NCBI GenBank assembly: GCA_030059675.1
Contig: JANVYQ010000003.1
Coordinates: 35,547-99,546 of the forward strand
Source of the DNA: Candidatus Pelearchaeum maunauluense
GTDB taxonomy: Archaea; Thermoproteota; Nitrososphaeria_A; Caldarchaeales; Caldarchaeaceae
Length of the DNA stretch: 64,000 nucleotides
Direction: 5' to 3'
Part shown: piece after piece, positions 1 to 64,000 of the stretch
How the letters are laid out: each line of letters begins with the position of its first letter
How positions within the stretch are numbered: the stretch's first letter is position 1
The notes under the pieces: generated by a model
Told to the model about the DNA's origin: nothing
What the model saw: the letters and a program-made list of their open reading frames with translations, nothing else
The model's database searches: none
Program-made: the position numbers and the translations under genes

Positions 1-1209
1 CACGTCCCTCACCACGTTTATCGCGTCTTTGATTGAGCGCTCAGCCTCGTCCACTATCCTCTGCGTGCCGCCCCTTATCAGTACTGTGAGAGCCTTCGGG
101 TTCTCGCAGCCCTCTATGAATATCATCTTATCCTCTCCTACGCGCCTCTCCTCTACCAGCTGAGCTTTGCCCAGGTCCTCGCTCCTTAGGTCGTCTATGC
201 GTGTTATCACCCTACCCCGCGTAGCCTTGGCTAGCTTATCCATATCGCTCTTCTTGATACGCCTAACCGCCATGATCCCCTTCTTGGCTAGGAAGTACTG
301 GGCCAGGTCGTCTATGCCCTTCTGGCATAGCACCACGTTGGCGCCTGTCGCGGCTATCTTCTCCACCATCTCGCGGAGCATGTCTTCCTCCTGCTTCATG
401 AACGCGCGCATCTGCTCAGGTGTCTCTATGTTCAGCTTGGCATCAAACTCGGTCTTCTCAATCTCCAGCGAAGCATCCAGCAACGCAATCCTAGCGTTCC
501 TCACAAGCTTCGGCATATCGGCATGAACTACCTCCTTATCAAGAACTATGCCGTCAACCAGCTTGGTGTCGCGGAGAGACTGGCCCTCCTTCTTCTCAAT
601 CTTAACATCATCAAGGTCAACAACCCACTTATCGCCTACCTTCTCGGCGACGCGCGTTACCGCCTCAACTGCTATCTCAGATAGGTAGTCGCTCTCCTCT
701 GCCACGAGCTTGCTGAGCATCGAAGTCTTGGCAACTTTCTTAAGTATCCCCTTGTCGTTGGGGCTTACCTTAATTCCTATCTCGTCGAGTATGTCTAGGC
801 TCTTCAGCGCTGCCTTGCGGTAGCCCTCGATTATAATTGTCGGGTGTACCTCCTTCTCTATCAACTCCTCCGCCTTGGCTAGTAGCTCGCCAGCTAGGAC
901 GACCGATGTCGTTGTACCGTCTCCAACCTCCTCATCCTGAGCCTTGGCGACCTCAACCATCATCTTAGCGACTGGGTGCTCAACATCCATCTCCTTGAGA
1001 ATTGTAGCGCCGTCGTTTGTGATGACGATATCACCGAAACTATCTACGAGCATTTTGTCCATGCCGCGCGGGCCTAGAGAAGACTTCATCGTCTCGGCGA
1101 TTACCTTAGCCACCATGATGTTGGCCGACTGGGTCTCTCTGCCCCGCATGCGGCGTGAGCCTTCCTTAAGGACGATGACAGGTTGGGTTGCGGAACCTAC
1201 CATAGCAGA
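1..1209 (-). CDS. Thermosome (group II chaperonin) subunit; N-terminus [21 protein letters not shown]... at 1209, 3' end beyond window start
   Basis: Manual reverse-strand translation gives [40 protein letters not shown] and other hallmark thermosome motifs. Not in the ORF track because it runs off the edge. Confidence 0.9.
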
Positions 1210-1249
1210 CATAATCTACAACACCTCTAACCAGACGCGCAGCGCCCCA

Positions 1250-1275
1250 CATTATAAACCTTGGCTTATAAAAGG
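1250..1275 (-). promoter_or_regulatory. Two TTTATAA-like TATA boxes 40-65 nt upstream of the thermosome ATG (read on minus strand)
   Basis: TTATAAA at 1253-1259 and TTATAAAA at 1266-1273, in an AT-rich stretch upstream of the start at 1209. Confidence 0.35.
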
Positions 1276-1287
1276 CGATTGAAAACT

Positions 1288-1310
1288 AAACGCGGCGTTT
1301 TTCCGCGTTT
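1288..1310. repeat. Perfect 8-bp inverted repeat AAACGCGG-N7-CCGCGTTT (hairpin or operator candidate) upstream of the thermosome promoter
   Basis: Direct reading of the sequence; the arms are exact complements. Confidence 0.3.
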
Positions 1311-1440
1311 CTGGCCGTTATTTCTCAGGAATTCGGTTATAGATATTCTTATGGCCGCTTACTGATGTGCATTTATTGAGTATGGGGGTGCGCAAGGGAT
1401 TAATTGCGGCGTATTACGCTGGTATGGCTGGTGAGTGTCG

Positions 1441-1584
1441 GTGAAGCTAATATCAGTAAAGTTGCCAGAAGCCTTGATTGATGGTATGGACGAGTTGGTC
1501 AAGAGGGGCGTTTACCCAAGCAGGAGCGCGGTCATGCGCACAGCGGTTAGAGACCTGCTCAGAAAAGAGCTTTGGAAACAATAG
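1441..1584 (+). CDS. Small ribbon-helix-helix (CopG/Arc/MetJ-like) DNA-binding protein, 47 aa, GTG start
   Basis: VKLISVKLPEALIDGMDELVKRGVYPSRSAVMRTAVRDLLRKELWKQ matches the RHH beta-strand and two-helix pattern. Below the ORF-track length cutoff. Confidence 0.55.
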   Translation: MKLISVKLPEALIDGMDELVKRGVYPSRSAVMRTAVRDLLRKELWKQ

Positions 1585-2376
1585 CTATATCCTGAACGGA
1601 AGGTTCTTCACACTGACAACACGGCCATAGACGTACTTTAGGTCTGTCACGAATGGGGCGAAATCAAGCTCCTCCCCCTCGTCGCTCGGCAGGTAGCGTA
1701 TATACGGCCCAGCAGGCTTGTCGCTGAGCTCCATGTAGAAGAAGAGCGGTAGTGTGGAGGAGTCGTAGTAGTCAAAGAATGGGTAGAGTATGCCTAGGAG
1801 ATGTTTCTCTCGTTGTGCTAGGTGCCAGATTGGCGGTGTTGATGTGCTGTCGCTCATCGTGGCCACGAGCCGCATTAATGAAGCAAGGTTCCGCGCCCTA
1901 ACCATTATGGGTTTCTCACCATGCGAAACACTACTACGCTGCTTCACCGCCTCAGCAACGAAATAAGGCGTATCCTCAATCTCAACAACCACACAGTTGA
2001 TATACTTACCAGCCTCAGGGGTCGTTGTGATCTTTACCTCCTCCTTCTCCACATTGGTGTATGCGATGTATGGTGGAGGCCGGTCATTATACCATACATA
2101 GGCTAGTATTGGTATGTTTCCCTTCCAGAAGGGAATGGATGTCATATGAGCTATTACATGCTTCCCGCGTAGCGGGAAGCACCATAGGAGTGGTGGATAG
2201 TCGCTCCGCGTGGTTGCTAGTCTGGCGAGGCTAAGCAGGTCCTCTACCTCCACCGATACGGGAGGTTTTTCATGAAACGTTTTAGCTGCCTGTTTCTTCT
2301 TCAAAGCCGCCGTATCAACATTATCGCTCTGTAATATATTCTGCTCATTCTTTATAAGCCCGCTTGGGCCAGTCAT
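1585..2376 (-). CDS. Hypothetical protein made of two tandem homologous domains of about 95 aa
   Basis: Internal repeat LARLATTRSDYPPLLWCFPLRGKH... / LMRLVATMSDSTSTPPIWHLAQREKH... No family recognised. Confidence 0.5.
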   Translation of the reverse strand: MTGPSGLIKNEQNILQSDNVDTAALKKKQAAKTFHEKPPVSVEVEDLLSLARLATTRSDYPPLLWCFPLRGKHVIAHMTSIPFWKGNIPILAYVWYNDRPPPYIAYTNVEKEEVKITTTPEAGKYINCVVVEIEDTPYFVAEAVKQRSSVSHGEKPIMVRARNLASLMRLVATMSDSTSTPPIWHLAQREKHLLGILYPFFDYYDSSTLPLFFYMELSDKPAGPYIRYLPSDEGEELDFAPFVTDLKYVYGRVVSVKNLPFRI

Positions 2377-2382
2377 ACATGC

Positions 2383-3114
2383 ATGAAGGAACTCTCGGCA
2401 GATGCCTACAAGCTCGCTAAAGAGGCTTTAATGACTAGGATAGCTGGTGAGGTCATCTTCGCCCAGCAGCCTGGTGAGGCTCTTAGGAAGTGGCGTGTCC
2501 TCTTTGAGGAGAGCCAGACAGAGCTCGCGCGGATGATGGGAATAGCCCCATCAGTCTTAAGCGACTACGAGAAAAACCGCCGAAAATCGCCTGGGACCAA
2601 CTTCATAAGACGCTACGTCTCGGCTTTGATAGAGCTTGACGAGAAGCGCGGAGGGGCGCATATACGTAGATTCAGCAACCTTGTTAAAGACTTCAGCAGC
2701 GTCATACTCGCTATAGCGGAATTTACCAAGCCGCGGACAGCCGAAGAGATGGCGCGTGCGTTAGATGGTGTATGGCTAGCTGGGAAGAGCAACATGGACG
2801 CTGCAATATACGGATACACAGTCGTTGATAGCCTCCAAGCAATAATGAACCTAGACTCGCATGACTTTCTACACCTCTTCGGACAGAACTCCATGCGCCT
2901 TGTAGTCTTTACTGGAGTGAGTAGGGGAAGGTCGCCGATAATAGCTGTCAAAATATATCCAATTAAGCCGAAGATGGTTGCTATACACGGGCCGCGGAGC
3001 CCGTCTGAGGTTGACCCGCTGGGTAAGGAGCTGGCTGAGAGGGAGGGAATACCATACGTGCTCTCGCTTAAGAAAGATGTGAATAGCCTGATAGCTGCGC
3101 TCAGTAGGTTGTAG
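2383..3114 (+). CDS. Putative transcriptional regulator, XRE-type HTH near N-terminus plus C-terminal conserved domain (archaeal COG1395-like)
   Basis: HTH segment LRKWRVLFEESQTELARMMGIAPSVLSDYEKNRRKSP. Divergent from the 1585..2376 gene with only 6 bp between the start codons. Confidence 0.5.
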   Translation: MKELSADAYKLAKEALMTRIAGEVIFAQQPGEALRKWRVLFEESQTELARMMGIAPSVLSDYEKNRRKSPGTNFIRRYVSALIELDEKRGGAHIRRFSNLVKDFSSVILAIAEFTKPRTAEEMARALDGVWLAGKSNMDAAIYGYTVVDSLQAIMNLDSHDFLHLFGQNSMRLVVFTGVSRGRSPIIAVKIYPIKPKMVAIHGPRSPSEVDPLGKELAEREGIPYVLSLKKDVNSLIAALSRL

Positions 3115-3553
3115 TGGTTGTCTCCTTACGCACCAGCTTAGCGTTGAGGATACCATTAACGTATCTAATGTCCTTTATAATGACCTCAAACGGTAGGTGT
3201 AGTGTTCTCTTGAAGCCCATCCCCCCTCTGACTATGAGCTTACGGCCCGCGAGCTCTATCTTCACCCTATTCTCAGGGCCTGGCACCTGCGCGGTGAGGC
3301 TCAGGTGGTCTTCCTCCTCACGCAACTCGCAGAGCAGGTCGCTCCAGGCTTTCTTCCTAAGCGCCTTATTCAGCTCGCGTATCCAGTAAAACGCTAGACC
3401 AGCCGTTAGGGCTACGAGAATTATGCCTAGTAGCCCTTTATGGAACCTGAAGAGGAGTGTGGCTATGCCTATGAAGATTAGAGCTATGATTAGGTAGAGT
3501 ATGAAGGAGGACGATATGTCAACGCCTCTACCCCTACCCCTCTGCAGGCCTGG
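3101..3553 (-). CDS. Membrane-anchored alpha-crystallin (Hsp20)-like ORF: two predicted TM helices plus a shortened ACD. No ATG/GTG/TTG until the TTG at 3325. In frame with, and immediately after, the TGA stop of the UPF0182 gene
   Basis: Stop-free frame 3553..3104 encodes PGLQRGRGRGVDISSSFILYLIIALIFIGIATLLFRFHKGLLGIILVALTAGLAFYW...ELREEEDHLSLTAQVPGPENRVKIELAGRKLIVRGG...IRYVNGILNAKL, which resembles sHsp beta-strands and the C-terminal GVL motif. Confidence 0.35.
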   Translation of the reverse strand, partial: PGLQRGRGRGVDISSSFILYLIIALIFIGIATLLFRFHKGLLGIILVALTAGLAFYWIRELNKALRKKAWSDLLCELREEEDHLSLTAQVPGPENRVKIELAGRKLIVRGGMGFKRTLHLPFEVIIKDIRYVNGILNAKLVRKETTTTTY

Positions 3554-6376
3554 TCACCCCAGTATTATGGTCATGTAGCGTAAGACCACCACTCCATCTT
3601 CTACCATTATCGCACCCACATTTAAGCTATCTCCCTCAAGCCAGTAGAGGACCCTGCCCAGCCCCTTCTCAGTGACCCAATTCTGGAGGAACTCGTCCAG
3701 TTTTGCCTTCACGTTCTCCACGTCTCCCTCACTTATTAGGCGCACAGACCCCTCGAAGAAGACGAGGTTGGCGTTTATCTCCTCGGGCTCCTCAACCCTG
3801 AGGCCAGAATCCCTGAGGTGCTTGAGGACTATCTCCAACCACTCCTCAAACGTAAGCTCCCTAGCCTCCGGTGCGCTGGCTCCAGCGAGCTTGTAGAGGA
3901 AGTTCCTGAACGCCTCTTCAACACTATCACCCAGGCCGACGAAATACTGGCCTGTGAAGGCCGCCCCAACCGCTGCCACCGTTCCTATCTGCGTAACTAC
4001 CACGTCCTCAGCCCCCGCTGGAGCAGTGTAGACGGGGATTATATAGACTGGGTGCTGGCCTATGTTGTAGAGTATCCTCTCACCTATGCGTGGCGGGTTC
4101 TTAGGGTCTGTTGTGAGTAGCGTCTTGATTACTCTGAAATCGGGGTCGCGCTCAAGCGCCTGCTGCGCGGCCGTTGGGCCTAGGAGCTTCGTCTCTGACT
4201 CTGGTGGAACGGCGTAGAATATCATCTCACCAGTATAGGGGTAGTCGTTCCTCACCAGGATATAGCCTGCCAAGTTCCTGCCCTGCGCTCCCCTTACTTC
4301 AAGCGAGAGAAGACCAAGAAACTCCATCTTGCTAAAGCCCTGCGGCTTCTCCATAATATAATACACGCTAAGCCCCTGCGGCACCTCGTAAAACTCGCGA
4401 GCCTGGATAAACGTGGCTGGGTCGGTAACGTGATAGATGTTGAACATCTCCACACGCCACCTAAAGAGCTCGGCAGGATACCTAATCTGATTCCTCAACC
4501 ACTCAGGTACCTCCGTAGTTATGTAATCTGAATAAACCGTCTTGAAGAGCTGGGAGAAGAAGTCATCACCAGTTACTATGATGTTTATAGTCCCGTCATA
4601 CGCGTCTACGAGTGCGAAGCCTAGGAGGCGTGTGAAGGGGTTGCTGCGGGACCATGGTAGGTTGTCTGTCTTTAGGGCGACGATTAGTGGTACGAGCCAG
4701 TTGGCGCGCTCGCCGTTGGTTACGGGCAGCATGTCCACCAGCCTCCCGTCTTGCCAGCGGTAAGCGAAGTAGGGAAGTACTAGCTGCACCCGTTCATGGA
4801 CATCGCGGTAACGGAGTAGGTGTATTGTTCTATCAGGGTAGCTTAAGAAGAAGGTTATGTCAAATATCCAGCTCAGTGGCGGGGATACCTTAACCCCACC
4901 ACGCCCATCGTAGCGCACACCACCTATCTCATCTGAGTTCTCCTTTCCCTCAATAATCGCAGCCCAGGTAGTGCTGAACAAGCTATCTGCACCGCCCTCG
5001 CCATAGTATATGCGGCGCTCGCGGAAGAAGAGGCCAGGGTCAACCACGTCACCAGTATGTGCGTTAAGCATTAGGAAGCCCTCTGGAATGTGAGTATAAA
5101 CTAGGTGCTCGTTATACCATAAGTCTGCGGCCGTTACCGTGGGGGGCAGTACAGGCTTCATAGAGGCGCTCCAGTATAGGGTGTTGTTGAACCGTAGAAT
5201 GTCTGAGTCCTCAAACTGGACGTAGGGTATCAATCCTATCTCTGGCTTGAGCTTGGCGAACGCGGCGTCCCAGCCCCAGAGACTGACCCGCGAGAGTATA
5301 TCCATATTGCTCTCTATGTAGCTGTCTATATTCTCAGGGGGTATGGTAACGAGGCTGAAGTTATACGTCATTATCTTTATGTCGTCAAGCCGCGCCAGGT
5401 AGCGGTTTACCGCTATCTCCTGCGAGACATACGGGCCCTGCCACTCAAGCTTCTGGGCATCGGCTATGCTGTTCTGGATTGTTACCGCAGATGCAACAGC
5501 TAGCGCTATTAATATGAGCGCACCTGCCCTGAGGTAGATATTCCGCATAACAGGCATCTTACGCGAGTCCCAGTAAGCGAATAATGCGAATATCGCCGAA
5601 GTTACGAAGGCTGCGGTGATGAATATCTTTGTGTTGAAGTTTATGTAGTTTGAGAAGAAGATGTTAAATCCAGTCCAGGCGAGGCCTAGGCTGATTAATG
5701 CTTCTATCGTTGATGTCTTTATCGTAGCTACGCCTGTCTCTATAAATGAGATTACCGTGTGTGTTATTACCTTGATTATCTGAGTCAGCCCTATCAGGAG
5801 TATGAGTCTTATCCCTATGGCGCTTAGTATAGGTGGTATTAGCAGAGTTAAAGCTGGCGCAGCCTTTATCACCGTCTCAGCCCCCGTTGCTGAGCGCTGC
5901 TCAAACGTCGTGAAGGGCAGGCTGAAAATTCCTGGAACATGCTGGAGGCCAGAATCCCAGCCGCTGATACTTGCTATAAGCGTCATCCCAAAGAGGGCGT
6001 TGGACATTATCAGGGAGCCTATGAGTACCTTGGTTATCTGCCACATGACGAAGGTGGTGGGCTGCAGCCTGAAGCGCTCAAAGTTGAAGGGCCGCGGATG
6101 GAATAGCCCTCCGCGCATGCTGGCGAGGAATGTACGAAGAGCCCATAGAGTGAGGGATTTCCTGTCTCTTATGTTGAAACGGACAAACGCTATAACCGCT
6201 AGAATCAGCCCGCCCACATAGCTGAGGAAGAACGGCCTGATATACAGGTCGCCGAACTCGCTTATGTTTAGAAAGACTTGTAGTAGCTGGTTTCCGATGA
6301 GAGAGAAGAGTAGGGCAAAGATGATGAAAGAGACTATCCAGATAATCGCCCTACCCCTACGCCTATCTTCATACAT
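3554..6376 (-). CDS. UPF0182 family (COG1615) large membrane protein, 940 aa, N-terminal multi-TM region plus large soluble domain
   Basis: Length, N-terminal TM block followed by a long hydrophilic domain, and family-typical overall architecture. Ends with TGA at 3554-3556. Confidence 0.6.
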   Translation of the reverse strand: MYEDRRRGRAIIWIVSFIIFALLFSLIGNQLLQVFLNISEFGDLYIRPFFLSYVGGLILAVIAFVRFNIRDRKSLTLWALRTFLASMRGGLFHPRPFNFERFRLQPTTFVMWQITKVLIGSLIMSNALFGMTLIASISGWDSGLQHVPGIFSLPFTTFEQRSATGAETVIKAAPALTLLIPPILSAIGIRLILLIGLTQIIKVITHTVISFIETGVATIKTSTIEALISLGLAWTGFNIFFSNYINFNTKIFITAAFVTSAIFALFAYWDSRKMPVMRNIYLRAGALILIALAVASAVTIQNSIADAQKLEWQGPYVSQEIAVNRYLARLDDIKIMTYNFSLVTIPPENIDSYIESNMDILSRVSLWGWDAAFAKLKPEIGLIPYVQFEDSDILRFNNTLYWSASMKPVLPPTVTAADLWYNEHLVYTHIPEGFLMLNAHTGDVVDPGLFFRERRIYYGEGGADSLFSTTWAAIIEGKENSDEIGGVRYDGRGGVKVSPPLSWIFDITFFLSYPDRTIHLLRYRDVHERVQLVLPYFAYRWQDGRLVDMLPVTNGERANWLVPLIVALKTDNLPWSRSNPFTRLLGFALVDAYDGTINIIVTGDDFFSQLFKTVYSDYITTEVPEWLRNQIRYPAELFRWRVEMFNIYHVTDPATFIQAREFYEVPQGLSVYYIMEKPQGFSKMEFLGLLSLEVRGAQGRNLAGYILVRNDYPYTGEMIFYAVPPESETKLLGPTAAQQALERDPDFRVIKTLLTTDPKNPPRIGERILYNIGQHPVYIIPVYTAPAGAEDVVVTQIGTVAAVGAAFTGQYFVGLGDSVEEAFRNFLYKLAGASAPEARELTFEEWLEIVLKHLRDSGLRVEEPEEINANLVFFEGSVRLISEGDVENVKAKLDEFLQNWVTEKGLGRVLYWLEGDSLNVGAIMVEDGVVVLRYMTIILG

Positions 6377-6442
6377 CTACTGTTCAGCCAACTTTTAGCC
6401 ATGCTAATTGGCGACATTATAAGGTTTGACCAGAAATAGGGG

Positions 6443-7222
6443 CTATTTTCTCCTGATTTGCGTTGCGTCGTTCCAGAGGTATCCGAAGTAGTTTCTAGCA
6501 TATTTTGCCAGGCCAGGATGGTCTGACCATATAGCTAGGAGAAGGCCGCTCCCATCATCACCAGAGAAGACTATCACAACCTCGCGCGAATCCGCTATAA
6601 CACCGCCTCCAAACATCTGGTCCCTAACACGAACCTCAGCAACATCAAGCAACTTTGTCAAGAAGGACTGCTCAACAGTGTTGGAAACCATTATCTGAAC
6701 CTGACATCCGCGCGTGTGCGCTGCGCCAGCTATTGACTGAATCATCATAACTATCCCCTTGTTTAGCGCTGGTGCTGCTATGAGTAGCTCCTGCTCACAG
6801 CGTGTAGATACGTCGCGGATAGTCTCCATGATGCTGGCCTCGCCCCTCAGTATCCATATATCAGGCCTCTCCTTGGCTCCTCTCTTCTCGTATATCGGCA
6901 TAAGCTCGCTCAGGATGGTCTCCTCATTCCCCCTAAGCCGCTTCTCGAGCCTTAGACGCAGCGACTCCAGCGCCGTGGCTGGGGATTTGGGAACATATCT
7001 AGCGGGCCTACCGCCGTGTGTTTCAATAAATCCCTTCTCGTCAAGCGCACCCAAAACCTCATAAACCTTAGAATACGGCACCTGCGCCGCCTCACTAATC
7101 TCGCTAGCCGTCATCGGGCCATTCTCCACCAACGTTATGTAAGTCCTGCTCTCATACTCAGTAAGGCCCAACTCCTGCAGCGCCTTCCTTACCCGCTCCC
7201 TAACAGAGGATTGCTGTGACAT
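6443..7222 (-). CDS. TrmB-family transcriptional regulator (winged HTH plus C-terminal sugar-binding-like domain)
   Basis: N-terminal LGLTEYESRTYITLVENGPMTASEISEAAQVPYSKVYEVLGALDEKGFIE. Confidence 0.7.
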   Translation of the reverse strand: MSQQSSVRERVRKALQELGLTEYESRTYITLVENGPMTASEISEAAQVPYSKVYEVLGALDEKGFIETHGGRPARYVPKSPATALESLRLRLEKRLRGNEETILSELMPIYEKRGAKERPDIWILRGEASIMETIRDVSTRCEQELLIAAPALNKGIVMMIQSIAGAAHTRGCQVQIMVSNTVEQSFLTKLLDVAEVRVRDQMFGGGVIADSREVVIVFSGDDGSGLLLAIWSDHPGLAKYARNYFGYLWNDATQIRRK

Positions 7223-7296
7223 GGCTGAGCCGCCTCTATCTCACTATCCCACTCAAGCAATTTGTTATAAGGTTAAGGACTTGACAAAACATATGC

Positions 7297-7812
7297 TTAG
7301 GTCTCGATTCTGAAGAAACGTATGACCGCCTTAAGGAGAGCATACCCAGCCAAGACTATCGCTATAATTGAGCCAGTTAAGACGCCGAGCCATGTATAGA
7401 CGATTCCTGGGACGACGATTCCAAAGAGCTGGGTGTCTGGTATGTTGAGGAGTAGCTGTAAGTATGTTCCTACTATGAATGTTATTATGAGCGCCTGCAC
7501 CACGGTGGCGACAAGTAGTTTTCCACGGAAACGAAAGTTCGCGGCCATTTTCCATGCAACGTAGGTGGCGACGAGATTCGCTAGTGTTCCGCCAACTATA
7601 TCCACAACCCCCAGCGGGCTAACGCTGTTAGCTACCAAAGTCCCGATGGTAATCCCCACCACCGCCGGCAGGCCAAAGACCATCGAGAGGGGAAGAAGCA
7701 TATCAGCAACCCTCACCTGCACAACCTCAAAGCTTATCCCAGCCAGCCCTATAACCCCAGCCGCGTATAATGCAGCCAGCAAAGCGGCGGTAGAGATATC
7801 CCGTAGCTTCAT
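7297..7812 (-). CDS. QueT/ECF-S-component-like small membrane transporter (DUF988-like), probable start at MKLRDIS
   Basis: Five or six TM helices. Paralogous to the 36073..36585 ORF (shared ...G.P..LG...G.L..N..SP.G..D.....A... pattern). Confidence 0.4.
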   Translation of the reverse strand: MKLRDISTAALLAALYAAGVIGLAGISFEVVQVRVADMLLPLSMVFGLPAVVGITIGTLVANSVSPLGVVDIVGGTLANLVATYVAWKMAANFRFRGKLLVATVVQALIITFIVGTYLQLLLNIPDTQLFGIVVPGIVYTWLGVLTGSIIAIVLAGYALLKAVIRFFRIET

Positions 7813-7946
7813 ACCAGAAATCCAAAACCATCCAACCAGACCCAAATAAAAAACTGTCTTCTCCCCAGCCGTCTACATACTCTCTTTATCAGGGTTATTC
7901 GTATGGAAATCCTTATTAAAAGCCCCACAGGCCTCGCCGCCTGGAA

Positions 7947-9644
7947 GTGAAGATAGAGATGGCAGTTATAACCGAGTCTGAGATTCTCCAGAAAAGCAAG
8001 AAGAAGCTTGTTACGAAGACTAGAAGTATATGCCCTGAGTGCAACAGGATACTCCCTGCCGACGTGGTAGAGGAGGATGGTAAGATTAAGATTTACAAAA
8101 CATGCCCCAAGCATGGAGAGTTTGACGACCTATACTTCGGAGATGCCGAGATGTACTACAAGTTCGCCCGCTGGCTCCATGATGGCAAGGGCACAGGCAA
8201 CCCGAATGTCGAGATGCCCAAGTGCGCGTGCCCAGCCAACTGCGGGCTGTGCAGCAGCCACCTAAGCCACTCAGGACTAGCCAACCTCGTAATCACAAAT
8301 CGCTGCGACCTACACTGCTGGTATTGCTTCTTCTACGCTGAGAAGGCTGGCTACATCTATGAGCCGACGCTAGAACAGATACGCGAGATGGCCGAGGCGC
8401 TGAAGGCGGAGCGACCAGTTCCAGGCAACTCCATACAAATCACGGGAGGCGAGCCTACGCTCCGCGACGACCTGCCAGAGATAATACGGATAATCAAACA
8501 AGCGGGTGTTGACCATGTACAGCTAAACACAAACGGGATAAGGCTGAGCCATGACTTGGAGTACTTCAGGAAGCTGAAGGAGGCAGGCGTAAGCAACCTT
8601 TACATGAGCTTTGACGGCGTAACCCCGAAGACAAACCCGAAGAACCACTGGGAAGTGCCTAAGGTTCTTGAGAACGCACGTAAGGTGGGCGTGGGTATAG
8701 TTCTGGTCCCCACAGTTATCAAGAGCGTGAACGACCACGAGCTTGGAGACATAATCAGGTTTGGCTTTAAGAATATAGACGTGATAAGGGCCGTGAACTT
8801 CCAGCCCGTCTCGCTCACGGGTAGGATGCCCAAGAAAGAGCGCGAGAAGTATAGGATAACTATACCCGACTGCATAATTAGGATAGAGGAGCAGACTAAT
8901 GGGGAGATACCGCGCGACGCCTGGTTCCCAGTACCAGCATGCACACCGCTGACACACTTCATAGAAGCGCTCACAAGAAGAGCGCACTACGAGCTGAGCA
9001 TCCACTTCGCCTGCGGCGCGGGAACATACGTCTTCAAAGATGGAGACAGGATGATACCGATAACCGAGTTCGTCGACATCGAGGGACTAATCAAATACCT
9101 ACAAGACAAGACAGAAGAGATAGAAGCCGGAAAGAATAGGTGGTGGGTGGCTACCAAAGTTCTATTCAACCTAGGTAAATTCATCAACGAGAAGAAACAG
9201 CCAAGCGGAATGAACCTAAAGCACATGCTCTACGACATCATGATAAAACACGACTACAGCAGCGTGGGTAAATGGCACCTACGCAGTATGTTCCTAGGAA
9301 TGATGCACTTCATGGACAAGTACAACCATGATGAGGAGCGGTTAAGACGGTGTGACATACACTACCTAACGCCAGACCGTCGCATAATACCCTTCTGCGC
9401 CTTCAACGTAATCCCAGAGTGGTATCGTGATAGGATACAAGCCCAGTACGGAATACCTATTGAGGAGTGGGAGCGCAGGACCGGTAGGAAGCTTAAGGAC
9501 GACTTTTACAAGCGTAAGCTACCGACAAAACAAACAACAGTTCCAACGGCCTCCACTAAAACGGCTGGATTCGGAGGAATGAAGCAAATACCAGTAATCC
9601 AAGGAGGATCTTCCGAGGAAGGAGGCTGCGGATGCGGCCATTAA
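7947..9644 (+). CDS. Radical SAM enzyme with N-terminal rubredoxin-like Zn ribbon and C-terminal Cys cluster; resembles the tetraether lipid synthase (Tes/GDGT-MAS, MJ0619-like) family
   Basis: CPECN...CPKHG Zn ribbon, CDLHCWYC (CxxxCxxC) radical SAM motif, C-terminal CGCGH, 565 aa. Confidence 0.45.
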   Translation: MKIEMAVITESEILQKSKKKLVTKTRSICPECNRILPADVVEEDGKIKIYKTCPKHGEFDDLYFGDAEMYYKFARWLHDGKGTGNPNVEMPKCACPANCGLCSSHLSHSGLANLVITNRCDLHCWYCFFYAEKAGYIYEPTLEQIREMAEALKAERPVPGNSIQITGGEPTLRDDLPEIIRIIKQAGVDHVQLNTNGIRLSHDLEYFRKLKEAGVSNLYMSFDGVTPKTNPKNHWEVPKVLENARKVGVGIVLVPTVIKSVNDHELGDIIRFGFKNIDVIRAVNFQPVSLTGRMPKKEREKYRITIPDCIIRIEEQTNGEIPRDAWFPVPACTPLTHFIEALTRRAHYELSIHFACGAGTYVFKDGDRMIPITEFVDIEGLIKYLQDKTEEIEAGKNRWWVATKVLFNLGKFINEKKQPSGMNLKHMLYDIMIKHDYSSVGKWHLRSMFLGMMHFMDKYNHDEERLRRCDIHYLTPDRRIIPFCAFNVIPEWYRDRIQAQYGIPIEEWERRTGRKLKDDFYKRKLPTKQTTVPTASTKTAGFGGMKQIPVIQGGSSEEGGCGCGH

Positions 9645-9699
9645 CTAAATCCTTATTTTCCTCGATAATATAAAAGAATTTTTTGGAGTATTTTCAGCT

Positions 9700-10600
9700 C
9701 TAGGGGAGCTCAACCCAGTCATCTAGGAAGGAACGCGCGTGCTGTGTGTCAACGCGGTAGGCGAATGCGGAGCCCATGCAGTTTGCGTTTAAGACGAATA
9801 AGTTGACGCCTACTATCACTTCTTCTCCTGTTTCTGTTTTGTGGATTACGGGGCCTCCTGAGTCTCCGAAGCATGTTCCTCCTGAGCCTGTTCCTAGTCC
9901 TGGGTCGTTGGTGTATTGTATGTTGAATCCATCGTTGAGCGCGCTGCGCAGGTCTATGAGCATTACTTCACCCACGTAACGGGTTCGTTCTGCTTGGAGG
10001 AATGGCCTTACTGACTGAAGTCCATAGCCTACTACTGTGAAATGAACCTCTTGGAGCCCTCTTCGCGTGGCTAGAGCGTCCAAATAGCCTTCGGGGGCTA
10101 GCTTTCCATATTCTGGCAGATCTATCTCCTCGTCAAAGATTATTAGACCAACATCATGGGTGTCGGGTATGGTTAGTCTTCCCGTCCACTCAGGATGTGC
10201 TATAGGTGTGCCTATCTCTCCTCCGCCGCATGGGTATCCTGCCACATCTGGCGTGCATGGTTCTCCAGGCTCCCAGTCAGGGTCAAGTTCTATGGGTCCT
10301 ACTTCAAACCATACCTGCGCGTGTGTGGGTATTATGTCTAAGTCTGGGTCGTAGCCTGCGCAGTGGCCCGCAGTTAGGAATATGTTGGGCGCTATCTGCG
10401 CGCCGCTACACCTCCAATAGGGGTATTAGGTTTCCTTCCTCGTCGGTGGTGTAGAAGACCGCCAGCCCGACGTATGGGTATCTATTGTCAGAGTCGGGCT
10501 CCCCAAACTGTATAGCCAGGACACTGCCCTGCGCTAGGGCTGCCAACGTCAACGCTGCTATAACAAGCGATATGGGTAGCTGTTTTCCAAAGTTTTTCAT
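9700..10600 (-). pseudogene. Secreted trypsin-like serine protease (S1 family) split by a frameshift near a GGGG run around 10411-10414. Signal peptide ORF 10406..10600, body 9700..10402
   Basis: MKNFGKQLPISLVIAALTLAALAQG signal. In the other frame, IFLTAGHCAGYDPD (His), HDVGLIIF (Asp), GDSGGPV (Ser). The full catalytic triad is present but split across two frames. Confidence 0.65.
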
Positions 10601-10674
10601 ATTAGCTATTTTAATTTCATGAATCCTTTATAAAATTTTATAATAAAACCACAAACTTGATTATCGTTATATTG

Positions 10675-11643
10675 CTATTTCCGCGCTGTATGCCTTTTCG
10701 TGAGAGGCGGTAGGTCTGCTAACGTGGCTAATCCTACTCCTGTTTTGTGTATTAGTTTCGCTACGTTGAGTATTACTGAAGCCGTCGCTATATCTCCTGG
10801 TGTTCCGCTGCTTCTCCACGTTATGCTCGGCTCCCCCTCTATTCTTATCTCATCATACTCCTCGTTATCCAGCCTGGCTACGAATCTAAGCCTTATCTGT
10901 ATATTCTCCTTTGTTATGGCTTCTGCGATTCCCTGAAGACCCAAGGCCCGCCCATCATCGCCCAGCAATGGTTTCTGCTCTTCATGAACATTTACGAGCT
11001 CCAGATTCAGCAGATGTGCGAGAAGAGCTATGGATTCTGCATACCCTACGTGGCCTGTAATCTTCCCAGAGTTCATTAACTCCATCCATTCATTCTCCGA
11101 AAGCCCTATTCCGATTTTCTTTTGGAAGCTTTGCCTACGTCTTGAAGCGTCAAGACTTCGCGTTATGCTAATTGATTTTATCTCGTGGCATGGTGTTGTG
11201 AGTATTGCTGGCAGGTAGTCAAAGAGGAATCCTGGGTTTATGCCAGCTCCTACTATTCTTGCCCCTCCTTTCTTTGCTTCTTCATTAAGCTGTGCTGCTA
11301 GTGATGGGTAGCGATAATAGGGATAGACTAGCGTCTCGCATGTTGATACTACATCAACACCGAGCTTGGCGCATAGGCTTAGCTGCGGATATACCCTATC
11401 CAAGTAGCTGCCTGTGGCGTGTATTACTACGTCGGGCTTGGTTCCTTCAATAACCCTCTCAGCATCACCATCGATTTTAACACCCATATCTCCTATCCTT
11501 AATACTTCACCGACATCTGCGCCCACTAAAGATGGATTAACATCAATCACCCCGACGCATCTAAATCCCTGTCTCAACGCCAGAGCTGTTATAAGCCGTC
11601 CTATCTCACCAAAGCCATACATAACGAAAGTTTGGGGCTCCAT
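10675..11643 (-). CDS. NAD(P)-binding oxidoreductase of the dihydrodipicolinate reductase (DapB)-like/amine dehydrogenase family
   Basis: N-terminal Rossmann MYGFGEIGRLIT, 322 aa, DapB-like layout. Confidence 0.5.
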   Translation of the reverse strand: MEPQTFVMYGFGEIGRLITALALRQGFRCVGVIDVNPSLVGADVGEVLRIGDMGVKIDGDAERVIEGTKPDVVIHATGSYLDRVYPQLSLCAKLGVDVVSTCETLVYPYYRYPSLAAQLNEEAKKGGARIVGAGINPGFLFDYLPAILTTPCHEIKSISITRSLDASRRRQSFQKKIGIGLSENEWMELMNSGKITGHVGYAESIALLAHLLNLELVNVHEEQKPLLGDDGRALGLQGIAEAITKENIQIRLRFVARLDNEEYDEIRIEGEPSITWRSSGTPGDIATASVILNVAKLIHKTGVGLATLADLPPLTKRHTARK

Positions 11644-11922
11644 AACTACCGCTCCACCACACCCTTATTAAATAATAAAAATAATTCTTAACTACGTTGG
11701 AAATCCGCCGTAAGAGAGTTCTCTGGCCTCATCTTATATGGTGGAATCTGAACAGAGTCGTTTTAAGTAGTGATTCTACGTTAAATGGAGTTTTTTTACA
11801 TTTTTTGGTTAAATGCGGGAAAAATCAACTTTGTGATTCTATCTAGGTGTTTTCATGGATAAATTATGGTGGTTGTTTGTTGGTGCGGGATGGTGATTGG
11901 CAAGGAGAAGGCTGGTGGAGGC

Positions 11923-12279
11923 ATGATGCGGGTAGTGGGAAAGCACGTATATGGAAATCTCTATGACTGTGATTCATCCATCATTAATGATGAGCGAAGG
12001 CTTGTTCAGGTGGTTAGAGAAGCGGCCGAGATAGCCAACGCTACACTAGTGGAGGTATATTCATGGAGTTTCGGAGGAGACATGGGCGGAATCTCGGTAA
12101 TAGCGCTGGTCAAAGAAAGCCATATAGCACTACACTCATGGAGCAGATACAATTACGCAACTCTAGACGTATATACCTGTGGAGAGCACACCAACCCAGA
12201 AAAAGGATTTGACTACATAGTTGAAGCGTTAAAGCCCAGGAAAGTAGTTAAACATGAGGCAAAGCGCTCATTAGAGTAA
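11923..12279 (+). CDS. speH: Pyruvoyl-dependent S-adenosylmethionine decarboxylase proenzyme family (SpeH-like; crenarchaeal paralogs can be arginine decarboxylase)
   Basis: MMRVVGKHVYGNLYDCD..., ESHIALHSW...DVYTCGE motifs. ORF-track start 11866 is probably too far upstream. Confidence 0.7.
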   Translation: MMRVVGKHVYGNLYDCDSSIINDERRLVQVVREAAEIANATLVEVYSWSFGGDMGGISVIALVKESHIALHSWSRYNYATLDVYTCGEHTNPEKGFDYIVEALKPRKVVKHEAKRSLE

Positions 12280-12281
12280 TT

Positions 12282-13436
12282 TCACATTATAGCACCTTCC
12301 CTCTTTAAGGCTGTTATCTCCTCATTACCCATGCCGAGCATTCTAAGCACTTCCTCAGTATGTTCTCCGAGTTCGGGAGCATGCGCTGTTATTTCTTCGC
12401 TTCTTATACATGATGGTGTTGAGAGTATCGTAACTGGTCCAAGATTTGGATAATCTTTACTGAATACTATATCCCTCTCAGCTACCAGCTCGCTCTTAAG
12501 CGCTTCATCAAGCTCTAGAACAGGAGCGAAGCACTCCACCTTGGAGTAAAGAATCTCAACCCATTCTTCAAGGCTCTTCGTCCTAAATAGCTGGCGTAGC
12601 TCTTCGGTTGCTTTACTGTCGTATTGTTTTTCTATGAGGTCTTCCCTGCCTACTGTCTTACAGAACTTCTCCCATATATGCGGTTCTAGGGGCATTCCTA
12701 GAGTTATGTATCGCCCATCCTTCGTCTCATATACGTTATAGCATGGTAAGCCACCCATCAATACATGCTCCCCACCCCGCGGCACTTTACCGCTTGCTAG
12801 ATACTCAGCAATGAAGAGAGATATGAATGGAAATACGCTCTCAAACATCGTTATGTCTAGCTGTTTCCCCCTGCCGCTTACTTGCCTCTCCAGAAGAGCT
12901 GAAAGTATTCCCAGCACTGCCGTTAATGCTGTGGCGAAATCAGCCAATAATACACCAGGAACTATAGGCCTGCCGTTCTCCTGTTTCATCATGCCTAAAG
13001 CGCCTGTAAGCGCCATGATGTTTATATCGTGAGCGGAAAGCCCAGAATACTTACCTCCATAACCAAATGCGGAGATTGAGCAGTAAATAATCCGTTCATT
13101 CAGTTTCCTAATTGATTCATAATCAATCCCTAGTCGTCTGGTTGTGGATGGATTAAAACCAATGATCACTATGTCCGAAACTTGGCATAACCTATAGAAT
13201 ATGTCGCGCCCAGCTTTTGATTTTAAATTGATGGCTATACTCTTCTTACCCCTATTAACAATAAGATGTAAGATACTAACATCTCCACGTATTGCGAGTT
13301 TTCTAGTTGTATCGCCGACTCCTGGTTGCTCTATCTTTATAACCTCTGCACCAAGCTCTGCAAGAAGTAGTGTAGCGTAACTCCATGGTGGCATGTTTGT
13401 AAGGTCCAGCACCCTCACCCTGCTAAGCGGCCTCAT
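12282..13436 (-). CDS. CoA-transferase family III (CaiB/BaiF-like)
   Basis: VRVLDLT...LLAELGAEVIKIE N-terminal signature, 384 aa. Confidence 0.8.
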   Translation of the reverse strand: MRPLSRVRVLDLTNMPPWSYATLLLAELGAEVIKIEQPGVGDTTRKLAIRGDVSILHLIVNRGKKSIAINLKSKAGRDIFYRLCQVSDIVIIGFNPSTTRRLGIDYESIRKLNERIIYCSISAFGYGGKYSGLSAHDINIMALTGALGMMKQENGRPIVPGVLLADFATALTAVLGILSALLERQVSGRGKQLDITMFESVFPFISLFIAEYLASGKVPRGGEHVLMGGLPCYNVYETKDGRYITLGMPLEPHIWEKFCKTVGREDLIEKQYDSKATEELRQLFRTKSLEEWVEILYSKVECFAPVLELDEALKSELVAERDIVFSKDYPNLGPVTILSTPSCIRSEEITAHAPELGEHTEEVLRMLGMGNEEITALKREGAIM

Positions 13437-13547
13437 GCGAGATGAATCAGTAACTACTATCGCATATTAGCATAATGAAAATTAACAGCGTTATTTCTCT
13501 ATAGTTGGAGTCTAAATACTTAAAGCGTATAAGACATTCCACACTTA

Positions 13548-15473
13548 TTGATTAGTCCTATGCCCAGCGTAATCTTGGGTGAGTCTGGTAAGTCTGATTT
13601 TCTGATGGGAAACGAGGCAATAGCACGGGGAGCTTTGGAGGCAGGTGTCGCTGTCGCTGCAGGTTATCCTGGAACGCCTTCATCCGAGATAATAGATACG
13701 TTGCTGGAGGTAGCTGAGGAGTTTGGGATTTACGTAGAGTGGTCTGTTAATGAGAAGGTCGCTCTAGAGATAGCTCTCGCGGCAAGTTTCTGCTGGGCTA
13801 GGTCGCTCTGCGCTATGAAGCACGTAGGCCTAAACGTTGCCCACGACGCTCTAGTGAATGCCTGCTACATAGGAGCGCGAGGAGGCTTCGTAATAGTCTC
13901 CGCGGAAGACCCTGGAGCATGGAGCTCGCAGAACGAGCAGGACAACAGATACATAGCCATGCAGGCCTACATGCCAGTCTTTGAGCCCTCAGACCCGCAG
14001 GAAGCAAAAGACATGATCGTCTATGCTTATGACTTCTCTGAGCAGCTGAATACTCCAGTCCTGCTCAGAACCGTGACGTGCGTAAGTCATTCTACGGGGA
14101 GTTTTGTCTTCGGCGATATCGTAAAGCCTGAAAGGCGGGTATATTTTGAGAAGCGGCCAGACTTGCTCATATACGATTCCGCCGGAGCTCGTAGGAATCG
14201 TCTAGCATTAATTAAACGATTCGAGAAAGTGCGGGAGGCAGTAAATAGCGTCCCCTTCAATAAGATGATGTTAAACGATGGCAGTGTGGGGGTTATTGTT
14301 TCAGGGGTAGCATACCGCTATGTGATGGAAGCTCTCAAAATTCTAGACAGAAAGGATAAAGTCTCTCTTCTGAAGATAGGTACACACTATCCCCCTCCAA
14401 GGGAAGCGATAGTAAGGTTCCTAGGCGCTGTTGATAGCGTCATGGTTGTTGAGGAGGTTGAGCCCATTCTAGAAACGCTTGTAAAGAGTATAGCTTATGA
14501 GGAGGATATAGATGTAGAGATTTGCGGACGGAGTATTCTTCCTAGAGGTGGCGAGCTAACCCCGCGCATAGTCTTGGAGGCGTTATCCAGCTTTCTAGAC
14601 ATAGATAATCCGCTTGATGCTGATGCGCTGGATAAGGCATGGGGCTACAGTAATAGCCTGCCACCACCTAGGCCGCCTACCCTGTGCCCAGGCTGCCCAC
14701 ACAGGGCAAGCTTCTACTCAATCTCCACAGTGGCTAAGAGGCTTGACAGGAATCCCAAGCTCTACGGGCTGGACCAACTATATGGGGAGAAAACAGAAAC
14801 AATACTGCCTGGCGATATAGGGTGCTACGGCCTGGCTTACCTACCGCCGTTCAAGGCAATAGACACGATAATCTGTATGGGCGCAGGCCTGGGGTTTGCC
14901 AACGGCCTAGCCAGGCTAGTAAAACAGCCAATAATAGTAAGCGTGGGAGATTCTACATTCTTCCACGCAACAATACCAGCTCTGATAAACGCCGTCTACA
15001 ACAACGCGCGGATAGTTCTGGTAGTGCTGGATAATGACGTAACAGCTATGGCTGGGGAGCAGCCCCATCCAGGTAGTAGCATCGTTTCCCAAGAGGGTAA
15101 GAGGCTTATAAAGATAGAGGACGTGGCCCGCGGATGTGGTGTGGAGCTGGTGCGCGTGGTCAATCCAGGAAACTTTGAAGAAACTCAAAAAGCGCTGGTG
15201 GATGCTCTGAAACATGATGGGCCGTCTGTCATAGTTCTTAGACGGCCTTGCGAGCTTCTACGAGTGCGTGAAAGGCTGCGCAAAGGAGAACCCCAGTCCC
15301 CATACATGGTGCTCACCGAGAAATGTACTGGCTGCATGATATGCATCAACCAGTTTGGATGCCCTGCTATAGTCAAAGCAGGTGATAAAGTGATGATAGA
15401 TTCCTCCATCTGTACTGGATGCGGGGACTGTGCTAAGGTCTGTGTTCCTAAGGCTATTGTGACGTGTGGTTAG
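13548..15473 (+). CDS. iorA: Indolepyruvate:ferredoxin oxidoreductase alpha subunit (IorA)
   Basis: GNEAIARGALEAGVAVAAGYPGTPSSEI TPP-enzyme N-terminus; C-terminal 2x[4Fe-4S] CTGCMICINQFGCP...CTGCGDCAKVC; 641 aa. Confidence 0.8.
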   Translation: MISPMPSVILGESGKSDFLMGNEAIARGALEAGVAVAAGYPGTPSSEIIDTLLEVAEEFGIYVEWSVNEKVALEIALAASFCWARSLCAMKHVGLNVAHDALVNACYIGARGGFVIVSAEDPGAWSSQNEQDNRYIAMQAYMPVFEPSDPQEAKDMIVYAYDFSEQLNTPVLLRTVTCVSHSTGSFVFGDIVKPERRVYFEKRPDLLIYDSAGARRNRLALIKRFEKVREAVNSVPFNKMMLNDGSVGVIVSGVAYRYVMEALKILDRKDKVSLLKIGTHYPPPREAIVRFLGAVDSVMVVEEVEPILETLVKSIAYEEDIDVEICGRSILPRGGELTPRIVLEALSSFLDIDNPLDADALDKAWGYSNSLPPPRPPTLCPGCPHRASFYSISTVAKRLDRNPKLYGLDQLYGEKTETILPGDIGCYGLAYLPPFKAIDTIICMGAGLGFANGLARLVKQPIIVSVGDSTFFHATIPALINAVYNNARIVLVVLDNDVTAMAGEQPHPGSSIVSQEGKRLIKIEDVARGCGVELVRVVNPGNFEETQKALVDALKHDGPSVIVLRRPCELLRVRERLRKGEPQSPYMVLTEKCTGCMICINQFGCPAIVKAGDKVMIDSSICTGCGDCAKVCVPKAIVTCG

Positions 15474-15477
15474 AGCT

Positions 15478-16593
15478 ATGAAGGTGGATAAAATCATCTC
15501 GAGTGTCGGTGGTCAGGGAACTATGCTGGCCGCCCGCGTGTTGGGCAGAGCCGCCTGCCGAGCAGGGGTAAACGCCCTAGGAGCAGAGCTTCTTGGACTC
15601 TCACAACGCGGCGGCTCGGTAGTAAGCCATATACGAATAGGAGACGATACATACTCACCAGTGATAATGGAAGGCACGGCAGAGGGAGCTGTGGCGGCCG
15701 TCCCCAAGCTAGCCGCCGCGGGAGTTCAGATAATAGTAGGCCCTCTAGCAACCATTGAGACCAAAGCCGTCTTGGATTTCCTGAACTCTAGGAAGATAGT
15801 TGCGATAAGCCCATCAAGCACGGGAACCGCCGCGCGTGTTAAGGATGACTTCGTATTCAGGATGCCGCCCCCAGACGTTTATCAAGCCCCAGCAATAGCT
15901 AGGATTGCGTGGGAGGTTGGTATAAGAAATCTGGTCATACTCGCTAGGAATGATGATTATGGTAAGGGGCTTGCCGATGGTGTTGAAGAGACGTTCATAC
16001 AGCTCGGTGGTAAGGTTACCAAGCTGCTCTACGACTATACTCAGCCAGACCTGAGCGCGGATGTTGAGCGAGCAAGCGCGGCTGTGGCTAACTATGGGGC
16101 TAACGAACAAACGGGCGTGGTCGTGATAGGGTTTGACGAGACGGTCAAAATATACGACAGGGCCAGGCTTGACCCCGTGCTATCTGAGGTTAGGTGGTTC
16201 GGTAACGACGCCGTAAAGAGGCCGACCTTCCTACCTCCCGAATCCAAGGAGGAGATAGCCGAGTTCCAGAGACAGGTACGCATACTCGGAACAGCCCCAG
16301 CGGTAGGGCCTGAAGACAACCTATTAGTCAAGAGATTCGTTGAGCGTTATAAGGAGAGATTTGGCGAGGAACCAAGCCTCTACTCATACTACGCATACGA
16401 CGCAGCCATGGTTGCGATGCATTACTACGGCGTAACTGGCTGGAAGCTGCTGGACGAGTATGGAGACAACGCTACTCCCCTATATGACATATGGACTGTA
16501 GTTAAACAGCCAGACGGAACATGGACCTTCAAGGTAGTCGGACTATACGACGGGGCTACGGGCTCCATCAAATTCTACGAAGAAGTTGGATGA
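15478..16593 (+). pseudogene. Chimeric ORF: first ~80 aa of IorB (indolepyruvate oxidoreductase beta) fused in frame to a LivK/LivJ-type branched-chain amino-acid binding protein that lacks its signal peptide and first ~90 residues
   Basis: N-terminus MKVDKIISSVGGQGTMLAARVLGRAA...SQRGGSVVSHIRIGDDTYSPVIMEG is IorB-like. From ...IIVGPLATIE...SPSSTG...FRMPPPD...ARNDDYGKGLADGVEETF...QPDLSADV onward it is type-1 periplasmic binding protein. No alternative frame continues IorB. Confidence 0.55.
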
Positions 16594-16675
16594 CCTAGCA
16601 AAACCATTACTCCCATATCTCCTCTTCTATTATTTTTGGCGTTAAGATACATAAACACCCAATAATGTTGGGCGA

Positions 16676-17449
16676 GTGTGCGGTATGGCTGAGATACTGG
16701 CGACACGCGAATTAACAAAAAAGTTCGGCGGCCTCATAGCAGTGAATAACGTAACTATGAGCATTAATCGCGGTGAGGTAGTAGGTCTAATAGGCCCTAA
16801 CGGGAGTGGGAAAACAACACTAATAAACGTAATATCAGGCCTTTACAAGCCTGACGCTGGGAAAGTTTACTTCAATTGAGAGGATATAACTGGTCTTGGT
16901 GCTTGGGATGTTTTTAAGAAGGGGTTGGTGAGAAATTTCCAAGTACCCAGACTTTTTGGCGGTATGCTGGTCTTTGAGAATGTTATGACTGCTTTCCGCG
17001 GCCAGAGGGGTGAGAACCCTATTCTGGCTCCGTTTAAATCCATGTGGGGGGAGCAGGAGATTAGCCTAGCTAGAGACGCGCTAAACATACTCTCACAGCT
17101 ACAGCTGGCCCATGTAAGGCTTAATTGGGCTACGGAGCTAAGCGGCGGGCAGATGAAGCTCGTTGAGATGGCCCGCTCACTAGCCTCGCAGCCCCAGATG
17201 CTACTCCTAGACGAGCCAGCGGCTGGAGTAGCTCCCAAACTAGCCCACGAAATATTCAAAAACATAATAAAACTAAACAAAGAACTGGGAATAACATTCA
17301 TCATAATAGAACACCGCCTGGACATACTATTCTACTACGTGGAACGCGTATTAGTCATGAACAATGGAAAACTAATCTTTGACGGAAGGCCTGAGGATGT
17401 TTACAAGGATAAGCTGGTCATAGAGGCTTATCTTGGTGAGGCTGAATGA
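16676..17449 (+). pseudogene. livG: LivG-type ABC ATPase with an in-frame TGA at 16877-16879 (GKVYFN-stop-EDITGL; the position is normally Gly/Asp)
   Basis: Walker A GPNGSGKTT before the stop. Q-loop, signature and Walker B follow in the same frame (16880..17449). Confidence 0.6.
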
Positions 17450-18165
17450 GTAATGCCATAATCGAGGCTAGGGGAGTTACTGCTGGTTATGGTAAGTCGG
17501 TGATAATTGAGGATAATGATATAGTTATTGAGCGGGGTAAGATTACCTCTATAGTTGGGCCTAACGGCAGTGGGAAGAGTACGCTTCTAAAAACGATTGT
17601 CGGGCTTACGCGTCTTTTTGCGGGGCATATAATTTATGATGGCCATGAAATAACGCGTATGCAGCCTGAGGAGAGGAGTAGGATAGGTATTGGATACGTG
17701 CCGCAGATTGCTAACATCTTCCCCAACCTCACGATAATTGAGAACCTTGAGATAGGCGGCTACATGAGGAAGAGTAAGGAGGAGGTTAAGCACGATATTG
17801 ATGAGGTGATGGATATCTTTCCTGTTTTGCGTGAGCGTGCGCGGCAGAAAGCTGGGACGCTAAGCGGAGGGGAGCGGCAGATGCTTGCTATGGCGCGCGC
17901 TTTGATGGCAAAGCCGAACATACTCCTGCTTGACGAGCCTGCTGCCGCTCTAGCTCCTATAGTGGTTTCACGCATCTTTGCGAAGATTCGCGAGATTGTT
18001 AGTAAGGGGATAACCGTAGTGCTCGTTGAGCAGCACGCAAAACGCGCATTAGAGTTATGCGACTACGGGTATGTAATGACTAGTGGAAGAATAGCCATGC
18101 GGGGAAGCGGCAGGGAAATACTCTCCGACGAGAAATTTGTAGAGGCCGTCCTAGGGAGGAGGTAA
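17446..18165 (+). CDS. livF: LivF-type ABC ATPase, apparently intact
   Basis: GPNGSGKSTLLKTI, LSGGERQMLAMARAL, LLLDEP; 239 aa; 4-nt overlap with livG. Confidence 0.8.
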   Translation: MSNAIIEARGVTAGYGKSVIIEDNDIVIERGKITSIVGPNGSGKSTLLKTIVGLTRLFAGHIIYDGHEITRMQPEERSRIGIGYVPQIANIFPNLTIIENLEIGGYMRKSKEEVKHDIDEVMDIFPVLRERARQKAGTLSGGERQMLAMARALMAKPNILLLDEPAAALAPIVVSRIFAKIREIVSKGITVVLVEQHAKRALELCDYGYVMTSGRIAMRGSGREILSDEKFVEAVLGRR

Positions 18166-18179
18166 GGCGCCCCCTGGCT

Positions 18180-19112
18180 ATAGACCTCACCCTACCTCTT
18201 CTAAACTCACTCGCCCTAGGGAGCCTCTATACCCTAATGGCCCTTGGGCTAACTATAACGTTCTCAGTAACAAGAATACCCAACTTCGCGCACGCGGAGT
18301 TGGTTACAGTGGGCGGATACGTTACCGCCGTGCTCGTTAATTTCATGGCGTTCCCCCCATATCTGGCTCTACTGTCCGCTTTCATAGCATCGGCAATACT
18401 AGCCCTAGGCATGGACGAGCTTGTCTTCAAACCACTATACAAACGAGGCTCCAGGCCGTTATTCCTATTGGTGGCTAGTATAGGTGTGGGCCTGATAGTG
18501 CGCTACACACTCTTCTCCCTTGCCGACGCTACAGGAAACATAACAATACAAACTAATGTGTCGGTAAACCCAATAATGAGGTTTGGTCGCGCATACATAA
18601 CCATGTTCCACGCCATAGTTATACCAGTAACAATAGCCATAGTCATAATCCTACACATACTCTTCCATTACACGCTCATGGGAAAGGCTCTGAGGGCTAT
18701 TTCGGACAACGAAGACCTAGCTAGAGTCTCTGGAATACGGATATACAGGCTACGGCGAGTAGCGTGGCTGATAGCTGGAGGGGCGGCTGGACTAGCGGGA
18801 GGCTTGTGGTCAATAAGCCTGATTATAGACCCCAACTTTGGATGGGACACACTTCTACGGATATTCGCATCCTCGATACTCGGCGGATTAACAAGCTTCT
18901 GGGGGACGATAATAGGCGGATACATAGTCGGCTTCGCAGAGAATATGGGAATAGCGACGCTCAATACCTGGTTTGGAATAAACACAGCATATAGGCCACT
19001 CATATCCTTCACCATCATAGTCGCGGTATTCCTGATAAGACCGCGCGGCTTCGCTGGTATAGATGTGAGAAGTATAATGTCTCGGTTGGTGGTGAGCAGG
19101 CCACGGTCCTAG
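18180..19112 (+). CDS. livH: LivH-type permease. The conserved N-terminus (I/M)DLTLPLLNSLALGSLYTL begins at an ATA codon (18180) where ATG is expected. The first canonical start (ATG 18237) would remove about 19 conserved residues
   Basis: In-frame stop-free extension upstream of 18237 matches the LivH consensus N-terminus (MDLLLQQLLNGL...). No ATG/GTG/TTG in that extension. Confidence 0.55.
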   Translation: MDLTLPLLNSLALGSLYTLMALGLTITFSVTRIPNFAHAELVTVGGYVTAVLVNFMAFPPYLALLSAFIASAILALGMDELVFKPLYKRGSRPLFLLVASIGVGLIVRYTLFSLADATGNITIQTNVSVNPIMRFGRAYITMFHAIVIPVTIAIVIILHILFHYTLMGKALRAISDNEDLARVSGIRIYRLRRVAWLIAGGAAGLAGGLWSISLIIDPNFGWDTLLRIFASSILGGLTSFWGTIIGGYIVGFAENMGIATLNTWFGINTAYRPLISFTIIVAVFLIRPRGFAGIDVRSIMSRLVVSRPRS

Positions 19113-19216
19113 ACCAGCTATACAGCATAACACCATTCATAACAACACTACTAACGTTCTACGCCGTCTATCTAATACTAGCCCTAAGCCTAAACCTAAT
19201 CTACGGATACTGTGGA

Positions 19217-20188
19217 GTGCCAAACTTTGGTCATGTATTCTTCCAGTCGGTAGGTGCTTACGTGGCTGGGAACATGACGGCCAACGTGCTTTACATGGTT
19301 GCGGTAGCTGGTGGTGATATATGCTCCGTAGCAACCGCAGAGGTGAGGCGTAACCTAGCTATAACCAGCCCACCACTTGCTATAGGTATGTTCGTAGCCT
19401 CGCTAGCTTTAGGCGCCGTCGTGGGCGGATTGCTCGGATATATAGCAAGCTACCCAGCACTCAGGTTGAAAGAAGACTATCTCGCAATCACGCTGATATT
19501 CATAGGCGAGATAGGCAGGATAATAGCGCGAAACGAAGAAGGAATAGCCTGCGGCCTAGTCGGCCTAACAGGGGTACCAAACCCCTTCATATGGCTAGGC
19601 GACCCCAACCTATCGCTAATAGCATACACCATTATGTCAATAATCATAGCAGGCCTCATCTTCATATTCCCGCAGAAGCTCTCCAACTCCCCCTTCGGAA
19701 GACTGCTGAAGAGTGTTCGCGACGACGAGACAGCCGCGATGAGCTTGGGCAAGAACGTAGCCAAGGCGCGGGGCTGGGCCATGATAGTAGGAAGCGCAAT
19801 AGCAGCAGTTGCAGGCGTGCTCAAAGTCTTCTACGCACAGGGAGTATTCGCAGACGACTACATACCATTAACAACGTTCGTAGTCCTCTCCATGGTAATC
19901 CTGGGAGGAATGGCTAACAATAGGGGAGTAATCCTAGGAGCACTAATCATAACACTGCTGGACTTCCTAATAGCGCCCTCACTCTTCAGACTGATGGGAA
20001 TAACAATACAATTCGACATAACATACATCAAATACATCATAACAGGCCTAATCATAGTCCTAGTCCTCCTATTCAAGCCGCAGGGAATATTACCCGAAAA
20101 ACCAATAGAGACGCCTGCCTTAAGCTTGGTTAAAAAGGAAGATAAGTCATTAAGCAATAAATCCTTACAGAAAAACAGAATGAGCTGA
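19217..20188 (+). CDS. livM: LivM-type permease. Conserved N-terminal TM region (LDQLYSITPFITTLLTFYAVYLILALSLNLIYGYCG) lies upstream of the GTG at 19217 in a stop-free frame with no canonical start
   Basis: GLN-like LNLIYGYCGVPNFGHVFFQSVGAYVAG motif; 323 aa from the GTG; upstream frame is open back to 18995. Confidence 0.55.
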   Translation: MPNFGHVFFQSVGAYVAGNMTANVLYMVAVAGGDICSVATAEVRRNLAITSPPLAIGMFVASLALGAVVGGLLGYIASYPALRLKEDYLAITLIFIGEIGRIIARNEEGIACGLVGLTGVPNPFIWLGDPNLSLIAYTIMSIIIAGLIFIFPQKLSNSPFGRLLKSVRDDETAAMSLGKNVAKARGWAMIVGSAIAAVAGVLKVFYAQGVFADDYIPLTTFVVLSMVILGGMANNRGVILGALIITLLDFLIAPSLFRLMGITIQFDITYIKYIITGLIIVLVLLFKPQGILPEKPIETPALSLVKKEDKSLSNKSLQKNRMS

Positions 20189-20253
20189 TAAACGCTCTGC
20201 GGCGTTTAGGCTAAATTAAGGCTTTATATAACGTAGATAGCAGGTGGCAGGGT

Positions 20254-20772
20254 TTGGCAAATATAGTAGGTGGTTGGAAGGGGAGGTTCTACGAGGACTT
20301 TACGGTTGGTGATGTGTATATACATCCTTATGGGAGGACAATAACCGAGGCGGACAATATCTGGTTTACCTTGCTGACCATGAATATGAATGAAATTCAT
20401 TTTAACGCTGATTATGCTGCTGAGACTGAGTGGGGTAGGCCGTTGGTTAATAGCGCGCTTACTCTAGCTGTTGTTCTTGGTATGAGCGTCATGGATGTGA
20501 GCCAGAATGCGATAAACCTTGGGTGGGAGGAGATAAAGCTACCCAACCCCGTGTTCGCTGGAGACACCCTATACGCCCAGACGGAGGTGCTGGAGAAACG
20601 CGAGTCCCGCTCGCGCCCGCACATGGGGATAGTCAAGCTAAAAACAATAGGCTATAACCAGGACGGGAAGATAGTGCTGGAAATGAAGCGGACAATAATG
20701 GTTTGGAAGAAGGCTTATGCCCCAAGGTCTAAGATTGAGGAGAAGCGTAGGAAGATAGCTGGCGAGAAATGA
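20254..20772 (+). CDS. MaoC-like (R)-specific enoyl-CoA hydratase / hot-dog fold dehydratase
   Basis: 172 aa, hot-dog pattern with the conserved ...EIHFN... (H not D) region. Confidence 0.7.
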   Translation: MANIVGGWKGRFYEDFTVGDVYIHPYGRTITEADNIWFTLLTMNMNEIHFNADYAAETEWGRPLVNSALTLAVVLGMSVMDVSQNAINLGWEEIKLPNPVFAGDTLYAQTEVLEKRESRSRPHMGIVKLKTIGYNQDGKIVLEMKRTIMVWKKAYAPRSKIEEKRRKIAGEK

Positions 20773-21851
20773 TAGGCAATAGATTCGCCCCTCTTGAGGG
20801 GATACGCGTGATAGAGATAGGCCACTTCGTAGCAGCGCCCAACCTTGGGGCGTTGTTGGCCTATTTCGGGGCTGAGGTCATCAAAATAGAGCCCCCCAGC
20901 GGCGACGAAAGCAAGAGAGTAGCCCCGTGGGCATACTACATATTCTCACAAAACAAGAAGAGCATAGCTATAGACCTGACAAAACATGAGGGGCTTGAAC
21001 TATTCAAAAACATCATCAAAACCTGCGATGTTCTAATTGAGAATCTCTCACCTAAGGCGATTGAAAAGCTGGGCATTGGTTATGATGCTCTTTCAGCTCT
21101 CAACCAGCGCTTAATATACTGCTCCATCAAGGGGTTTGCAAGCGATAGCCGAGACTGGAGGAGACCAGCTTTTGACACCGTTGCGCAGGCCGAGTCTGGC
21201 CTCTTAGCCGCTCTAGGCCGCGAGGGTGAGGAGCCCATAAGGATAAACAACCCCTGCATAGACATGGGGGCCGCCGCCTACGCGCTCGCCGCAATAGCTA
21301 TGGCGATAATGCAGCGCGCAAAAACGGGTAGGGGCGCGTATATAGAAGTCCCATTACTGGATGTGGCTGTATATTGGAACGGTTACTGGATAGCATACTA
21401 CTCATTAACAGGCCGTGAGCCAGCTAGGCTAGGGGCTGGACATGCTGGATACTCCCCCTACGGCATATATAAAGCGCGGGATGGCTATGTATTCATAGGC
21501 GTAATAACCGACGAGCAATGGCTAAAATTATGTGAGCGGCTTGGAATAACTCCGCCAGAGAATCTGAGGAGCATGCAGTCAAGGATAGAGAATCGTCTAG
21601 AGGTGGACAGGCTTGTTGGGGAGAGCGTAGCTAGGTTGAGTGTTGAGGAGGTTTTAAAGAGGCTGCGGGACCTAGTTCCAGCCTCGACTTTAAAAAGTGT
21701 AAAGGATGTTGCTGAAGACCTAGAGCTGGAGAAACGAGGCGTGATAGTGCCCGCTAAGGTTGATGATAAAGTCGTAAGAGTAGCCCAACCACCTATAAGA
21801 ATAAACAAAAACAAGCCCAGTACAAATTATTGTGATAGACAGCAGAGCTGA
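20769..21851 (+). CDS. CoA-transferase family III (CaiB/BaiF-like), second copy; 4-nt overlap with the MaoC gene
   Basis: IRVIEIGHFVAAPNLGALLAYFGAEVIKIE signature. Confidence 0.8.
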   Translation: MIGNRFAPLEGIRVIEIGHFVAAPNLGALLAYFGAEVIKIEPPSGDESKRVAPWAYYIFSQNKKSIAIDLTKHEGLELFKNIIKTCDVLIENLSPKAIEKLGIGYDALSALNQRLIYCSIKGFASDSRDWRRPAFDTVAQAESGLLAALGREGEEPIRINNPCIDMGAAAYALAAIAMAIMQRAKTGRGAYIEVPLLDVAVYWNGYWIAYYSLTGREPARLGAGHAGYSPYGIYKARDGYVFIGVITDEQWLKLCERLGITPPENLRSMQSRIENRLEVDRLVGESVARLSVEEVLKRLRDLVPASTLKSVKDVAEDLELEKRGVIVPAKVDDKVVRVAQPPIRINKNKPSTNYCDRQQS

Positions 21852-21861
21852 TGTGCATAAA

Positions 21862-22482
21862 CTATTGGAAGAGCTGGGCTATAGTGTTGATGAGATAGCG
21901 CAACTGTATAAGAAAGGTGTTATAATAAACATAAAAAATATTATAATTTATTTTCGTTAAGGGCTCAACAACTATCTTGCCGAACATCCCCTTCTCTTGA
22001 TGGAGTACTGGGAATGTCCCTCCTGCTCTCTGACACACATACCAGTAGGTTCCCGGCTCGTCTATGGTAAATTCAATAACACGCATTTCGTCAGGCTCTA
22101 CCTCGGCCTCTATTTCGTTATAAGCCATGTCAATCTCCTCCATCATCATGGCTATTCTCTCATCTGCTTCCTCGGGGTCTGTTATCCCCTGCTCAAGTAG
22201 CTTCTGCGCCATTTCTTTCATCATCGTAAGAGCCTGGTCCTTATCCTTTACCACCATAAACTCGTGAGGATGCGAGCCTGCGTTTGTGAGCGTTATTCTA
22301 ACAAGTTGGCCTGCTTTGATTGTTAATGTTGGGCCGAAGCCTGGCCTATCAAAACCATAATCCACCATAGTCAGCTCAAACACAGCAACCTTCGGCTGAA
22401 GCATCGGCACTACGACAAATATGGCCGCACCAGCTACTACAGCTACGACAACTATAACAGCTATTAAAGGGCCTGCTTTCAT
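21862..22482 (-). CDS. Membrane-anchored type-1 copper protein (sulfocyanin/plastocyanin-like cupredoxin) with an acidic helical insertion
   Basis: N-terminal TM; Cu ligands GSHPHEF ... YWYVCQRAGG..H...GMFGKIVV. Confidence 0.6.
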   Translation of the reverse strand: MKAGPLIAVIVVVAVVAGAAIFVVVPMLQPKVAVFELTMVDYGFDRPGFGPTLTIKAGQLVRITLTNAGSHPHEFMVVKDKDQALTMMKEMAQKLLEQGITDPEEADERIAMMMEEIDMAYNEIEAEVEPDEMRVIEFTIDEPGTYWYVCQRAGGTFPVLHQEKGMFGKIVVEPLTKINYNIFYVYYNTFLIQLRYLINTIAQLFQ

Positions 22483-22565
22483 CGGCTAGCGGATTCAAAA
22501 ATATAATCTTAAAACGATTAACCGTACCAGTTCGGTAATTTTTATAACCTTCATTAACAACAACT

Positions 22566-23291
22566 ATGATGAAGATGGCCGGGCGCGTCTTCGAGGTCAA
22601 TATTTTACTCGACCTAGACTCGCTGCCGGACCCTGAAAAGAAATGTACAGCTCTCAAGTTGGTTAAAGATGGTAAGGGTCCGCTTGAGTGTCTTAATCCG
22701 ATGTCTGATGTTCGTCATTTTATTCGGCTTAAGGATGGTCAGATTACTATTGGAACCCAATCGCCTGATTCCTGTCCATTCTATAAGATATACTCGTCTC
22801 TACACATACATGTGGTCAAATGCAGCGTTTTTCATAATCATAGTCTAGCCACTATAATATGTACGGAGAGCGCGTTGGATGGTTTTTATAAGAGGCTGGA
22901 GGAGCTTGGCGCCAATTATAGGTTAGTTTCGGTCAGACAGTTATCAACCGCTGCTCAGCGTAAGCAGAAAATGACTGCTAACCAGATGTTCGCGCTCTTT
23001 ACAGCGCATAGCTTGGGCTATTTTGAGAGCCCATCAAAGGCAAGCATTAGAGATGTAGCTACCGTTCTTGATAAATCGCCCTCAACCGTGTCTGAGCTCA
23101 TTAAGAAGGGTGTGAAAAACTTGTTGGATATAATTAAGGAGAGAAAAGACTTTAAGGATCTACTAAATCTCGCTATATTTCCTCGTACTTCATTCTTATT
23201 GGTTGGCTGTCCAAAAGTCAATAGTCATTTTAATTTAATACTATGCGCGTTCTACTGTGCTATGACTATTCCGCACATGTTCGGTTTATGA
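22566..23291 (+). CDS. Putative regulator with C-terminal HTH_10 (Bat/DmsR-type) helix-turn-helix
   Basis: MTANQMFALFTAHSLGYFESPSKASIRDVATVLDKSPSTVSELIKKG. Confidence 0.4.
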   Translation: MMKMAGRVFEVNILLDLDSLPDPEKKCTALKLVKDGKGPLECLNPMSDVRHFIRLKDGQITIGTQSPDSCPFYKIYSSLHIHVVKCSVFHNHSLATIICTESALDGFYKRLEELGANYRLVSVRQLSTAAQRKQKMTANQMFALFTAHSLGYFESPSKASIRDVATVLDKSPSTVSELIKKGVKNLLDIIKERKDFKDLLNLAIFPRTSFLLVGCPKVNSHFNLILCAFYCAMTIPHMFGL

Positions 23292-23333
23292 ATTTAAGAG
23301 AGCTTCTAAACGGCTAACCGCTGGTCGAAACAA

Positions 23334-23999
23334 ATGGCTGCGCCAGCTCCATCCGCGGAAATATGGAATTCTCTATTCATGATGTATGTAACATCTGCAG
23401 TTGTAATCTCCGCAGTAGTGTTGGCAATTCTAGGATATTTCGTACTACGTTATAGACAGCCATCAAGCAGTCTAGCCGATGGTGGGCAGGACGAACCTGA
23501 GTTTAGAATAGGCGCGGAGCCCACTAGGGGTAGTGCTAAAGTTGCCATAGCTCTCAGCGTAATATTGGGGCTGCTCTTCGTTGGCCTCACGGCATCAACC
23601 TTCAGCGCTATGGAGTTCATGGAAGAAATACCCGAAGACAACCCAAATGCTCTGCACATTAAGGTAACAGCATTCCAGTGGGGATGGCAATTCACCTACC
23701 CCAACGGCCGGACAATAACAGGCGAGCTCAGAGTGCCCGTAAATACTCCTATAGTATTGGAGATAACCAGCAGGGATGTCTTTCATACATTCGCTATAGC
23801 TGCGTTCAAGGTTAAGAAAGACGCCATACCAGACAGAATTAACTTCGCATGGTTCGAGGCTAAAGAAGCAGGAGAATATAGGATACAATGCTACGAGCTC
23901 TGTGGAACAGGGCACGCCAAGATGATAGCAACTCTCCTAGCGATGGAGACGGAGCAGTTTGAAGCGTGGTATGGTAAGTTGAGTGAGGAGAAGGGGTGA
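23334..23999 (+). CDS. Heme-copper oxidase subunit II (CuA-type)
   Basis: FQWGWQFTYPNG, ITSRDVFHTF, CYELCGTGHAKM CuA ligands. Confidence 0.85.
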   Translation: MAAPAPSAEIWNSLFMMYVTSAVVISAVVLAILGYFVLRYRQPSSSLADGGQDEPEFRIGAEPTRGSAKVAIALSVILGLLFVGLTASTFSAMEFMEEIPEDNPNALHIKVTAFQWGWQFTYPNGRTITGELRVPVNTPIVLEITSRDVFHTFAIAAFKVKKDAIPDRINFAWFEAKEAGEYRIQCYELCGTGHAKMIATLLAMETEQFEAWYGKLSEEKG

Positions 24000-24005
24000 T
24001 TATGG

Positions 24006-26459
24006 GTGGCTCATGCAAACAATAAACCAAACCCACTTGTAGTCTGGCTTTTTACAACAAACCATAAAAACGTGGGAATACTCTACCTAGTGACATCCCT
24101 CTACTTCCTTGTGGTTGCTGGTATTCTAGCTCTCACGTTTAGGATGCAGCTGAGCGCGCCCAACATGGTATTCCTCGCAGCAGACTCTTACAACCAAGCG
24201 GTTACGCTGCATGGTCTCTTCATGCTTCTCTGGGTAACCACGCCGCTGGCCGCTGCTTTTGCCAACTACGTGGTTCCAATCCAGATAGGCGCTAAGGATA
24301 TGGCGTTCCCGCGCCTTAACGCGCTGAGCTACTGGCTCTACCTAGCAAGCGGCATAGTTGCGCTAAGCAGCTTCTTCGCCCCAGGAGGCACGGCTGACTG
24401 GGGATGGACAACATACGCGCCTCTAAACACGCTACAGTATAGCCCGCAAGCAGGAGGCTCGCTAATGGGCCTAGCAATACTGCTCCTACTCAGCTCCACG
24501 ATAGTAGCGACCTCAAACTTCATGGTAACAATATTCAGGCTACGCGCCCCTGGTATGAAGCTCTCATACCTCCCACTATTCTCAATATTCTGGCTGGTAA
24601 CCCAGTTCCTGCTACTATGGGCTTTCCCAGCCTTCGCCGCCCCCCTGCTCATGCTGGTCTCCGATAGGGTCCTTGGAACAGTATTCTTCACAGCAGCGGA
24701 AGGAGGAGCGCTACTCTGGGACCACCTACTATGGTTCTTCGGCCACCCAGAGGTTTACATACTCGTCCTACCAGGCCTGGCTATAGCTGGAGACGTCCTA
24801 GCAGTGTTTAGCCGAAGGCAGCTCTATGCCAAGAAAGTCATAATCATAGCAGTAAGCGTAGCCGCGTTCCTAAGCTACGTCGTATGGGTACATCACATGT
24901 TCATGACTGGCATACACCCAGGGCTAAGGGAGGTCTTCAACATAACGACAGAACTAATCTCAATACCCTTCGGAGCTATAATGCTCTCATATATCCTAAC
25001 CCTCTTTGGAGGCAGGATAAGGGCGACGACACCTTTCCTATTCGCTCTAGGCTCTGTGATACTCTTCATAATAGGTGGGGCCTCAGGCGTCTTCAACTCT
25101 TCGGTAGCCCTTGACGTGGGGATGAGAGGAACCTTCTGGGTGGTAGGGCACTTTCACTACACCATAGTGGGCGGCGGGATAACTGGCCTGATAGCTGGAC
25201 TATACTACTGGTGGCCGAAGATGACTGGAAGAATGTTCAGCGAAAAACTGGGCAAACTACACTTCGCAATCTACATGATAGGCTTCAACCTACTCTACTT
25301 CCCGATGCACCTACTCTACGACATGCCGAGAAGAATATTCTTCTACGACGCCACAACGGGCTGGGGCCCGATAAACATGCTCATAACCATGGGCTCCTGG
25401 ATCTTCGCGTCATCATTCATAATACTGTTCATAAACCTCATCAACAGCCTTCGCCATGGCCCTAAGGTGGGCGACGACCCGTGGGGAGGTGCCAACTACT
25501 CGCTTGAGTGGAACGTTCCTTCTCCGCCTCCAGAGTTCAACTTCCCGAAAGGCGTTCCGGTGATAACCGCGCAGGGCCTTGAGTTTAGGCAGCCTTGGGA
25601 GATTAAGATGGGCATAACAACAACTGGCGGCCAGCAGCTATACGGCACCACAGCCCTCCCTACAAACGGCGGGAGCCATGTGGCTGAGCACGGCGAGGAG
25701 CATGGGCCGCATCTAAGCCCATGGCCCTTCATACTCTCAATAGGTGTTGCACTAACCATGATCGGCCTGGTGTTTGGAGTGCCTCTACTGCTGCAGGGAG
25801 TGGTGATATTCATCGCCTCCATAGTGGGCTGGGCTTGGGAGGATGTTAAAGAGAAGTTCCACGTAGCTATTGAAGCGCTGGGCGAGAAGTGGCCATTTGA
25901 CAGGGTTGAGAACGTGCCCCTAGGGATGTGGTTCTTCCTCTTCGGTGAGGTGGCGCTCTTCGGCCCGCTCTTCGCAGCCTACTTCTTCGTCCGCGCCAAC
26001 AGCGCCTACACAGGCTTCGCGTGGCCTCTGCCAGGTCAGATACATAGCACAGTCATGGGAGCAATCTCCACAATAATCCTACTAACAAGCGGCCTCGCAA
26101 CATCACTGGCGCTAGTGGCGATAAAGAACAACAACCAGCGCGGCCTCAAGGCAGGGCTCCTCACAGCATTCATACTAGGCCTAGCCGTGCTGTTCATAGA
26201 GGGATTCCAGTGGGCTGAGCTCTTCGCAGAGGGCTACACGTTCGGAACAGACATAGCGGCCAGCATCTACTACCTAATAACGGGCATCCACGGTGCGCAT
26301 ATACTGGCTGGCCTGCTGATAATAATCTACCTACTGGCAAAAGCCTACAAGGGAGGCTACAACGCGGAGAAGCACATGGGCGTATATGCATTCGCCATAT
26401 ACTGGGGCTTCGTGGTGGGCGTATGGCTATTCACGTTCCCACTATTCTACCTAATATGA
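24006..26459 (+). CDS. Heme-copper oxidase subunit I fused to subunit III (SoxM/AoxB-like)
   Basis: GHPEVYILVLPGLA, 817 aa, C-terminal ...HGAHILAGLLII... subunit-III-like block. Confidence 0.9.
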   Translation: MAHANNKPNPLVVWLFTTNHKNVGILYLVTSLYFLVVAGILALTFRMQLSAPNMVFLAADSYNQAVTLHGLFMLLWVTTPLAAAFANYVVPIQIGAKDMAFPRLNALSYWLYLASGIVALSSFFAPGGTADWGWTTYAPLNTLQYSPQAGGSLMGLAILLLLSSTIVATSNFMVTIFRLRAPGMKLSYLPLFSIFWLVTQFLLLWAFPAFAAPLLMLVSDRVLGTVFFTAAEGGALLWDHLLWFFGHPEVYILVLPGLAIAGDVLAVFSRRQLYAKKVIIIAVSVAAFLSYVVWVHHMFMTGIHPGLREVFNITTELISIPFGAIMLSYILTLFGGRIRATTPFLFALGSVILFIIGGASGVFNSSVALDVGMRGTFWVVGHFHYTIVGGGITGLIAGLYYWWPKMTGRMFSEKLGKLHFAIYMIGFNLLYFPMHLLYDMPRRIFFYDATTGWGPINMLITMGSWIFASSFIILFINLINSLRHGPKVGDDPWGGANYSLEWNVPSPPPEFNFPKGVPVITAQGLEFRQPWEIKMGITTTGGQQLYGTTALPTNGGSHVAEHGEEHGPHLSPWPFILSIGVALTMIGLVFGVPLLLQGVVIFIASIVGWAWEDVKEKFHVAIEALGEKWPFDRVENVPLGMWFFLFGEVALFGPLFAAYFFVRANSAYTGFAWPLPGQIHSTVMGAISTIILLTSGLATSLALVAIKNNNQRGLKAGLLTAFILGLAVLFIEGFQWAELFAEGYTFGTDIAASIYYLITGIHGAHILAGLLIIIYLLAKAYKGGYNAEKHMGVYAFAIYWGFVVGVWLFTFPLFYLI

Positions 26460-26470
26460 GGTGGTGAAAG

Positions 26471-26764
26471 ATGCGAGAAGAATGGCAGCTTGTAGCGATT
26501 TACACAGTAATAATAGCGGCGCTGGTTGCTGAGGTCATAGTGGGCTCCAGCTGGATGACGCTGGGGCAGACAGCCCTGATAGGTGTGCTGGTGATAGCAA
26601 AGCTACAGGCGGCTCTAGTCTTCACATTCTTCATGTTCGGCAAATACGGCACACGCTCAGTGGCTTTAATAATGCTCATATCAGTAAGCACGCTGCTCCC
26701 ACTATTCCTGGCATTCGCCTTCTCCATAGAGTTCCCACCACATGCGGTTGCTGGAGGACGCTGA
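26471..26764 (+). CDS. Small three-TM oxidase subunit (subunit IV-like)
   Basis: 97 aa, hydrophobic, position within the oxidase operon. Confidence 0.4.
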   Translation: MREEWQLVAIYTVIIAALVAEVIVGSSWMTLGQTALIGVLVIAKLQAALVFTFFMFGKYGTRSVALIMLISVSTLLPLFLAFAFSIEFPPHAVAGGR

Positions 26765-26775
26765 GGAGGTGATGC

Positions 26776-27240
26776 GTGTTGGCTGAGCAAGAGTCCCGCG
26801 CCCACATAAACGCTGCGATAATAGCGGGCGTCGTAGGCCTGGTGTGGCTGATTGGAATCTGGGTAGTCCTAGTCTTCCCGCCGCAGGTGGAGGCAGCCGC
26901 GCCAGGGGGAGAGCAGCAAATCCTCACAGGAACCTCGATAAACCTAGTCATGCAGGAATGGGGCTTCAACCAGAAGAGGGGAGCGCCGATAATAGAGATA
27001 AAAGCAGGAACCGAAGTAACCTTCACAGTCGTAAACCAGGGACGAAACCTCCACTCATTCCAGATACTAACACCAGACGGAGAGCATGTAGCTGGCTGGA
27101 CCAAGGACGAGGTTATAGATGTGGGAGAGACACGGACATTAACAGTAGTCATAGACGAGCCAGGCGAGTATATCTACATATGCCCAGTAGAAGGGCATGA
27201 AGAAGAGGGCATGAAGGGAATCCTTAGAGTTGTCGGCTAG
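26776..27240 (+). CDS. Second membrane-anchored cupredoxin (sulfocyanin-like)
   Basis: TM anchor; NLHSF ... YIYICPVEGHEEEGMKG Cu-ligand pattern. Confidence 0.6.
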   Translation: MLAEQESRAHINAAIIAGVVGLVWLIGIWVVLVFPPQVEAAAPGGEQQILTGTSINLVMQEWGFNQKRGAPIIEIKAGTEVTFTVVNQGRNLHSFQILTPDGEHVAGWTKDEVIDVGETRTLTVVIDEPGEYIYICPVEGHEEEGMKGILRVVG

Positions 27241-27320
27241 AGAGGCCCAGTTTAAATCTCCCATTCCTATTTTCGTGATAGACTTTAACTATTATCATGT
27301 TGTTATATTTAGCCTGATAA

Positions 27321-28439
27321 GTGATGGAGAAGAATGCTGAAGCTGTCTCATGCGTTGAGGCTCGCTTACAAAACTATGACGCGCTGGCAATTCTAGGGCT
27401 CACCCGCAGGGAGGCAGAGCTTTATCTCTCCCTACTCCAGCTCGGCGAGGCTTCTGCCCACACGCTGATGAGGATACTCAACATCCAACAACCACACCTA
27501 TATAGCCTCCTAACAAACCTCAAGAAAAAAGGCCTAATAGGATGGAAGCATGGTAGGCCAAAGATATACTTCGTGAAAAACCCAGCCCACGTCATGGAGG
27601 AGAAGATAGAATCCATAATGAGCTCGCTGGATAGTCTCAAAAATACCCTAAAAGAAATCTACACAAGCTCCCAGAAGTGTTGTGAGCATCCTGTCGTGGA
27701 GGTTGTTAGAGAGCCGCGGAACATCTTCAAACTAATCAAGAGCGTCATTAGTAAAACCTCGCATGAGCTCTGCATACTTATGAGCGGTAATTATATGGCG
27801 CGGCTTGTGGATGATGTTGTCGAAAAAGCGGGCTTAGGTGTTCGAGTCTATGCGCTAACCTTTCCAGATCTTCGGCAAGGGTTGATTAACGCCCTCATGG
27901 AGGGGGGCGTCCGCGAGCTACGGAGCACCGCCCTAGGAAGGTTTATGCTAGTCTCCTCAGACTGCTCCCAGACGATATACATCCCCAGGTCAACCATGAG
28001 CGGCGGAGAAAGACAGAAATACGCATACTTCTTCACAGGAATAGAGATGCCAGCCTTCTTCACCCACTGCTTCTACTCTGAGTGGTGTAAATCAAGTCAA
28101 GTATTCTCCCAAGCAATACCCTTAGAAAACAGACTCTTCTCCCATAGAATGTTCGTATATGAATTAACCAGCTTAAAGTCTATTGGTAGTCAGGAGATAG
28201 TTGTTCGTGTAACGGGCGTAGATACGCGGACGGGTAGGGGGCTTACTGTGAGGGGTAGAGTTGAGGATGTATTTACGGAGGACGCGAATACCGTTTATTT
28301 CACAATAAGGACATCAGAAGGAAAGCGTTATAGTGTCGGTGGGTATGATGCAATAACCGAGGATATCGAGGCTGAGAATATAGTCATAGAATCCATAACG
28401 CCGTCACGCCAGTCATCAAAGCTCCTTGACATAGCTTAA
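27321..28439 (+). CDS. TrmB-family transcriptional regulator with extended C-terminal domain
   Basis: LGLTRREAELYLSLLQLGEASAHTLMRILNIQQPHLYSLLTNLKKKGLI. Confidence 0.55.
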   Translation: MMEKNAEAVSCVEARLQNYDALAILGLTRREAELYLSLLQLGEASAHTLMRILNIQQPHLYSLLTNLKKKGLIGWKHGRPKIYFVKNPAHVMEEKIESIMSSLDSLKNTLKEIYTSSQKCCEHPVVEVVREPRNIFKLIKSVISKTSHELCILMSGNYMARLVDDVVEKAGLGVRVYALTFPDLRQGLINALMEGGVRELRSTALGRFMLVSSDCSQTIYIPRSTMSGGERQKYAYFFTGIEMPAFFTHCFYSEWCKSSQVFSQAIPLENRLFSHRMFVYELTSLKSIGSQEIVVRVTGVDTRTGRGLTVRGRVEDVFTEDANTVYFTIRTSEGKRYSVGGYDAITEDIEAENIVIESITPSRQSSKLLDIA

Positions 28440-28514
28440 TATTCCTAACTACAACAAATCAAGTAGTATGTAATGTATTGTATAATTTATTGTCATTTAA
28501 GCACGTAGTCGTAG

Positions 28515-29970
28515 GTGGATGTTTTGAATCCTCTAGACATATCCTACATGGGGCCATATTACCCAAGCTTTGCGCCAGAGTGGAGCAGCAGCGGAATATA
28601 CGGCCTCCATTACTATAAAGGGGCTCTTCTCTACGCCGTTGCGTTTGACGCGCTCACTATAATATACCATAAAGGAAGAGTCAAGGAGTACAGATATGAG
28701 CTTATTGGAGGACCCCCGCGAAGTGGAGGAGACACATACGGCGCAGCCGTGGGGGTTGATGATACGTTATTCTTTGGAGGCTGGGTACACGCCCCCGCAT
28801 ATTATGACCCGCCAAGAGAAAGATAACTTTCCATCACAAATATTCACATTTACACAGAATAGACCTTAATGATATGGAGATTAAGCTTCTATACAAGGAT
28901 GGGCCTGGGCGGGAAGATACCTGGAGCGCCGAGGTCTCAGACATACTATACAATCCCCTAGACGATTCCATAATACTCTTCAGAGGTGATGGACATTTTG
29001 GACATGGAGTATATTCCCTAGACAGGGGAGGAAAGACAGTCATGCGGCTCTCATCAATTCCAGTACTGAGGGGGACCTTCTTCCTTGACCACTTAATCGC
29101 TGGGATATTCTGTCCCCAGGCTTTACAGTTCCCTCCCCCTCACTCCAGCTATTCAATATAGAAAACAAAGAAACAAAAATTACCAGGTACAATATCGCAG
29201 CGTCTGCTGTTGGAAATCCTTCTCAGGGTAAGTCTATAGTAGCTGTAGCACCTCTCAGAAACCAGCTCTACGCCTTCGTTGATGATGGCGTCTTCGTCGG
29301 CGATCCGACTGGAACATACAACTGGACTCCCGATAGTGTTTTTGTGAGGCTCTTCGCGACGGGGCATGGTGTTGCGCGTTATGCTCCCTGTAGGAGGGTT
29401 AAAGTAGTGAGCTTTGGTGGTGGGTTGCTGGTTCCCATAACGAAATCTGATATAGAAAACTCTCCAGTCCCAGCTACTTCGGCTTCAGGAATACTACTCT
29501 TCATGGATGAATCATGTGTAAAGATAATACACGCTAGCGGGAGGATAACGGGATTGGCCGTAACGCCAGATTCCATACAGCTGGCAACCGTGACGTCAGA
29601 AAATACGCATACCTCCACACGGATAGATTACTGCTTTAAACAACTGCTCAAGCTACCCCATGACATCATAAACAAGCATCCACCACCCCTATCATTAATC
29701 CTAGCTAAACGCCTCACAGCAGGCGAGCAATTAGGTGGGATACCTCTGAATGGATACCATAAAAAACGCGTAGTCACAACTTCAAATAACGACAACATAT
29801 TGATGGTAAGGGAATACGATACATCAGCACCAGAAAATAGCGCAGACGAAGAAAAATACACGCTAAAGAAGGGCCGTAACGAGATAGACTTGGATGGATT
29901 CGGGAGAATCGTCTCGTTCAAGTTTGAGAAAAACGACCAAGCAGGACACCTCTATCTTTACCTCACATAA
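28515..29970 (+). pseudogene. Hypothetical gene, about 480 codons, spread over three reading frames (frame changes near 28808-28826 and 29089-29161). Lower GC than its surroundings
   Basis: Each ORF is continued stop-free in a neighbouring frame across the junction; an 85-codon open stretch precedes the 29344 start. Confidence 0.35.
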
Positions 29971-30064
29971 TTAATTATACTACCTAAAGTTAATATTAAA
30001 AGACTATATCCCACCAGCCTAACATTTAGGATGAACATATCATGAAGAGAGAAAATCTGCACAA

Positions 30065-31397
30065 ATGAAATCTACAACTGCTGGACTGTTGGCGGTTGTC
30101 CTCCTAGTTATGGGGATTATCGGTGGATATTTCGCTGGTGTATCAACGGCTCCCGTTGCTGAGACTGTGACTGTAACACAAACAGTCGAAGGCGGTGGTA
30201 TGGCTACAACCATAACAAGAACCGTAACGAAAACAGTCCAAGCGCCAGGTGAGGTTCACGAGCTTACAGTCTACGCCCTATGGAGCGGCGTAGAGGAGGA
30301 AAACTTCGGGATGGCTCTAGGCGCCTTCTCAATGATGACAGGCATAAAGATAAACTATGTATCTCAGCCAGAGCTTCGGGATGTGTAACAACCCAACTAG
30401 CTGCGGGAACTTCTGAGGTTGACTCAATAATCGCGCCCTGGCCCACTTGGATAAAGGACGAGCTGGGAGCGGCTGGTCTATTGGAAGATGTTACGGATAT
30501 ACTTAATAAGGATGGCAGGGACAAGTCCCCATCAGCATATCTGAGTGTAGTTTCTGAGAACGGAAAGTTCTATGCCGTGCCCTTTAAGGCCTGGGCTAAG
30601 CCAGGCTTCTGGTATAATAAGCAGGTTTTTGACGAGTTAGGGCTTAATCCACCCACAACATGGGACGAGTTTATGAATGTTCTAGACACACTCAAGGCTG
30701 GTGGTATAACACCCATAGCCAGCGGTGACGGTGTAGGCTGGCCACTCTCAGACCTCGTGGAGGCGTTCATAATAGGCCTCGGAGGCCCAGAGCTTCAGTT
30801 GAAGCTGATAAACCACGAAATAGCCTGGACAGACCCGCAAGTGAAGGAGATATTCGGAAGAATACAACAGTTGCTGAAGGGCGGGTACTTCGACGAGGCG
30901 CGCGAATGGACGATACAAATAGACCGACTAATGGAGAGGAAGGTTGGTATATACTTCATGGGTAACTGGATAAACCTGATGCTCCAAGAGAAAGGCTACA
31001 GGCCTGGGATAGATTATGATGTCTTCGCCTTCCCAGGGACTGGTGGGATAGTTGCCGGCGGCGACTGGGCTTTCATACCGAAGTTTGCCAAGAATAAGGA
31101 AGCTGCTAAGAAGCTTCTGGAATTCCTAGCAGGCGCTGAGGCTCAGACGATTATGTGAAGCTTAAGGGATTCCTAGCGACCAATAAGGACGTTCCTAAAG
31201 AGGCTTACGGTGCAGCTGACAGGAATATCGTGAATATGCTGGGAACCCTAGCCGTGCTTCCAGACCTGGACGACTCAACACCATCCGAGTTCCAGCGGCT
31301 CTTCCGGGACAAGCTTAAAGAGCTGTGGGCAAACCCAGACGCGTTAGACAGCATATTGGAGGAGCTTGAGCAAAAAGCCTCTGAGGTCATCGGGTAA
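30065..31397 (+). pseudogene. CUT1-type sugar ABC substrate-binding protein (MalE-like, TM anchor plus Thr-rich linker) broken by two frameshifts (about 30385 and about 31150)
   Basis: Three consecutive ORFs in different frames jointly cover a full family-1 SBP (...GIKINYVSQPELRDV / VTTQLAAGTSEVD... / ...AEAQTI / VKLKGFLATNKDV...). Confidence 0.65.
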
Positions 31398-31402
31398 AAG
31401 AA

Positions 31403-32143
31403 GTGAAGACTAAAGGAACAACCATAATTATTTTTCTCCTCCCATCTATACTATTCCTAAGCCTATTCGTAATATATCCGATGCTGTATAACTTCTACAT
31501 AAGTCTCTTCAAGTGGAAAGTGGTCAGAATAGAATCATTTATCGGCCTGGATAACTATGTCAAGCTACTTAACAATCCCCAATTCCATAGGGCGTTCATA
31601 AACAACCTAATCTGGATACTTATTCACGTACCCACAACAACAGTTTTAGGACTTCTCCTAGCTGTTCTCCTCAAGCGCGTCAAGGGCTCTTACATAATCA
31701 AGTCCGTAATCTTCCTAGGTATGGTCATACCCCAGATAGTTGTCGGCATAATGCTGCTCTTCATGTTCGACTCGGATGCACTGGATTCGCGGTAGTAGGT
31801 TATTCCGCTGGGCTTGAAGGAATACCCAAAGACCTATACGACGCCGCGGTTGATGGAGCTTCTCCTTTCAAAACATTCTGGCACATAACTATACCCATGT
31901 TGAGGCCCGCAACAATAGTTGTGGTTACTATGACCCTAATCTGGGTTCTAAAGATATTCGATATAGTTTATGTAGCCACGCGCGGAGGGGCCTGGAGGAG
32001 CTACAAACGTAATGGCTTATATGATGTATGAGCAGGGTTTCGTCTTCTATAAGTGGGGGGTAGCTGCCGCTATAGCGACGATATTCACCGTGATAATACT
32101 GGTGTTCTCAATATATCTGGTGCGCTCTATGGTGAGAAGATGA
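31403..32143 (+). pseudogene. MalF/UgpA-type ABC permease broken by two frameshifts (about 31780; GGGG run about 31986)
   Basis: Conserved segments MLLFMF / SAGLEGIPKDLYDAAVDGASPFKTFWHITIPMLRPATIVVV...VATRGG / GGATNVMAYMMYEQGF... lie in three frames. Confidence 0.65.
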
Positions 32144-32967
32144 GACTCTCGTCGATATTGATACATGTGCTCGCGTGGGCTATAGCCTCGCTGTGGATTA
32201 TACCGTTCATGGGGGTTTTATGGCCTCTATAAGGCCGTTAAGCGAGATACTAAGCGGCTGGTGGAACTTTCAAAACATGAACATAACACCAGATAACTAC
32301 ATCAACGCATGGACCAACGAGCAGGTTCCAATAAGTAGGCACATGATTAACTCAATCCTAATAGCCATACCATCTACGATAATCCCAATATTCACTGCTT
32401 CGCTTGCAGCATACTGTTTCGCCCGTTTCAGCTTCCCTTTAAAAACATGCTATTCCTAACAATAGTCTTATTACAAACACTCCCACAGCAATCGGTGGTT
32501 ATCCACTCTTCATCATGCTGAGTCAAATGGGACTCCTTAACACGCTGCTCAGCCTAGTCATAGTGCATACGGCCTTCGCAGCTCCATGGACTATTTTCTT
32601 CTTCCGCAACTTCTTCGCCACACTGCCTGCTGAGGTTGAGGAGCAGGCACGCGTGGATGGAGCTTCAGATTTCAAGATATATTATAAGATAGTGCTGCCC
32701 ATGTCCCTGCCTGCATTATCCTCCGTCGCCGCGCTACAGTTCGTATGGGTTTGGAATGATTTCTTCTTCGCCTTAATATTCCTATCGGGAGCGCGTGAGC
32801 TACAGCCCCTTACCGTTGCTATATCCCTACTTAGGGGGAGATACTTCGTGGATTGGGGGCTGCTTACCGCAGCATCTGTTCTAACTATGGCAATCCCTCT
32901 ACTGCTCTACGCGCTATTACAACGATACCTCATGAGGGGAATAGTCGTTGGCGCGGTGAAAGGATAA
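32140..32967 (+). pseudogene. MalG/UgpE-type ABC permease broken by three frameshifts (GGGGG run 32213-32217, AAAAA run about 32440, about 32500)
   Basis: MRLSSILIHVLAWAIASLWIIPFMGV / MASIRPLSEIL...FARFSFPLK / MLFLTIVLLQTLPQQSVVI / PLFIMLSQMGLLNT...EAA-loop EVEEQARVDGAS. Confidence 0.65.
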
Positions 32968-32969
32968 TA

Positions 32970-34063
32970 TTATACTATAAGCTCCTCGGTCTTAGCGTCA
33001 AAGATATGCACCTTATCACGTCTAAATCCAACCCAGACACGCATACCCGCATGGAACTCGGTAGTAGGCTGTATGACCGCCTTAATAATATCATCACCAA
33101 GCTTAAGGTCAATAATCATATTAGAGCCCATGGGCTCAACCACGTAAAACTCTGACTCAAACACAGAATCATCACCCTTATGCGTGGAGAGTAGTATATC
33201 CTCTGGTCTAATTCCTATGTATATTTCGCTGCCAGTTCTGTCTCTTAAGATGCTGCTAATGTCCTTAGCGTCGTATAGGAAGTATCCAGCGTCAAGCATT
33301 ACCTCGCCGTTCTTCTCTGTTACTGAAGCCTTAATCATATTCATGGGCGGGCTTCCTATAAAAACACCTACAAACGTGTTGGCTGGCTTATTGTATATCT
33401 CAATAGGCACATCATACTGCTGTATCTTGCCACGATTCATGACAGCTAGCCTGTCAGCCATCGCCATAGCCTCAGCCTGGTCATGGGTTACGTATACGGT
33501 GGTTATCTTGAGGTCTTTCTGAAGCCGCTTTAGCTCAGCTCTCATATAGACGCGGAGCTTTGCGTCTAAGTTGCTCAGCGGCTCATCCATTAAGAAAGCC
33601 TTAGGCTGCCGCACTATCGCTCTTCCCAGCGCCACACGCTACTGCTCGCCGCCGCTGAGCTGTTTCGGCCTTCTGTTCAAGAGATGCTGTATATTGAGGA
33701 GACGCGCAGCCTTCTTGAAGCGGCGGTCTATCTCATTCTTAGGGAGCTTCCGCATCCTTAATGGGAAAGCCATATTATCATAAACCGTCATGTGGGGTAT
33801 AGGGCGTAGTTTTGAAAGACCATAGCTATATCACGGTCTTTTGGTGGGAGACTATTAACGACATTCCCATCAATGTATATGTATCCCTCGTCGGGGGTTT
33901 CAAGACCAGCTATACATCTAAGCGTAGTAGTCTTTCCGCATCCAGAGGGGCCAAGTAAAACTACAAACTCCCCATCATCAATATTCAAGCTAACTCCATT
34001 TACTGCGAGTGTTTTATCAAACCGCTTAACCAGATTTTCTATACGTATATCACTCATAACCAA
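32970..34063 (-). pseudogene. MalK/UgpC-type ABC ATPase with one frameshift (CCCC run about 33793-33796) and an in-frame TAG at 33639-33641 that replaces the conserved Gln of the ABC signature LSGGQQQRV
   Basis: Walker [10 protein letters not shown] (33788..34063 ORF), ...LSGGEQ-TAG-RVALGRAIV..., Walker B LMDEPLSNLD, C-terminal TOBE-like domain. Confidence 0.7.
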
Positions 34064-34111
34064 CTATGTTTATCATTGTTTGGATTAAAAATTTTATGGC
34101 TAGAACAAGTC

Positions 34112-35047
34112 TTATCTAATCATCTCTTTTATTACCGTATTCCGTAGAAGGCCTATTTTCTCTATTTCAGCCTCAACTATATCGCCGTGCTTTAGATATG
34201 GCTTCCCCGCTGCTGCAACTCCCGCTGGTGTCCCAGTAGCTATAATATCGCCTGGCTCAAGAGTCATACCATCAGACACATATTCTACCAGCTGGCCTAT
34301 CTTGAAAATCATCTCCTCAGTATTCCCTTCCTGCCTCACCTCTCCATTAACTCTTAGAGTAAGTTTTAGAGGATATGGAGAACCAATCTCATCCTTAGTT
34401 ACTAGATACGGCCCGCATGGGGCGGCGGAGTCAAGGCTCTTACCAAGAATCCAGTTCATGCCGTATGAGCTTTTCTTCTCAGGCCAGCCAGGTGGAAACT
34501 GTTTATCTCTAAAACTAACGTCATTAAACACCATATAGCCAGCTATGTACTCATCAACATCATTAGAGCTTATGTATTTGCCGCGCTTACCTATCACGAC
34601 AGCCAGCTCCACCTCATAATCAACCTTCGTGGAAGACTTTGGTATGATTATATTCTCCCCATGACCTATGAGGGCGTTGTTATATTTTCCAAAGAAATAC
34701 GGCGCCTCAGGCACCTCAGAGCGTAGCTCCCTAGTATGTGAATAGTAGTTAGCCGCTACGCAGAGTATCTTCTGCGGGTCGGGTATAGGTGCTTTGAACC
34801 CGACCTCCTCATAACTGCAGTAGAGTGCGCGTTGGTCATTCATTTTGGGTGCTTCCATAATCAGCTTCATGATTGTATTATAAGCTTCATCGCCTTTGCA
34901 GAGTATCTCCTTAACTGAGAGAAGATAACCAGGCACAGTATCGCCGCCAATTATCTCGGTATATGCCTTGGATAAGTCTAATATCCCATATTCGGTGAGC
35001 GCTCCCACTTTGATTGAACCATGAATAGTGATTGTTGCCAGCTTCAT
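34112..35047 (-). CDS. Fumarylacetoacetate hydrolase (FAH) family protein
   Basis: 311 aa; conserved ...KILCVAANY...E.ELAVVIG...DV.....GYMVFNDVS.R... pattern. Confidence 0.8.
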   Translation of the reverse strand: MKLATITIHGSIKVGALTEYGILDLSKAYTEIIGGDTVPGYLLSVKEILCKGDEAYNTIMKLIMEAPKMNDQRALYCSYEEVGFKAPIPDPQKILCVAANYYSHTRELRSEVPEAPYFFGKYNNALIGHGENIIIPKSSTKVDYEVELAVVIGKRGKYISSNDVDEYIAGYMVFNDVSFRDKQFPPGWPEKKSSYGMNWILGKSLDSAAPCGPYLVTKDEIGSPYPLKLTLRVNGEVRQEGNTEEMIFKIGQLVEYVSDGMTLEPGDIIATGTPAGVAAAGKPYLKHGDIVEAEIEKIGLLRNTVIKEMIR

Positions 35048-35124
35048 CTCTGCAACATTTCTTGCAAAACCTTTTTCTTAATTAAGATAAAGGTTTAAGC
35101 ACTGGCTCTTATCATAACGATGAT

Positions 35125-35634
35125 ATGAATAACGTAAATCTGGAGAAGATAAAAGAGTTCGTCCAAGCGGTGGAGAAGGACCCGACAGAGGCCAAGAAAC
35201 ACAAAATCGTTAATGGTAGCTGGGTGTTTGAGGAGGGAAAGCCGCAGTTTACCGCTATGCTAGAGTATCAAAATGGGAAGGTATCGCTGAACTGTGAGAT
35301 GCCGCCGTTCGCTGGCGGATGGGGAACAAGCCCAGACCCAATACAATACTGCCTCTACGGCCTAGCTGCGTGCTTCGCGGTAACATTCGCGGCAACAGCA
35401 AGCTCTGAGGGGATACAGCTAAAAAAGCTAGAAGTAACCGCGGAAAACTGGATAGATCTGAAAAAACAAATAGGCCTATCCAAAGACCCGATAATTGAGC
35501 GTATCAAGCTAACGGTGCGCGCAGAAGGCGCTTCGCGCGAAGTTTTGGAAAGATTGTTGAAGATATCTGAGGAGCGTTGTCCTGGTGTTGAGTGCGTTAC
35601 GCGGAGTATTCCATTTGAGACCGTGTTAGGCTAA
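35125..35634 (+). CDS. OsmC/Ohr-family protein
   Basis: ...GGWGTSPDPIQYCLYGLAACF...; 169 aa. Confidence 0.7.
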   Translation: MNNVNLEKIKEFVQAVEKDPTEAKKHKIVNGSWVFEEGKPQFTAMLEYQNGKVSLNCEMPPFAGGWGTSPDPIQYCLYGLAACFAVTFAATASSEGIQLKKLEVTAENWIDLKKQIGLSKDPIIERIKLTVRAEGASREVLERLLKISEERCPGVECVTRSIPFETVLG

Positions 35635-35662
35635 TCTTCCTTATAACGTCGTAGTTTATTAT

Positions 35663-36064
35663 TTATTTTTCCAGTTGTTTTATTGCCTCTAAAGCTATTT
35701 CTTCGTCTTCCTCTGAGGTTGCCCCGCTCACGCCTACAGCGCCTATTGTTTCATCGCCGCGTTTTATGGGAACGCCACCACGGCCGAAGAGCATACGCCC
35801 CCCGCTCATCACGGATATGCCAGCCCAGAATGCAGGGTTTTCCTGTATGCGCTGCTGAAATTCGCCCGTTCTTCTCCTAAAGATTGCCGACGTTGTTGCT
35901 TTCCCCCACGCTATTTGGGGTGATGCAGCTATAGCGCCGTCCATCCTTGCCAGAAGTATGAGCTCTCCATGCGCATTTACGACAGCTATAGAAACCTTAA
36001 CACCCATAGACTCAGCCTTCCTTATACCTGCTTCGACAATCTGCTTAGCCTGCTCCAGATTCAA
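35663..36064 (-). CDS. GlcG/HbpS-like (DUF336, possible heme-binding) protein
   Basis: VSIAVVNAHGELILLARMDGA...AWGKATTSA...GGVPI family pattern. Confidence 0.7.
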   Translation of the reverse strand: MNLEQAKQIVEAGIRKAESMGVKVSIAVVNAHGELILLARMDGAIAASPQIAWGKATTSAIFRRRTGEFQQRIQENPAFWAGISVMSGGRMLFGRGGVPIKRGDETIGAVGVSGATSEEDEEIALEAIKQLEK

Positions 36065-36072
36065 ACCCAGTA

Positions 36073-36585
36073 CTACCTCCTCTCGTACTCACTATAATGA
36101 TGTTGTTCTATGCTTTGTGCGTGTATTGGTCTGAATGGCTCTAGTCTGCGTAGCCACGAATATACTAGATACCCTGCGATTACCGTGATGAGTTGGCCTC
36201 CAACCGCTGCCATTAACGCCTCGCTTAGCAACGCGCCTGTTACTGTAGAGATTAGATATGCTGTCCATATCCCTGTGAGAACCGCGTATATCAGAGCTCC
36301 CAGCAATACGCTCTGACGGCGCATAAGGTATATGGCCAGCAGGCCGGCTAATGCGAAGATCGTTGTGAGGAGGTCCATAGGTCCAAACGGTGAGGCGCTG
36401 TTGGTCATGAACTGGCCGAATAGGAATCCCAGCAGCGCTGGCACGCCGAAGAGAGCTATGAGCGGGCTTACTATTTCGCCAGGCTTGATGAAAAGTCCCG
36501 CGATCTCAATCCTTCCTATGGCTGCTGTTCCAGCTACGTAGAAGCCAGCCATCAGCACAAAAACGGCAAAATCGCTATACCTCAT
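36073..36585 (-). CDS. QueT/ECF-S-like small membrane protein, paralog of 7297..7812
   Basis: Shared motifs with the first copy (IKPGEIVSPLIALFGVPALLGFLFGQFMTNSASPFGPMDLL). Confidence 0.4.
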   Translation of the reverse strand: MRYSDFAVFVLMAGFYVAGTAAIGRIEIAGLFIKPGEIVSPLIALFGVPALLGFLFGQFMTNSASPFGPMDLLTTIFALAGLLAIYLMRRQSVLLGALIYAVLTGIWTAYLISTVTGALLSEALMAAVGGQLITVIAGYLVYSWLRRLEPFRPIHAQSIEQHHYSEYERR

Positions 36586-36603
36586 CTAGCCATTCACCTC
36601 AAG

Positions 36604-37440
36604 CTACCATAGGAAGGCGCCTTCCCAAATTATGAGGAATAGCATGAGCCATATGAGGTCAACGAAGTTCCAGTAGAGGCTTACTGCATCAAGGAATCCA
36701 TGGCTCTTGGGTTTGAAGTGTCCCAGCTTGGCCCTCCCTGCGGCTATTGCGAGGACTATTATTCCCCCTACAACGTGGGCTCCGTGAACGCCTGTTAGTA
36801 TGTAGAAGCTGGAGCCGTAGAACCCGCTTGCTGGCGTGAAGCCAAGCTCGTAAATCAGGCGAGGCCACTCAATACCGAGCTTAAGCCCCATGAACACTAT
36901 ACCCAAAACCATAGTAGCTAGAATGCCCGCTAAAACGCCTCGGTTATTCCCCTTCTTAGCAGACCATACGGCCAGTTCTATGGTAACGCTGCTGGTTAGT
37001 AGTATTATCGTCTGGATTCGTGGGATGAAGTTTTCTAGGTGAGGAGCTCCTGGCGGAGGCCAGACAGGGAAGGTGGAGCGTATAAGGAAATAAGCTCCAA
37101 ATGCTGAAGCGAAGAACGCCGTCTCAGTGAGGAGGAAGAGCGCGGTTGGGAAGCCGACGCTCCCTACCTTCTCAGGCTCGGCGGGTATTGGCGTCTTCTG
37201 AAGCCTCTCAAAGAAGCTGGAAATCACGTGCTGCCACTGCCTAACCTCAAACACCACAAAAACCACTAACAAAGCGATGAAGTAGAAGACTAGAATTAAG
37301 CCTACTGTTGTGTATATCCCTTTAAGCAGGAGAATTAGGCCGGCTATCAGCGCTATGGTGTTCAGCCCAACGATAGCAGGCCAGATGCTCCCCTCCTCAT
37401 GTTCTTCATGAGCCGCGTGAGCGTTAGTTTCTGCGCTCAT
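36604..37440 (-). CDS. Stand-alone heme-copper oxidase subunit III homolog
   Basis: GVHGAHVVGG...YWNFVDLIWLMLFLIIW subunit-III signature. Confidence 0.7.
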   Translation of the reverse strand: MSAETNAHAAHEEHEEGSIWPAIVGLNTIALIAGLILLLKGIYTTVGLILVFYFIALLVVFVVFEVRQWQHVISSFFERLQKTPIPAEPEKVGSVGFPTALFLLTETAFFASAFGAYFLIRSTFPVWPPPGAPHLENFIPRIQTIILLTSSVTIELAVWSAKKGNNRGVLAGILATMVLGIVFMGLKLGIEWPRLIYELGFTPASGFYGSSFYILTGVHGAHVVGGIIVLAIAAGRAKLGHFKPKSHGFLDAVSLYWNFVDLIWLMLFLIIWEGAFLW

Positions 37441-37491
37441 GATAGTAACAGCTCCTGCAAACCAGCCTAAAAAGCATATTATTAAGTTTCG

Positions 37492-38490
37492 TTATCCTAC
37501 TCTCCCAACAGCTCTAACTGCCTTCCTTATACAGCCCACGCGCGGGCTAAATACCAGCGTAAAAACGATATTCGCCAAAGAGACTGTGAAGAGGAACAAC
37601 GAGGCTACGCTCTCTGGATTTCTTATCATCATGAGCAACGCGGCAGATAGCGGAGCCAGCATAGACGCGAGAGGGCCAGCTAGATACATCATCGCATAAC
37701 CAAGCCCGCCCGCCGCGCTGGAATCTCTATCTATGCGCAGGCCTAAAACGATGGGGAGAAGCTTAGCTCTACGCGGGAGTATTACAACAATATTGGACAA
37801 ACCCACATAATAAAACTTGAATCTCACACCAGTTAAGAGCCCTACTAATAAATGCGCCAGGTCATGCGTAAAGAACCATAGCAAAAAGAAAACCCCAAAG
37901 GAGATGATTAGGTCTATGACTGGAATATTAGTAGGCAATAGTGCGAGGAGCCAGAGCCCTACCGCGATTCCTATAGCGGATAGGATGGAGCCGCTCAAAA
38001 GGCTCATAGTAAAAACGTACCCAAACTCTGGGAGTCTAGCCTCACCCGTTATGAGAGACCGTAAAACGGCATTACGATAATCAAACACGCGCCCAATCAT
38101 CCTTATTGCAAGAGAATCAAATAACGGGCCCTGGAATGACTGTATTTCAATAATATCCTCCAACGTGGTAAAGCCATGATTTTCATGGCTTAGTATGTGT
38201 GTATGAGACCACTTCTTGAAAGGCGAGTCTATCGCAACTAGTTCAATCTTATTTGGCCGCTCATACCCAATTACACGAAACTTAACGCGAAATGGTTGGT
38301 GGAGTATGTGTAGCTTTAGTTCTATATCGGCTCCTAAATACAGTGTAGAGGGAGCATCTATAACTTTAACGCGCATCTCAGGCGGATAGAGCTTAGCCAT
38401 ATTATCGGGCGTCGTGATAATGTTAAACACGCGCTCCTGCTCGGCCTCTATCCGAGTCTTAACTGCCAGCCTAGCCATACCATCTCCCAC
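37492..38490 (-). CDS. Fusion of an N-terminal SRPBCC (START/polyketide-cyclase-like) domain to a C-terminal multi-TM domain
   Basis: About 150 aa soluble N-terminus followed by four or five hydrophobic helices; no specific family recognised. Confidence 0.35.
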   Translation of the reverse strand: MGDGMARLAVKTRIEAEQERVFNIITTPDNMAKLYPPEMRVKVIDAPSTLYLGADIELKLHILHQPFRVKFRVIGYERPNKIELVAIDSPFKKWSHTHILSHENHGFTTLEDIIEIQSFQGPLFDSLAIRMIGRVFDYRNAVLRSLITGEARLPEFGYVFTMSLLSGSILSAIGIAVGLWLLALLPTNIPVIDLIISFGVFFLLWFFTHDLAHLLVGLLTGVRFKFYYVGLSNIVVILPRRAKLLPIVLGLRIDRDSSAAGGLGYAMMYLAGPLASMLAPLSAALLMMIRNPESVASLFLFTVSLANIVFTLVFSPRVGCIRKAVRAVGRVG

Positions 38491-38551
38491 AAGAGAGGCC
38501 CATCTTTATATTGAATCAACAGACGCAAACCATGGAAGAAGGAGAGGAAAT

Positions 38552-40177
38552 AAAATGGCGACCCAATGCAACCAACAGCTAAGCCTCCACTGGCTTGAAA
38601 AGCTCGTCTTGCTCGCTCTAAACGAGCTTAATAGGCCAGCCATCTACGAAGAGCTGGCTCAAAAAGCCGTAGAGCTGGTAAATAGAGCCCAGACGGCACT
38701 AAGCCGCGAGTCCTTCACAACAACAGCACGGAAGCCATCTGCCATAGCAAAAGCATGTGGATGGCTACAACAGAAACAACTGATAGAACAGTATGAACAT
38801 GGAGAAACTACTAGGATAATATCGCTGGGCAGGGAGGGATTAAGATACGCGTCAGAGGGTCTGCCAGAGAGGAGGCTGGTTAATTTCCTGATAGAGAGAG
38901 GCGGAGAAGCCACGGTGGATGAAGTATCAAGTGCCGTCAACGATTATACGATTGCCCTAAACTGGGCTAAACGTAACGGCTGGATAGCATTTGATAAGAA
39001 AAACTCGGAAACCTATGTGAGGATTGTATCTGAGCCTCCCAGCATGACGGTAGCAGAAGAGCTGCTCCAACGCTTAATGCTTGAGGACACTATACCCATG
39101 GATTCTCTACCCGAAGAGATGAAGAACATAGTTGAGCAAATGATAACTAGGCAGGATGTAATTCGGATAGTTGAAAAACGGGAACGTAGAGTAGGACTGA
39201 CGTCAAAAGGGAAAGAACTCGCCTCGCAGCTTGCAGCGGTAAAGCTTGAAGACATACTGAGTGAGATAACACAGCTCACGCCTGAGATACTGAAGACGGG
39301 AAAATGGAGGCATCTAACCCTAAGCAAATACGACATAACCGCGGCGGTGCCACCAGTATTCGCAGCTAAACGACATCCACTCGTAGAACTAATACGCTTA
39401 GTCAAACAAGTCTATGTGGAGATGGGCTTTGAAGAAATACAAGGCCCAATCGTAGAGCTTGCCTTTTGGAATTTTGACGCCCTATTCCAGCCGCAAGACC
39501 ATCCAGCACGCGAGATGCAAGACACTTTCTACGTTGATTTAGAGGAAAAAGGAGAAATTCCCAGAGAGTATGTGGATGAAGTAAAGAAGGTTCATGAAAA
39601 CGGTGGAAGAACAGGCTCTAAAGGTTGGCGCTATAATTGGAGTGAAGACGAGGCGCGGAGGCTCGTGCTAAGAACGCATACAACAGCTACAACAATTAGA
39701 CATTTGGCAGAAGTTAAAAAACCACCAATAAAAGTCTTCTCTGTAGATAGGATATATAGAAATGAGAAAGTAGATTGGAAACACCTAGCGGAATTTCACC
39801 AGATAGAAGGTATAGTTATGGAGAAGGGAGCTAACTTCAGGCAGCTTATGGGAATAATAAAAGAATTTTATTCTAGGCTGGGGTTGCGCGAGGTTAGGTT
39901 TAGGCCCAGCTATTTCCCATACACCGAGCCATCAGCGGAGGTTGAGGTTTTCCTAGGTGGCAAGTGGCTTGAGCTGGGTGGTATGGGTGTGTTCAGGCCA
40001 GAAACCACCGCCCCATTCGGAGTCAAGTATCCAGTTCTGGCATGGGGGCTTGGGCTTGAAAGACTAGCCATGGCTATCTACGGAGTTGAGGATATAAGAA
40101 CCTTCAGCAGAAACGACCTCGCATGGCTTAGACGCACCTCACCACTAACCCCATACCGCGTCGCGGGAAGAATCTAA
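38552..40177 (+). CDS. pheS: Phenylalanyl-tRNA synthetase alpha subunit (archaeal type); start taken at MATQCNQQLSL...
   Basis: Class II motifs, e.g. FRPSYFPYTEPSAEVEVF, GMGVFRPE; the upstream in-frame extension to 38414 overlaps the neighbouring gene. Confidence 0.85.
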   Translation, partial: KMATQCNQQLSLHWLEKLVLLALNELNRPAIYEELAQKAVELVNRAQTALSRESFTTTARKPSAIAKACGWLQQKQLIEQYEHGETTRIISLGREGLRYASEGLPERRLVNFLIERGGEATVDEVSSAVNDYTIALNWAKRNGWIAFDKKNSETYVRIVSEPPSMTVAEELLQRLMLEDTIPMDSLPEEMKNIVEQMITRQDVIRIVEKRERRVGLTSKGKELASQLAAVKLEDILSEITQLTPEILKTGKWRHLTLSKYDITAAVPPVFAAKRHPLVELIRLVKQVYVEMGFEEIQGPIVELAFWNFDALFQPQDHPAREMQDTFYVDLEEKGEIPREYVDEVKKVHENGGRTGSKGWRYNWSEDEARRLVLRTHTTATTIRHLAEVKKPPIKVFSVDRIYRNEKVDWKHLAEFHQIEGIVMEKGANFRQLMGIIKEFYSRLGLREVRFRPSYFPYTEPSAEVEVFLGGKWLELGGMGVFRPETTAPFGVKYPVLAWGLGLERLAMAIYGVEDIRTFSRNDLAWLRRTSPLTPYRVAGRI

Positions 40178-40190
40178 GAAGGGTGATAAG

Positions 40191-41864
40191 ATGCCAGTAG
40201 TTAATATAAGGTTAGAGAAGCTTTCAAAACTTATAGGAAAAGAACTAACAGCCGAAGAAGCAGCACAACATCTAGCAGCAGCGGGCTTGGGAATAGAGGA
40301 AACAACAGAAAACGAAATAAAAGTCGAATACAATCCAAACAGGCCTGACTACTCCAGCATACACGGAATAGCCAGAACACTCAAGGGAATACTCGGGAAA
40401 CAACGCGGCCTACCACGCTTCAAGCTAAGAAACCCGAAGATAATCGTGAATGTAGACCCAAGCGTTCAGGGTGTCAGGCCGTATATAGTATGTGGTGTGG
40501 TAAGGAATCTGAGCCTAACCGAAGAAGACCTTGAGGAGCTAATAGCGATGCAAGAAGATCTTCACTGGATTCTGGGAAGAAACCGCAAGAAAGTCGCAAT
40601 AGGTCTTCATAATCTAGACGTTCTCACACCGCCTTTTGTATATAGGGCTGTAAAACCCGAAGAGCTACAATTTATCCCTCTTAAGAGCTCTACGAAAATG
40701 ACACCTAAACAAATTCTTGAAGAGCATGAGATAGGGAGGAAATATGCGCATTTGCTAGAGAGTTATGATAGGTATCCCATGATTTTAGATGCCCGTGGAA
40801 ACGTGCTATCCATGCCTCCAATAATAAACGCAAGCCTCACGGAATTGACCTCTGGCGTTAGAAATATATTCATAGATGTAACGGGAACCGACTGGGAAAA
40901 GATAAACCAAACGCTGAATATACTGATGACTTCTATGATTGATTCTGGCGGCTCTGGAGAGGCAGTAATAGTAAGGTATCAACGAAAACGTTATCTTACA
41001 CCATTAATGAAAAACGAATACCTTACGCTGAAAAGCTCGCTGGTAAATGAGCTTCTAGGATTAAACCTCTCAGATAAAGCAATAATAGACCTCTTACGAA
41101 TGATGAGGTTTGACGCCACACCTTCTAGAAAGGGTATGCTGAAAATCACAGTCCCACCATATAGAACTGATATAATGCATCCAGTTGACCTTGTGGAGGA
41201 AGTAGCTATAGCTTACGGGTATTCGCGGATGGAGTTGGAGCTCCCTAAGGCTCGGATTTTCGGCTCTGTGAGGAGAACTACAATTATTCAGGAGATTATT
41301 CGCGAGATAATGATAGGGCTTGGTTTCACCGAAGTTCTTAACATCCTACTGACGAATGAGGACGAGCAGTACAGGATGATGAACGTTAATGAACATCCGC
41401 ACATACGTGTTCTTAATCCCGCCACGCGAGAATACACCATGATGCGGACATGGCTAATTCCCTCCCTTCTCCGCAACTTAGCTGACAACCAGCAGCATCT
41501 TTATCCACAGCGGCTTTTCGAGATTGGGGACGTAATAGTTCCAGACCCTACGCAGCCAGAGAAGGCGCGGAGACGCTTATCACTAGCCGCTGTATCGTGT
41601 CATGCTGACGCGTCGTTCAGCGAGATGAAAGGAATAGCTGAAGAGCTGTTTAGGCTGCTGGGTCTCAATATAATCTTCACCCCAACAGCACACACGTCAT
41701 TCATAGACGGCCGCGTGGCAGAGCTATGCGTTAGAGACAGCCCAATAGGAATAATGGGCGAGGTCTCCCCATCTGTTTTAGAGTCATTCGACCTCCCCAT
41801 GCCCACAACGGCGTTTGAGGTTGATGTGGAGCAGGCCCTACAATACCGACTGGAGAAGGATTAA
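40191..41864 (+). CDS. pheT: Phenylalanyl-tRNA synthetase beta subunit (archaeal type)
   Basis: 557 aa; the N-terminal B3/4 domain gives MPVVNIRLEKL...; adjacent to pheS. Confidence 0.85.
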   Translation: MPVVNIRLEKLSKLIGKELTAEEAAQHLAAAGLGIEETTENEIKVEYNPNRPDYSSIHGIARTLKGILGKQRGLPRFKLRNPKIIVNVDPSVQGVRPYIVCGVVRNLSLTEEDLEELIAMQEDLHWILGRNRKKVAIGLHNLDVLTPPFVYRAVKPEELQFIPLKSSTKMTPKQILEEHEIGRKYAHLLESYDRYPMILDARGNVLSMPPIINASLTELTSGVRNIFIDVTGTDWEKINQTLNILMTSMIDSGGSGEAVIVRYQRKRYLTPLMKNEYLTLKSSLVNELLGLNLSDKAIIDLLRMMRFDATPSRKGMLKITVPPYRTDIMHPVDLVEEVAIAYGYSRMELELPKARIFGSVRRTTIIQEIIREIMIGLGFTEVLNILLTNEDEQYRMMNVNEHPHIRVLNPATREYTMMRTWLIPSLLRNLADNQQHLYPQRLFEIGDVIVPDPTQPEKARRRLSLAAVSCHADASFSEMKGIAEELFRLLGLNIIFTPTAHTSFIDGRVAELCVRDSPIGIMGEVSPSVLESFDLPMPTTAFEVDVEQALQYRLEKD

Positions 41865-41890
41865 GAATAACTAGTGAAGTAGATATAGCT

Positions 41891-41970
41891 GCCCCGCTAC
41901 CCGCCTTAAGCTCCACCGAGACACGGTGCACCACCCGTCAATGAGGGTGGAGTGTTGGTGGCGGGGCACA
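41891..41970 (+). ncRNA. Candidate H/ACA-like guide sRNA / structured RNA: 11-bp GC-rich lower stem, asymmetric internal loop, 7-bp upper stem, apical GA-rich loop, ACA triplet immediately 3' of the stem
   Basis: GCCCCGCTACC pairs with GGTGGCGGGGC; CTCCACC pairs with GGTGGAG; ACA at 41968-41970. It is not a tRNA (no T-arm, no U8). Confidence 0.3.
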
Positions 41971-42039
41971 TACCAACTCTCACGTTGGAAAAGTTAAAAA
42001 TTGTTCCTCATGCGCAATTTAGGTAAAAGGTGCTTATGG

Positions 42040-43134
42040 ATGGACATAGAAACAAGGATGGAGCTGATACTTAGAGAACCGACGGAGGAGGTCATAACCG
42101 TTGAAGAGCTACGCCAACTTCTGGAGACCGAATCACATCCCGTAGCTTATGACGGGTTTGAGCCTAGCGGGCTGGCCCACATCCCCTTCGGCATACTTAG
42201 AGCAATAAAGCTCCGCGACATAATCGAGGCAGGCTGCAGATTTAAGCTCCTCCTAGCAGATTGGCACGCCATGATAAACAACAAAATGGGCGGTGATTTG
42301 CAGAAGATTAGACGCGTGGGGGAATATTTTATAGAGGTGTGGAAGGCGTCTGGAATAGATGTCGCTAAAGTCGAGATTGTGTGGGCGAACGATTTGGCCA
42401 GCGACCCAGATTATTGGTGGCTTGTAATACAGGTGGCCCGAAACTCAACGCTGAAGAGAATCCTAAGATGCTTGCCAATAATGGGGCGGCGCGAGGGAGA
42501 GCTACAGGAGGCGGCGCAGATAATATACCCAGCAATGCAGGTAGCGGATATCTTCAAACTAGAGGCAAAGATATGCCAGCTAGGGCTAGACCAGAGGAGG
42601 GCAAACATACTCGCGCGAGAGCTGGGGCCGAAGCTGGGATATTGGAAGCCCGTAGCAGTGCATCACCACATGCTGATGGGGCTCTCAGGCCCTATCACTC
42701 CTGCTGGTCTTGAAGATGAGAGCGAGGAGCTTGATGTGGAGATTAGCTCGAAGATGAGTAAGAGCAAGCCCGAAACAAGCATCTTCGTCCATGACGACCT
42801 AGAGACTATAAGGAGCAAGCTCATGTCGGCATATTGTCCGCCAAAGCAGACCGCGGGAAACCCAGTATTGGAGTACTGCAAGTATGTCATATTCAGGATG
42901 AATAGAGAGCTTGACGTTGATAGGCCAGCGAAATACGGCGGGCCGGTACAATATAGTAGCTATAAAGAACTTGAGCGGGACTATATGGAAGGCCGATTAC
43001 ATCCCCTAGACCTTAAGAATGCTGTGGCGGAGGCGCTTTATAAGATACTCGAACCAATACGGGAGCACTTTAAAAAAGACCCAAGGGCACGAGAGCTGTA
43101 TGAGTTTGTCAAATCCCAGGAAATAACTAGATGA
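42040..43134 (+). CDS. tyrS: Class I aminoacyl-tRNA synthetase of the Tyr/Trp subfamily, most likely tyrosyl-tRNA synthetase
   Basis: YDGFEPSGLAHIPFG (HIGH region), LLADWHAMINNK, KMSKS; 365-377 aa. Confidence 0.6.
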   Translation: MDIETRMELILREPTEEVITVEELRQLLETESHPVAYDGFEPSGLAHIPFGILRAIKLRDIIEAGCRFKLLLADWHAMINNKMGGDLQKIRRVGEYFIEVWKASGIDVAKVEIVWANDLASDPDYWWLVIQVARNSTLKRILRCLPIMGRREGELQEAAQIIYPAMQVADIFKLEAKICQLGLDQRRANILARELGPKLGYWKPVAVHHHMLMGLSGPITPAGLEDESEELDVEISSKMSKSKPETSIFVHDDLETIRSKLMSAYCPPKQTAGNPVLEYCKYVIFRMNRELDVDRPAKYGGPVQYSSYKELERDYMEGRLHPLDLKNAVAEALYKILEPIREHFKKDPRARELYEFVKSQEITR

Positions 43135-43320
43135 AGCTTTCCAATGGCCGAGGGGTTTAAAATACATCCAACTAAAGTGATAAAGTATGCGCCTTTACCT
43201 AAGCTAATCACCACACAGTGATAACAAAACAATAATTAACCCCGAATAGATTTAATAGTTGTAGGGTAGGGGTAGTGTTTCTTTTGGAGTCAAAACATCT
43301 AGAACGAGTGGAACAGAATC

Positions 43321-45960
43321 ATGAACCAGGTAGTTGAAATTCCTAGGAAAGTAATTAAGAGAGACGGCCGCGTGGTCGACTTTGACCAGAGCCGTATACG
43401 CGAAGCTGTAAGGAAGGCCATGCTTTCCGTGGGCGAGGTTGACGAACAGAAGCTAGCCGAGGTAGTGAATTACGTGCTTAGGGTTTTGGCGGAAAAATAT
43501 GGTACGGCCAAGATGCCTCATGTGGAGGATATACAGGATATAGTCGAGCTAGCCTTAACCAAGTTTGACCTCTATGAAGTAGCTAAGGCGTACATCCTCT
43601 ACCGTAAGGAGCGAGAGCGAATACGTGAAGAGAAGAAGCGTATTCTGGAGCGCGACTATGTGGATGAGGTGGATAAGAAGTTCTCGATTAATGCCATCCG
43701 CTTAATGGCTTCACGTTATTTACTCCGCGACAACACGGGAAGGCTGATTGAAGGGCCTAAGCAGCTTTTCCAAAGGGTAGCGGCGCTCATAGTAATCCCA
43801 GACATACTTTACGACTCGCGTATATTTGATAAGGATGGAAAGCAGCCCAGATGGGAGCTTGATAACTTCAACCCAGTGGAGTATGAAGGTAAGCTGGGGC
43901 TTGGAAGAACAGAAGACGGCTCTTATGAGGTTACGTGGAATAAGCATCATCTTGAACGTATGAGAAGCCTTTACGAATATCTAAACGACCAGGGGAAGAT
44001 GCGCGTATCGTGGAGTCAGTTTATAGAAAAGCTAAAGAATGGAGAGTTTGAGGAATATTATAAGAATTATAGGGAATATTACGAGCTAATGGTTGATAAG
44101 AAGTTCATGCCCAACAGCCCCACGCTCTTTAACGCGGGGGCTAGATTAGGGCAGTTGAGCGCCTGTTTCGTACTGCCTGTTGAGGATGATATGGAGAGTA
44201 TTATGAAGTCTGCCCGCGACGCTGCCATGATATTCAAATCAGGAGGAGGAATCGGAATAAACTATTCTCCACTCAGGCCTGAGGGAGACACCGTTTTTTC
44301 AACATTTGGAGTAGCATCAGGTCCCGTGTCTTTCATGCGCATAATAGACGTAGTAACAGACGTTGTAAAACAAGGCGGGAAAAGACGCGGCGCCAACATG
44401 GGAATACTAGAGATATGGCACCCAGATATAGAGAAGTTCGTAACCGCGAAATCTAAGGAAGGCTTTCTAGAGAACTTTAACATCTCAGTCCTCATAACAC
44501 CAGATTTCTGGAGCTACTATCATGCGAATAAGCCATATCCGTTGATAAACCCGCGTGATAAGAGCGTATGGCGAACTATAGACCCGAAACACTTGTTCAG
44601 GGAAATCGCAGACATGGCTTGGAAGACGGCAGACCCAGGGGTATTATTCTTAGACAACATAAACCGCAGGAACCCGCTGAAGAAGATATACGGCGATATA
44701 CGCTCCACCAACCCCTGCGGCGAACAGCCTTTATACCCATACGAGTCGTGCAACCTAGGCTCAATCAACCTATATGCATTTGCTAAAAACGATGGCGGGA
44801 AGCTCTTTATTGATTGGAGCGAGTTAGAGAAGGCTGTAAAAATCGCCCTACGCTTTCTCGATAATGTGATTGATGTGAATAATTATCCAATACGCGAGAT
44901 TGGGGAGATGACAAAGAAAACACGAAGAGTTGGCCTGGGAATAATGGGGTTGGCTGATTTGCTCTATGCCCTACGAATACCCTATAACAGTGAAGAAGGC
45001 TTTGCGTTGATGAGCAAACTCATGGAGTTCATATCCTATCACGCTATTAAGTCTTCTGTAGAGCTTGCTAAGGAGCGTGGTTCTTTCCCCGACTATCATA
45101 AATCAGCGTATGCAGAGGGCAAGCTACCCATAGAGGGCTACTATCATCGTGAGTGGTGGACCATGGATTGGGATTCTCTGGCCGAGGACATACGGCGATA
45201 CGGCATACGTAACTCTCACACAACAACCGTAGCGCCTACAGGAAGCATATCCATGCTGGTTGATGTTTCATCAGGGCTGGAGCCCCAGTTCGCCATAGTA
45301 TTTGAGAAACGGGTTAGCGTAGGAACGTTCTACTACACCGACCTAGAGTTTGAGCGTCAGATGAAGGAATTAGGTCTCTACAAAGAGACCTTACTAAAGA
45401 AGATATCAGATAATGGCGGCTCTCTTCAGGGTATTGAAGAAATACCAGAAGAGCTAAGGAGAGTATTCCTAGTTGCGTATGATGTGCCATGGTGGGACCA
45501 TATACGTGCTCAGTATGAGATACAGAAGTGGGTAGACGCGTCCGTGAGTAAGACGATAAACATGCCGAGCTGGGTTACTGTTGATGATGTTATGAAAGCA
45601 TACTTATTCGCCTACAACCTAGGCCTTAAGGGCATCACAATATACCGCGACTCATCCAAAAGTGCGCAAGTGCTTGTAACACCTTCGCAGAGACTCAGCC
45701 GTTACATAGCAGTAACGCCGAATAAAACTCTGCAGATGATGGAGAAGCTTGGAGTAAAACCCTCTATCGGTACCGAAGACTTACAGCAGGAAGCCGCTCA
45801 GAAAAAACAGATATCACTAGTCACGTCTGTTGAGGGTCCGAGTGTCTCTGAAGATAGACAAGATGAAGCTTGTCCATCTTGCGATAGTACAAACTTAGTA
45901 TATCAGGAAGGTTGTATTAAATGTCTTGATTGTGGATGGTCAAGCTGTGTAGTGGCTTAG
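43321..45960 (+). CDS. nrdJ: Class II (adenosylcobalamin-dependent) ribonucleotide reductase with N-terminal ATP-cone and C-terminal Zn ribbon
   Basis: VIKRDGRVVDFDQSRIREAV ATP-cone; NPCGEQPL active-site region; CPSCDSTNLVYQEGCIKCLDCGW; 879 aa (no intein). Confidence 0.85.
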   Translation: MNQVVEIPRKVIKRDGRVVDFDQSRIREAVRKAMLSVGEVDEQKLAEVVNYVLRVLAEKYGTAKMPHVEDIQDIVELALTKFDLYEVAKAYILYRKERERIREEKKRILERDYVDEVDKKFSINAIRLMASRYLLRDNTGRLIEGPKQLFQRVAALIVIPDILYDSRIFDKDGKQPRWELDNFNPVEYEGKLGLGRTEDGSYEVTWNKHHLERMRSLYEYLNDQGKMRVSWSQFIEKLKNGEFEEYYKNYREYYELMVDKKFMPNSPTLFNAGARLGQLSACFVLPVEDDMESIMKSARDAAMIFKSGGGIGINYSPLRPEGDTVFSTFGVASGPVSFMRIIDVVTDVVKQGGKRRGANMGILEIWHPDIEKFVTAKSKEGFLENFNISVLITPDFWSYYHANKPYPLINPRDKSVWRTIDPKHLFREIADMAWKTADPGVLFLDNINRRNPLKKIYGDIRSTNPCGEQPLYPYESCNLGSINLYAFAKNDGGKLFIDWSELEKAVKIALRFLDNVIDVNNYPIREIGEMTKKTRRVGLGIMGLADLLYALRIPYNSEEGFALMSKLMEFISYHAIKSSVELAKERGSFPDYHKSAYAEGKLPIEGYYHREWWTMDWDSLAEDIRRYGIRNSHTTTVAPTGSISMLVDVSSGLEPQFAIVFEKRVSVGTFYYTDLEFERQMKELGLYKETLLKKISDNGGSLQGIEEIPEELRRVFLVAYDVPWWDHIRAQYEIQKWVDASVSKTINMPSWVTVDDVMKAYLFAYNLGLKGITIYRDSSKSAQVLVTPSQRLSRYIAVTPNKTLQMMEKLGVKPSIGTEDLQQEAAQKKQISLVTSVEGPSVSEDRQDEACPSCDSTNLVYQEGCIKCLDCGWSSCVVA

Positions 45961-46071
45961 AATAGGAAATACCGCTAAATCATATTTTAGGTTTTTGAAT
46001 TTAATCCAGCTTCTCAAGGATTAATAATTAGCTTGCTTCTCTGGCCGACGACTAGTGGGCGGTGAAGCTGT

Positions 46072-47544
46072 ATGTCATTTGACTTTACACCCACGCTAAA
46101 CACATTGATAATACTAACTGTAATATCGCCCTTGTTCTCCTATGCTTCACGTAGGACGGGAGTCAGGCTGCTTGCCGATGCATACGCTATAATGGCGTTT
46201 GCGGCAAGCCTCATAATAGCTCTCACACAGTTCTCAGAAGTAGCTACTAACGGGCCTATAATTAGAGTAGCTGGGGAAGATCCCCTAACATCTACGGTAA
46301 TTTACGTGGACCAACTCGCCATGTATGTTGCGGGAATTTTCATATTCATAGGCCTGCTGGCTGCGATTTTCTCGGTTGGATATATTGAGGAGAGGAAGCC
46401 GGAGTATTATCCGCTTCTTCTCACCATGGTTACGGGAATGGTTGGGGTGGCGTTTGCAGGCGACCTCTTTCTACTCTTCATCTTCTGGGAGATGATGTCA
46501 ATCTCGTCATACTTGCTTGTGGCTTTCAGGTATAGAAACTGGGAGGCCGTAGAAGCTTCCTTCAAATATCTAATCATTAGTGCTGCTGGCGCGGCGGCTA
46601 TACTGTTTGCTATGTCCTTCCTCTATGGAATGGTGGGTACGCTTAATATAGCTATACTCGCAGAGACCCTAGCTACTGGCGTTGCCGCTGGCGAGTTCTG
46701 GAGCTACGTCATCATAGCTCTGCTAGTGGCAGGGTTCGGCGTCAACGCGGCCATGTTCCCATTCCATTCATGGCTTCCAGACGCGCACCCAGCAGCCCCA
46801 AGCCCCATAAGCGCTATGCTGTCGGGAGTTGTCATAAAAACGGGAATATACGCGCTATTCAGAATCATGACCTTCGTATTCCCAGCAACGCTGTTCGACT
46901 GGAGTATAGTTCTCGCCATCTTCGCCGTACTAACCATGACCGTGGGAAACCTTATGGCATTATTGCAAGAGGACATTAAGCGCCTCCTAGCGTTTAGCTC
47001 AATAGCCCACATAGGGTATATACTGCTTGCCCTATCGATATTCAGCGTAGGCGGCCTAGCTGGGGGGCTCCTTCATATATTAAACCACGCCAGCATGAAG
47101 GCGCTTCTCTTCCTTGCCGCGGGAGCTTTTATCCACGCCACTGCCACGCGAAACATAGACGAGCTAGCTGGAATCGGTAGGACGATGCCCATCTCAGCGG
47201 TGGCGTTCACGATAGGAGCATTCTCGCTAGCTGGAATACCAGGTCTAAACACATTTTGGAGCGAAGCCCAGATAATAATAGCTGGAATAGAAGCAGGCTT
47301 TACAGTATTCGTTGTGATAATGATAATTAACATATTGATAAGCGTAGCCTACTACCTACGGCTTGTTCAGACAATCTTCTTTAAGCCACCGTCGGAGAAA
47401 GCTATGAAGGCTCACGATGGAAGCGTCAGCATGATAACGCCATTGATACTCCTTTCAATACTCGCGATAGTAATCGGAGTTTATCCAGCACCATTCTTTA
47501 AAACGGTTTTCAACATAGCCCGAATACTCATAGCCAGCCCTTAA
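46072..47544 (+). CDS. nuoN: NuoN/MnhD-family proton-pumping antiporter-like subunit, isolated from other nuo genes
   Basis: 14 TM helices, FLLFIFWEMMSISSYLLVAF and other NuoN-type motifs. Confidence 0.65.
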   Translation: MSFDFTPTLNTLIILTVISPLFSYASRRTGVRLLADAYAIMAFAASLIIALTQFSEVATNGPIIRVAGEDPLTSTVIYVDQLAMYVAGIFIFIGLLAAIFSVGYIEERKPEYYPLLLTMVTGMVGVAFAGDLFLLFIFWEMMSISSYLLVAFRYRNWEAVEASFKYLIISAAGAAAILFAMSFLYGMVGTLNIAILAETLATGVAAGEFWSYVIIALLVAGFGVNAAMFPFHSWLPDAHPAAPSPISAMLSGVVIKTGIYALFRIMTFVFPATLFDWSIVLAIFAVLTMTVGNLMALLQEDIKRLLAFSSIAHIGYILLALSIFSVGGLAGGLLHILNHASMKALLFLAAGAFIHATATRNIDELAGIGRTMPISAVAFTIGAFSLAGIPGLNTFWSEAQIIIAGIEAGFTVFVVIMIINILISVAYYLRLVQTIFFKPPSEKAMKAHDGSVSMITPLILLSILAIVIGVYPAPFFKTVFNIARILIASP

Positions 47545-47606
47545 AATTATCCCTCTCACGTTTTTAAGATACTTCCACCTTACATACAATAGACAGGTGA
47601 CGCATA

Positions 47607-48731
47607 TTGCCGCGGCAAACAAAGAAGAAGGAACAGGAAGACGGGAAAAAACAATACTCGGTACTAAAGGTACGTGAAGAAATAGTTGGAAAGCTCAAGA
47701 AATTGGGAGAACGTGTGCTCTCGTATCTGGAGCGTGGCGAGTTCCCAGAGATAGAGCTCCCCTCACGAACCACAACAAACATAGAATACAATAGCGAATT
47801 AAGACAATACGTGCTCGGCTCAAAGACGGTAACGCGCACTACACGCAATATAAAGCATCTAAGACCATTTACACAGCTTATGTGGATGGCTATGTTCGCA
47901 AAGCAGCTTGTTGAAACGAGGAAAACCAGCACACTTAGGGATGCGTTTTATAACGCTATAGGTTTCGGAATAGATTTTGAAGACCAGCAGGAAAGCGATG
48001 AAACGGTAACTGAGTTGGAGACGTTGGTAGGAACTGTGCGGGAGGACTTTAACATATATCCCGAAGAACGTTCAAGCGTATTTGGGAGGCTAGTTATAGA
48101 ATATACCGTCCCAGGATATGAGGGTAGGCGCCTTGACCTAACTACAATACCTGACGGCGCTATGATTGGGCCCGCTATGACTACTGCAGAATTTGTTAGA
48201 TGCGATGCTGAGCAGGTATTTGTTGTTGAGAAGGGCGCTGTCTATCAGAGATTTTTAGAAGAGAACGTAAGCGATAGACATAAGGCTATAATAATTCATA
48301 CGGCTGGTCAGGCTCCCAGGGCTACGCGCAGGTTCGTCAGAAGACTTAACCAGGAGCTCAACCTTCCCGTCTATATCTTCACCGACGGAGACCCATGGGG
48401 TATGCATATTGCGAGTGTGTTGATTTACGGCTCGGCGTTGGCGGCTCACGTGAGGGAGCTCAACGTGCCAGACGCTATATGGGCAGGCCTATGGGCAAGC
48501 GACATCAGCAAATACAAACTACCAGCTATGCGGTTTAATGACGAAGACGCGAGGAGAATAGTCGAGTTGGAGCGCGACCCGCGATACGTCTCCGACCCGT
48601 GGAAGAGGGAGATAGCTGTCTTCAAGAAGATCCAAAGGAAGGCGGAGCTTGAGGCCTTGAGCCGCTATGGACTGGAATACATAGTCACAGATTACCTGCC
48701 AGAAAAGCTGGCCGAGGTGACAAAAAGATAA
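47607..48731 (+). CDS. top6A: DNA topoisomerase VI subunit A (Spo11 family)
   Basis: 5Y-CAP STLRDAFYNA, Toprim VVEKGAVYQRF and FTDGDPWG; TTG start. Confidence 0.85.
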   Translation: MPRQTKKKEQEDGKKQYSVLKVREEIVGKLKKLGERVLSYLERGEFPEIELPSRTTTNIEYNSELRQYVLGSKTVTRTTRNIKHLRPFTQLMWMAMFAKQLVETRKTSTLRDAFYNAIGFGIDFEDQQESDETVTELETLVGTVREDFNIYPEERSSVFGRLVIEYTVPGYEGRRLDLTTIPDGAMIGPAMTTAEFVRCDAEQVFVVEKGAVYQRFLEENVSDRHKAIIIHTAGQAPRATRRFVRRLNQELNLPVYIFTDGDPWGMHIASVLIYGSALAAHVRELNVPDAIWAGLWASDISKYKLPAMRFNDEDARRIVELERDPRYVSDPWKREIAVFKKIQRKAELEALSRYGLEYIVTDYLPEKLAEVTKR

Positions 48732-48777
48732 CTGTAAGCATCAGGAAGATACATATACAGAGAGGGCGGGCTCTTAA

Positions 48778-49563
48778 TTGCTGAAACTCATAGAAGGCGC
48801 TCCCGCAATAACCCTTGACAAGCCCAAAAGGACACTAGTAGTCTCTGATCTTCACCTAGGCTTTGAGGAGGAACTGCTGGCTCAGGGGATTAAGGTTCCG
48901 CCACAGAGCTGGAGGATAATACAAAACATAGCGCAACTCGTTAAAAGAGTAGATGCAAGCCGTCTAATAATCTTAGGTGATGTGAAACATCAGTTTACAG
49001 GACCTTCTAGGCTTGAATGGAGGATGCTTCCTCGTCTTTTTGATGAGCTATGCGCGGTAGTTAAAGAGATTATGATTCTTCCTGGAAATCATGATGGTGG
49101 GATAAGGAAAATATTGAGTGATAAAGTCATCTTTTTACCCACACGGGGCTATTTCGTTAAGGAGGAAAAAATCGGGCTAGTTCATGGGCATGTATGGCCC
49201 TCTAAACAGCTTCTTGACGCTGAGATAATAATCGCGGGACATTTGCACCCGTTTATAGCCTTTCACGGAGAGGCTGGGACTGTTAAAAGACGCGTCTGGC
49301 TTAGAATGAGAGGCAGCAAAGCCGCGCTAGCTGAGAAGGTACTCAAGAAACCAGTAAAAAGATACCGTGGAGAGATTACGTTGCTCATAATGCCCAGCTT
49401 TAATGACCTACTCTCAGGAACTACGGTAACGAACATTGAGGAGATAAGCAGAGGCCATGGACCTCTCCTCAGGTCTGGTATCTTCGACTTAGCCAGGGCT
49501 GAGGTTATAACTATAGATGGGGCTAGTCTTGGTTGTTTAGCATCACTTGAGCTGGAGGCATAA
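48778..49563 (+). CDS. Calcineurin-like metallophosphoesterase (ICC-type, COG1407-like)
   Basis: VVSDLHLG, ILGDV, GNHD, VHGH motifs. Confidence 0.7.
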   Translation: MLKLIEGAPAITLDKPKRTLVVSDLHLGFEEELLAQGIKVPPQSWRIIQNIAQLVKRVDASRLIILGDVKHQFTGPSRLEWRMLPRLFDELCAVVKEIMILPGNHDGGIRKILSDKVIFLPTRGYFVKEEKIGLVHGHVWPSKQLLDAEIIIAGHLHPFIAFHGEAGTVKRRVWLRMRGSKAALAEKVLKKPVKRYRGEITLLIMPSFNDLLSGTTVTNIEEISRGHGPLLRSGIFDLARAEVITIDGASLGCLASLELEA

Positions 49564-49566
49564 GAC

Positions 49567-49917
49567 TTGAGCGACCCCGCGGAGACGCTTCAACAACTCG
49601 CACGGGAATATCCATCTCTCTTTGACGAAGCATATCAGGCTGTTAGAGAGGGAAAGGTAAAGAAATACTGCTTCTATCCAAGCGGTAAGGTGGAGTGGAT
49701 AGTAGTAGGGAGAAACCGCGACTACCTCATACTCCCAGAAGCCAACTACTGTAGTTGTGAAGATTTCTTCTTCCGCGTACTAAGCCAAGAAAAACCCATG
49801 TGCTACCACATACTGGCCGTCAGAATAGCAACGCTAACAGGCAGATACGAGGAAATACAAGAAGCAGACCACTGGCGTAGAAGACTGATAAAAGAATGGA
49901 TACCCAGAGAGGAATAA
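49567..49917 (+). CDS. Small SWIM zinc-finger protein
   Basis: YCSCEDFFFRVLSQEKPMCYHIL = CxCx15CxH SWIM signature; 3-nt gap after the phosphoesterase. Confidence 0.5.
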   Translation: MSDPAETLQQLAREYPSLFDEAYQAVREGKVKKYCFYPSGKVEWIVVGRNRDYLILPEANYCSCEDFFFRVLSQEKPMCYHILAVRIATLTGRYEEIQEADHWRRRLIKEWIPREE

Positions 49918-49921
49918 ACTC

Positions 49922-49930
49922 TAAAATAGG
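49922..49930 (+). promoter_or_regulatory. TATA box (TAAAATA) about 25 nt upstream of tRNA-Ser
   Basis: Position and composition typical of archaeal tRNA promoters. Confidence 0.4.
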
Positions 49931-49952
49931 AAACAACACATAGTGTTTTGGG

Positions 49953-50065
49953 GCCGGGGTCGGGTAGTCCGGCTAGCTCGCCGGCCTCGAGATCCGCTCT
50001 ATTAAGCTGGTCAGGATAGCCGGTGGCCTTCTCGGGCCGCGTGGGTTCAAATCCCACCCCCGGCG
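49953..50065 (+). tRNA. tRNA-Ser (anticodon CGA), type II with 17-nt variable arm and a 26-nt intron at the canonical 37/38 position (about 49992..50017)
   Basis: Acceptor GCCGGGG/CCCCGGC, G73, D-arm GGGT-AGTCCGGCTA-GCTC (A14, G18G19, A21), anticodon stem CCGGC/GCCGG flanking CTCGAG-intron-A, T-arm GTGGGTTCAAATCCCAC. Length 113 = 87 + 26. Confidence 0.75.
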
Positions 50066-51240
50066 TTTTTCTTATGTGTTCGTCTTTTAAGGAATAGGTA
50101 TAATGGTAGAGCAATCGTTGCCAGCGGTGCGCTGCCAACTACTAGTATTAAGAGTCCTCTCAGGATGGTGTAGAGTAGTGTCACGCCGGTTATGAAGGGC
50201 TCTGTTGGGTCTATGTCGTGTAGCGTGGGTTTTGCGGGTTGTAGTATGCTGACAGTTATCTGTGATGTATCTGAAGTTTTTGTCTCCATATTACGTGTCT
50301 CCCCCAAAGCTGTTATCTTGGAGATAAGCTCATCAAAAATATCCGCAGGGACGTTAGCCACGATTTCGCCTGACCATCTCTCATTAGCAACTCTAAGTGA
50401 AGACCTTACCACATACCCTCCAGAATCGCGGGCTAGCTTTTCAATAACCGCGAGTGTGTTTGCCACATCTTGGCTCTCTAGGATTATGAACGCGGAGCGC
50501 GGCTTTGTTGGTAGCTGAGCCTGTAGTAGCTCAACCCTAATAGTAGAGAAACTGACTGTATTCTCGAGATAGTTTATCCTGCCAGTTAGACGTTCTATCT
50601 CTCCCCTCACCCTCTCCAGCTCCCTCTCCATACTCAGCAAATCATCAACGCTGGCTGCAAGCCTCATGGTTTCCAGTAATCTCTCTTCTTGACGCAGTAG
50701 ATTATCACGGCGGGCACGTAGGTCTATATATTCCTCGGTAACATCATCGCTCTGAGTATTCTTTTCCACCACTCGTCCAAGGGTCTCTATGTCAGCTATG
50801 GCCTGGTAGAAACTGTTACGTGGAACCCGTATTGTGATCGAGGCTACTTGTTTTCCATTAATTATAGTTGATGAGGTACCTGCAACGTATCCACCCAATT
50901 CTTTAGCCACATTAGCAATCTCATCCATTACATCCCCAACGTTATTTACCTCTAGCTTAATATTGGCCGTGAACGCTATCATCCTACCCAAATCACCAAC
51001 TTGATTATCTCTTCTCACAGCATACTCAAGTTGCTCCATTATGGTAGTGGCTGTTTGAATACGCGTAACTGTTGTAACACCCGATACGGGTTGTCCACTC
51101 ATCACAAAATCATCTATAGATGCTGGGCGGCTGGCTTGTGGTTTTTGCTAGGTTAAACTCCCTGCTACCATGCCAACAATTATCAAAATCGTTATAACTA
51201 CTAGCAGCTTTACATGCTTATTCTTAGCCAACCTGCGCAT
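50047..51240 (-). pseudogene. DUF4349-like membrane-anchored protein (TM anchor, two repeated domains, coiled coil, C-terminal TM) with an in-frame TAG at 51148-51150 between the N-terminal anchor and the body. Its 3' end overlaps the tRNA-Ser 3' end on the opposite strand
   Basis: ATG at 51240 gives MRRLAKNKHVKLLVVITILIIVGMVAGSLT, then TAG, then in the same frame QKPQASRPASIDDFVMSGQPVSGV... (the track ORF starts at 51105). Confidence 0.45.
50066..50070 (+). terminator. Oligo-T tract directly after the tRNA-Ser 3' end
   Basis: TTTTT immediately downstream of the discriminator. Confidence 0.35.
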
Positions 51241-51355
51241 GTACTCTGATTGGTTTATGGAGTTGTATAGTTCTAGCGTTTAGAACGAAATGTTCTAGCT
51301 GTGTGAGTTGATGCTAAATCCATAAAATACCGCATATAACTATAGTCCCTCTAGA

Positions 51356-53401
51356 ATGTCTCCCAACAGACTAATAAACGAAAAAAGCCCATACCTACTG
51401 AAGCACGCCCATAACCCCGTTGATTGGTATCCCTGGGGAAGTGAGGCTTTTGAAAGAGCGCGTAGAGAGAATAAGCCTATCCTTCTTAGTATAGGATATT
51501 CTACCTGCCACTGGTGTAGTGTAATGGAAAAGGAATCGTTTGAAAATGAGGAGATAGCCGAGCTAATAAACAGGAACTTTATTCCGATAAAGGTGGATAG
51601 AGAAGAAAGGCCAGATATTGACGAGATTTACATGAGAGCGGTTCAGCTTATGACGGGAAGCGGTGGATGGCCTTTAACTGTTTTTCTTACGCCAGACCTC
51701 AAACCCTTTTTTGGAGGTACTTATTTTCCACCAAAGAGGCGGGGCGGTCTCCCAGGTTTTGATGAGATACTTAAAGCAGTAGCTGAAGCATGGAAGACGA
51801 AGCATGAAGAGATAATAAAATCAGCCAGCGACGTGACCATGTTTATCCGACAGTTGTATGACCACAAACAAACTACGCGGCAGCTCTCTCCTGAACCCGT
51901 GAATCAAGCTTATGATGCCCTAGTTTCTCTTTATGACAGTAATTATGGCGGGTTTGGGGGAGCTCCCAAGTTCCCCATGCCCACCTACCTATTCTTCCTC
52001 CATAGATTCTACTGGAGAAATAAGGATAAAGTTGCCCTGCGTATGGCGCAGCATACTCTAACCCGCATGGCTCGCGGGGGAATACACGATCAACTCGCAG
52101 GAGGTTTTCATAGATACTCAACCGATAGATATTGGATAGTTCCACATTTTGAGAAGATGCTTTATGATAATGCTCTTCTTGCTAGAGTTTATCTTGAATC
52201 ATATCAGCTCACTGGAGATAACTACATGCGTAGTGTGGCAGTAAAGACTTTAGAATGGATGTTGGGCGATATGAAGAGCAACGAGGGAGCTTTTTATTCT
52301 GCCGTTGATGCGGATAGCCCAGAAGGCGAAGGAATATACTATACGTGGAAACGTGAGGAGGTTCTAGAAATACTTGGGAAGGAAGTGGGTGAGATTATCT
52401 GTAAATATTATGGAATAACATATGAAGGGAACTTTGAAGAGAAACGGAATATACTAACCATTAGTAGAGAAATAGGCTCTTTAGCTACTGAGTATAAAAT
52501 GGATGTTAGTGAGATGATAGATGTAATCGAAGAAGCGTCTAGGAGGTTATTGGATGAGCGCAATAAGCGTCCGAAGCCCGCGGTGGATGATAAGATTCTT
52601 ACATCGTGGAATGGTTTAGCTATTTCAAGCTTTGTATACGGCTATAGAGTAATAGGGGCGGTAGAGTATTTAGAATCCGCCAAAAAGGCAGCAGATTTCA
52701 TCTTGTCAAAACTTTACGAATCAGATGGTCTGCTCCATAGATATAGAGGTGGTGAAGCATTAATAAACGCCAAGCTTGACGACTATGCATATCTAGTTGC
52801 TGCCCTTCTCGACATATATGAGTCATGTTTTGAAGAGCGGTGGATAGATTGGGCTATACAATTAAATCAAGAAATGATAGAACGATTATGGGATAAAGAA
52901 AATGGGGGATTTTACTTTAATCAAGAAGAGGTAGCTGGAATATCACGTATTAAAGATGGTTATGATGACGTAGTTCCATCAGGCAACTCCATAGCGGTAT
53001 ACAATCTATTAAGACTCGCGGAGCTAACTGGAGAAACCTCTTTAGAGGAAATGGCTGAGAAGACCATTAAGGCTTTCTGGGATAGTATAGAACAGGAACC
53101 AATAAACTACACTTATATGCTAACGGCTCTCGACTATCTATTTAATGAACGACGCGAAATCGTTCTAGTTGGCCCGATGAATGAGCTCACGCCCTTTATC
53201 AGGGAGGCGCATAAACGCTATTTGCCCAACAGCGTTATAGCTGCTTATGATGATAAGGAAAGCGCTGATTTAACGCGGAAGCTTGCTCTCCTCCAAGGAA
53301 AGACATCTAGGGGAAAGCTGGCCGCTTACGTGTGTAAAAACTTCACATGCCATAACCCTGTAGATACTGTGGATGAATTTCTAAAACTACTGGATGAATA
53401 A
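51356..53401 (+). CDS. Thioredoxin-domain protein of the YyaL/SSP411 family (COG1331; thioredoxin-like N-terminus plus alpha/alpha-toroid domain)
   Basis: [42 protein letters not shown]...[12 protein letters not shown]; 681 aa. Confidence 0.8.
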
Positions 53402-53418
53402 CACAAATAGTAGCTTGC

Positions 53419-54597
53419 TTGGCGGCCTATCTGGTAAATTTGAAAAAAGCCCGCGAAGGCTTCATAGTGCTGCCAATATGCTGGCTCTCTTGGATGTGGA
53501 ATCATGGTACTCGCGTTGCTGTCCCAGTATTGGCACCGTATCTCACCGAGAAATATTCACTTACAGTGTTTGAGGCCGCGGTTCTATCTGGAATAACCTA
53601 CCTAAGTTTTTACGGCTTCATGATAGTATCTGGACAGGCGGTAGTGCGTATAGGTTATAAGCGGTCTGTCGCATTAAGTACTCTTGGAGCTGCTTTTCTC
53701 TTCGCATTCGCTGGCTATGCTCCTACTACACTAATGCTCTTCCTTCTACTCTTCTTAACAGGGTTCAGCCTCTCACTATACCTGCCAGCAGCTATTCCGT
53801 GGTTGTCAGGATTATTCAATAGTAGTAAACGTGGTCTTGTGGTGGGTGTTCATGAATCCGCCGCTCCCACAGGCCAGACCCTAGGGCCTGTCTTTGTGGC
53901 TGTGGCAGCTGCTATGCTAGCTTTAGAGCAGGTATTCGTAGCTTGGGCTGTAATAGCAGCCCTGGCAGGCGTCTTAATCATACTCCTGGCAAAACCAACA
54001 CCCTCTATGACCGTCCAGGCAGCGCGCGATGCGCAGCTTATGAGCATAAAGCGGTTAGGCATTATAATAATAGTAACCCTGGGCGTGCTTATCGGAAACC
54101 TGGGCGTTCTCCCAATTATCCCACTCTACCTAGTTAATGTCTTCGGGCTTGAGAGAGGTTTTGTCGCCACTCTAGTTGGTTTAAGTCGTCTACTTGGGCT
54201 CATAGGCCAGCCAGTAGGAGGATACCTATCAGATAGATTCGGCAGACTAACTCTCATAACAATACTCACGATACTAACTTTCCTCTCAACGGCATACATA
54301 GCATATGCACCATTTAACATTCTATACATAATCTTCCTAGTGATACAAGCCACGGCCACAGCAATGTACTTCCCCGTAGTATACGCACTAATATCCGAGG
54401 AAGCAAGAGCCTATGCAAGCATACAGATAGGACGTTTGCTCTTTGTCAGTGGTCTTTTGGGACCGACCCTAACAGCTTTCGTAATGGGCTACATGGCTGA
54501 AACATTCAGCTATACAATCGCATTCACATACCCGCTAATATTCACCCTACTAAGCGTTGCAGCGGTACCATGGCTGAGGAAATCTCCAAATAAATAA
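53419..54597 (+). CDS. MFS-type transporter
   Basis: 12 predicted TM helices, 392 aa. Confidence 0.65.
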   Translation: MAAYLVNLKKAREGFIVLPICWLSWMWNHGTRVAVPVLAPYLTEKYSLTVFEAAVLSGITYLSFYGFMIVSGQAVVRIGYKRSVALSTLGAAFLFAFAGYAPTTLMLFLLLFLTGFSLSLYLPAAIPWLSGLFNSSKRGLVVGVHESAAPTGQTLGPVFVAVAAAMLALEQVFVAWAVIAALAGVLIILLAKPTPSMTVQAARDAQLMSIKRLGIIIIVTLGVLIGNLGVLPIIPLYLVNVFGLERGFVATLVGLSRLLGLIGQPVGGYLSDRFGRLTLITILTILTFLSTAYIAYAPFNILYIIFLVIQATATAMYFPVVYALISEEARAYASIQIGRLLFVSGLLGPTLTAFVMGYMAETFSYTIAFTYPLIFTLLSVAAVPWLRKSPNK

Positions 54598-54675
54598 GCC
54601 AAAAAATGTTTATTCGGTCAATAGATTTATCCTAGCAGATATAACAATACAATAAGGGACGCAGGTGAAATCTCT

Positions 54676-55932
54676 TTGCTGAGCTTTGCCTCACTCAAAG
54701 TATGGGAAAAACCAGAGATAAAACGCAACCTCTGGTGGTATTATGAAGTAGCTAACAATCGAAAACCCGCAAAATACCTCATATGCAGGCGCATACCAGT
54801 TGAGATAAGTCCAGCAAAAGCCGACGAAAACACATTATGGGATGTGCATGAAAAACTATCAAAGGAATTCCAAGATTTATTCAATAATATAGTCGAGGGA
54901 AAGCTATCCCTTAAAGAGCTCCCTACAGCAAAACCAAATTTTCTCGACATAAAAGTAGAACTCACCAAAAGAATGTTGAAGCACTGCAATTTCTGTCGGT
55001 GGAACTGCAGAGTTGATAGAACGCTAGGTACAAAACATGGTACCTGCCAGTTGGAGAGTGAAAGCAGGGTATCAAGCTACTTCCACCACAGGGGCGAGGA
55101 ACTACCAATAAGGGGAACAGGTGGAAGTGGAACTATTTTCTTTACGTCATGTAATATGCGCTGCGCGTTCTGCCAGAATGGTGATATTTCGCATGATAAG
55201 TATAATGGGGTAATATTCACTCCGTATATGGTCGCGCTTGCTATGTGGCAGCTTAGATTGGAAGGCTGTCATAACATAAACCTAGTAGGTGGTGAGCCCA
55301 CGATACACCTGCATACGATAGTTGAGGCTATAAGCTTGCTAAAGTTCTTTAATGATAGAAAAACCCTCCCGCAGATAATTGTAGCTAAGGCGGACGGCTT
55401 TCTACCGTATAGGATGAATAAAGGCAACGCCCTATATGATGGTGAGTTTAACACACCAATATTATGGAACTCCAACATGTTCATGAGCCGTGAAACGCTC
55501 ACCATACTTCGTGAGATAGTTGATATCTGGCTACCGGATTTCAAATTTGGAAATAATAAATGCGCAGTACGACTTTCTAGGACTCCGTGGTACTTTGAGA
55601 CCGTATCTAATAATCATAAAACAATTTACGAGTGGGGGGAGAATATAGTGATAAGGCATCTAGTGATGCCTAACCATGTAGAGTGCTGCACTAAGCCCGT
55701 TCTTAGATGGATAGCAGAGAACATGCCAGGGGTTCTCGTCAATGTGATGGACCAGTATCACCCTGACTGTGCATGCAACCCAAACGACCCAAATTATGAC
55801 CCGCGGTATAGTGATATGGCCAGATACCCAACGCGGGATGAGGTGTTGGAGGCGTATAGGTATGCTCGGGAGTTGGGAATTCCGTTTGAAGAGATAACTT
55901 TTGAGAGGTCGGTGTATGGATATAATGTTTAG
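54676..55932 (+). CDS. Radical SAM protein of the PflX/pyruvate-formate-lyase-activase-like family with about 100-aa N-terminal extension
   Basis: GTIFFTSCNMRCAFCQNGDIS (CxxxCxxC), 418 aa. Confidence 0.55.
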   Translation: MLSFASLKVWEKPEIKRNLWWYYEVANNRKPAKYLICRRIPVEISPAKADENTLWDVHEKLSKEFQDLFNNIVEGKLSLKELPTAKPNFLDIKVELTKRMLKHCNFCRWNCRVDRTLGTKHGTCQLESESRVSSYFHHRGEELPIRGTGGSGTIFFTSCNMRCAFCQNGDISHDKYNGVIFTPYMVALAMWQLRLEGCHNINLVGGEPTIHLHTIVEAISLLKFFNDRKTLPQIIVAKADGFLPYRMNKGNALYDGEFNTPILWNSNMFMSRETLTILREIVDIWLPDFKFGNNKCAVRLSRTPWYFETVSNNHKTIYEWGENIVIRHLVMPNHVECCTKPVLRWIAENMPGVLVNVMDQYHPDCACNPNDPNYDPRYSDMARYPTRDEVLEAYRYARELGIPFEEITFERSVYGYNV

Positions 55933-57257
55933 GGATGTAGTCGGAATCTGTCGCGTGGGAATAATATGGTCTCGCGTATGTTTGTTCTTCTGGTTATGAC
56001 CATCATCAGCCGCTCAAACCCAAGCCCCCAGCCGGCATGTATTGGCATGCCATAGTCATAAACCTCCAGATGGTACTTAAATGACTCTGGATTAAGTCCC
56101 TGCTCTTCCAGCCGCCTCATGAGCAGCTCCTTCTCCCAAATCCTAGTACCACCAGAAGCCAGCTCAAGCCACTGATACATCAGGTCAAAAGACTCGCTTA
56201 TCTCAGGCTTATCGCTCCGCGGCTGTATGTAAAATGGCTTTATCCGCGTGGGAAAGTCGGTTATAAAGTAATAGCTAGTGTGCTTCTTTGCAAGCGCTCT
56301 TAGGTGAGGTGTTCCAAAATCCTCGCCCCACTCTAGAGGCTGGCCCAAACCGTTGAGCTCGTCAAGGAGCTGCTCATAGGTATATCGTGGAAACGGTAGG
56401 GATGGAATCTTAAGACGCACATCGAGGGATTTAAGCTCCTCAGAATTATTCCGCTCTATCCACCTATATACATAAACTATGAGCTCTTCAAGAAAACGCA
56501 TAACATCATCCATATCAGCAAATGCAATCTCTATATCGACTGAAGTAAATTCGCTTATATGTCTGCGCGTATGTGATTCTTCTGCCCTGAAGAATGGCCC
56601 CATCTCAAATACGCGCTCAAAGACCGTGGTGAGCTCTTCTTTATAGAGCTGGGGGCTTTGCGCCAGGTATGCTGTTCTATCAAAATACCTGACCTCGAAG
56701 AGGGCTGCTCCTCCTTCTGTGGCAGTCCCTATTATCCGCGATGTTCTAACCTCGGTGAATCCATGCTCATGGAAGAAGTCGCGTATAGCCTTGTTTACGC
56801 TACTGGCAAGAGTGAATACCGCCCTATTCTCGGGTTTTCGTAGGTCTAAAATCCTATGCCGCAGTCGCGTCTCCATACCTGCGGAGACTTTTCCCGTTAC
56901 GTCGTAGGGTATTTGCTTGGCCGCCCTGCTCAGTATAGCGAGTCTGCTCGCTTTAACCTCTACACCCAACCTAGCCTTTGGCTCCGCTGAGACTCTACCA
57001 TTAACATAAAGCACAGACTCCAGCCCTATCTCTTCAAGCACCCGCTTCGTATTTTCGTCAACCTCAGATTTGCGGATGGCTACTTGGCATATACCCGAAG
57101 AGTCCCGCAAAAGTATGAAGACGAGCTTTCCTAGGTCTCTTATCTCATGAACCCAGCCCAAAAGATGGACTTCCTTACCATCGTTCTCTGGCCTTACATT
57201 CCGCGCCATAGTGCGCTGTGAGATTATCTTCTTTAGGTCTGGTCTACCCAAGCCCAA
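55929..57257 (-). CDS. aspS: Aspartyl-tRNA synthetase (archaeal type; may be non-discriminating)
   Basis: OB-fold N-terminus; class II motifs FERVFEMGPFFRAEESHTRRHISEFTSVDIE, GGTRIWE; 442 aa. Confidence 0.85.
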   Translation of the reverse strand: MGLGRPDLKKIISQRTMARNVRPENDGKEVHLLGWVHEIRDLGKLVFILLRDSSGICQVAIRKSEVDENTKRVLEEIGLESVLYVNGRVSAEPKARLGVEVKASRLAILSRAAKQIPYDVTGKVSAGMETRLRHRILDLRKPENRAVFTLASSVNKAIRDFFHEHGFTEVRTSRIIGTATEGGAALFEVRYFDRTAYLAQSPQLYKEELTTVFERVFEMGPFFRAEESHTRRHISEFTSVDIEIAFADMDDVMRFLEELIVYVYRWIERNNSEELKSLDVRLKIPSLPFPRYTYEQLLDELNGLGQPLEWGEDFGTPHLRALAKKHTSYYFITDFPTRIKPFYIQPRSDKPEISESFDLMYQWLELASGGTRIWEKELLMRRLEEQGLNPESFKYHLEVYDYGMPIHAGWGLGFERLMMVITRRTNIRETILFPRDRFRLHP

Positions 57258-57281
57258 CGGGTTAAGTTGAATAGAAGTCAG

Positions 57282-57830
57282 CTAATGAGTCTTACTCCTC
57301 CTATAGCCTCTTGACCGCCGTTCAAAATCTATCCTCAGATTTATGCCCTTAACCTGCTTAGCCACAACGGCAGCGGCCTCGGGACTTATCTTGAGATTCC
57401 GCTCCTCATCAAGTATTATGCGCGTCTCCTCCGTTTGGTCAGGTAGCCATATCTTATTTACCGCCATAATCCTAGCAGGTGCTACCAAAAGTTGGAGAAA
57501 CTTATTACTATCTTTAGAATCCTCAAGAAGCTTAACCTGGAGCTTGGTTAAATCACTTATCCTTTTCCTTAGGTTGGATTGTTGAGGATATGGAATTTTT
57601 GAAAGGTCGCCTTCTTTAAAAATAATGAAGAGCAGTGTGTTGTATTCTACGCTTTTTTTGTATGTTATTCCAGCCAGCTGTGGTATCTGCTTCTCCATGT
57701 CCATTAACAACCGCATTACCTTTAGGTCTGCCTCTGTTATCTCGCCGCGGCGTATTTTATCTTCACACTTCGGGCAGAATATACCTGACCTTAGGTCGAA
57801 TGAGCAGACTGGGAACTCCACGCCGTGCAC
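57282..57830 (-). CDS. RNA-binding protein with N-terminal C4 zinc ribbon and KH-like domain(s) (NusA-like)
   Basis: CSFDLRSGIFCPKC; KH-like segment VAPARIMAVNKIWLPDQ...GINLRI. Confidence 0.35.
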   Translation of the reverse strand: MHGVEFPVCSFDLRSGIFCPKCEDKIRRGEITEADLKVMRLLMDMEKQIPQLAGITYKKSVEYNTLLFIIFKEGDLSKIPYPQQSNLRKRISDLTKLQVKLLEDSKDSNKFLQLLVAPARIMAVNKIWLPDQTEETRIILDEERNLKISPEAAAVVAKQVKGINLRIDFERRSRGYRRSKTH

Positions 57831-57864
57831 CCTTCAAGGCTCCCCAGGCCCCCGTCAGCTAAGG

Positions 57865-58146
57865 TCAGCGCGAAACAGTAATCTCTATTGTACTAACGTT
57901 CAGCGTCTGCCCTGTCTGGCTCTGAACCTGCTCTGTACCTATCTTTATGTCCTTCACCTTAAGGTCTTTGAAGAACCTGTTTTGCAGTATCTGGACGACA
58001 TCTACGGCCCTGCTTATTGCCCTGCCTCTGGCCTTGATTACAACCTCGTTTGAGCCTGACTGGATTGTCGCCAGACAGGCTAGAACATAGTTCATTATCG
58101 GTTTCTTGCCCACCAACACTGTTGTAGCTAATTGCCGACTCTCCAT
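57865..58146 (-). CDS. albA: Chromatin protein Alba
   Basis: [43 protein letters not shown]. Confidence 0.9.
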
Positions 58147-58277
58147 ACACCATCACCGTCTTACCAATAGGGGCGCAACCCACTTATTAAACTCCTGAAT
58201 AAATAGGTTACGTACAGCCGGGGGAGTAACACCTTTAACCGAGAACTTCACGCAGTAGGCAAGAGGTGCTTGGAAAT

Positions 58278-58439
58278 TGCCGAGAAGGGATGCCGCCCTC
58301 CTCCAAATAGCGCAGAGAAGAAGGTTGTTGGTCAAGATTTGCAGAGAATGCGGCGCTAGAAACGCTCCTACGGCCGAGAAATGCAGAAAATGCAAGAGCT
58401 ACAACCTTAGATGGAAGAGGCGCGAGATTAAGCGCTGAC
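58278..58439 (+). CDS. rpl40e: 50S ribosomal protein L40e (53 aa, TTG start); absent from the ORF track
   Basis: Manual translation gives MPRRDAALLQIAQRRRLLVKICRECGARNAPTAEKCRKCKSYNLRWKRREIKR, matching the archaeal L40e consensus (MPLTD..[29 protein letters not shown]...NLR.KKK). Confidence 0.75.
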
Positions 58440-58457
58440 GGCCAAAAACCGCAGGAC

Positions 58458-58470
58458 ATTATTTATTAGA
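58458..58470 (+). promoter_or_regulatory. TATA box (TTATTTATTA) about 25 nt upstream of tRNA-Val
   Basis: Sequence and spacing. Confidence 0.4.
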
Positions 58471-58492
58471 CTAGCAAGAATGAAGAGAAGAT

Positions 58493-58585
58493 GGGGCCGT
58501 GGTCTAGTGGCTATGACGCCGCCCTTACACGGCGGAGAGCGGCAAACATGCCCGCAAGCCGTGGGTTCGAATCCCACCGGCCCCA
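58493..58585 (+). tRNA. tRNA-Val (anticodon TAC) with an approximately 20-nt intron at a non-canonical site in the variable-loop region (about 58538..58557)
   Basis: Acceptor GGGGCCG/CGGCCCC, U8, D-arm GTCT-AGTGGCTA-TGAC, anticodon arm CCGCC-CTTACAC-GGCGG, T-arm GTGGGTTCGAATCCCAC. 25 nt lie between position 43 and the T-stem where 5 are expected. Confidence 0.7.
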
Positions 58586-58589
58586 CCTT

Positions 58590-59426
58590 CTAGTCTTTTT
58601 TGTATGCTCTGATGACCAGCGGAAGAGCTGTCATGAGATATGCGAGCTGTATTGCTAGTCTCCCTATCTCGGCTTTTACCGTATAGCCGAATAATACCGC
58701 AAATATCGAGCCTATGACGTTTTTGTCGTGTAGTAGGCTGTCTGTTGGTATAGGTAGCGCGTATGCCGTTTGTGCGAACCAGCCGAGTGAGATTCCGCTA
58801 TCCTCGGCAAATTCTATAAGCTCATGCGTCCCGTAGCCAGCTAGACCACCGGCCAAAAGTACCAATAATATGCTGGTTATGTAAAAGAACCGTCTTATGT
58901 TTAGACGCATTCCTATGAAGAATAGAGCATATGCTAACGCGACTGCTACAGCTGCTCCTAAGAAAGAACCTATTGATGATGATAGTGGGTTTCGGACTAG
59001 GAATGGAATTATGAAGAGCACTGTTTCAAGACCTTCGCGGAATACTATTACGAATGAAAATGCTGTAAGTCCTATCACTGTTCCGCGCGTAGTAATCTGT
59101 TCCACCCTGCTCTCGATTTCTGTTTTTATTGATTTAGCCTTGGTGGCCATCCAGAGTATCATGGTTGAGAGCACGACAACTGCCAGCCATGCGGCTACTC
59201 CTTCAAACAGTGCCTTTGTAGCACCACTAAGAGCGCCATATAGCATCCAGCTTAGCGAGCCCAACAATATGCTTGCGAATAGAGCAGTATAGACGCCGTA
59301 CTTAACGTATTTCGTGAGTATTTTCCTGCCTGTTTTTGAGAGATACGCGAGAATTATTGAGACGATGAGCGCAGCTTCAAAACCTTCACGCAGTGTTATG
59401 AGCGCTTCTGCGAATACCATTCTCAT
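58590..59426 (-). CDS. FTR1/OFeT-family high-affinity iron permease
   Basis: Two REGxE motifs (REGFEA, REGLET), 7 TM, 278 aa. Confidence 0.8.
   Translation of the reverse strand: MRMVFAEALITLREGFEAALIVSIILAYLSKTGRKILTKYVKYGVYTALFASILLGSLSWMLYGALSGATKALFEGVAAWLAVVVLSTMILWMATKAKSIKTEIESRVEQITTRGTVIGLTAFSFVIVFREGLETVLFIIPFLVRNPLSSSIGSFLGAAVAVALAYALFFIGMRLNIRRFFYITSILLVLLAGGLAGYGTHELIEFAEDSGISLGWFAQTAYALPIPTDSLLHDKNVIGSIFAVLFGYTVKAEIGRLAIQLAYLMTALPLVIRAYKKD
58595..58601 (+). terminator. Oligo-T tract after tRNA-Val (overlaps the last codons of the convergent FTR1 gene)
   Basis: TTTTTTT 10 nt past the tRNA 3' end. Confidence 0.3.
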
Positions 59427-59492
59427 CTACACCTTGTGAGCCAGTTTTTGCCGACCACGTCTATAACGGTGTTATAGTTCTATTTAACCTTC

Positions 59493-59520
59493 ACTTTGTG
59501 AAATAATTATTTCACAAAGT
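59493..59520. promoter_or_regulatory. Perfect 28-bp palindrome ACTTTGTGAAATAA|TTATTTCACAAAGT in the divergent FTR1/regulator intergenic region, flanked by further GTGAAA/TTTCAC half-sites and a CTATAAC-N3-GTTATAG inverted repeat (59461-59477)
   Basis: Direct reading of the sequence. Located between divergent starts at 59426 and 59596. Confidence 0.5.
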
Positions 59521-59595
59521 TACTCACAAGGTATTTAATTACCGTGAAATATAGGTAATCTTCACACCGTTAAATAGTTAATCGCGGTGTGAAAA

Positions 59596-60339
59596 TTGAT
59601 GATGAACCTGAGGGCGGAGAAGATAATTCCAGGAGTTAGGGCTGTGCTTGCCCGTCTTTTGGTTGAGAAGTATGGCTTGAAGAAGGTTGAGGTTGCTAGA
59701 GCTCTTGGCTTGAGTCCGCAGGCTGTTACTCAGTATCTTACGGGTGCGCGTGCTGGGGATGCGGCGGAGATGCTAAAGCACCAACAAGTATTGACGTTGA
59801 TAGAGGATTTGGCAGCCAAGATAGCGGCAAGAGGAGGCCAGCTTATGCAGGCCGAGATAATAGACCTGGCTTTCGAGATAGCTTCGATAATCCAGTCAAA
59901 GCCTGAGGAAGAAAAGGCAGAAGCTATTCCAACTGATGTTAGAGAGAAGTTGCTGAAGACCCTACGAGCAAGGCTTCAGGCCGAGCAGGAGGCTGCCGAG
60001 CTGTTTATGGGTGTTGCGGCGAAGATGCGTAATGATTTGAGCAGACTTCTATTTAGGCAGATAGCCAGCGACAGCATAAGACACGCAGACATAGTAATGG
60101 CCACAATATCAGCGATAGAGCGGGGTGAAAACACCCCAGTAGATTTCCCAGAAGAGAAAGAGCTTAAGAAATTGCTAGAGAATGAAGAAACGGCTCATGT
60201 CCATAGTCTTGAAGATGTTAGGCACCTAATACAGAACGATGTCATAGGGCTGCTCATAGATTCTATTGAGGCTGACGAGGAGAAGCACGCGAAGATACTG
60301 GCTAAACTGATTAGCATTAAACAGCAGAAAAAGCAGTAA
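59596..60339 (+). CDS. Putative regulator: N-terminal HTH plus C-terminal ferritin-like (ExxH-containing) helical domain
   Basis: KKVEVARALGLSPQAVTQYL HTH; C-terminal DSIRHADIV, ETAHVH, IEADEEKHAKIL motifs. Confidence 0.4.
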   Translation: MMMNLRAEKIIPGVRAVLARLLVEKYGLKKVEVARALGLSPQAVTQYLTGARAGDAAEMLKHQQVLTLIEDLAAKIAARGGQLMQAEIIDLAFEIASIIQSKPEEEKAEAIPTDVREKLLKTLRARLQAEQEAAELFMGVAAKMRNDLSRLLFRQIASDSIRHADIVMATISAIERGENTPVDFPEEKELKKLLENEETAHVHSLEDVRHLIQNDVIGLLIDSIEADEEKHAKILAKLISIKQQKKQ

Positions 60340-60343
60340 ATAT

Positions 60344-60574
60344 CTACTCTTCTGGGGTTTTTAGGCCGAGCTTCTGCCGTAGCCTAACTATCCTCTCCCT
60401 ATGCTCGCGTACGAGGGGCCCGATATCTTTGGGTGCCTCATAGCCATGCTTCTCGCGCATAGAAATCTTGAACAAAGCCCATCTGCGGGCCAGCTCGTCA
60501 AGCTCCTCTGAAGTTATCTCAGCCCGTAGAATCTCTTTAGCTATGCTATCAAACTCGTCCCTACCATCTTGCAT
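60344..60574 (-). CDS. Small hypothetical protein (76 aa)
   Basis: ORF only; charged and helical composition. Confidence 0.25.
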   Translation of the reverse strand: MQDGRDEFDSIAKEILRAEITSEELDELARRWALFKISMREKHGYEAPKDIGPLVREHRERIVRLRQKLGLKTPEE

Positions 60575-60643
60575 ACCCTGTACCTCTATGTCCAGACTCA
60601 GATTTAAATACGCGGTAAAAACAGATTCGCAAGGTGCCTAAAC

Positions 60644-61000
60644 ATGGCATCATATGACGCGCTTATAATCTACCTAGTTCTAGTAGTGATACTCCCTCTA
60701 CTATTCTGGGGTATGAACAAGCTTCTGGGCCCCCGTAGGCCCCAGAGAAAGAAGAGTATAGCCTTTGAGTGTGGGCAGGAGCCTATGCGATGGAGGCCAT
60801 CTCCCTTCCCATTTGAATATTTCCCATACGCCATAATCTATGTGGCTTACGCGGTTTTGGCTGTTGTTGCGTTTCTCACATCGGTAACGCTGATAGATAG
60901 ACCAGACGCGGCTCTTCGCGTGATATTGATACTCGCTATAATAAGCGCCTCGTCAATCTATTTGGCGCTAAACCTTAGAGACCTAGGGCAGAGGTTGTAG
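60644..61000 (+). CDS. nuoA: NADH-quinone oxidoreductase subunit A
   Basis: FECGQEPMRWRPSPFPFEYFPYAIIYV ... three TM helices. Confidence 0.7.
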   Translation: MASYDALIIYLVLVVILPLLFWGMNKLLGPRRPQRKKSIAFECGQEPMRWRPSPFPFEYFPYAIIYVAYAVLAVVAFLTSVTLIDRPDAALRVILILAIISASSIYLALNLRDLGQRL

Positions 61001-61004
61001 TGAT

Positions 61005-62042
61005 ATGCCACTAACAGCTCAAATCCTTCCTCCACCAATCGAGCAGCTCATAAACTTCATCGCAAGTGACGCGTTTGTTAAAGCAGTTATATTTCCAGGC
61101 GTCATATTTGTATCAGTCTTTGGGCTTTTTACTGTCTGGTATGAGAGAAAGTTGCTGGCGCGTGTGATGTTGCGTATAGGTCCTCTGCATGTCGGTAAGT
61201 ATGCTGGTCTTCTGCAAGTTGTAGCGGATACTGTAAAGTTCCTAGCCAAAGAGTATATTGTCCCAGAAACTGCTAGACGCCGTTTATTCGTACTAATGCC
61301 GATGCTCGGCGTGGTTATTAATGCGCTTCTATTTGCATTCCTCCCCTTCGGCCCTATGTGGCTCATATTCCCATCAGACATAAGCATACTCCTCTTCTTC
61401 GTCTTAGTGGCTATCTCTCCTCTACCGCTCATACTGGCTGGCTGGGCGTCTGGAAACAAATACAGCCTGATAGGCATCGTTAGATTCGCCTTCCAGATAT
61501 TCGCATACGAGATACCGTTGTTCCTAGCTCTTACTGGTGTTATCGTGATGGCTCGTTCATTTGATATAGTTAAGATAGTTGAAGCCCAAGCATCCATGCC
61601 GTTCATCGTACCGCAGATAATTGGGTTCTTGGCTTTCTTCATAACCTTGGTGAGCGAAGTAGAGCGGATCCCCTTTGATATGCCAACAGCCGAGCAGGAG
61701 CTTGTAGAGGGATGGATGGTGGAATTCTCCTCCTATGGATTCTTAATGCTTCAGTTAGCAAATTACCTAAAGCTAGACGCGCTAGTAGTACTAACGGCCC
61801 TCCTATACCTAGGTGGGTGGTACGGGCCAGCCATACCTGGAATACCAGACTTCATACTAGCTCCCCTCTGGGTTCTCCTAAAATCCCTAGTCATACTAGC
61901 AGCCATACTCCTCCTAAGAGGAACTTATCCACGGATAACGATTAAGAAAATATTAGACCTGGGTTGGCGGGTTCTCATACCGATGACGTTGCTAAACCTG
62001 CTCATAGTAAGTGTTATTATGACTATTCCCCAGCTCCTCTAA
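61005..62042 (+). CDS. nuoH: NADH-quinone oxidoreductase subunit H
   Basis: WYERKLLARVMLRIGPLHVGKYAGLLQVVADTVKFLAKEYIVPE. Confidence 0.8.
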   Translation: MPLTAQILPPPIEQLINFIASDAFVKAVIFPGVIFVSVFGLFTVWYERKLLARVMLRIGPLHVGKYAGLLQVVADTVKFLAKEYIVPETARRRLFVLMPMLGVVINALLFAFLPFGPMWLIFPSDISILLFFVLVAISPLPLILAGWASGNKYSLIGIVRFAFQIFAYEIPLFLALTGVIVMARSFDIVKIVEAQASMPFIVPQIIGFLAFFITLVSEVERIPFDMPTAEQELVEGWMVEFSSYGFLMLQLANYLKLDALVVLTALLYLGGWYGPAIPGIPDFILAPLWVLLKSLVILAAILLLRGTYPRITIKKILDLGWRVLIPMTLLNLLIVSVIMTIPQLL

Positions 62043-62431
62043 CGGCCTGCTATTCTCTCCGCCGCTATCTTCAGAATAACTCTAGTCTCTCTACCCTTCC
62101 ATGGATATTTTTCCTTCCCTAGATACTTCTTGGCAAGCGAGTCTATATGCTCGTCAGCGCCATCTGTGGTCTGCTCAATCACACGGCCACGTATCATATA
62201 CGCTTTATACGGATTATTCCAGTCCACTATCGCTATAGCAACACGCGGGTCTCTGCTAACGTTACGTTGCTTCACTCTCCCCACCGCGGTATTCACGCGT
62301 ATTGTGTCGTCTTCTCTATCAATCCATACAGGCGTAACCTGAGGCGAGCCGTCAGGCATTATTGTTGCCAGAAAAGCAAAATTCTTACTGTCTATCATCT
62401 TCTTTAGTTCTTCGGGCAGTTCCAATACCAT
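62039..62431 (-). CDS. Pyridoxamine 5'-phosphate oxidase-like FMN-binding split-barrel protein
   Basis: NFAFLATIMPDGSPQVTPVWI..., 130 aa. Confidence 0.7.
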   Translation of the reverse strand: MVLELPEELKKMIDSKNFAFLATIMPDGSPQVTPVWIDREDDTIRVNTAVGRVKQRNVSRDPRVAIAIVDWNNPYKAYMIRGRVIEQTTDGADEHIDSLAKKYLGKEKYPWKGRETRVILKIAAERIAGR

Positions 62432-62472
62432 GCAATATAATTAATGAGGGGTGAAAATATGGTTTTCGTATA

Positions 62473-62850
62473 CTACCCCTTCCGCATTCGCTTCAGCTTG
62501 AATTCTAGGCCAGTGGCTATAAGGTTGGCGCGAGTTATAGCATATACCACCTGGTTTGATATGCGGGCATGTAACATGCTATCCACGTTACCGCCATTCT
62601 CACGCCATTTGCTATATATTGATACAATGTTATTGTTCAAGTCATCATAGCCAGCCATAATTTTCAAAAATTCCTGATTATTCTTGAGTTGTTCATTTGT
62701 CTGATACGCCTTTTCTATGTATGAATAGTCTTCCTCGTCAAGAAACTTTCTTAAGTAGTAGATTAGCTCCTTAATCTTTGTACGGCATTCAAGCATGGTA
62801 GCACGTTGTGACGCTGTTATTTCATGCGAAGCGCTCATTCTATCCGCCAC
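62473..62850 (-). CDS. Hypothetical helical protein in a lower-GC patch
   Basis: ORF only. Confidence 0.3.
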   Translation of the reverse strand: MADRMSASHEITASQRATMLECRTKIKELIYYLRKFLDEEDYSYIEKAYQTNEQLKNNQEFLKIMAGYDDLNNNIVSIYSKWRENGGNVDSMLHARISNQVVYAITRANLIATGLEFKLKRMRKG

Positions 62851-63760
62851 CTCGTAGTATTAGATGTAGTCTTTCAAACCAGCCAAGCTCGGCAGGCGGC
62901 TGTGTTCTCGGAGGACTGGCCAGCTTCCTCGGGTCATAATAGAGAGAGATACGGTCTGTTGCTGACAGCTCATATTCGGGAGACATTTCCAAGGCGTAGA
63001 ATGGGCATGCATCAACACAGAATCCACAGAATACGCATCTACCATAATCTACAGATGGGAAGTATGACTTCTTATTCTGGGGCATACCCTCATCTATCTT
63101 TACGACTCCCAGTCTTATCTTTAAGTCGTCACGGGTTATCTCGTGATACTCGTCTTCTTTATCGGCTCCCTCAACAGTGACGGGCTTAACGCTCCAACCA
63201 TTCTCAGAGCACCAGCGTAGGAACTCGGAGAAATGCTTCTCTATCACCGCCTCGGAGCGATAGTCATATATGGGGTCTAGGTTTAGCTTCCACACATAGC
63301 TGCTATCCTTCTGCTGTACGCTGCGAATGTCAGACCATGCGACTGGGATAACTGGGTGAGATACTGATAGGTTATGCTCACTATGCTGCTTAGGCGATAA
63401 GCTATCCACCAAAGCCTCCATAAGCTCCACAACAGTCTTCTCCCCCCTCTTTAGAGCATCGTAGAAAGCCTTATCAAAATGCAGTAAGACATTAAACCCA
63501 TACACCATAGTTATTGCCTCTGAAATATTCTGGCACGCTATATCACAAAGACTACAACCCGTGCATTTATTCATGTGTAGGACGTGTCTCCCCTTAAAGC
63601 CAGGGTAGGCTATGCCCGCCTTTGGGTCGTATCTAAAGTTCTCTCCTGTAACGTTTTCTATCCTCTCATAAGGATACTTGACAGTCACGGGTGTCATGAA
63701 TATGTGTTTTACCGCAACTACAAACGGCTTAATTACACGCGAGACTTGGCTGAGCGACAC
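62840..63760 (-). CDS. nuoI: NuoI-like 2x[4Fe-4S] ferredoxin subunit with an approximately 130-aa insertion between the two cluster motifs
   Basis: CTGCSLCDIAC ... (about 150 aa) ... CVFCGFCVDACP; N-terminus VKYPYE like NuoI; 306 aa versus about 160-180 typical. Confidence 0.5.
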   Translation of the reverse strand: MSLSQVSRVIKPFVVAVKHIFMTPVTVKYPYERIENVTGENFRYDPKAGIAYPGFKGRHVLHMNKCTGCSLCDIACQNISEAITMVYGFNVLLHFDKAFYDALKRGEKTVVELMEALVDSLSPKQHSEHNLSVSHPVIPVAWSDIRSVQQKDSSYVWKLNLDPIYDYRSEAVIEKHFSEFLRWCSENGWSVKPVTVEGADKEDEYHEITRDDLKIRLGVVKIDEGMPQNKKSYFPSVDYGRCVFCGFCVDACPFYALEMSPEYELSATDRISLYYDPRKLASPPRTQPPAELGWFERLHLILRGGG

Positions 63761-63823
63761 GTCCTAAACACCTACTACGCAGCTGCCAGACTTGGGTTTT
63801 CCCTCCCTAAATAGATAGCCTAG

Positions 63824-64000
63824 CTAGTCGGGGCTTTTGCTCTCCGAGCCCATCTTGGCGTGGGCTATTATGCTTATCTGGCCAGCAACCTGGCGGCACA
63901 GAGCTCTAAACGCATCGGCTGACGACGAGTCTGGCTTAGCTATAACAATGGGCGTTCCTAGGTCATGGTGCTCCCGTATTTCTGGATTGAGAGGAAGCTC
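63824..64000 (-). CDS. Mrp/NBP35/ApbC-family P-loop ATPase (Fe-S cluster carrier), C-terminal fragment; 5' end beyond the window
   Basis: C-terminus ...NPEIREHHDLGTPIVIAKPDSSSADAFRALCRQVAGQI. Confidence 0.5.
   Translation of the reverse strand, partial: ELPLNPEIREHHDLGTPIVIAKPDSSSADAFRALCRQVAGQISIIAHAKMGSESKSPD

Follow-up and report, generated by a model that had tools for sequence, protein, structure and literature searches.

Near-cognate initiators are known from prokaryotes, where infC and pcnB of E. coli start at AUU and translation table 11 admits CTG, ATA, ATC and ATT. AUG, GUG and UUG are the only start codons named in reviews of archaeal initiation (PMC7531240). Archaeal termination-reinitiation operates over spacings of about -8 to +10 nt between genes, and the gene pairs concerned are enriched for subunits of one complex (PMC10666635). 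Actinobacterial homologues of the membrane protein UPF0182 have seven transmembrane (TM) helices and a periplasmic dome, and one of them, MSMEG1959, associates with a small TM partner, MSMEG4237, and with YccA and FtsH (bioRxiv 10.1101/2025.11.14.688347).

The locus described here brings these subjects together, and lies in a 64,000-nucleotide stretch of the Candidatus Pelearchaeum maunauluense contig JANVYQ010000003.1, hereafter the window. A minus-strand UPF0182 gene ends in TGA 3556-3554, and the same frame stays open for a further 150 sense codons (3553..3104) before closing at TGA 3103-3101, in position and content as originally predicted. The prediction that the first 76 codons hold no ATG, GTG or TTG agrees with the ORF listing, which places the first such codon at codon 77 (TTG 3325-3323). 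As these three make up 5.2% of codons in the window's long ORFs, the chance of a stretch of this kind is P ~0.017, which is unusual, not extreme; what matters is the absence of the start codon that the family has at the homologous position. The features of the locus are as follows.

2383..3114, plus strand: HTH_3 regulator gene, convergent (Pfam HTH_3 E=1.4e-6)
3101..3547, minus strand: proposed gene for a protein with two TM helices and an alpha-crystallin-type domain (2TM-ACD), 148 codons from CTG plus TGA 3103-3101 (homologues, dN/dS)
3125..3340, minus strand: minimal alpha-crystallin-type beta-sandwich, residues 72-143, seven strands (AF2, Foldseek and profile match)
3323..3325, minus strand: TTG, first canonical start-type codon (codon 77), the ORF finder's pick
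3383..3433, minus strand: TM helix 2, residues 41-57 (hydropathy; AF2 helix 41-71)
3443..3511, minus strand: TM helix 1, residues 15-37 of the 150-codon ORF (Kyte-Doolittle peak 2.93; AF2 helix 15-37)
3515..3517, minus strand: ATA (codon 13), alternative near-cognate initiator, 36 nt past the TGA of UPF0182
3545..3547, minus strand: CTG, proposed near-cognate initiator, 6 nt past the TGA of UPF0182, homologous to the relatives' ATG/GTG/TTG start
3554..3560, minus strand: GGGGTGA, Shine-Dalgarno-like, formed by the last Gly codon of UPF0182 and its TGA stop (junction alignment)
3554..6376, minus strand: UPF0182 gene, 940 aa (Pfam PF03699 E=1.1e-39)
6443..7222, minus strand: TrmB-family regulator gene, upstream of UPF0182 (Pfam TrmB E=4.9e-25)

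The TrmB-family gene is a conserved neighbour in close relatives, with the same order in L002, L007 and L056, and the HTH_3 gene shares 14 nt with the 3' end of the 2TM-ACD gene, a convergent overlap also present in L002 and L007. A thermosome gene lies near the UPF0182/2TM-ACD pair. The UPF0182 protein scores 136.7 bits against PF03699 (cutoff 27), and hydropathy gives it seven N-terminal TM helices followed by a 636-aa domain without a TM segment. Its positive-inside pattern, together with the described actinobacterial homologues, suggests that the C-terminus lies outside the cell. Homologues of UPF0182 all terminate at the position of the window's TGA, a codon that closes 15 of the 53 long ORFs in the window and is an ordinary stop there.

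Both TM helices anticipated in the start-less part of the ORF were recovered, with hydropathy placing them at residues 17-35 and 37-55 and the AF2 model at residues 15-37 and 41-71, the second running on as a basic cytoplasmic segment to residue 71. Residues R36, G40, L42, G43, Y56 and W57 are conserved around these helices across the family, and all family-invariant residues of TM1 and TM2 are kept in the window protein. Residues 72-143 are modelled with a pLDDT of 86-90 as an ACD-like domain, for which the top 46 Foldseek matches in the PDB are the alpha-crystallin domains (ACDs) of small heat-shock proteins (sHsps), all at a probability of 1.00. The best of these is 4rzk, the Hsp20.1 ACD of S. 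solfataricus (TM 0.73, rmsd 1.5 A, 26% identity), which the family profile also matches at E=2.6e-5. Library-wide, the same profile gives matches at E 1.7e-6 to 3e-4, including proteins that themselves pass PF00011 (P0159, P0162, P0170, P0175 and P0178). The Pfam HSP20 model (PF00011) finds no match in the window protein at E<=1, and among 20 family members just one reaches E=0.11; the C-terminal tail, VRKETTTTTY, has no I-X-I/V anchoring motif. The fold search and profile match thus support an ACD-type fold with profile-level homology to bona fide HSP20 members, and uphold the predicted sHsp-like domain with Pfam HSP20 unmatched. The topology is probably N-in/C-in with the ACD in the cytoplasm, the Arg/Lys-rich flanks of the small protein fitting an independent hairpin of this kind, not an outside-to-outside extension of UPF0182.

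The 2TM-ACD family is narrow: its members, proteins of 130-158 aa from the Caldarchaeales (Aigarchaeota), combine the two TM helices with a minimal alpha-crystallin-type domain. Alignments with 26 homologues, 138-147 aa long, extend over 89-99% of the 150-codon ORF and take in both helices. In every one of ~45 distinct loci, counted as distinct relatives with enough upstream sequence, the gene lies directly behind UPF0182. P0090, at 29% identity the remotest of the family, keeps this order although its other neighbours are different. The predicted tie to UPF0182 is kept throughout, and within the Caldarchaeales UPF0182 has the 2TM-ACD gene as its obligate partner downstream. As to the novelty claimed for a membrane-tethered ACD beside UPF0182, this is fair within the searchable literature, the word 'transmembrane' being absent from a 2022 review of archaeal sHsps, but databases already hold family members as hypothetical proteins, some of them named Hsp20/alpha-crystallin in UniRef.

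All ~45 relatives have an ATG, GTG or TTG start between -4 and +45 nt relative to the stop of UPF0182: the positions are -4 (the commonest arrangement in the family), -1, 0 and +4 to +10 nt, and +24 to +45 nt in a more distant clade. Such an overlap or few-nucleotide gap is typical of translational coupling. A canonical start before TM1 is absent only in the window and in L010 (WAQC01000060.1), an independent metagenome-assembled genome (MAG) of Ca. Pelearchaeum sp. from another sample, with 91.9% nucleotide identity to the window over 7.5 kb. Both genomes carry the same CTG and the same ATA. The CTG-CAG of the window aligns with ATG-CAG in L007, TTG-CAA in L001 and the GTG at +6 in L012, and the CTG lies 6 nt past GGGGTGA, where close relatives have their starts 4-10 nt past the motif. 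The GGTGA core is invariant in an eight-sequence junction alignment, and motifs of its type stand upstream of 9 of 41 long ORFs in the window, against 1 of 41 in the control. Further downstream, GGTAGAGG directly precedes the ATA at 3517-3515, and this ATA aligns with the ATG called as start in the closest outgroup (P0001/L001).

The explanation that we favour, with moderate confidence, is a separate, translationally coupled gene that starts at a near-cognate CUG and does not extend UPF0182. The place of the family start codon is taken by CTG 3547-3545 in the Pelearchaeum lineage, and ribosomes that finish UPF0182, or that bind the GGGGTGA Shine-Dalgarno-like motif, would initiate there with initiator tRNA, making the partner protein in small amounts that still suffice. 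The product would be of ~148 aa, beginning with a basic tail, continuing as a hairpin of two membrane helices and ending in a minimal alpha-crystallin-type domain in the cytoplasm, and the in-frame relation of the ORF to the UPF0182 TGA would be a one-in-three coincidence. Use of the CUG and the coupling are each suggested by sequence comparison: the two genes share a strand, and the CTG at +6 nt falls within the distance range of termination-reinitiation. Against this reading, CUG is no recognised archaeal start codon (PMC7531240), and the canonical downstream start of a coupled pair is absent here, there being no ATG, GTG or TTG before codon 77.

Whether the gene is alive at all can be judged from its divergence between the two Pelearchaeum genomes. 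Had the start been lost and the gene died or been truncated, there would be no product, or a 74-aa soluble fragment from TTG 3325 (3101..3325 in the ORF listing), which is the only piece that automatic ORF callers give when faced with 76 codons lacking a canonical start. The start-less state, however, is common to L010, so it is older than the split, and since then codons 15-76 have diverged by 13 synonymous changes and a single non-synonymous one (dS 0.36, dN 0.007, omega 0.02, binomial P=1.3e-7). Omega is 0.08 over codons 77-150, dN/dS is 0.078 for the whole 150-codon ORF, neither genome has a frameshift or stop in the ORF, and the invariant residues of both helices are retained. The omega of 0.02 in the start-less part indicates that the ORF is translated and is no pseudogene, and TTG 3325 is not the real start, because the 62 codons upstream of it are under strong purifying selection. 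A dead gene is thus strongly disfavoured and, in our estimate, very improbable, and the omega of the start-less part contradicts the suggestion of a decayed start if this is taken to mean a gene that is dying. Loss of the start codon through a sequencing or assembly error, conceivable in that the source seems to be an uncultured lineage known from MAGs, has a negligible probability, as an independent assembly from another sample, 8% divergent, carries the identical CTG and ATA.

The selection on codons 15-76 does not bear on the 12 codons from CTG to ATA. These are identical in the window and L010, the only two genomes sharing the CTG state, and their identity is silent on whether the segment is translated; nor is a 36-nt identity exceptional, with 41 identical runs of at least that length in the 7.5-kb alignment. 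The same separate gene might start at AUA 3517-3515 (codon 13), with the purine-rich GGGGTAGGGGTAGAGG as its Shine-Dalgarno-like element and a protein of 138 aa as its product. We consider this unlikely, although the ATA is conserved in L010, has a GAGG 7 nt upstream and falls exactly on the ATG called as start in P0001, the closest outgroup protein, which is also of 138 aa. Most relatives begin ~10-13 codons further upstream, at the CTG position, and L001 itself has an in-frame TTG at +5 and a GTG at -4 upstream of its ATG; an AUA start would also leave out the family-conserved basic N-terminal tail and, at +36 nt from the stop, would lose reinitiation coupling (PMC10666635).

Production of the ACD through recoding at the end of UPF0182, whether by read-through of the TGA into a fusion or by a prfB-like +1 shift at GGG-UAG after a GTG, is improbable as a whole. 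Leaky or programmed read-through would add two further TM helices and the ACD to the C-terminus of UPF0182, and the lack of a canonical start in an ORF that is in frame with UPF0182 in both Pelearchaeum genomes invites this reading. The stop context in the window is TGA-C, known to be leaky in bacteria and eukaryotes. L010, however, has TGA-T, and the post-stop codon differs at two of its three bases (CCA vs TTA), in contrast to the conserved ORF. The RNA folds around the stop and beyond it are no stabler than those of shuffled sequence (z +0.38 and +1.07), the TGA is a normal stop in the window, and in a fusion the Arg/Lys-rich flanks and the ACD would come to lie outside, contrary to the positive-inside rule. 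Among the relatives, frame offsets of 0, 1 and 2 relative to UPF0182 all occur, each with a start codon of its own, so that no fusion is conserved; apart from the window and L010, in-frame placement is confined to a minority of relatives, and chance alone would put an ORF in frame one time in three. Read-through on its own is therefore quite improbable, and the suggested fusion is not supported, given the ~45 relatives that start independently, from a 4-nt overlap to 45 nt past the stop; an ordinary-start gene at these loci is what the original prediction had named as counting against it. The +1 shift would follow a GTG start overlapping the stop (GTGA, -4), with the frame GTG ACC AGG CCT GCA GAG GGG TAG G present in the window, and in L010 too except for its second codon (ATT for ACC); slippage from GGG to GGU at GGG-UAG, seven codons on, enters the ORF frame, and alignment with L001, whose GTG at -4 is in frame, shows a 1-nt indel in the window immediately past the TGA. 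The argument is one of pattern, from a state common to just two near-identical sequences, and to our knowledge there is no precedent in the 2TM-ACD family; as the CTG reading needs no recoding, we hold such a shift to be scarcely probable. If recoding were true, the chaperone-like partner would be made as a fixed small fraction of UPF0182 synthesis, and the locus would be an archaeal example of coupled initiation giving way to recoding in natural evolution. Of the start options originally put forward, a rare initiator (CTG or ATA) is thus the one supported, and read-through and a decayed start are not.

With the CUG start as the preferred reading, the locus provides a clean natural case of an archaeal gene that has lost every canonical start but has stayed under strong purifying selection over a dS of ~0.36; being start-less yet selected, it points to CUG, or possibly AUA, as a productive initiator. 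Genes of this kind are truncated or overlooked by standard gene callers, which in this instance would leave a 74-aa fragment devoid of TM helices. That UPF0182 is strictly paired with a membrane-anchored alpha-crystallin-type protein throughout the Caldarchaeales, with a thermosome gene near, offers independent comparative support for the recent proposal of a function in membrane-protein quality control for UPF0182, a family long enigmatic, and makes the 2TM-ACD protein a concrete candidate partner. Physical partnership of the two, and a role for the 2TM-ACD protein in membrane-protein quality control, are suggested by this arrangement.

Compared with the sHsps (PF00011, 4RZK), the 2TM-ACD protein shares the seven-stranded beta-sandwich and the ..(T)AxVPG.. 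and ..Y.NGIL.. motifs, but its domain is of ~70 residues with a very short beta5-beta7 region, a hairpin of two membrane helices stands in place of the variable N-terminal arm, the C-terminal I-X-I/V of canonical oligomeric sHsps is absent, and its gene is fixed beside UPF0182. Like infC and pcnB, the gene is conserved and selected without AUG, GUG or UUG, and low-efficiency initiation could set a low stoichiometry of the partner; those genes are bacterial, however, and the CTG is a lineage-specific replacement, not a family-wide regulatory feature. With the coupled archaeal pairs described in 2019 and 2023 (PMC6728339, PMC10666635), the locus has in common its same-strand arrangement, the -4 overlap or few-nucleotide gap of the relatives and the 6-nt gap here, whereas its downstream start is CTG, not ATG, GTG or TTG, and the coupling is putative. 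The MSMEG1959 system likewise combines a seven-TM UPF0182 bearing a large outside domain with a small membrane protein, MSMEG4237, and the common theme is membrane-protein quality control; the archaeal partner differs in having a chaperone-type ACD and in sharing an operon with UPF0182.

The UPF0182 gene that lies upstream of the open frame occupies the following position:

6376..3554, minus strand: UPF0182 gene, 940 aa (PF03699, E=1e-39)

It stops at a TGA (3556-3554), behind which the same frame stays open for another 150 codons (3553..3104) and is closed by a TGA at 3103-3101. As the first ATG, GTG or TTG in this frame is a TTG at 3325 (codon 77), a mechanical ORF list gives a 74-aa ORF only; from the codon usage of the window, 76 codons free of all three starts have a probability of ~0.017. 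The translation contains two strongly hydrophobic segments by hydropathy, followed by a beta-rich C-terminal part, and the original prediction had described the frame, the missing start up to codon 77, and both parts of the product accurately. An Rfam scan of the window returned two tRNAs only, both distant from the junction between UPF0182 and this two-TM, alpha-crystallin-type domain (2TM-ACD) ORF, and a scan of 2900-3800 with bacterial promoter and terminator models gave nothing relevant. Other stop-to-stop open frames of >=120 codons, with the first ATG, GTG or TTG 60-102 codons in, are:

9700-10425, minus strand: late-start open frame
18995-20188, plus strand: late-start open frame
29089-29970, plus strand: late-start open frame
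31591-32031, plus strand: late-start open frame
36092-36505, minus strand: late-start open frame

These five frames may be no more than non-coding upstream stretches or overlapping sequence.

A protein search with 2TM-ACD identified 26 homologues of 138-147 aa, expanded to 90 by profile search, all from Caldarchaeales/Aigarchaeota-type MAGs and none with a Pfam domain on record. Both TM helices fall within the 89-99% of the ORF that the homologues span, and 30 alignment columns are invariant, with R36, G40, L42, G43, Y56 and W57 among those of the hairpin and the AQVPGP and YVNGI motifs among those of the C-terminal domain. A Pfam scan for HSP20 with the window protein and 20 family members produced no usable match, so the identity of the domain was settled by profile search against the PDB, a structural model and a fold search. 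The family profile matches 4rzk, the ACD of Sulfolobus solfataricus Hsp20.1, with E=2.6e-5. An AlphaFold2 model (mean pLDDT 78, domain 86-90) consists of two long helices and a seven-stranded sandwich, and in a Foldseek search of the PDB with this model the top 46 matches are small heat-shock protein (sHsp) ACDs, 4rzk giving a TM score of 0.73 and an rmsd of 1.5 Å. Searched exhaustively with the profile, 1.84 billion representatives gave 94 proteins, and the weaker matches include proteins that themselves pass PF00011. Judged by the profile matches and the fold search of the model, the C-terminal domain belongs to the ACD superfamily as a divergent and shortened member, which bears out the ACD identity originally put forward for confirmation. 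Unlike canonical sHsps, 2TM-ACD lacks the C-terminal I-X-I/V motif, carries a membrane hairpin in place of the N-terminal arm, and is both TM-anchored and passed over by the Pfam HSP20 model; a 2022 review on the sHsps of archaea does not contain the word “transmembrane”.

Wherever a locus extends far enough upstream to tell, the 2TM-ACD gene follows UPF0182 immediately and in the same orientation; ~45 distinct loci, gathered through assembly look-ups plus a genome scan and a metagenome scan, are covered. Even the most distant family member (29% identity) keeps this adjacency, though its other neighbours differ. The window UPF0182 protein itself had no exact entry in the assembly collection. 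In close relatives the order is TrmB regulator, UPF0182, 2TM-ACD and a convergent HTH_3 gene, and a thermosome gene is found in the vicinity. The window matches this arrangement, down to a thermosome gene that its edge interrupts:

1-1212, minus strand: thermosome (group II chaperonin) subunit, N-terminal ~404 aa, truncated by the window start
1588-2376, minus strand: 263-aa ORF, no Pfam match at E<=1

The 263-aa ORF has counterparts of 229-272 aa between the HTH_3 and thermosome genes of relatives, likewise without a Pfam match. At three relatives' loci (L002, L007 and L056) the thermosome gene is 2-4 kb from the UPF0182/2TM-ACD pair, on differing sides, and lends the neighbourhood a proteostasis flavour. 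Intein-bearing genes, unrelated to 2TM-ACD, also occur near relatives' loci (L002, 1-654; L054, 5075-8029), the carriers being a radical SAM gene (Intein_splicing/LAGLIDADG) and an RtcB gene.

Outside the Pelearchaeum lineage, all relatives have a canonical ATG, GTG or TTG start. In the closer clades this start overlaps the UPF0182 stop (NTGA, -4; or -1) or lies 0 to +10 nt past it, and in a distant clade it lies at +24 to +45 nt. The frame relative to UPF0182 varies among 0, 1 and 2, which excludes a read-through fusion as the conserved way in which the gene is expressed. The original prediction had offered such a UPF0182-ACD fusion among its options, to be given up should relatives carry an ordinary start; they do, in all three frames. 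At codon level, ATG-CAG in L007 and TTG-CAA in L001, the closest outgroup, are the counterparts of the window CTG-CAG (3547-3542), which is followed by the same basic tail (M-Q-x-K/R...) and TM1 as in relatives. The CTG is 6 nt past GGGGTGA, formed by the last Gly codon and stop of UPF0182; GGTGA is invariant in the junction alignment and lies 4-10 nt ahead of the start codons of close relatives. In the window, a GGTGA-type Shine-Dalgarno (SD)-like motif precedes a subset of genes (9/41, vs 1/41 in the control). The ATA at 3517-3515 is also near-cognate, and in the alignment it falls on the ATG called as start in L001.

A genome scan recovered a second, independent MAG (Ca. Pelearchaeum sp. 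S146_89_esom, WAQC01000060.1), 91.9% identical to the window over 7.5 kb, which has the same TGA, frame, CTG and ATA. Its earliest canonical start is a TTG at codon 41 that arose by a synonymous Leu change. The start-less state, known from these two genomes only, thus predates their split. Scanned with the single window protein, metagenomes yielded 600 pattern matches, 0 of them confirmed; scanned with the family alignment, they yielded 24 loci, with no additional member of the Pelearchaeum clade. Between the two genomes, codons 15-76 differ by 13 synonymous changes and 1 non-synonymous change (dS 0.36, dN 0.007, omega 0.02; binomial P=1.3e-7 against neutral expectation), and codons 77-150 have an omega of 0.08. 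By this substitution pattern, the TM hairpin is translated and selected in a lineage without a canonical initiator for it.

Near the junction the two genomes differ solely at two bases of the codon that follows the TGA (CCA vs TTA), codons up to 13 being otherwise identical, and by Ser/Pro at codon 14. An aligned identity profile, by which UPF0182 was compared, places the longest perfect-identity run of the 7.5 kb in its last 96 nt, TGA included; with the next 39 nt (3515-3649), 133/135 positions are identical, vs 91.9% overall. No stable RNA structure was found that explains this identity, which may stem from constraint on the region where translation of the downstream gene is initiated. The 36 identical nt between GGC and ATA were rejected as a special constraint, as 41 runs of at least that length occur in the alignment. 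The TrmB-UPF0182 intergenic region (6377-6445) is identical at 68/69 positions, vs ~92% in the flanking genes, and is probably a conserved promoter or operator.

Among possible modes of expression, initiation at CUG 3547 ranks first and is considered somewhat probable. It would use the homologous start position, at a spacing from the SD-like motif typical of the family. The CUG would also fall inside the range of -8 to +10 nt that allows termination-reinitiation in archaea (PMC10666635). Initiation at near-cognate codons is known as such, and translation table 11 includes CTG, but AUG, GUG and UUG are the only starts named in reviews of archaeal initiation (PMC7531240), and a literature search on archaeal CUG starts found nothing relevant. 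Initiation at AUA 3517, ranked second, is doubtful: an SD-like GAGG lies 7 nt upstream, but the codon is +36 nt from the stop, too distant for coupling, and its product would lack the conserved basic tail. Read-through of the TGA, the exotic fusion reading, comes third and is distinctly unlikely, for besides the unconserved frame, TGA is an ordinary stop in the window (ending 15/53 long ORFs), the base following it differs between the two genomes, and no stable RNA structure lies downstream; folding of 106 and 156 nt across the junction, for a read-through or frameshift stimulator, gave no excess stability. Topology is also contrary: the UPF0182 C-terminus is predicted to be outside the cell, because its seven TM helices clearly follow the positive-inside rule and 636 TM-less residues come after them, whereas the Arg/Lys-rich flanks of 2TM-ACD would suit a hairpin with both ends inside (N-in/C-in) and the ACD in the cytoplasm.

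At 3531-3557 (minus strand), a GTG that shares bases with the UPF0182 stop (GTGA) begins a frame of 7 codons ending in GGG-TAG, with a second GGG-TAG next, and a +1 slip at GGG-UAG would lead into the ACD frame; a 1-nt indel just past the TGA, relative to L001, put this GTG out of frame. Such a frameshift after initiation at the GTG has the fit of this pattern as its one argument, and is more improbable still than a dead or truncated gene, itself highly unlikely. The decayed start proposed originally, if taken as the mark of a dying gene, is contradicted by the selection on codons 15-76 and by the start-less state common to the second genome; the same evidence leaves assembly error barely credible. 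2TM-ACD is rated as a conserved, previously undescribed UPF0182 partner gene with a probable lineage-specific CTG (or ATA) start. As an archaeal case of non-canonical initiation kept in place by selection, it is well supported.

Genes for subunits of one complex are typically found in such obligate adjacency, with start and stop overlapping (PMC10666635), and we infer that 2TM-ACD is a physical partner of UPF0182. Its hairpin would dock to the UPF0182 TM region, with the ACD putatively holding cytoplasmic segments of misfolded membrane-protein clients. The pairing is a useful functional clue for UPF0182; among the papers listed for this family in a literature search, none concerns archaea. Actinobacterial UPF0182 has been connected with a small TM partner and with membrane-protein quality control that depends on FtsH/YccA (bioRxiv 10.1101/2025.11.14.688347), a theme that fits an archaeal UPF0182 partner with a chaperone-type ACD on the cytoplasmic face and a thermosome gene near.

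Follow-up and report, generated by a model that had tools for sequence, protein, structure and literature searches.

Lineage-specific accumulation of pseudogenes after a niche shift or bottleneck is known from Mycobacterium leprae, Shigella, Salmonella Typhi, and Burkholderia mallei. Deletional bias is usual in prokaryotes, slippage in mononucleotide runs occurs in all organisms, and hyperthermophilic archaea generally lack MutS and MutL; Mira, Ochman and Moran reportedly described the deletional bias in 2001. For Pyrobaculum aerophilum, mononucleotide-run instability and the lack of MutS/MutL are noted in a passage of PMC4471258 that cites Fitz-Gibbon et al. 2002, and another passage of that paper summarises Grogan et al. 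2001 on Sulfolobus acidocaldarius, which is accurate overall and has a frameshift-rich spectrum in short mononucleotide runs.

The stretch of DNA analyzed here (the window, 64,000 nucleotides) occupies positions 35,547-99,546 of contig NODE_43 (202,821 nt) of the metagenome-assembled genome (MAG) of Candidatus Pelearchaeum maunauluense, order Caldarchaeales, a free-living thermophilic archaeon from steam-fed fumarolic lava rock at Mauna Ulu, Hawaii. Its proteins are identical to MDJ02697xx entries of that organism. The MAG was built from paired short reads with MetaSPAdes (PMC10547907). As comparator we used a sister population from deep-sea vents of Brothers volcano, effectively a single population since its two sequences, L001 and scaffold_52 (L033/L034/L035), are 99.7% identical; window positions 9665-58597 are syntenic with it at about 87-90% nucleotide identity. 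The scan for lesions covered 47 genes (46.4 kb of coding sequence), all of which are full length in the sister, and each lesion lies on the window side. Polarity was assigned from the intact sister genes and their match to family profiles, there being no independent DNA-level outgroup. This comparison, which the sequence-only reading had proposed, makes the lesions specific to the window lineage; the data show which lesions exist, in which lineage they arose, how they cluster, and of what types they are. We conclude, with a probability of roughly 0.8, that they are genuine, evolutionarily recent pseudogenes and deletions, and neither sequencing noise nor the product of a special mutator. On the best reading, organotrophy genes that the cell could spare have been decaying neutrally, and only recently, in a lineage whose proteins generally evolve faster; neither a mutator nor a host-bound or rich-medium life has to be assumed.

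We identified 12 frameshifting single-base indels in the window (nine deletions and three insertions), three nonsense codons (GGA to TGA in livG, CAA to TAG in the MalK-like ATPase gene, and an amber codon in the DUF4349 gene), and one start codon that is probably lost, together with a 6.1-kb microhomology-mediated deletion and deletions of 145 and 69 nt. About 11-13 of about 50 genes are broken (Table 1). Ten of the 12 indels fall within one 5.6-kb block formed by the DUF2139 gene and the sugar ABC operon, 12% of the compared coding sequence (clustering P about 3e-7, corrected). The edges of this block match gene boundaries, more than 30 kb of intervening genes have no frameshift, and no lesion touches the flanking TrmB, cox, and FAA-hydrolase genes. 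All five loci named as disrupted from the sequence alone (the sugar operon, the Liv locus, the protease, the DUF4349 protein, and a 1.5-kb gene) are indeed broken; in the sister each of them is intact.

Table 1. Lesion-bearing genes in the window and their neighbors (window coordinates)
Feature	Position	Strand	State
Secreted trypsin-like serine protease pseudogene	9700..10600	-	299 aa if intact; one +1 frameshift
Chimeric ORF	15466..16593	+	iorB codons 1-69 joined in frame to livK from codon 118
livG-like ABC ATPase	16676..17449	+	in-frame TGA 16877-16879; sister GGA
livF-like ATPase	17446..18165	+	no indel or stop; dN/dS 0.041; within dead Liv operon
livH-like permease	18174..19112	+	start CTG at 18174-18176; TTG in sister
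livM-like permease	19217..20188	+	no inactivating lesion; 1-nt indel 21 nt from stop
Family-III CoA-transferase, probable pseudogene	20769..21936	+	+1 at 21827
Cupredoxin gene, convergent with CoA-transferase	21862-22482	-	stop codon lost; 31 aa longer than sister's
DUF2139 gene, three frames	28515..29970	+	-1 at 28810/28811; -1 at 29112/29113
Sugar ABC (CUT1-type) SBP pseudogene	30042..31397	+	452 aa in sister
Sugar ABC permease 1 pseudogene	31403..32143	+	145-nt deletion after 31779, then stop 15 nt on
Sugar ABC permease 2 pseudogene	32140..32967	+	-1 at 32213, 32440, 32502
MalK-like ABC ATPase pseudogene	32970..34057	-	TAG 33639-33641; -1 at 33793 (G5 to G4)
DUF4349 membrane-anchored protein gene	50047..51240	-	amber at 51148-51150 (codon 31)

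The 1.5-kb gene, correctly recognized as lying in three frames, is the DUF2139 gene, whose protein has 482-485 aa in the sister. Its second indel site is C6 in the sister and TCCCC in the window, and the published annotation gives the gene as three separate Prodigal ORFs (published gene _74, contig 64070-64372, is window 28524-28826). The SBP gene has lost single bases at 30051 (A5 to A4, in the leader or alternative-start region), 30384 (GG to G), and 31154 (GG to G), and some of its conserved sites carry replacements, W423R, D391G, and D399N among them. Further lesions in permease 1 are a 3-nt deletion at 31841 and a +1 at 31986; the three indels of permease 2 lie, in order, in a T5 run, in A6 (now A5), and in CCC (now CC). 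The premature TAG of the MalK-like ATPase falls in the LSGGQ signature, G232V hits the conserved GFIGSP motif, and the gene appears as three malK ORFs in the published annotation.

At the Liv locus, the chimeric ORF matches the POR profile over 1-69 and then Peripla_BP_6 from profile position 52. A deletion of ~6.1 kb, with which the 2-oxoacid oxidoreductase operon was lost, left this ORF behind as its scar. The junction (15674-15683) has ~10 bp of microhomology (GC.CCGCAGA) and the deletion ends inside iorB and livK, removing the 3' part of iorB, porGD, porA, porB, a cupredoxin gene, a class-III aminotransferase gene, and the 5' end of livK including the signal anchor. The remaining livK part is also missing 69 nt at 16409/16410, a loss that keeps the reading frame and lies between short direct repeats. 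Published gene calls cut the livG-like gene into two livG ORFs. The altered first codon of livH is probably a start-codon loss, because the next start codon (ATG, 18237) lies within the first conserved helix. The 6.1-kb deletion, the 69-nt deletion, and the livH start change had been missed in the sequence-only reading.

The protease frameshift had been assigned to a GGGG run at 10411-10414, but these bases are CCTC and the GGGG run sits at 10420-10423. What shifts the frame is one additional base at 10417-10418, T when read along the coding strand and A along the + strand, and in an alignment with two intact orthologues (P0001 and P0254, 299 aa each) dropping it restores the conserved ...NLIPLWRCSGAQ... 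motif (P-L-W-R-C). In the CoA-transferase gene the frameshift leads to a premature stop at 21849-21851 and the loss of about 33 conserved C-terminal residues, which remain legible in the other frame. The amber codon in the DUF4349 gene, whose position had been given exactly, cuts the N-terminal membrane anchor off the rest of the protein; the GenBank product has 351 aa from a downstream ATG, versus 396 aa in the sister, and no other gene of the window reaches its dN/dS of 0.23.

The proposed concentration of lesions in uptake, secreted, and membrane genes holds only in part. Several such genes are broken, but many are intact (MFS, FTR1, two QueT, a Mrp/NuoN-like gene, the cox genes, livF, and livM), and cytoplasmic genes are broken or deleted as well (iorB, the porGD/A/B operon, and genes for the class-III aminotransferase, the family-III CoA-transferase, and DUF2139). 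Long housekeeping genes are clean, as had been observed: relative to the sister, neither frameshifts nor stops occur in nrdJ, coxI+III, PheRS alpha and beta, TyrRS, AspRS, top6A, and iorA, and UPF0182 is intact by length and Pfam coverage only. The broken genes serve largely in acquisition of organic nutrients, a functional enrichment that is suggestive, given that it derives from only about five independent first hits.

The broken genes have pairwise dN/dS values of 0.015-0.06, which do not exceed those of their neighbors. Outgroup-polarized replacements number 17:5 (window lineage versus sister lineage) in the sugar operon and 44:31 in intact controls. The idea of relaxed selection is therefore weakly supported: the 17:5 skew is in its favor, but dN/dS is normal and the excess over intact controls does not reach significance (Fisher P=0.14 in the sugar operon and 0.30 across all broken genes). 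The whole lineage evolves about 1.4-1.5x faster than the sister, and branches in the published marker-gene tree are 0.0278 for this MAG versus 0.0165 plus 0.0004-0.003 for the sister. Intergenic indels and substitutions between the two genomes number 52 and about 390, a ratio of 0.13, which the rough ratio of about 0.15-0.2 implied for the pseudogenes matches. At 0.13, the ten small indels of the sugar block would therefore represent about 1-1.4% neutral divergence, a rough figure that is compatible with one nonsense codon and the 17:5 replacement excess, which takes in conserved sites such as W423R of the SBP and G232V of MalK, and too small to lift pairwise dN/dS. Because dN/dS is normal and the controls are likewise skewed, we infer recent decay combined with a lineage-wide speed-up. 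Outside the window, the genome paper reports three of four AOR genes as fragmented, and on another contig the published annotation has adjacent same-KO ORFs for livG, fadD, UGDH, and ALG11, with full scores for the ATPase, ribosomal, PCNA, and ppdK genes of that contig. The fragmented genes are signs of the same decay process.

Low assembly coverage is the main caveat on the lesion calls. SPAdes k-mer coverage is 5.5x for NODE_43 (cov_5.54 in its name), from which we estimate roughly 11-15x base coverage, and 6.0x for the largest contig. The frameshifts and stops could accordingly be consensus errors, class-specific in appearance because accessory regions were covered more poorly or heterogeneously, and this would agree with the gene count, unusually high for a genome of 1.79 Mb (2,086 ORFs, where the co-assembled MAG of 1.57 Mb has 1,624), the split ORFs on other contigs, the normal dN/dS of broken genes, and the extension of the replacement excess to intact genes. 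We nevertheless consider such errors an unlikely source. Errors in paired short-read MetaSPAdes assemblies are overwhelmingly substitutions, and the indels that remain number no more than about 1 in 100 kb, far below 12 in 46 kb. Ten of these 12 lie in one operon-sized block bounded by gene limits. The 6.1-kb junction cannot be a graph artefact, because its microhomology is far below the assembler k of 77, and the operons with frameshifts also hold the three nonsense codons and the deletions of 145 and 69 nt. The argument against random sequencing error made from the sequence alone thus stands: lesions cluster in functional units and include types atypical of errors. About equally improbable is a lineage without post-replicative mismatch repair, in which mononucleotide-run instability would generate the excess of broken genes. 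Five of the 12 indels are in sister runs of at least 5 (C6, G5, A5, A6, T5), which make up 1.4% of the window (enrichment >30-fold, P=4e-7); the intergenic ratio of 0.13 is fairly high; and the Sulfolobus spectrum and general absence of MutS/MutL in hyperthermophilic archaea fit as well. Those parts of the genome paper's supplementary tables that we consulted contain no MutS/MutL annotation, which is weak evidence, and list NucS in related Caldarchaeales. Slippage is universal, however, and A/T runs were struck as often as G/C runs (three versus two), contrary to the proposed link to G/C runs. The other seven indels are in runs of 1-3, the flagship GGGG case was wrong, the three nonsense codons and four larger deletions are not run slippage, and the pseudogene indel:substitution ratio is not above the intergenic background. 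The organism is a member of the Caldarchaeales and not a Pyrobaculum-like crenarchaeon of the kind that had been invoked, and the G/C-run signature is absent. The sister, whose repair complement is presumably identical, shows no lesion in any of the 47 genes; the difference between the lineages is one of retention, by selection or drift, and a mutator is not evident.

The lifestyle first suggested, in which a rich medium or a host would relax selection for scavenging nutrients, is very unlikely even though two ABC uptake systems and a secreted protease are among the broken genes. The organism lives free on fumarolic rock, its genome is 1.8 Mb, respiratory and biosynthetic genes in the window are complete, and catabolic enzymes for the same substrates decay too (iorB, the POR operon, CoA-transferase, and AORs). 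Joint decay of uptake and catabolic enzymes points to abandoned or redundant organotrophy, not ample supply. We give next to no credence to the idea that the frameshifts in surface and uptake genes are sites of programmed recoding or contingency switches for reversible phase variation: some lesions are indeed in homopolymers of genes for surface-exposed or uptake proteins, but genes carry two to three independent lesions each, neither the nonsense codons nor the deletions of 145 nt and 6.1 kb can be reversed, the runs are short (at most 6), and no lesion is common to the sister.

Under recent neutral decay, several dispensable loci for gaining and burning external organic substrates may each have been knocked out once. 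These would be the CUT1 sugar ABC operon with its DUF2139 neighbor; one of several Liv amino acid ABC systems with the adjoining indolepyruvate/2-oxoacid:ferredoxin oxidoreductase genes; and the secreted protease, CoA-transferase, and DUF4349 envelope protein. Once hit, an operon would have drifted neutrally, gathering ordinary spontaneous mutations with the deletion bias that is usual in prokaryotes: single-base slippage indels (enriched in runs of at least 5, whatever the base), substitutions that create stop codons, and deletions where short repeats or microhomologies occur. The sugar block (11 lesions in 5.6 kb) would have been dead longest, yet for only about the last 5% of sister divergence. 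As to ecological cause, we infer that lesions may have been retained because selection weakened or became inefficient when the lineage moved from submarine vents to terrestrial fumarole rock; paralogue redundancy could contribute, as probably could a smaller effective population. The pseudogenes alter the published metabolic picture, in that sugar and amino acid uptake, the secreted protease, and linked catabolic enzymes are broken.

Like Pyrobaculum aerophilum, this organism is a thermophilic member of the Thermoproteota (broad sense) in which homopolymer single-base indels break genes, but it is of a different order (Caldarchaeales), its indels do not favor G/C and fall mostly outside long runs, its sister genome is free of such lesions, and the data are a consensus sequence only. 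The indel:substitution ratio of 0.13-0.2 is compatible with the Sulfolobus acidocaldarius spectrum, although that spectrum was measured experimentally at a reporter gene and the ratio here comes from two genomes. As with split genes from draft-MAG assembly error, adjacent same-annotation ORFs inflate published gene and KO counts; the lesions, however, are operon-clustered, accompanied by microhomology deletions and nonsense codons, and found in short-read data, a profile that does not fit an error process. There are also parallels with the decay seen in M. leprae, Shigella, S. Typhi, and B. mallei, where likewise genes that a sister keeps intact have taken several hits in the focal lineage, an operon decays as a whole once it has been struck, deletions exceed insertions, transport and catabolic genes are over-represented, and the protein clock is faster genome-wide. 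Unlike those cases, the present one concerns an archaeal thermophile that lives free and is represented only by a MAG, with no IS-element expansion seen in the window, and is modest in scale (window only) and very recent, at about 1% neutral divergence. It is ordinary gene decay in kind, and previously unreported.

The window belongs to MAG 146_bin.21 (GCA_030059675.1). Its authors obtained this MAG by MetaSPAdes assembly of paired reads from fumarolic lava-rock DNA (Mauna Ulu, Hawai'i) and describe two deep-sea hydrothermal MAGs as its only close relatives (PMC10547907). By exact-sequence look-up, the window proteins are entries MDJ0269731-776 in GenBank, assigned to Candidatus Pelearchaeum maunauluense and encoded on a contig of 202,821 nt, which rules out a Pyrobaculum-like crenarchaeon as the source. 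In the supplementary gene table this contig is NODE_43_length_202821_cov_5.535789; its gene _74 (64070-64372) corresponds to window 28524-28826, which places the window at 35,547-99,546 of the contig. In a scan of species-representative genomes, the coxI+III protein had its best match (97% amino acid identity) in L001, a sequence of a 'Candidatus Pelearchaeum sp.' MAG from the Brothers volcano vent population that we refer to as the sister. L001 shares 99.7% identity with the vent scaffold_52 (105.8 kb); together with three pieces of that scaffold (L033, L034 and L035) it is collinear with window positions 9665-58597 at 87-90% nucleotide identity. Lesions were called by aligning the two genomes and projecting each sister codon onto the window.

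We identified 12 frameshifting indels, three nonsense codons, one start loss, and three or four larger deletions, all positioned to the base and all on the window side; the sister has none, and 47 of the 47 genes compared are full length there. At every lesioned locus L001 and scaffold_52 encode an intact full-length orthologue in the syntenic position. With such an orthologue and a disrupted frame, the lesioned genes are predicted to be unitary pseudogenes. The authors' Prodigal gene calls and the GenBank proteins, both drawn from the same assembly, contain the gene fragments too. The sister comparison, a check that the sequence-only reading had itself proposed, bears out the list of broken and clean genes given there.

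Lesioned genes and other features discussed, with positions in the window and state relative to the sister
Feature	Position	State or lesion
Trypsin-like protease	10417-10418	extra T/A; single +1 frameshift; two intact orthologues
iorB-livK junction	15674-15683	6.1-kb deletion, iorB codon 69 to livK codon 118
Chimeric iorB-livK ORF	15466-16593	in frame
livK		69-nt in-frame deletion between short direct repeats (16409/16410)
livG	16877-16879	GGA to TGA
livH	start codon	TTG (sister) to CTG (window) at 18174-18176
Family-III CoA-transferase	21827	+1; conserved C-terminal segment lost, readable in another frame
DUF2139 gene (-1 at 28810 and 29112)		two -1 deletions
Sugar-binding protein		two -1 deletions (30384, 31154) and one in the leader (30051)
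Sugar ABC permease 1		145-nt deletion (after 31779) and one +1 (31986)
Sugar ABC permease 2		three -1 deletions (32213, 32440, 32502)
MalK-like ATPase		CAA to TAG within the LSGGQ signature (33639-33641), and one -1 (33793)
DUF4349 gene	51148-51150	amber codon cutting off the N-terminal anchor; GenBank product simply shorter
TrmB-family regulators	6443-7222; 27321-28439
coxI+III fusion (817 aa)	24006-26459	lesion-free
Stand-alone COX3	36604-37440
MFS transporter	53419-54597 (+)	lesion-free
tRNA-Val(TAC), 95 nt	58493-58587 (+)
FTR1 iron permease	58590-59426 (-)	full Pfam profile coverage

In the protease gene, dropping the extra base restores the conserved PLWRC motif, and dropping a base from the GGGG run would not. 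The frameshift had earlier been placed in a GGGG run at 10411-10414; those bases read CCTC, and GGGG lies at 10420-10423. The amber codon of the DUF4349 gene had been located exactly. The 6.1-kb deletion removed porGD, porA, porB, a cupredoxin gene, and a class-III aminotransferase gene. About 10 bp of microhomology common to both parental sequences marks its junction, and the resulting chimeric ORF matches positions 1-69 of the POR profile and then Peripla_BP_6 from position 52 (Pfam). In sugar permease 1, the +1 at 31986 brings the net change to -147 nt, as if it compensated for the 145-nt deletion, but we consider the match coincidental because a stop lies 15 nt past the deletion. The ORFs at 20254-20772 and 20769-21851, considered as a split Liv binding protein, are two separate genes for a MaoC-type hydratase and the CoA-transferase.

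The dead sugar operon would have encoded a CUT1-type carbohydrate ABC importer. The sister operon comprises SBP_bac_1, two BPD_transp_1 permeases, and a MalK-type ATPase (ABC_tran plus OB_MalK/TOBE; Pfam), and the window fragments align with it codon for codon at 94-98% amino acid identity. The available part of the published annotation assigns K02027, K02025, K02026, and K10112. The Liv locus is a predicted HAAT branched-chain amino acid ABC importer, with window ORFs for a Peripla_BP_6 binding protein, two BPD_transp_2 permeases, and two ABC ATPases (Pfam); Walker A and LSGGQ motifs are present in the livG translation. K01999, K01995, K01996, K01997, and K01998 are its assignments in the same part of that annotation.

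All other genes within 9.6-58.6 kb are lesion-free, among them nrdJ, four aminoacyl-tRNA synthetase genes, top6A, iorA, and the cox genes, as well as an MFS transporter, two QueT genes, and a Mrp-like subunit. The FTR1 permease lies just beyond the syntenic stretch and was judged by Pfam profile coverage only. The earlier suggestion that uptake, secreted, and membrane genes are singled out needs revising: such genes are hit, but a good number of membrane and transport genes remain intact, and lesions or deletions also affect several cytoplasmic catabolic genes. The hit genes have in common that they serve to acquire and oxidise amino acids, peptides, and sugars from outside, and that they are dispensable.

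Several other features were noted along the window. The GTG start of the sister's MFS transporter is GTA here; the ORF nevertheless stays open from an in-frame TTG that lies five codons upstream (392 versus 387 aa), so that the start is shifted and the gene is not inactivated. Two TrmB-family sugar-sensing regulators are encoded, and the one directly upstream of the dead DUF2139/sugar ABC block is intact and under purifying selection (dN/dS 0.065). Two cupredoxin genes accompany the coxI+III fusion in its cox operon; the stand-alone COX3 gene is 10 kb away, and another coxA/coxB pair occurs on the contig downstream of the window. The CoA-transferase and cupredoxin genes converge on a short spacer (21827-21962) that differs from the sister by four indels (+1, +6, -5, and -3), and the cupredoxin gene there has lost its stop codon and gained 31 residues (206 versus 175 aa). 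The FTR1 gene adjoins tRNA-Val(TAC), whose length implies an intron; introns are common in archaeal tRNA genes. At the same tRNA-Val site the sister (L033 195-2645) carries a three-gene phosphonate-type ABC importer (Phosphonate-bd, ABC_tran, BPD_transp_1). This difference (window 58597-59462) is a cassette replacement beside the tRNA gene, and it leaves the genome without one more uptake system. Coding density is otherwise high across the window, but positions 1-1585 hold only short ORFs (167-526 and 944-1282), none with a Pfam match; the sister scaffold stops short of this stretch. Nearby, a ParD antitoxin and unannotated ORFs appear in the available part of the published table.

We consider the lesions to be probably real (a probability of about 0.8). 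That assembly or sequencing error produced them is improbable, although the k-mer coverage of the contig is only 5.5x, the MAG is rich in short ORFs, and the broken genes have pairwise dN/dS as low as their neighbours. Indel errors are rare in short-read assemblies, yet 12 indels occur in 46 kb, and 10 of these fall in a 5.6-kb block of five genes whose limits are gene boundaries (P about 3e-7), against zero across more than 30 kb of other genes. No error-like spread regardless of gene and operon boundaries was seen among the 12 indels. The lesion types also mismatch the platform (paired short reads, MetaSPAdes), being rich in indels, and the same operons carry nonsense codons and deletions at microhomology or direct repeats, which would not arise from a de Bruijn graph with k=77. 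Given the platform, lesion types, and clustering, we dropped low dN/dS as a pointer to sequencing error. One metagenome scan with the fragment of the sugar-binding protein recovered only distant relatives (at most 48% amino acid identity), and no independent assembly of the same population.

The broken genes show no raised pairwise dN/dS (0.015-0.06); the value for the DUF4349 gene is 0.23. Between window and sister, intergenic DNA differs by 52 indels and about 390 substitutions (indel:substitution ratio 0.13); at this ratio the ten small indels of the sugar block would imply only about 1-1.4% neutral divergence. The low dN/dS does not contradict decay, because divergence of this size is invisible against a dS of about 0.4-0.5; it would still allow roughly one nonsense codon and some dozens of additional replacements. 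Polarised with distant-homologue outgroups (among them the loci of at most 48% identity from the metagenome scan), sugar-operon replacements number 17 in the window lineage and 5 in the sister lineage (P=0.017). Those of the window lineage include W423R and the loss of two Asp residues from the binding protein, along with G232V in the GFIGSP motif of MalK, and no polarised replacement is adjacent to an indel. Intact controls are skewed likewise (44:31), and their contrast with the sugar operon is not significant (Fisher P=0.14). A count of 18:5, considered as clear proof of relaxed constraint, was downgraded to suggestive against 25:13 in an intact DsbH-like control; L036/L037, the contig with the DsbH outgroup, is non-syntenic and supplied no additional control genes. 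The excess in the sugar operon is only suggestive of relaxed constraint. In the published marker tree the branch of the Pelearchaeum maunauluense MAG (0.0278) is about 1.5 times that of the sister (PMC10547907), and because the control skew matches this ratio, protein evolution is faster lineage-wide. A faster protein clock fits reduced efficacy of selection.

The frameshifts had also been attributed to G/C runs, and compared to the instability linked to missing mismatch repair in Pyrobaculum aerophilum. Five of the 12 single-base indels lie in runs of at least 5 (C6, G5, A5, A6, T5), two G/C and three A/T, and the other seven in runs of 1-3, so the association with G/C does not stand, and a P. 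aerophilum-type predominance of G/C runs was not found among these 12. Runs of at least 5 make up 1.4% of the window (enrichment P about 4e-7); this is a base-neutral, universal slippage signature. Deletions outnumber insertions 9 to 3 among single-base events, in addition to four larger deletions. MutS and MutL are absent from the supplementary annotation entries examined, a part of the whole, where NucS appears only in relatives. Nothing in the spectrum requires a mutator, because run-biased +/-1 indels, a deletion excess, and few nonsense codons are what spontaneous mutation yields without selection. A mutator is further disfavoured by the sister, which presumably has the same repair genes and lacks such lesions in the same genes. 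The spectrum agrees with the known pattern of MutSL-less thermophilic archaea (PMC4471258). What separates the lineages is the retention of lesions; selection simply hides them outside dispensable genes.

The free-living fumarole habitat rules out the host-associated or rich-medium lifestyle proposed in the sequence-only reading. A shift from submarine vents to steam-fed rock would more naturally account for the retained lesions; redundancy of paralogues supports this explanation, and a probably smaller population would add to it. About ten Liv-type ORFs of each kind occur in one MAG, presumably Pelearchaeum maunauluense, in the available portion of the annotation tables. Fragmentation elsewhere was read from 2 of 18 parts of the KO table. 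On NODE_10, another contig (genes 1-111), these show adjacent ORFs with the same KO (livG twice, fadD three times, UGDH twice, and ALG11 with its neighbour) and very low scores for pckA (29) and rad50 (12), with full-length scores for core genes. Within those parts, NODE_10 suggests that gene fragmentation is genome-wide and extends beyond transporters. The authors report that three of four AOR genes are fragmented (PMC10547907). We raise only tentatively, as a doubtful possibility, an early stage of genome-wide reductive evolution following the move of a vent ancestor onto terrestrial fumarole rock. A coherent module would then have been shed (secreted protease, Liv and sugar importers, indolepyruvate/2-oxoacid:ferredoxin oxidoreductases, AORs, and CoA-transferases), with respiration and core functions retained and amino acid substitution accelerated 1.4-1.5-fold. 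If true, this would be a rare, datable case of gene decay at a habitat transition, here in a thermophilic archaeon that is free-living, and the peptide and sugar heterotrophy inferred in print would be overstated for the type genome of the genus.

Decay of dispensable genes bears on how this genome is read. As the type genome of a newly named SeqCode genus, it has been interpreted, via KO counts, as importing and fermenting amino acids, peptides, and sugars. At minimum, one Liv system, one sugar ABC system, one secreted protease, iorB, and the neighbouring POR operon are dead or deleted, and in the available part of the annotation fragments inflate KO counts (livG twice, malK three times, and so on). 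Because the genome paper leaves pseudogenes and frameshifts unmentioned and tallies fragments as functional transporters and peptidases (PMC10547907), the finding is a useful correction, though unsurprising to a specialist. The sister pair also yields a usable neutral indel:substitution ratio and a deletion bias for an uncultured thermophilic archaeal lineage. It is cautionary as well: a class-specific pattern or homopolymer association requires neither a mutator nor a host-associated lifestyle.

Overall, the window lesions fall outside the G/C-run instability of P. aerophilum, whose defining sequence feature they do not share. Lineage-specific accumulation of pseudogenes with a deletional bias is a well-known process, of which Pelearchaeum provides a new example.

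Follow-up and report, generated by a model that had tools for sequence, protein, structure and literature searches.

Directly behind the iorA gene of Candidatus Pelearchaeum maunauluense, a single open reading frame joins the remnants of two unrelated genes, which raises the question of whether it encodes a working fusion protein or is the scar of a deletion. It was studied within a window of 64,000 nucleotides, this being the whole stretch of DNA analysed. The frame follows iorA at once and is listed at 15466-16593 when read from a GTG (375 amino acids); from the ATG at 15478 it occupies 15478-16593 (+) and gives a product of 371 amino acids. This 371-aa product is identical to GenBank MDJ0269737.1 of the same organism (202,821-bp contig), which is entered as an ordinary protein under the name "penicillin-binding protein activator". 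Its likeness to the LppC/LpoA family (PF04348), LppC also having a Peripla_BP-like fold, is weak, with a match of 19.3 bits that stays below the gathering threshold of 28.8 and covers residues 80-189 only. To our knowledge, peptidoglycan penicillin-binding proteins activated by LpoA are absent in archaea, and the name is an annotation artefact.

The hybrid consists of residues 1-66 of IorB followed in frame by residues 119-446 of a LivK-type substrate-binding protein (SBP), less 23 amino acids. The IorB-derived 5' part, codons 1-66 of about 201, lies at 15478-15675 (+) and aligns to positions 4055-4252 of the corresponding locus in a sister species (L001). In the 375-aa version, PF01558 (POR) was matched at residues 15-83, covering profile positions 1-69 of 173 only, and residues 6-73 of the hybrid shared 79% identity by BLASTP with residues 3-70 of the 210-aa Caldarchaeum IorB (P0041). 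With the IorB family (TIGR03334, PF01558) the hybrid thus has in common these first 66 residues, including the GGQG motif, as well as its place, since iorB is the gene right behind iorA in all iorAB operons; the sister species and Caldarchaeum share this adjacency, and here iorA ends at 15473. It differs from the family in its truncation and in scores far under the family cutoffs. The score for TIGR03334 was 61 bits (cutoff 205.8), and the remaining IOR_beta models of NCBIfam reached 38-70 bits (cutoffs 222-348); these sub-threshold matches were confined to the first 70-80 residues, with a weak LivK-type match besides. No full-length IOR_beta or PF01558 match at the curated cutoff was obtained for the hybrid, and the IorB-derived segment cannot form an IOR beta subunit. 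A sequence-only reading of this DNA had already recognised an IorB N-terminus after iorA; the identity holds, while the length is 66 residues and not about 80.

The SBP-derived 3' part (15676-16593, +) was delimited by BLASTP, blastn and alignment. From the junction to its end, the hybrid is about 92% identical (gaps excluded) to residues 119-446 of the 446-aa sister SBP (P0001), with one clean gap of 23 residues in the alignment, and at the nucleotide level it matches L001 10353-11099 and from 11158 onward with 90.8% identity. Homology to the SBP families is clear from PF13458 (Peripla_BP_6; 65 bits against a gathering threshold of 31.7) and PF01094 (61.5 against 25.4), the PF13458 match beginning at residue 70 with profile position 52 of 343. 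Like the LivK/LivJ-type proteins of archaeal SBP-livGFHM operons, this remainder stands ahead of livG-livF-livH-livM, and it is the orthologue of the membrane-anchored sister SBP. Unlike them, it lacks the N-terminal membrane anchor, the Thr/Val-rich linker and the first beta-alpha-beta of lobe I (together residues 1-118, including the first 51 profile positions), as well as the conserved internal segment of 23 residues, so that neither a complete two-lobe domain nor an export or anchor sequence is left. The earlier reading, which let the SBP run to the C-terminus from roughly residue 95 of the mature protein, was right about its identity, but the start falls at residue 119 of the precursor and the internal loss had been missed. 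It had also held that the rest of IorB and the SBP signal peptide with the first lobe were absent in all frames. In tblastn searches of the 64-kb window with the full-length sister proteins, no trace of the missing parts of either protein was found in any frame, nor a full-length IorB in an alternative frame; what is lost of lobe I is its first beta-alpha-beta.

The nearest relative is Candidatus Pelearchaeum sp. S146_89, from a submarine volcano, at about 90% nucleotide identity. In its locus L001 the genes are, in order, a dapB-like gene, AdoMet decarboxylase, CoA-transferase, iorA and iorB (201 aa); a fused POR gamma-delta (319 aa), POR alpha (415 aa) and POR beta (322 aa); a cupredoxin (176 aa) and, on the opposite strand, a class-III aminotransferase (453 aa); the SBP (446 aa), livG, livF, livH and livM; and finally MaoC, CoA-transferase, cupredoxin, HTH_10, cox2 and cox1. 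The three POR genes were assigned by NCBIfam to the pyruvate/2-ketoisovalerate family and the aminotransferase to a subfamily resembling glutamate-1-semialdehyde aminomutase. Window 11430-26598 is collinear with this locus at 86-91% identity save for two clean gaps at the breakpoints, the three blastn blocks being window 11430-15683 with L001 1-4260 (86%), 15674-16420 with 10353-11099 (91%) and 16410-26598 with 11158-21336 (90%). The window is thus without L001 4253-10354, which is 6,102 bp or 2,034 codons, and without a further 69 bp (23 codons). Since the products of the missing genes had no tblastn match anywhere in the 64-kb window, these genes were lost and not moved nearby. The proposal of a single deletion from iorB into the SBP gene is upheld by this comparison, in which both flanks are collinear, except that the two genes were not neighbours, five genes standing between them. 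The sister arrangement does not hang on one assembly, because four assemblies of that species from different samples (mutual identity at least 99.3%) all contain the full SBP; every part of the 6.1-kb segment that each of their contigs reaches is present, and two of the four cover the whole span.

Two side observations concern the genes of this segment. At position 835 of sister contig L003 (SAMN12239308), a 1-bp deletion splits porB into pieces of 253 and 76 aa in one of the four sister assemblies, and in the sister population, too, this oxidoreductase may be polymorphic or not strictly required. The class-III aminotransferase is linked to SBP-livGFHM in two arrangements, divergent and upstream in Pelearchaeum sp. 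(L001 8524-9885, -) and downstream in a JGI contig (L013 5475-6824, +), which suggests that the transported substrate and the aminotransferase are functionally linked.

The anatomy of both junctions was examined against the sister sequence. At the larger deletion, what remains in the window at 15674-15683 (+) is a single copy, GCACGGCAGA, of a direct repeat that is imperfect and about 10 bp long; the blastn matches overlap here, and the breakpoints in the sister are GCGCCGCAGA in iorB (codons 66-69) and GCACCGCAGA in the LivK-type SBP gene (codons 118-121), which agree at 9 of 10 bp as GC(G/A)CCGCAGA. With their surroundings they read GGCGCCGCAGA in iorB and AGCACCGCAGA in the SBP gene, and window 15673-15683 reads GGCACGGCAGA. 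The 69-bp deletion, in frame and in the C-terminal region of the SBP part, left at 16410-16420 (+) one copy of a perfect 11-bp repeat, GGTTGCGATGC, of which the sister has two copies 69 bp apart. Both deletions are thus flanked by short direct repeats of which one copy is kept, and neither junction contains a mobile element or other foreign sequence.

This anatomy is the signature of slippage or microhomology-mediated joining, from which the mechanism may be deduced. In the lineage of P. maunauluense, one deletion of 6,102 bp would have arisen between two short similar direct repeats, most likely by replication slippage or microhomology-mediated end joining. This event would have taken away iorB beyond its first third, the SBP gene up to and including codon 118, and five whole genes (POR gamma-delta, alpha and beta, which make up a complete 2-oxoacid:ferredoxin oxidoreductase; the cupredoxin; and the class-III aminotransferase). 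As 6,102 bp amounts to a whole number of codons, the reading frame continues from one remnant into the other and spans 371 aa. A second slippage deletion, of 69 bp, would have arisen between the perfect 11-bp repeats in the SBP remnant. The presumed net effect is the loss of a module for amino-acid uptake and oxidation, with iorA as an orphan subunit. The hybrid frame is very probably a deletion scar, that is, a hybrid pseudogene left by a genuine and recent microhomology-mediated deletion. As in other microhomology-mediated deletions that make fusion pseudogenes in prokaryotes, one repeat copy of 10-11 bp is kept, the intervening DNA is precisely removed, remnants of unrelated genes are fused and point lesions occur in the same operon. 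There is no difference in kind; particular to this case are the chance preservation of the frame at each deletion and the loss, with the larger, of a coherent amino-acid catabolic module of five further genes. The event is a textbook short-repeat deletion giving a fusion pseudogene, an ordinary kind of gene loss.

Damage was also found in the liv genes downstream. livG (ABC ATPase; 16685-17449, +) is a pseudogene in which GGA is changed to the nonsense codon TGA at 16877-16879 (codon 65) by a single G-to-T change, with no indel relative to the sister. The gene is thereby split into frames of 67 and 174 aa, one matching each end of the ABC_tran profile, and across the stop it remains 96.9% identical to the 254-aa sister livG. 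In livH (permease; 18174-19112, +) the start codon is lost, the TTG of the sister being CTG here beside a 1-bp insertion in a run of C. The first usable ATG, at 18237, would cost 21 aa of the first membrane segment; the frame has 291 aa against 312 in the sister, and its BPD_transp_2 match in Pfam begins at profile position 15. livF (ABC ATPase; 17446-18165, +) is intact, with 239 aa, a full ABC_tran domain and 96% identity to the sister protein, and the frame of livM (permease; 19103-20188, +) is intact too (93.8%).

Four lesions therefore lie within 15478-19112, namely the two deletions, the premature stop in livG and the missing start of livH. The neighbouring cox1, cox2, MaoC and HTH_10 regulator genes are intact, and so are all nine genes compared at 40-56 kb. 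The 69-bp deletion, the nonsense codon in livG and the lost start of livH show that the liv transporter operon is no longer maintained. The suspicion that both parental functions were probably lost agrees with the incomplete IorB and SBP and with the damage to livG and livH.

Selection on these genes was estimated as dN/dS against the sister species by the Nei-Gojobori method, at a dS of about 0.3-0.55. Values were 0.03-0.08 for the SBP remnant and livGFHM (0.03 for the remnant itself) and 0.01-0.17 for neighbouring genes, so that no rise over the neighbours was seen in the remnant or the operon. The ratio was low even in a heavily frameshifted sugar operon of the same window and has little power at such divergence. 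These values would fit, rather than prove, an inactivation that is recent relative to the species split.

Three further departures were noted in and behind the operon. livM has ACG where distant relatives have a GTG start (window 19103-19108; L001 13846-13851), and no canonical start occurs before 19217, although the N-terminal 38 codons are in frame and conserved. Since the sister species has the same ACG, this is not a genome-specific lesion, and it may be a non-canonical start or reflect coupled re-initiation. A family III CoA-transferase gene (20769-21851, +) carries a +1 insertion at 21828 that shifts the frame for about the final 33 residues; the product has 360 aa against 386 in the sister, and the displaced C-terminus is readable in another frame with 64% identity. 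A cupredoxin-like gene (21862-22482, -) has lost its stop codon by a 3-bp deletion around 21961-21965 and has gained an AT-rich tail of 31 aa (206 aa against 175 in the sister).

At a distance of 14 kb from the liv operon, a sugar ABC importer is heavily pseudogenised (window 29344-34050, both strands). It is a TrmB-linked system composed of an SBP_bac_1 protein, two permeases and MalK, with damage at about 29.9-34.05 kb; the adjoining TrmB regulator gene (27321-28439) is intact, and at the sister locus L096 all four importer genes are intact (362, 276, 295 and 458 aa). Of the SBP_bac_1 gene there remain fragments, namely 30280-31158 and further pieces upstream of it. Neither permease gene is whole, one of them having a 145-bp deletion at about 31780, and a Pfam match is left only in a 150-aa fragment at 32515-32967. 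In MalK, a -1 frameshift lies at 33798 and the LSGGEQ-Q motif is interrupted by an in-frame stop. About nine 1-bp indels were counted across the importer, mostly in short homopolymer runs.

The best surviving alternative is that the joins and the point lesions come from misassembly, chimeric library molecules or a strain-merged consensus, the locus being intact in the organism. The genome is indeed a metagenome-assembled one (MAG 146_bin.21), obtained from fumarolic lava rock at Mauna Ulu, Hawai'i, and assembled with metaSPAdes at k = 21-77; Illumina libraries are explicit in the methods for the Chile samples only (PMC10547907). The junctions are thus known from assembled sequence, fragmented genes are noted in the published description of the MAG, and the exact 34-nt junction sequence had zero matches in the genome and metagenome contig collections searched. 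Against this, a de Bruijn assembler such as metaSPAdes is unable at k of at least 21 to collapse sequence across repeats of 10-11 bp, and a G-to-T nonsense substitution is not typical of assembly error. Two independent deletions in the same, already broken gene fit decay better than error. Moreover, the lesions are gathered in two transporter operons, and no fault was seen in long genes nearby, among them those for RNR (879 aa), COX1 (817 aa) and PheRS. The concentration of lesions in two operons beside clean, long, essential neighbours points to real decay, a grouping by operon being the expected outcome of selection and not of noise, and random sequencing error as a cause of the frameshifts is ruled out by the same clustering. 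An artefact is on balance improbable; the deletion may be polymorphic in the population.

Taking the deletion as real, the product could still be a new and functional fusion, expressed with IorA and acting in the cytoplasm, for example by coupling ligand sensing to IOR. Both deletions preserved the reading frame, for which the chance is about 1 in 9 if they were random, and slight room remains for selection on read-through. The frame starts 4 bp behind iorA, so that it is probably co-transcribed with it and translated; the dN/dS of the SBP remnant is low, and the GenBank annotation treats the product like any other protein. The low ratio, however, mainly records the history before the deletion, the comparison species standing at a dS of about 0.45. 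A conserved family with this chimeric architecture, which the sequence-only reading had itself named as the finding that would speak against a deletion, did not appear in either protein search. None of 63 word-index matches in 5.8 billion clustered proteins carried both PF01558 and PF13458, and the architecture was absent from the best 150 of 6,655 HMMER matches among 1.84 billion representatives, in which the best stretch lay in the SBP part, with the query start at 10 or later and mostly at 54-90.

The structural evidence also speaks against a working fusion. When the hybrid was modelled by AlphaFold2 with an alignment of both parent families, the pLDDT was 32-36 for residues 1-65 and 53-65 around the 23-aa deletion, with a confident model for the second lobe only. 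The IorB-derived part, 66 of about 201 residues, is left unstructured in the model, which rules out the idea that the N-terminal beta-alpha-beta of IorB structurally replaces the one lost from the SBP. Part of lobe I and a segment kept in all homologues are gone, the anchor that places the parent SBP outside the cell is absent, and the partner set LivGFHM is itself incomplete, with livG and livH broken. The product has no export or anchor signal, its IorB fold is reduced to one third and its binding domain is incomplete. It is therefore expected to be non-functional, and a functional fusion is very unlikely.

The direction of change was judged from the genes at the breakpoints. The ancestral gene order was deduced from one sister species, as distant SBP loci cannot polarise it: in more distant relatives, full-length SBPs head SBP-livGFHM operons with differing upstream neighbours. 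All IorB homologues seen have 200-216 aa, and all SBP homologues seen are full-length (about 390-460 aa) and include the 23-aa segment; the N-terminal 118 residues and this segment are kept in all 18 aligned full-length SBP homologues. The reverse reading, that the 6.1-kb segment is an insertion gained in the S146_89 lineage and the window is ancestral, draws on there being one close relative only with the same flanking synteny, but it gives no explanation for the missing two thirds of iorB and first 118 SBP codons, parts present in every homologue examined, with breakpoints inside both genes, and is effectively refuted by the truncation of both. As judged from these sequence comparisons, the state of the window is the derived one.

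The deletion would leave iorA, the gene for the alpha subunit of indolepyruvate:ferredoxin oxidoreductase (13560-15473, +), without its companion. The gene looks intact, with POR_N, TPP_enzyme_C and Fer4 domains in Pfam, 92.6% identity to the sister iorA over 636 aa and a dN/dS of 0.07; the sister iorA exceeds the IOR_alpha cutoff of TIGR03336 (733 bits against 650.9). Of the 120 top-ranking IorB homologues in the database, none was attributed to P. maunauluense, so IorA is probably without a cognate beta subunit, as the earlier reading had anticipated. Alternatively, an IorB may exist as a distant paralogue or lie within the missing 4% or so of the genome. Within iorA itself, a -1/+1 indel pair 6 bp apart at 15290-15296 forms a compensated frameshift relative to the sister and alters two residues near the C-terminal ferredoxin domain.

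The main value of these results is that they correct the annotation of the type genome of the genus and what is deduced from it about metabolism. MDJ0269737.1 should be treated as a hybrid pseudogene, and the adjacent liv genes should not count as a working branched-chain amino-acid importer, nor iorA as a working IOR, in the metabolic reconstruction of P. maunauluense; in the published description, branched-chain amino-acid binding and transport proteins were counted as evidence of amino-acid uptake (PMC10547907). In addition, the locus offers two clean, datable short-repeat deletions in an uncultured thermophilic archaeon.

Seen alongside the damaged sugar importer in its vicinity, the hybrid hints at a lineage-specific erosion of heterotrophic functions. 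Tentatively, and with more doubt than confidence, it may be read as one visible stage in a selective loss, still under way, of the uptake and oxidation of organic nutrients by the terrestrial fumarole species P. maunauluense after its split from deep-sea vent relatives. Three observations point that way: the loss of an amino-acid module (IOR beta, the POR/VOR-type enzyme, the aminotransferase and the Liv transporter), the broken TrmB-linked sugar ABC importer within the same 64 kb, and the report that three of four AOR genes are fragmented in this genome (PMC10547907). If the pattern held genome-wide, this type genome would show a free-living thermophilic archaeon partway through a departure from heterotrophy, and metabolic reconstructions that count such genes as functional would need revision.

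Elsewhere in the window, a scan for promoters and terminators gave counts at chance level, the patterns used being of bacterial type and not applicable to an archaeon. ARAGORN placed a tRNA-Val(TAC) gene at 58493-58587 (+), which at 95 nt is about 20 nt longer than a standard tRNA and may hold an archaeal intron.

Follow-up and report, generated by a model that had tools for sequence, protein, structure and literature searches.

The ABC importers LivJ/K-LivHMGF, a high-affinity transporter of branched-chain amino acids (HAAT, TC 3.A.1.4), and UrtABCDE, a related transporter of urea, are the closest described counterparts of the locus reported here, which has the same five component types and, like them, ATPase and permease cistrons that overlap or are closely spaced. 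It differs from both in its gene order, SBP-livG-livF-livH-livM (SBP denotes the binding protein), in family scores that all remain below the equivalog level, and in carrying a broken SBP gene and a broken livG. In this last respect, the locus resembles ordinary prokaryotic pseudogenes and decaying operons, in which, once an essential component is lost, deletion, nonsense mutation, and start loss occur independently while a close relative is intact. Compared with such cases, the decay has begun only very recently, as dN/dS has not risen above ∼0.05; the organism is a free-living-type thermophile, and many split genes are found within 64 kb.

The locus also bears on translation initiation. ACG start codons occur in plant organelles, where they are edited to AUG, and in some eukaryotic viruses. 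In Escherichia coli, infC starts with AUU, and near-cognate initiation has been studied for all 64 codons, with ACG in the class giving about 0.1 to 1% of AUG (bioRxiv 10.1101/063800). Reviews of archaeal start codons name AUG, GUG, and UUG only (PMC7531240). The livM gene described below would share with these cases a near-cognate start, its ACG being one base away from AUG; unlike in plant organelles, there is no sign of editing in Pelearchaeum livM. The codon occupies an orthologous start position, follows a strong Shine-Dalgarno (SD) motif, and is conserved across species. In the passages considered from Huber et al. 2019 (PMC6728339), coupled archaeal gene pairs have a geometry like that of livH/livM, with the SD motif inside livH, although livH and livM overlap by 10 nt and not by 1 or 4 nt, as did the pairs studied there. 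The same passages report genome comparisons in which, for many groups, SD motifs seem at least as important in reinitiation as in de novo initiation; reinitiation at a noncanonical codon is not mentioned in them.

Operon composition and comparison genomes

We analyzed a stretch of 64,000 nt, referred to here as the window, whose LivF, LivH, LivM, hydratase, and CoA-transferase are exact matches to MDJ02697xx proteins (MDJ0269739-43) of Ca. Pelearchaeum maunauluense, an uncultured archaeon of hot springs. The metagenome-assembled genome (MAG) of this species (146_bin.21, GCA_030059675.1; Hawai'i fumarole sample 100086B) is a MetaSPAdes assembly made with k=21-77; the same paper gives an Illumina library protocol, explicitly for its Chilean samples (PMC10547907). 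For comparison, a sister species was represented by four strains (L001, L019, L030, and L032), which are 99.1 to 99.8% identical among themselves and share 91% nucleotide identity with the window; more distant liv operons came from four other genera (L020, L024, L025, and L026). In all four sister strains, the SBP is intact (446 aa), and apart from the livM start discussed below, the operon has no lesion. The coordinates of the features are collected in Table 1.

TABLE 1 Features of the liv locus and of the neighboring CoA-transferase gene, in window coordinates
Feature	Position	Strand	Remark
Chimeric ORF, iorB N-terminus (∼75 aa) plus SBP C-terminus (∼300 aa)	15466..16593	+	Joined in frame
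livG, ABC ATPase pseudogene	16685..17449	+	In-frame TGA 16877-16879 replaces Gly65 (GGA)
livF, ABC ATPase, intact	17446..18165	+	Identical to MDJ0269739.1
Shine-Dalgarno motif GGGAGGAGGT for livH	18154..18163	+	Overlaps livF stop
livH, permease	18174..19112	+	Orthologous start codon CTG 18174-18176; stop TAG 19110-19112
Shine-Dalgarno motif GGTGGTGAG	19088..19096	+	Inside livH 3' end, 6 nt upstream of ACG 19103
livM, permease	19103..20188	+	Most likely initiator ACG 19103-19105
Family III CoA-transferase, frameshifted	20769..21960	+	1-nt insertion near 21827

NCBIfam models assigned LivG, LivF, LivH/UrtB, and LivM/UrtC-type components, the two permease matches covering 18180-19109 (LivH/UrtB) and 19109-20185 (LivM/UrtC), and PF02653 (BPD_transp_2) is present in all of the homologues. 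As expected of a HAAT operon, the window has two BPD_transp_2 permease genes (one LivH/UrtB-like, one LivM/UrtC-like) and genes for LivG-like and LivF-like ABC ATPases; a Peripla_BP_6 SBP with an export or anchor signal is missing. The LivG model NF008449 scored 210.6 bits over residues 2-253, below its equivalog cut-off. For LivF, NF008626 gave 207.8 bits versus 217.3 bits for UrtE, neither value reaching the equivalog level; UrtE for LivF and UrtB for LivH have a small advantage over the Liv models. The Liv and Urt scores are similar, and none attains its curated cut-off, so that branched-chain amino acids are only a possible substrate. An aminotransferase gene adjoins the operon in the sister species, which as a hint to the substrate is only suggestive.

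Across the window, Rfam models matched two intron-containing tRNAs and nothing else; as a 16S rRNA gene is lacking, the anti-SD sequence used below is assumed. Scans for sigma-70 promoters and terminators, which have no relevance to an archaeon, stayed at background level.

Lesions in the SBP gene, livG, and livH

The SBP gene had been predicted to be part of a fusion, and the fusion is real: one ORF matches IorB positions ∼5-80 and then a LivJ/K-type SBP (NCBIfam), while the SBP of the sister species is intact. Alignment to L001 (blastn and MAFFT) places the iorB/SBP junction within 15671-15697, with SBP homology beginning at 15671. Approximately 117 N-terminal residues of the SBP are gone, including the membrane anchor/signal region that L001 has kept, and a search of the rest of the window did not turn up the lost N-terminus. 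The remaining SBP part has a window-specific in-frame deletion of 69 nt at 16409/16410 relative to L001, in which the corresponding segment is flanked by an 11-nt direct repeat, GGTTGCGATGC; the 23 residues missing from the window are present in L001, L019, L020, and L025, the outgroups included. A deletion or rearrangement probably took the 5' third of the SBP gene and joined the remainder in frame to a truncated iorB, and slippage between the 11-nt direct repeats probably removed the 23 conserved residues. An assembly chimera at the iorB'-'SBP junction was considered and rejected, since the shared sequence is far shorter than the assembler k-mers.

The in-frame TGA predicted in livG was confirmed at 16877-16879, between Walker A and the Q-loop. 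A single LivG match runs straight across it and continues downstream, and codon 65 is GGA (Gly) in L001, L019, L030, and L032 and encodes Gly in L020 and L025, showing that livG gained a G→T nonsense mutation at Gly65. The lesions are thus derived: the four sister strains have GGA in livG, TTG at the livH start, and a full SBP, and L020 and L025 have Gly and ATG at the first two sites. TGA is the ordinary stop codon of the SBP fusion, livG, and livM, and TGA reassignment was rejected because it terminates these three genes. Selenocysteine at livG position 65 was rejected as well, on the grounds that TGA is a normal stop here and that the ancestral residue is Gly, not Cys; to our knowledge, no Sec system has been reported for Caldarchaeales. 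The expectation that livF is normal was borne out by its intact ORF, and livF, livH, and livM are all free of internal lesions.

As to livH, it had been proposed that the conserved N-terminus lost its initiator through an ATG→ATA change at 18180. The N-terminus indeed lacks a canonical initiator, but the site was misplaced: ATA 18180, at which the public LivH annotation starts, is an Ile codon and is ATA in the sister species too, and the true start lies two codons upstream. This position holds TTG in the sister species, ATG in L020, L024, and L025, and CTG in the window. The first ATG of livH (18237) would cost the first 21 residues, within the conserved N-terminal segment. The CTG follows GGGAGGAGGT by 10 nt; this motif is conserved in relatives and forms a predicted duplex of -9.7 kcal/mol with the assumed anti-SD sequence. 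The TTG→CTG start loss would have lowered LivH synthesis, perhaps without abolishing it, and CTG behind a strong SD motif may still initiate livH weakly.

Other genes in the window have been broken as well, again by window-specific changes. The main ORF of the CoA-transferase ends at 21851 (360 aa, versus 386 aa in the sister species), after which the conserved C-terminus can be followed in the +1 frame as far as 21960. In a cupredoxin-like gene, a 3-nt deletion has eliminated the stop codon, and at least three further loci in the window are split. The region has an unusually high load of broken genes, as apparently does the whole genome; three of four AOR genes were reported to be fragmented (PMC10547907).

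The source of the sequence is a MAG (PMC10547907), and this lesion density, along with the chance that the TGA and CTG reflect errors in the consensus or alleles of a minor strain, raises the question of whether the livG TGA, the livH CTG, and the 1-nt indel in the CoA-transferase gene are artefacts of sequencing, assembly, or consensus calling, the real livGFHM being intact. We consider this unlikely. Base-calling errors cannot account for events as large as the fusion of iorB' to 'SBP, the loss of 69 nt between direct repeats, or the stop-loss deletion of 3 nt, and such events independently inactivate the liv operon; in addition, an excess of amino acid changes on the window lineage (see below) points to a real neutral phase. 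Substitution and indel errors are rarely so dense in short-read assemblies made with MetaSPAdes.

The livM start position

The original prediction also counted livM among the damaged genes, since its first TM segment precedes any usable start. The absence of a canonical start holds: the livM frame is open from 18995, no ATG, GTG, or TTG occurs between the stop at 18992-18994 and GTG 19217, and the conserved first TM segment lies upstream of that GTG, with near-invariant residues from Y22 to G37. As a lesion of this genome, however, the claim does not stand, because close relatives share the state: the four sister strains are alike, and their operons are intact. Gene callers start livM at ATA 19139 (PGAP, 349 aa) or at GTG 19217 (323 aa).

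Five Pelearchaeum sequences, representing two species, have ACG at the orthologous start position, where L020, L024, L026, and L025 have GTG, ATG, GTG, and ATG, respectively. The ACG is located 7 nt before the livH stop, and livM read from it shares its first 10 nt with livH. Its predicted SD duplex (-9.8 kcal/mol, with the anti-SD sequence assumed) is stronger than those of the other in-frame candidates (+1.1 to -4.3 kcal/mol), and an equivalent SD motif is found in the relatives, GGTGA in L020, L024, and L026 and GGAGG in L025. With -7.4 to -10.8 kcal/mol for the relatives starting with ATG or GTG, we observed no strengthening of the SD motif that would offset the ACG.

The N-terminal extension of LivM is under purifying selection: between the window and L001, the 38 codons from ACG to GTG 19217 differ by six synonymous changes and one nonsynonymous change (dN/dS of 0.054). 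In sum, livM has the marks of a near-cognate start, namely, no canonical start upstream, a conserved ACG with an SD motif, and purifying selection. As the sister operons are intact and dN/dS is ∼0.05 to 0.07, including over the 38 N-terminal codons, ACG 19103 is most likely the livM initiator, and coupling to livH through termination-reinitiation probably helps initiation there. An ATG→ACG (T→C) change at the ancestral livM start was fixed before the two Pelearchaeum species split, with livM remaining under strong purifying selection afterwards. By analogy to E. coli, ACG output looks low for a stoichiometric permease subunit.

ACG is outside the accepted archaeal start codons (PMC7531240), and gene callers all miss full-length livM, both of which could mean that the ACG is an old inactivating mutation and that the transporter is dead throughout the genus Pelearchaeum. 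This is highly improbable: a dS of ∼0.4 has accrued since the ACG arose, yet dN/dS is 0.04 to 0.07 for the five genes, the 38 livM codons included, and the four sister-species operons are without any other lesion. Searching the literature for archaeal use of ACG as a start codon gave no relevant result. Called N-termini are truncated in ∼5-6 of ∼118 LivM clusters and in ∼2-4 of ∼119 LivH clusters examined as a control, a difference too unconvincing for us to claim any enrichment. Among the matches listed in a LivM search of metagenome contigs, there were three distant loci (22 to 27% identity), which are uninformative on the start codon.

In a second clade, which is Thermoplasmatota-like, the equivalent livM start position carries CTG, ATC, GCG, or ACG. 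Here, the livM start follows by 4 nt a livH TGA that is part of GGGGGTGA, with GGG directly preceding this TGA in four of four noncanonical livM cases; as far as the contig covers them, the operons are intact in other respects, and the N-termini are selectively constrained. We raise, tentatively, the possibility that archaeal cistrons led by an SD motif and tightly coupled to the preceding gene may be translatable from noncanonical codons, Pelearchaeum livM having relied on ACG since before the species split. If this were true, losing a start codon would be nearly neutral at a coupled cistron, systematic truncation of such proteins by gene callers would follow, and the livH CTG in the window would be no knockout either.

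The same GGG triplets, as well as the openness of the livM frame (the -1 frame relative to livH) from 18995 to the livH stop, could also be accommodated by ribosomal frameshifting near the livH stop that yields a LivH-LivM fusion; similarly, each noncanonical codon is one base off a start codon, most by T→C, as would be the case if C-to-U editing of the mRNA restored AUG (or UUG in livH). We find either explanation extremely unlikely. No slippery heptamer of the X XXY YYZ type occurs in the final 60 nt of livH, and relatives have a normal SD motif with ATG or GTG at the exact position, favoring separate initiation. Single-step T→C derivatives are expected of any recent start-codon mutation, and we know of no C-to-U editing of mRNA start codons in archaea.

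Selection, timing, and consequences of the decay

Between the window and L001, dN/dS is 0.037 to 0.072 for the five liv genes and 0.008 to 0.115 for neighboring genes; with the liv values within the neighbor range, most of the divergence must have arisen under selection. When amino acid changes were polarized by outgroups, 30 fell on the window lineage and 11 on the sister lineage (p=0.004), in a test that has no outgroup for control genes and does not separate a genome-wide from a locus-specific rate increase. Synonymous changes (78 versus 63) did not differ significantly, and the comparison between the two classes is marginal (Fisher p=0.047). The asymmetry between lineages would fit a short, recent neutral phase. 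Substitutions derived on the window lineage at sites conserved in both outgroups include D72G in LivG and F111L and G339A in LivM.

Could the operon still be working? This would involve readthrough or suppression at UGA65, initiation of livH at CTG, and an orphan SBP encoded elsewhere. The strong SD motif (-9.7 kcal/mol) ahead of the livH CTG, the tolerance that the lineage already shows for ACG at livM, and the lack of internal lesions in livF, livH, and livM are compatible with such a scenario, which we nevertheless judge very unlikely: three genes of the locus end in TGA as their regular stop, and the residue to be recoded is Gly, not Cys; the cognate SBP has been destroyed twice over, by truncation and by the 23-aa deletion; and the substitutions listed above affect outgroup-conserved sites.

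The proposal that the importer is nonfunctional in this genome is supported by the SBP and livG lesions, both absent from the sister species. In the window, the homology that crosses the livG TGA and the truncated SBP with its 23-aa deletion identify pseudogenes. We infer from these gene structures that importer function has been lost in Ca. P. maunauluense. Overall, it is quite probable that the Liv/HAAT operon was inactivated recently by species-specific lesions and that the livM ACG is old and used as an initiator. The pseudogenization is recent, real, and ordinary, in a decay-prone genome; the mildly novel point of the locus is the conserved archaeal ACG start.

These findings indicate that neither this amino acid importer nor, at this locus, a complete IOR should be credited to Ca. 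P. maunauluense. Starting at ATA, the public protein records of both LivH and LivM (the latter with 349 aa) have wrong N-termini, and the many split genes in the window call for care with gene counts and pathway calls for the type genome. The conserved ACG provides an evolutionary, not a biochemical, argument for archaeal initiation beyond AUG, GUG, and UUG.

Binding protein, IOR locus, and livG

ORF reading and NCBIfam profiles place five genes in a row at 15466-20188 on the forward strand (see the table). Every liv gene scores under its equivalog cutoff, and Urt models fit about as well as Liv models; from these profiles, the locus can be safely called a Liv-type (HAAT family) importer, with branched-chain amino acids a nominal substrate. 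The window's LivF, 310-aa LivH, 349-aa LivM, MaoC-type hydratase, and CoA-transferase are identical to GenBank MDJ0269739 to MDJ0269743 of Candidatus Pelearchaeum maunauluense (Caldarchaeales, formerly "Aigarchaeota"), on a 202,821-bp contig. No GenBank protein record was found for livG or the iorB'-'SBP ORF (SBP, substrate-binding protein), which fits with the pipeline having marked both as pseudogenes.

Comparison operons came from a genome scan and exact-protein look-ups. Four sister-species strains (L001, also listed as L031, WAQC01000096.1; L019; L030; L032) are 99.1 to 99.8% identical among themselves and ∼91% identical to the window across the operon. Among more distant operons, LivM identity is 77 to 79% in L020, L024, and L026 and 62 to 65% in L025. 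The operon is complete in all eight loci as far as the contig shows.

IorB is the beta subunit of indolepyruvate:ferredoxin oxidoreductase (IOR). In the fused ORF, SBP homology to L001 begins at 15671 and the IorB match stops near residue 77 (∼15697), and the ∼117 N-terminal SBP residues, including the hydrophobic anchor, are absent from the whole window. The upstream neighbor of the sister-species SBP gene is a divergent aminotransferase, not iorAB, so a deletion or rearrangement made the junction. Another 69 nt were lost at 16409/16410; an 11-nt direct repeat, GGTTGCGATGC, bounds this segment in L001, and all four comparison sequences conserve its 23 residues. Such a loss is typical of deletion by slippage and not of a sequencing error. 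Within 13548-15697 (+), TIGR03336 matches a full-length iorA with 712.9 bits, over its cutoff, and iorB is cut by the fusion after ∼75 residues; the IOR locus is probably likewise nonfunctional.

In livG, a single LivG model matches both before and after the in-frame TGA at 16877-16879; the four sister strains all read GGA at this codon, and L020 and L025 encode Gly there. TGA reassignment was ruled out because TGA is the ordinary stop of the SBP fusion, livG, and livM in the window. The lesion is a G-to-T nonsense mutation that cuts Walker A off from the remaining ATPase. The original prediction, largely correct in what it observed, had noted this stop at a conserved position and a normal-looking livF, and both observations hold; its view that the importer is nonfunctional finds support in the binding protein and livG.

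Features of the window and of second-clade livM genes (positions of L033 to L037 belong to those loci)
Feature	Position	Strand	State
iorB'-'SBP ORF, 375 codons	starts 15466	+	1st in order; first ∼75 residues IorB, remainder LivJ/K-type binding protein
LivG-type ATPase gene		+	2nd in order; TGA-interrupted
LivF-type ATPase gene		+	3rd in order; intact
LivH/UrtB-type permease gene		+	4th in order
LivM/UrtC-type permease gene	ends 20188	+	5th in order
Family III CoA-transferase	20769-21960	+	1-nt insertion near 21827
Cupredoxin-like gene	21862-22482	-	stop lost; convergent with CoA-transferase
Trypsin-like serine protease	9700-10627	-	apparent frameshift near 10406-10425
DUF2139 gene	28515-29970	+	three frames; Pfam model 1-61, 67-161, and 171-338 in successive ORFs
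CUT1-type sugar ABC importer	30253-32967	+	decaying; split binding protein, two broken permeases
region of the livM start position, L037	1520-1555		GTG
region of the livM start position, L033	2849-2890		CTG
region of the livM start position, L035	1579-1620		ATC
region of the livM start position, L034	112-150		GCG
region of the livM start position, L036	1109-1150		ACG

Start codons of livH and livM

An ATG-to-ATA start loss had been proposed for livH at 18180. The start does appear altered, but at another site: the alignment places the same ATA (Ile) in the sister species, which rejects that change, and the orthologous start lies two codons upstream. It is TTG in the sister species, ATG in L020, L024, and L025, and CTG in the window (18174), in each case 9 to 10 nt downstream of a GGAGG-type motif (GGGAGGAGGT in the window, 18154-18163). 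Duplex energies with an assumed anti-Shine-Dalgarno (anti-SD) sequence are -9.7 kcal/mol for CTG 18174, -3.4 for ATA 18180, and -4.4 for ATG 18237. The event is thus a T-to-C change of the first base, TTG to CTG. The LivH record MDJ0269740.1 is annotated from ATA 18180, a codon without an SD motif, and is most likely wrong; comparison with relatives places the start at CTG 18174. In Escherichia coli, CUG initiation reaches ∼1 to 2% of AUG (bioRxiv 10.1101/063800); no figure for archaea was found in the literature. LivH synthesis is probably strongly lowered, and a knockout is not certain.

The livM frame is open from 18995, and no canonical start occurs in it before GTG 19217. Initiation at that codon would cost the protein its first TM segment, including the nearly invariant Y22, L23, S28, N30, Y33, G34, and G37 (alignment A1). 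Homologues of 62 to 79% identity open with M/V-VLDQLY, one codon ahead of the window's Val 19106. The codon at this position is GTG in L020 and L026, ATG in L024 and L025, and ACG in the window (19103) and each of the four sister strains. Every sequence has an SD-like motif a few nucleotides upstream (GGAGG in L025, GGTGA-type in the others), and all have the livH stop either at the livM start or shortly after it. The SD duplex of ACG 19103 is by far the strongest (-9.8 kcal/mol, versus +1.1 to -4.3 for the in-frame ATA, ATC, ATT, AAG, and GTG candidates).

Common to both Pelearchaeum species, ACG is older than their split, and all of the divergence between window and sister species (dS ∼0.4) is later. 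The dN/dS ratio of livM is 0.072 overall and 0.054 over the 38 codons from ACG to GTG 19217 (6 synonymous differences, 1 nonsynonymous). One synonymous difference (CAG/CAA, 19115-19117) precedes both ATA codons open to annotation pipelines; judged from this substitution, translation must begin upstream of 19115. On evolutionary grounds, ACG 19103 most probably works as the initiator. The prediction was right that no canonical initiator precedes GTG 19217, but this absence is not a lesion of the P. maunauluense genome, ACG being ancestral and shared with the sister strains.

Three gene callers gave three LivM N termini (349, 321/323, and 306 aa; sister-species LivM is called as 321 or 306), all of them apparently wrong; MDJ0269741.1 is annotated from ATA 19139, a codon without an SD motif, and relatives place the start at ACG 19103. 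Reviews list AUG, GUG, and UUG as archaeal start codons (PMC7531240) and confine the demonstrated cases of noncanonical archaeal translation to elongation and termination (PMC8211752). With the livH stop 7 nt downstream of it, ACG would allow termination-reinitiation coupling, which is demonstrated for overlapping archaeal gene pairs, with genome comparisons suggesting a role for SD motifs (PMC6728339).

Of the 120 LivM homologue clusters that matched best, five are called with an N terminus inside or past the first TM segment. Four short clusters (L033 to L036) and one normal relative (L037) represent a second, Thermoplasmatota-like clade with the order livH-livM-SBP-livG-livF, visible whole on L033 only, the other contigs being shorter. 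The livH TGA sits within GGGGGTGA (GGGGTGA in L036); exactly 4 nt beyond it comes the livM start position. These contigs hold no other canonical in-frame livM start, their remaining called genes are intact, and pN/pS over 38 N-terminal livM codons is 0.05 to 0.23 (L033 to L035 and L037). Coupled reinitiation could tolerate noncanonical codons; GGG stands directly before the livH TGA in all four noncanonical cases, where L037 has GAG, so a LivH-LivM fusion via +1 frameshift is a rival reading for this clade. In a control search with LivH, 2 to 4 of ∼119 clusters had short called N termini, so no special tendency of livM to lose canonical starts is claimed.

Timing of inactivation and gene decay across the window

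For the five liv genes, window and L001 differ with a pairwise dN/dS of 0.037 to 0.072, not above neighboring genes (COX2, 0.008; hydratase, 0.015; cupredoxin-like, 0.052; CoA-transferase, 0.078; HTH_10, 0.115), so inactivation is recent relative to the species split. With differences polarized by L020 and L025, the window lineage has 30 amino acid changes and the sister lineage 11 (binomial P = 0.004). For synonymous changes, the counts of 78 and 63 do not differ significantly, and amino acid and synonymous changes contrast only marginally (Fisher P = 0.047). This asymmetry, seen in the liv genes, fits with a short neutral phase and does not separate operon-specific from genome-wide relaxation.

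At least 10 genes are disrupted in the 64 kb, and ABC importers are two of the affected units. The CoA-transferase ORF stops at 21851, giving 360 aa (as in MDJ0269743.1) versus 386 aa in the sister species, and its conserved C terminus (HKLLEELGYSVDEIAQLYKKGVI) carries on in the +1 frame. Where the sister cupredoxin-like gene ends in GCC TAG, a 3-nt deletion in the window leads to 31 extra C-terminal codons that overlap the CoA-transferase remnant on the opposite strand. The signal-peptide and catalytic-domain ORFs of the protease lie in different frames, and the DUF2139 arrangement implies two frameshifts. In the CUT1 locus, a split near 31140-31158 interrupts the SBP_bac_1 gene, and both permeases are frameshifted: the first (31400-32031) is also truncated, and the second shifts frame near 32443-32459.

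Two further observations concern other genes. A 940-codon membrane protein ORF at 3101-6376 (-) has a stop at 3554-3556 followed by 150 open codons in the same frame, the first 76 without a canonical start and the tail without a Pfam match; a further in-frame stop may be present here. The tRNA genes at 49953-50065 and 58493-58585 (+), 113 and 93 nt long, match the 71-position Rfam tRNA model end to end and presumably contain introns, which are common in archaeal tRNAs.

The metagenome-assembled genome (MAG) comprises 21 contigs, 1.79 Mb, and 2,086 predicted genes at 95.6% completeness, assembled with MetaSPAdes (k = 21 to 77); Illumina library preparation and NextSeq sequencing are explicit for the Chilean samples (PMC10547907). 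The density of disrupted genes far exceeds MetaSPAdes short-read assembly error, and the damage beyond the operon agrees with the fragmentation of three of four AOR genes in the same MAG (PMC10547907). We regard the conserved ACG start as a side result of modest novelty; overall, the finding amounts to recent gene decay of an ordinary kind in a MAG prone to it.
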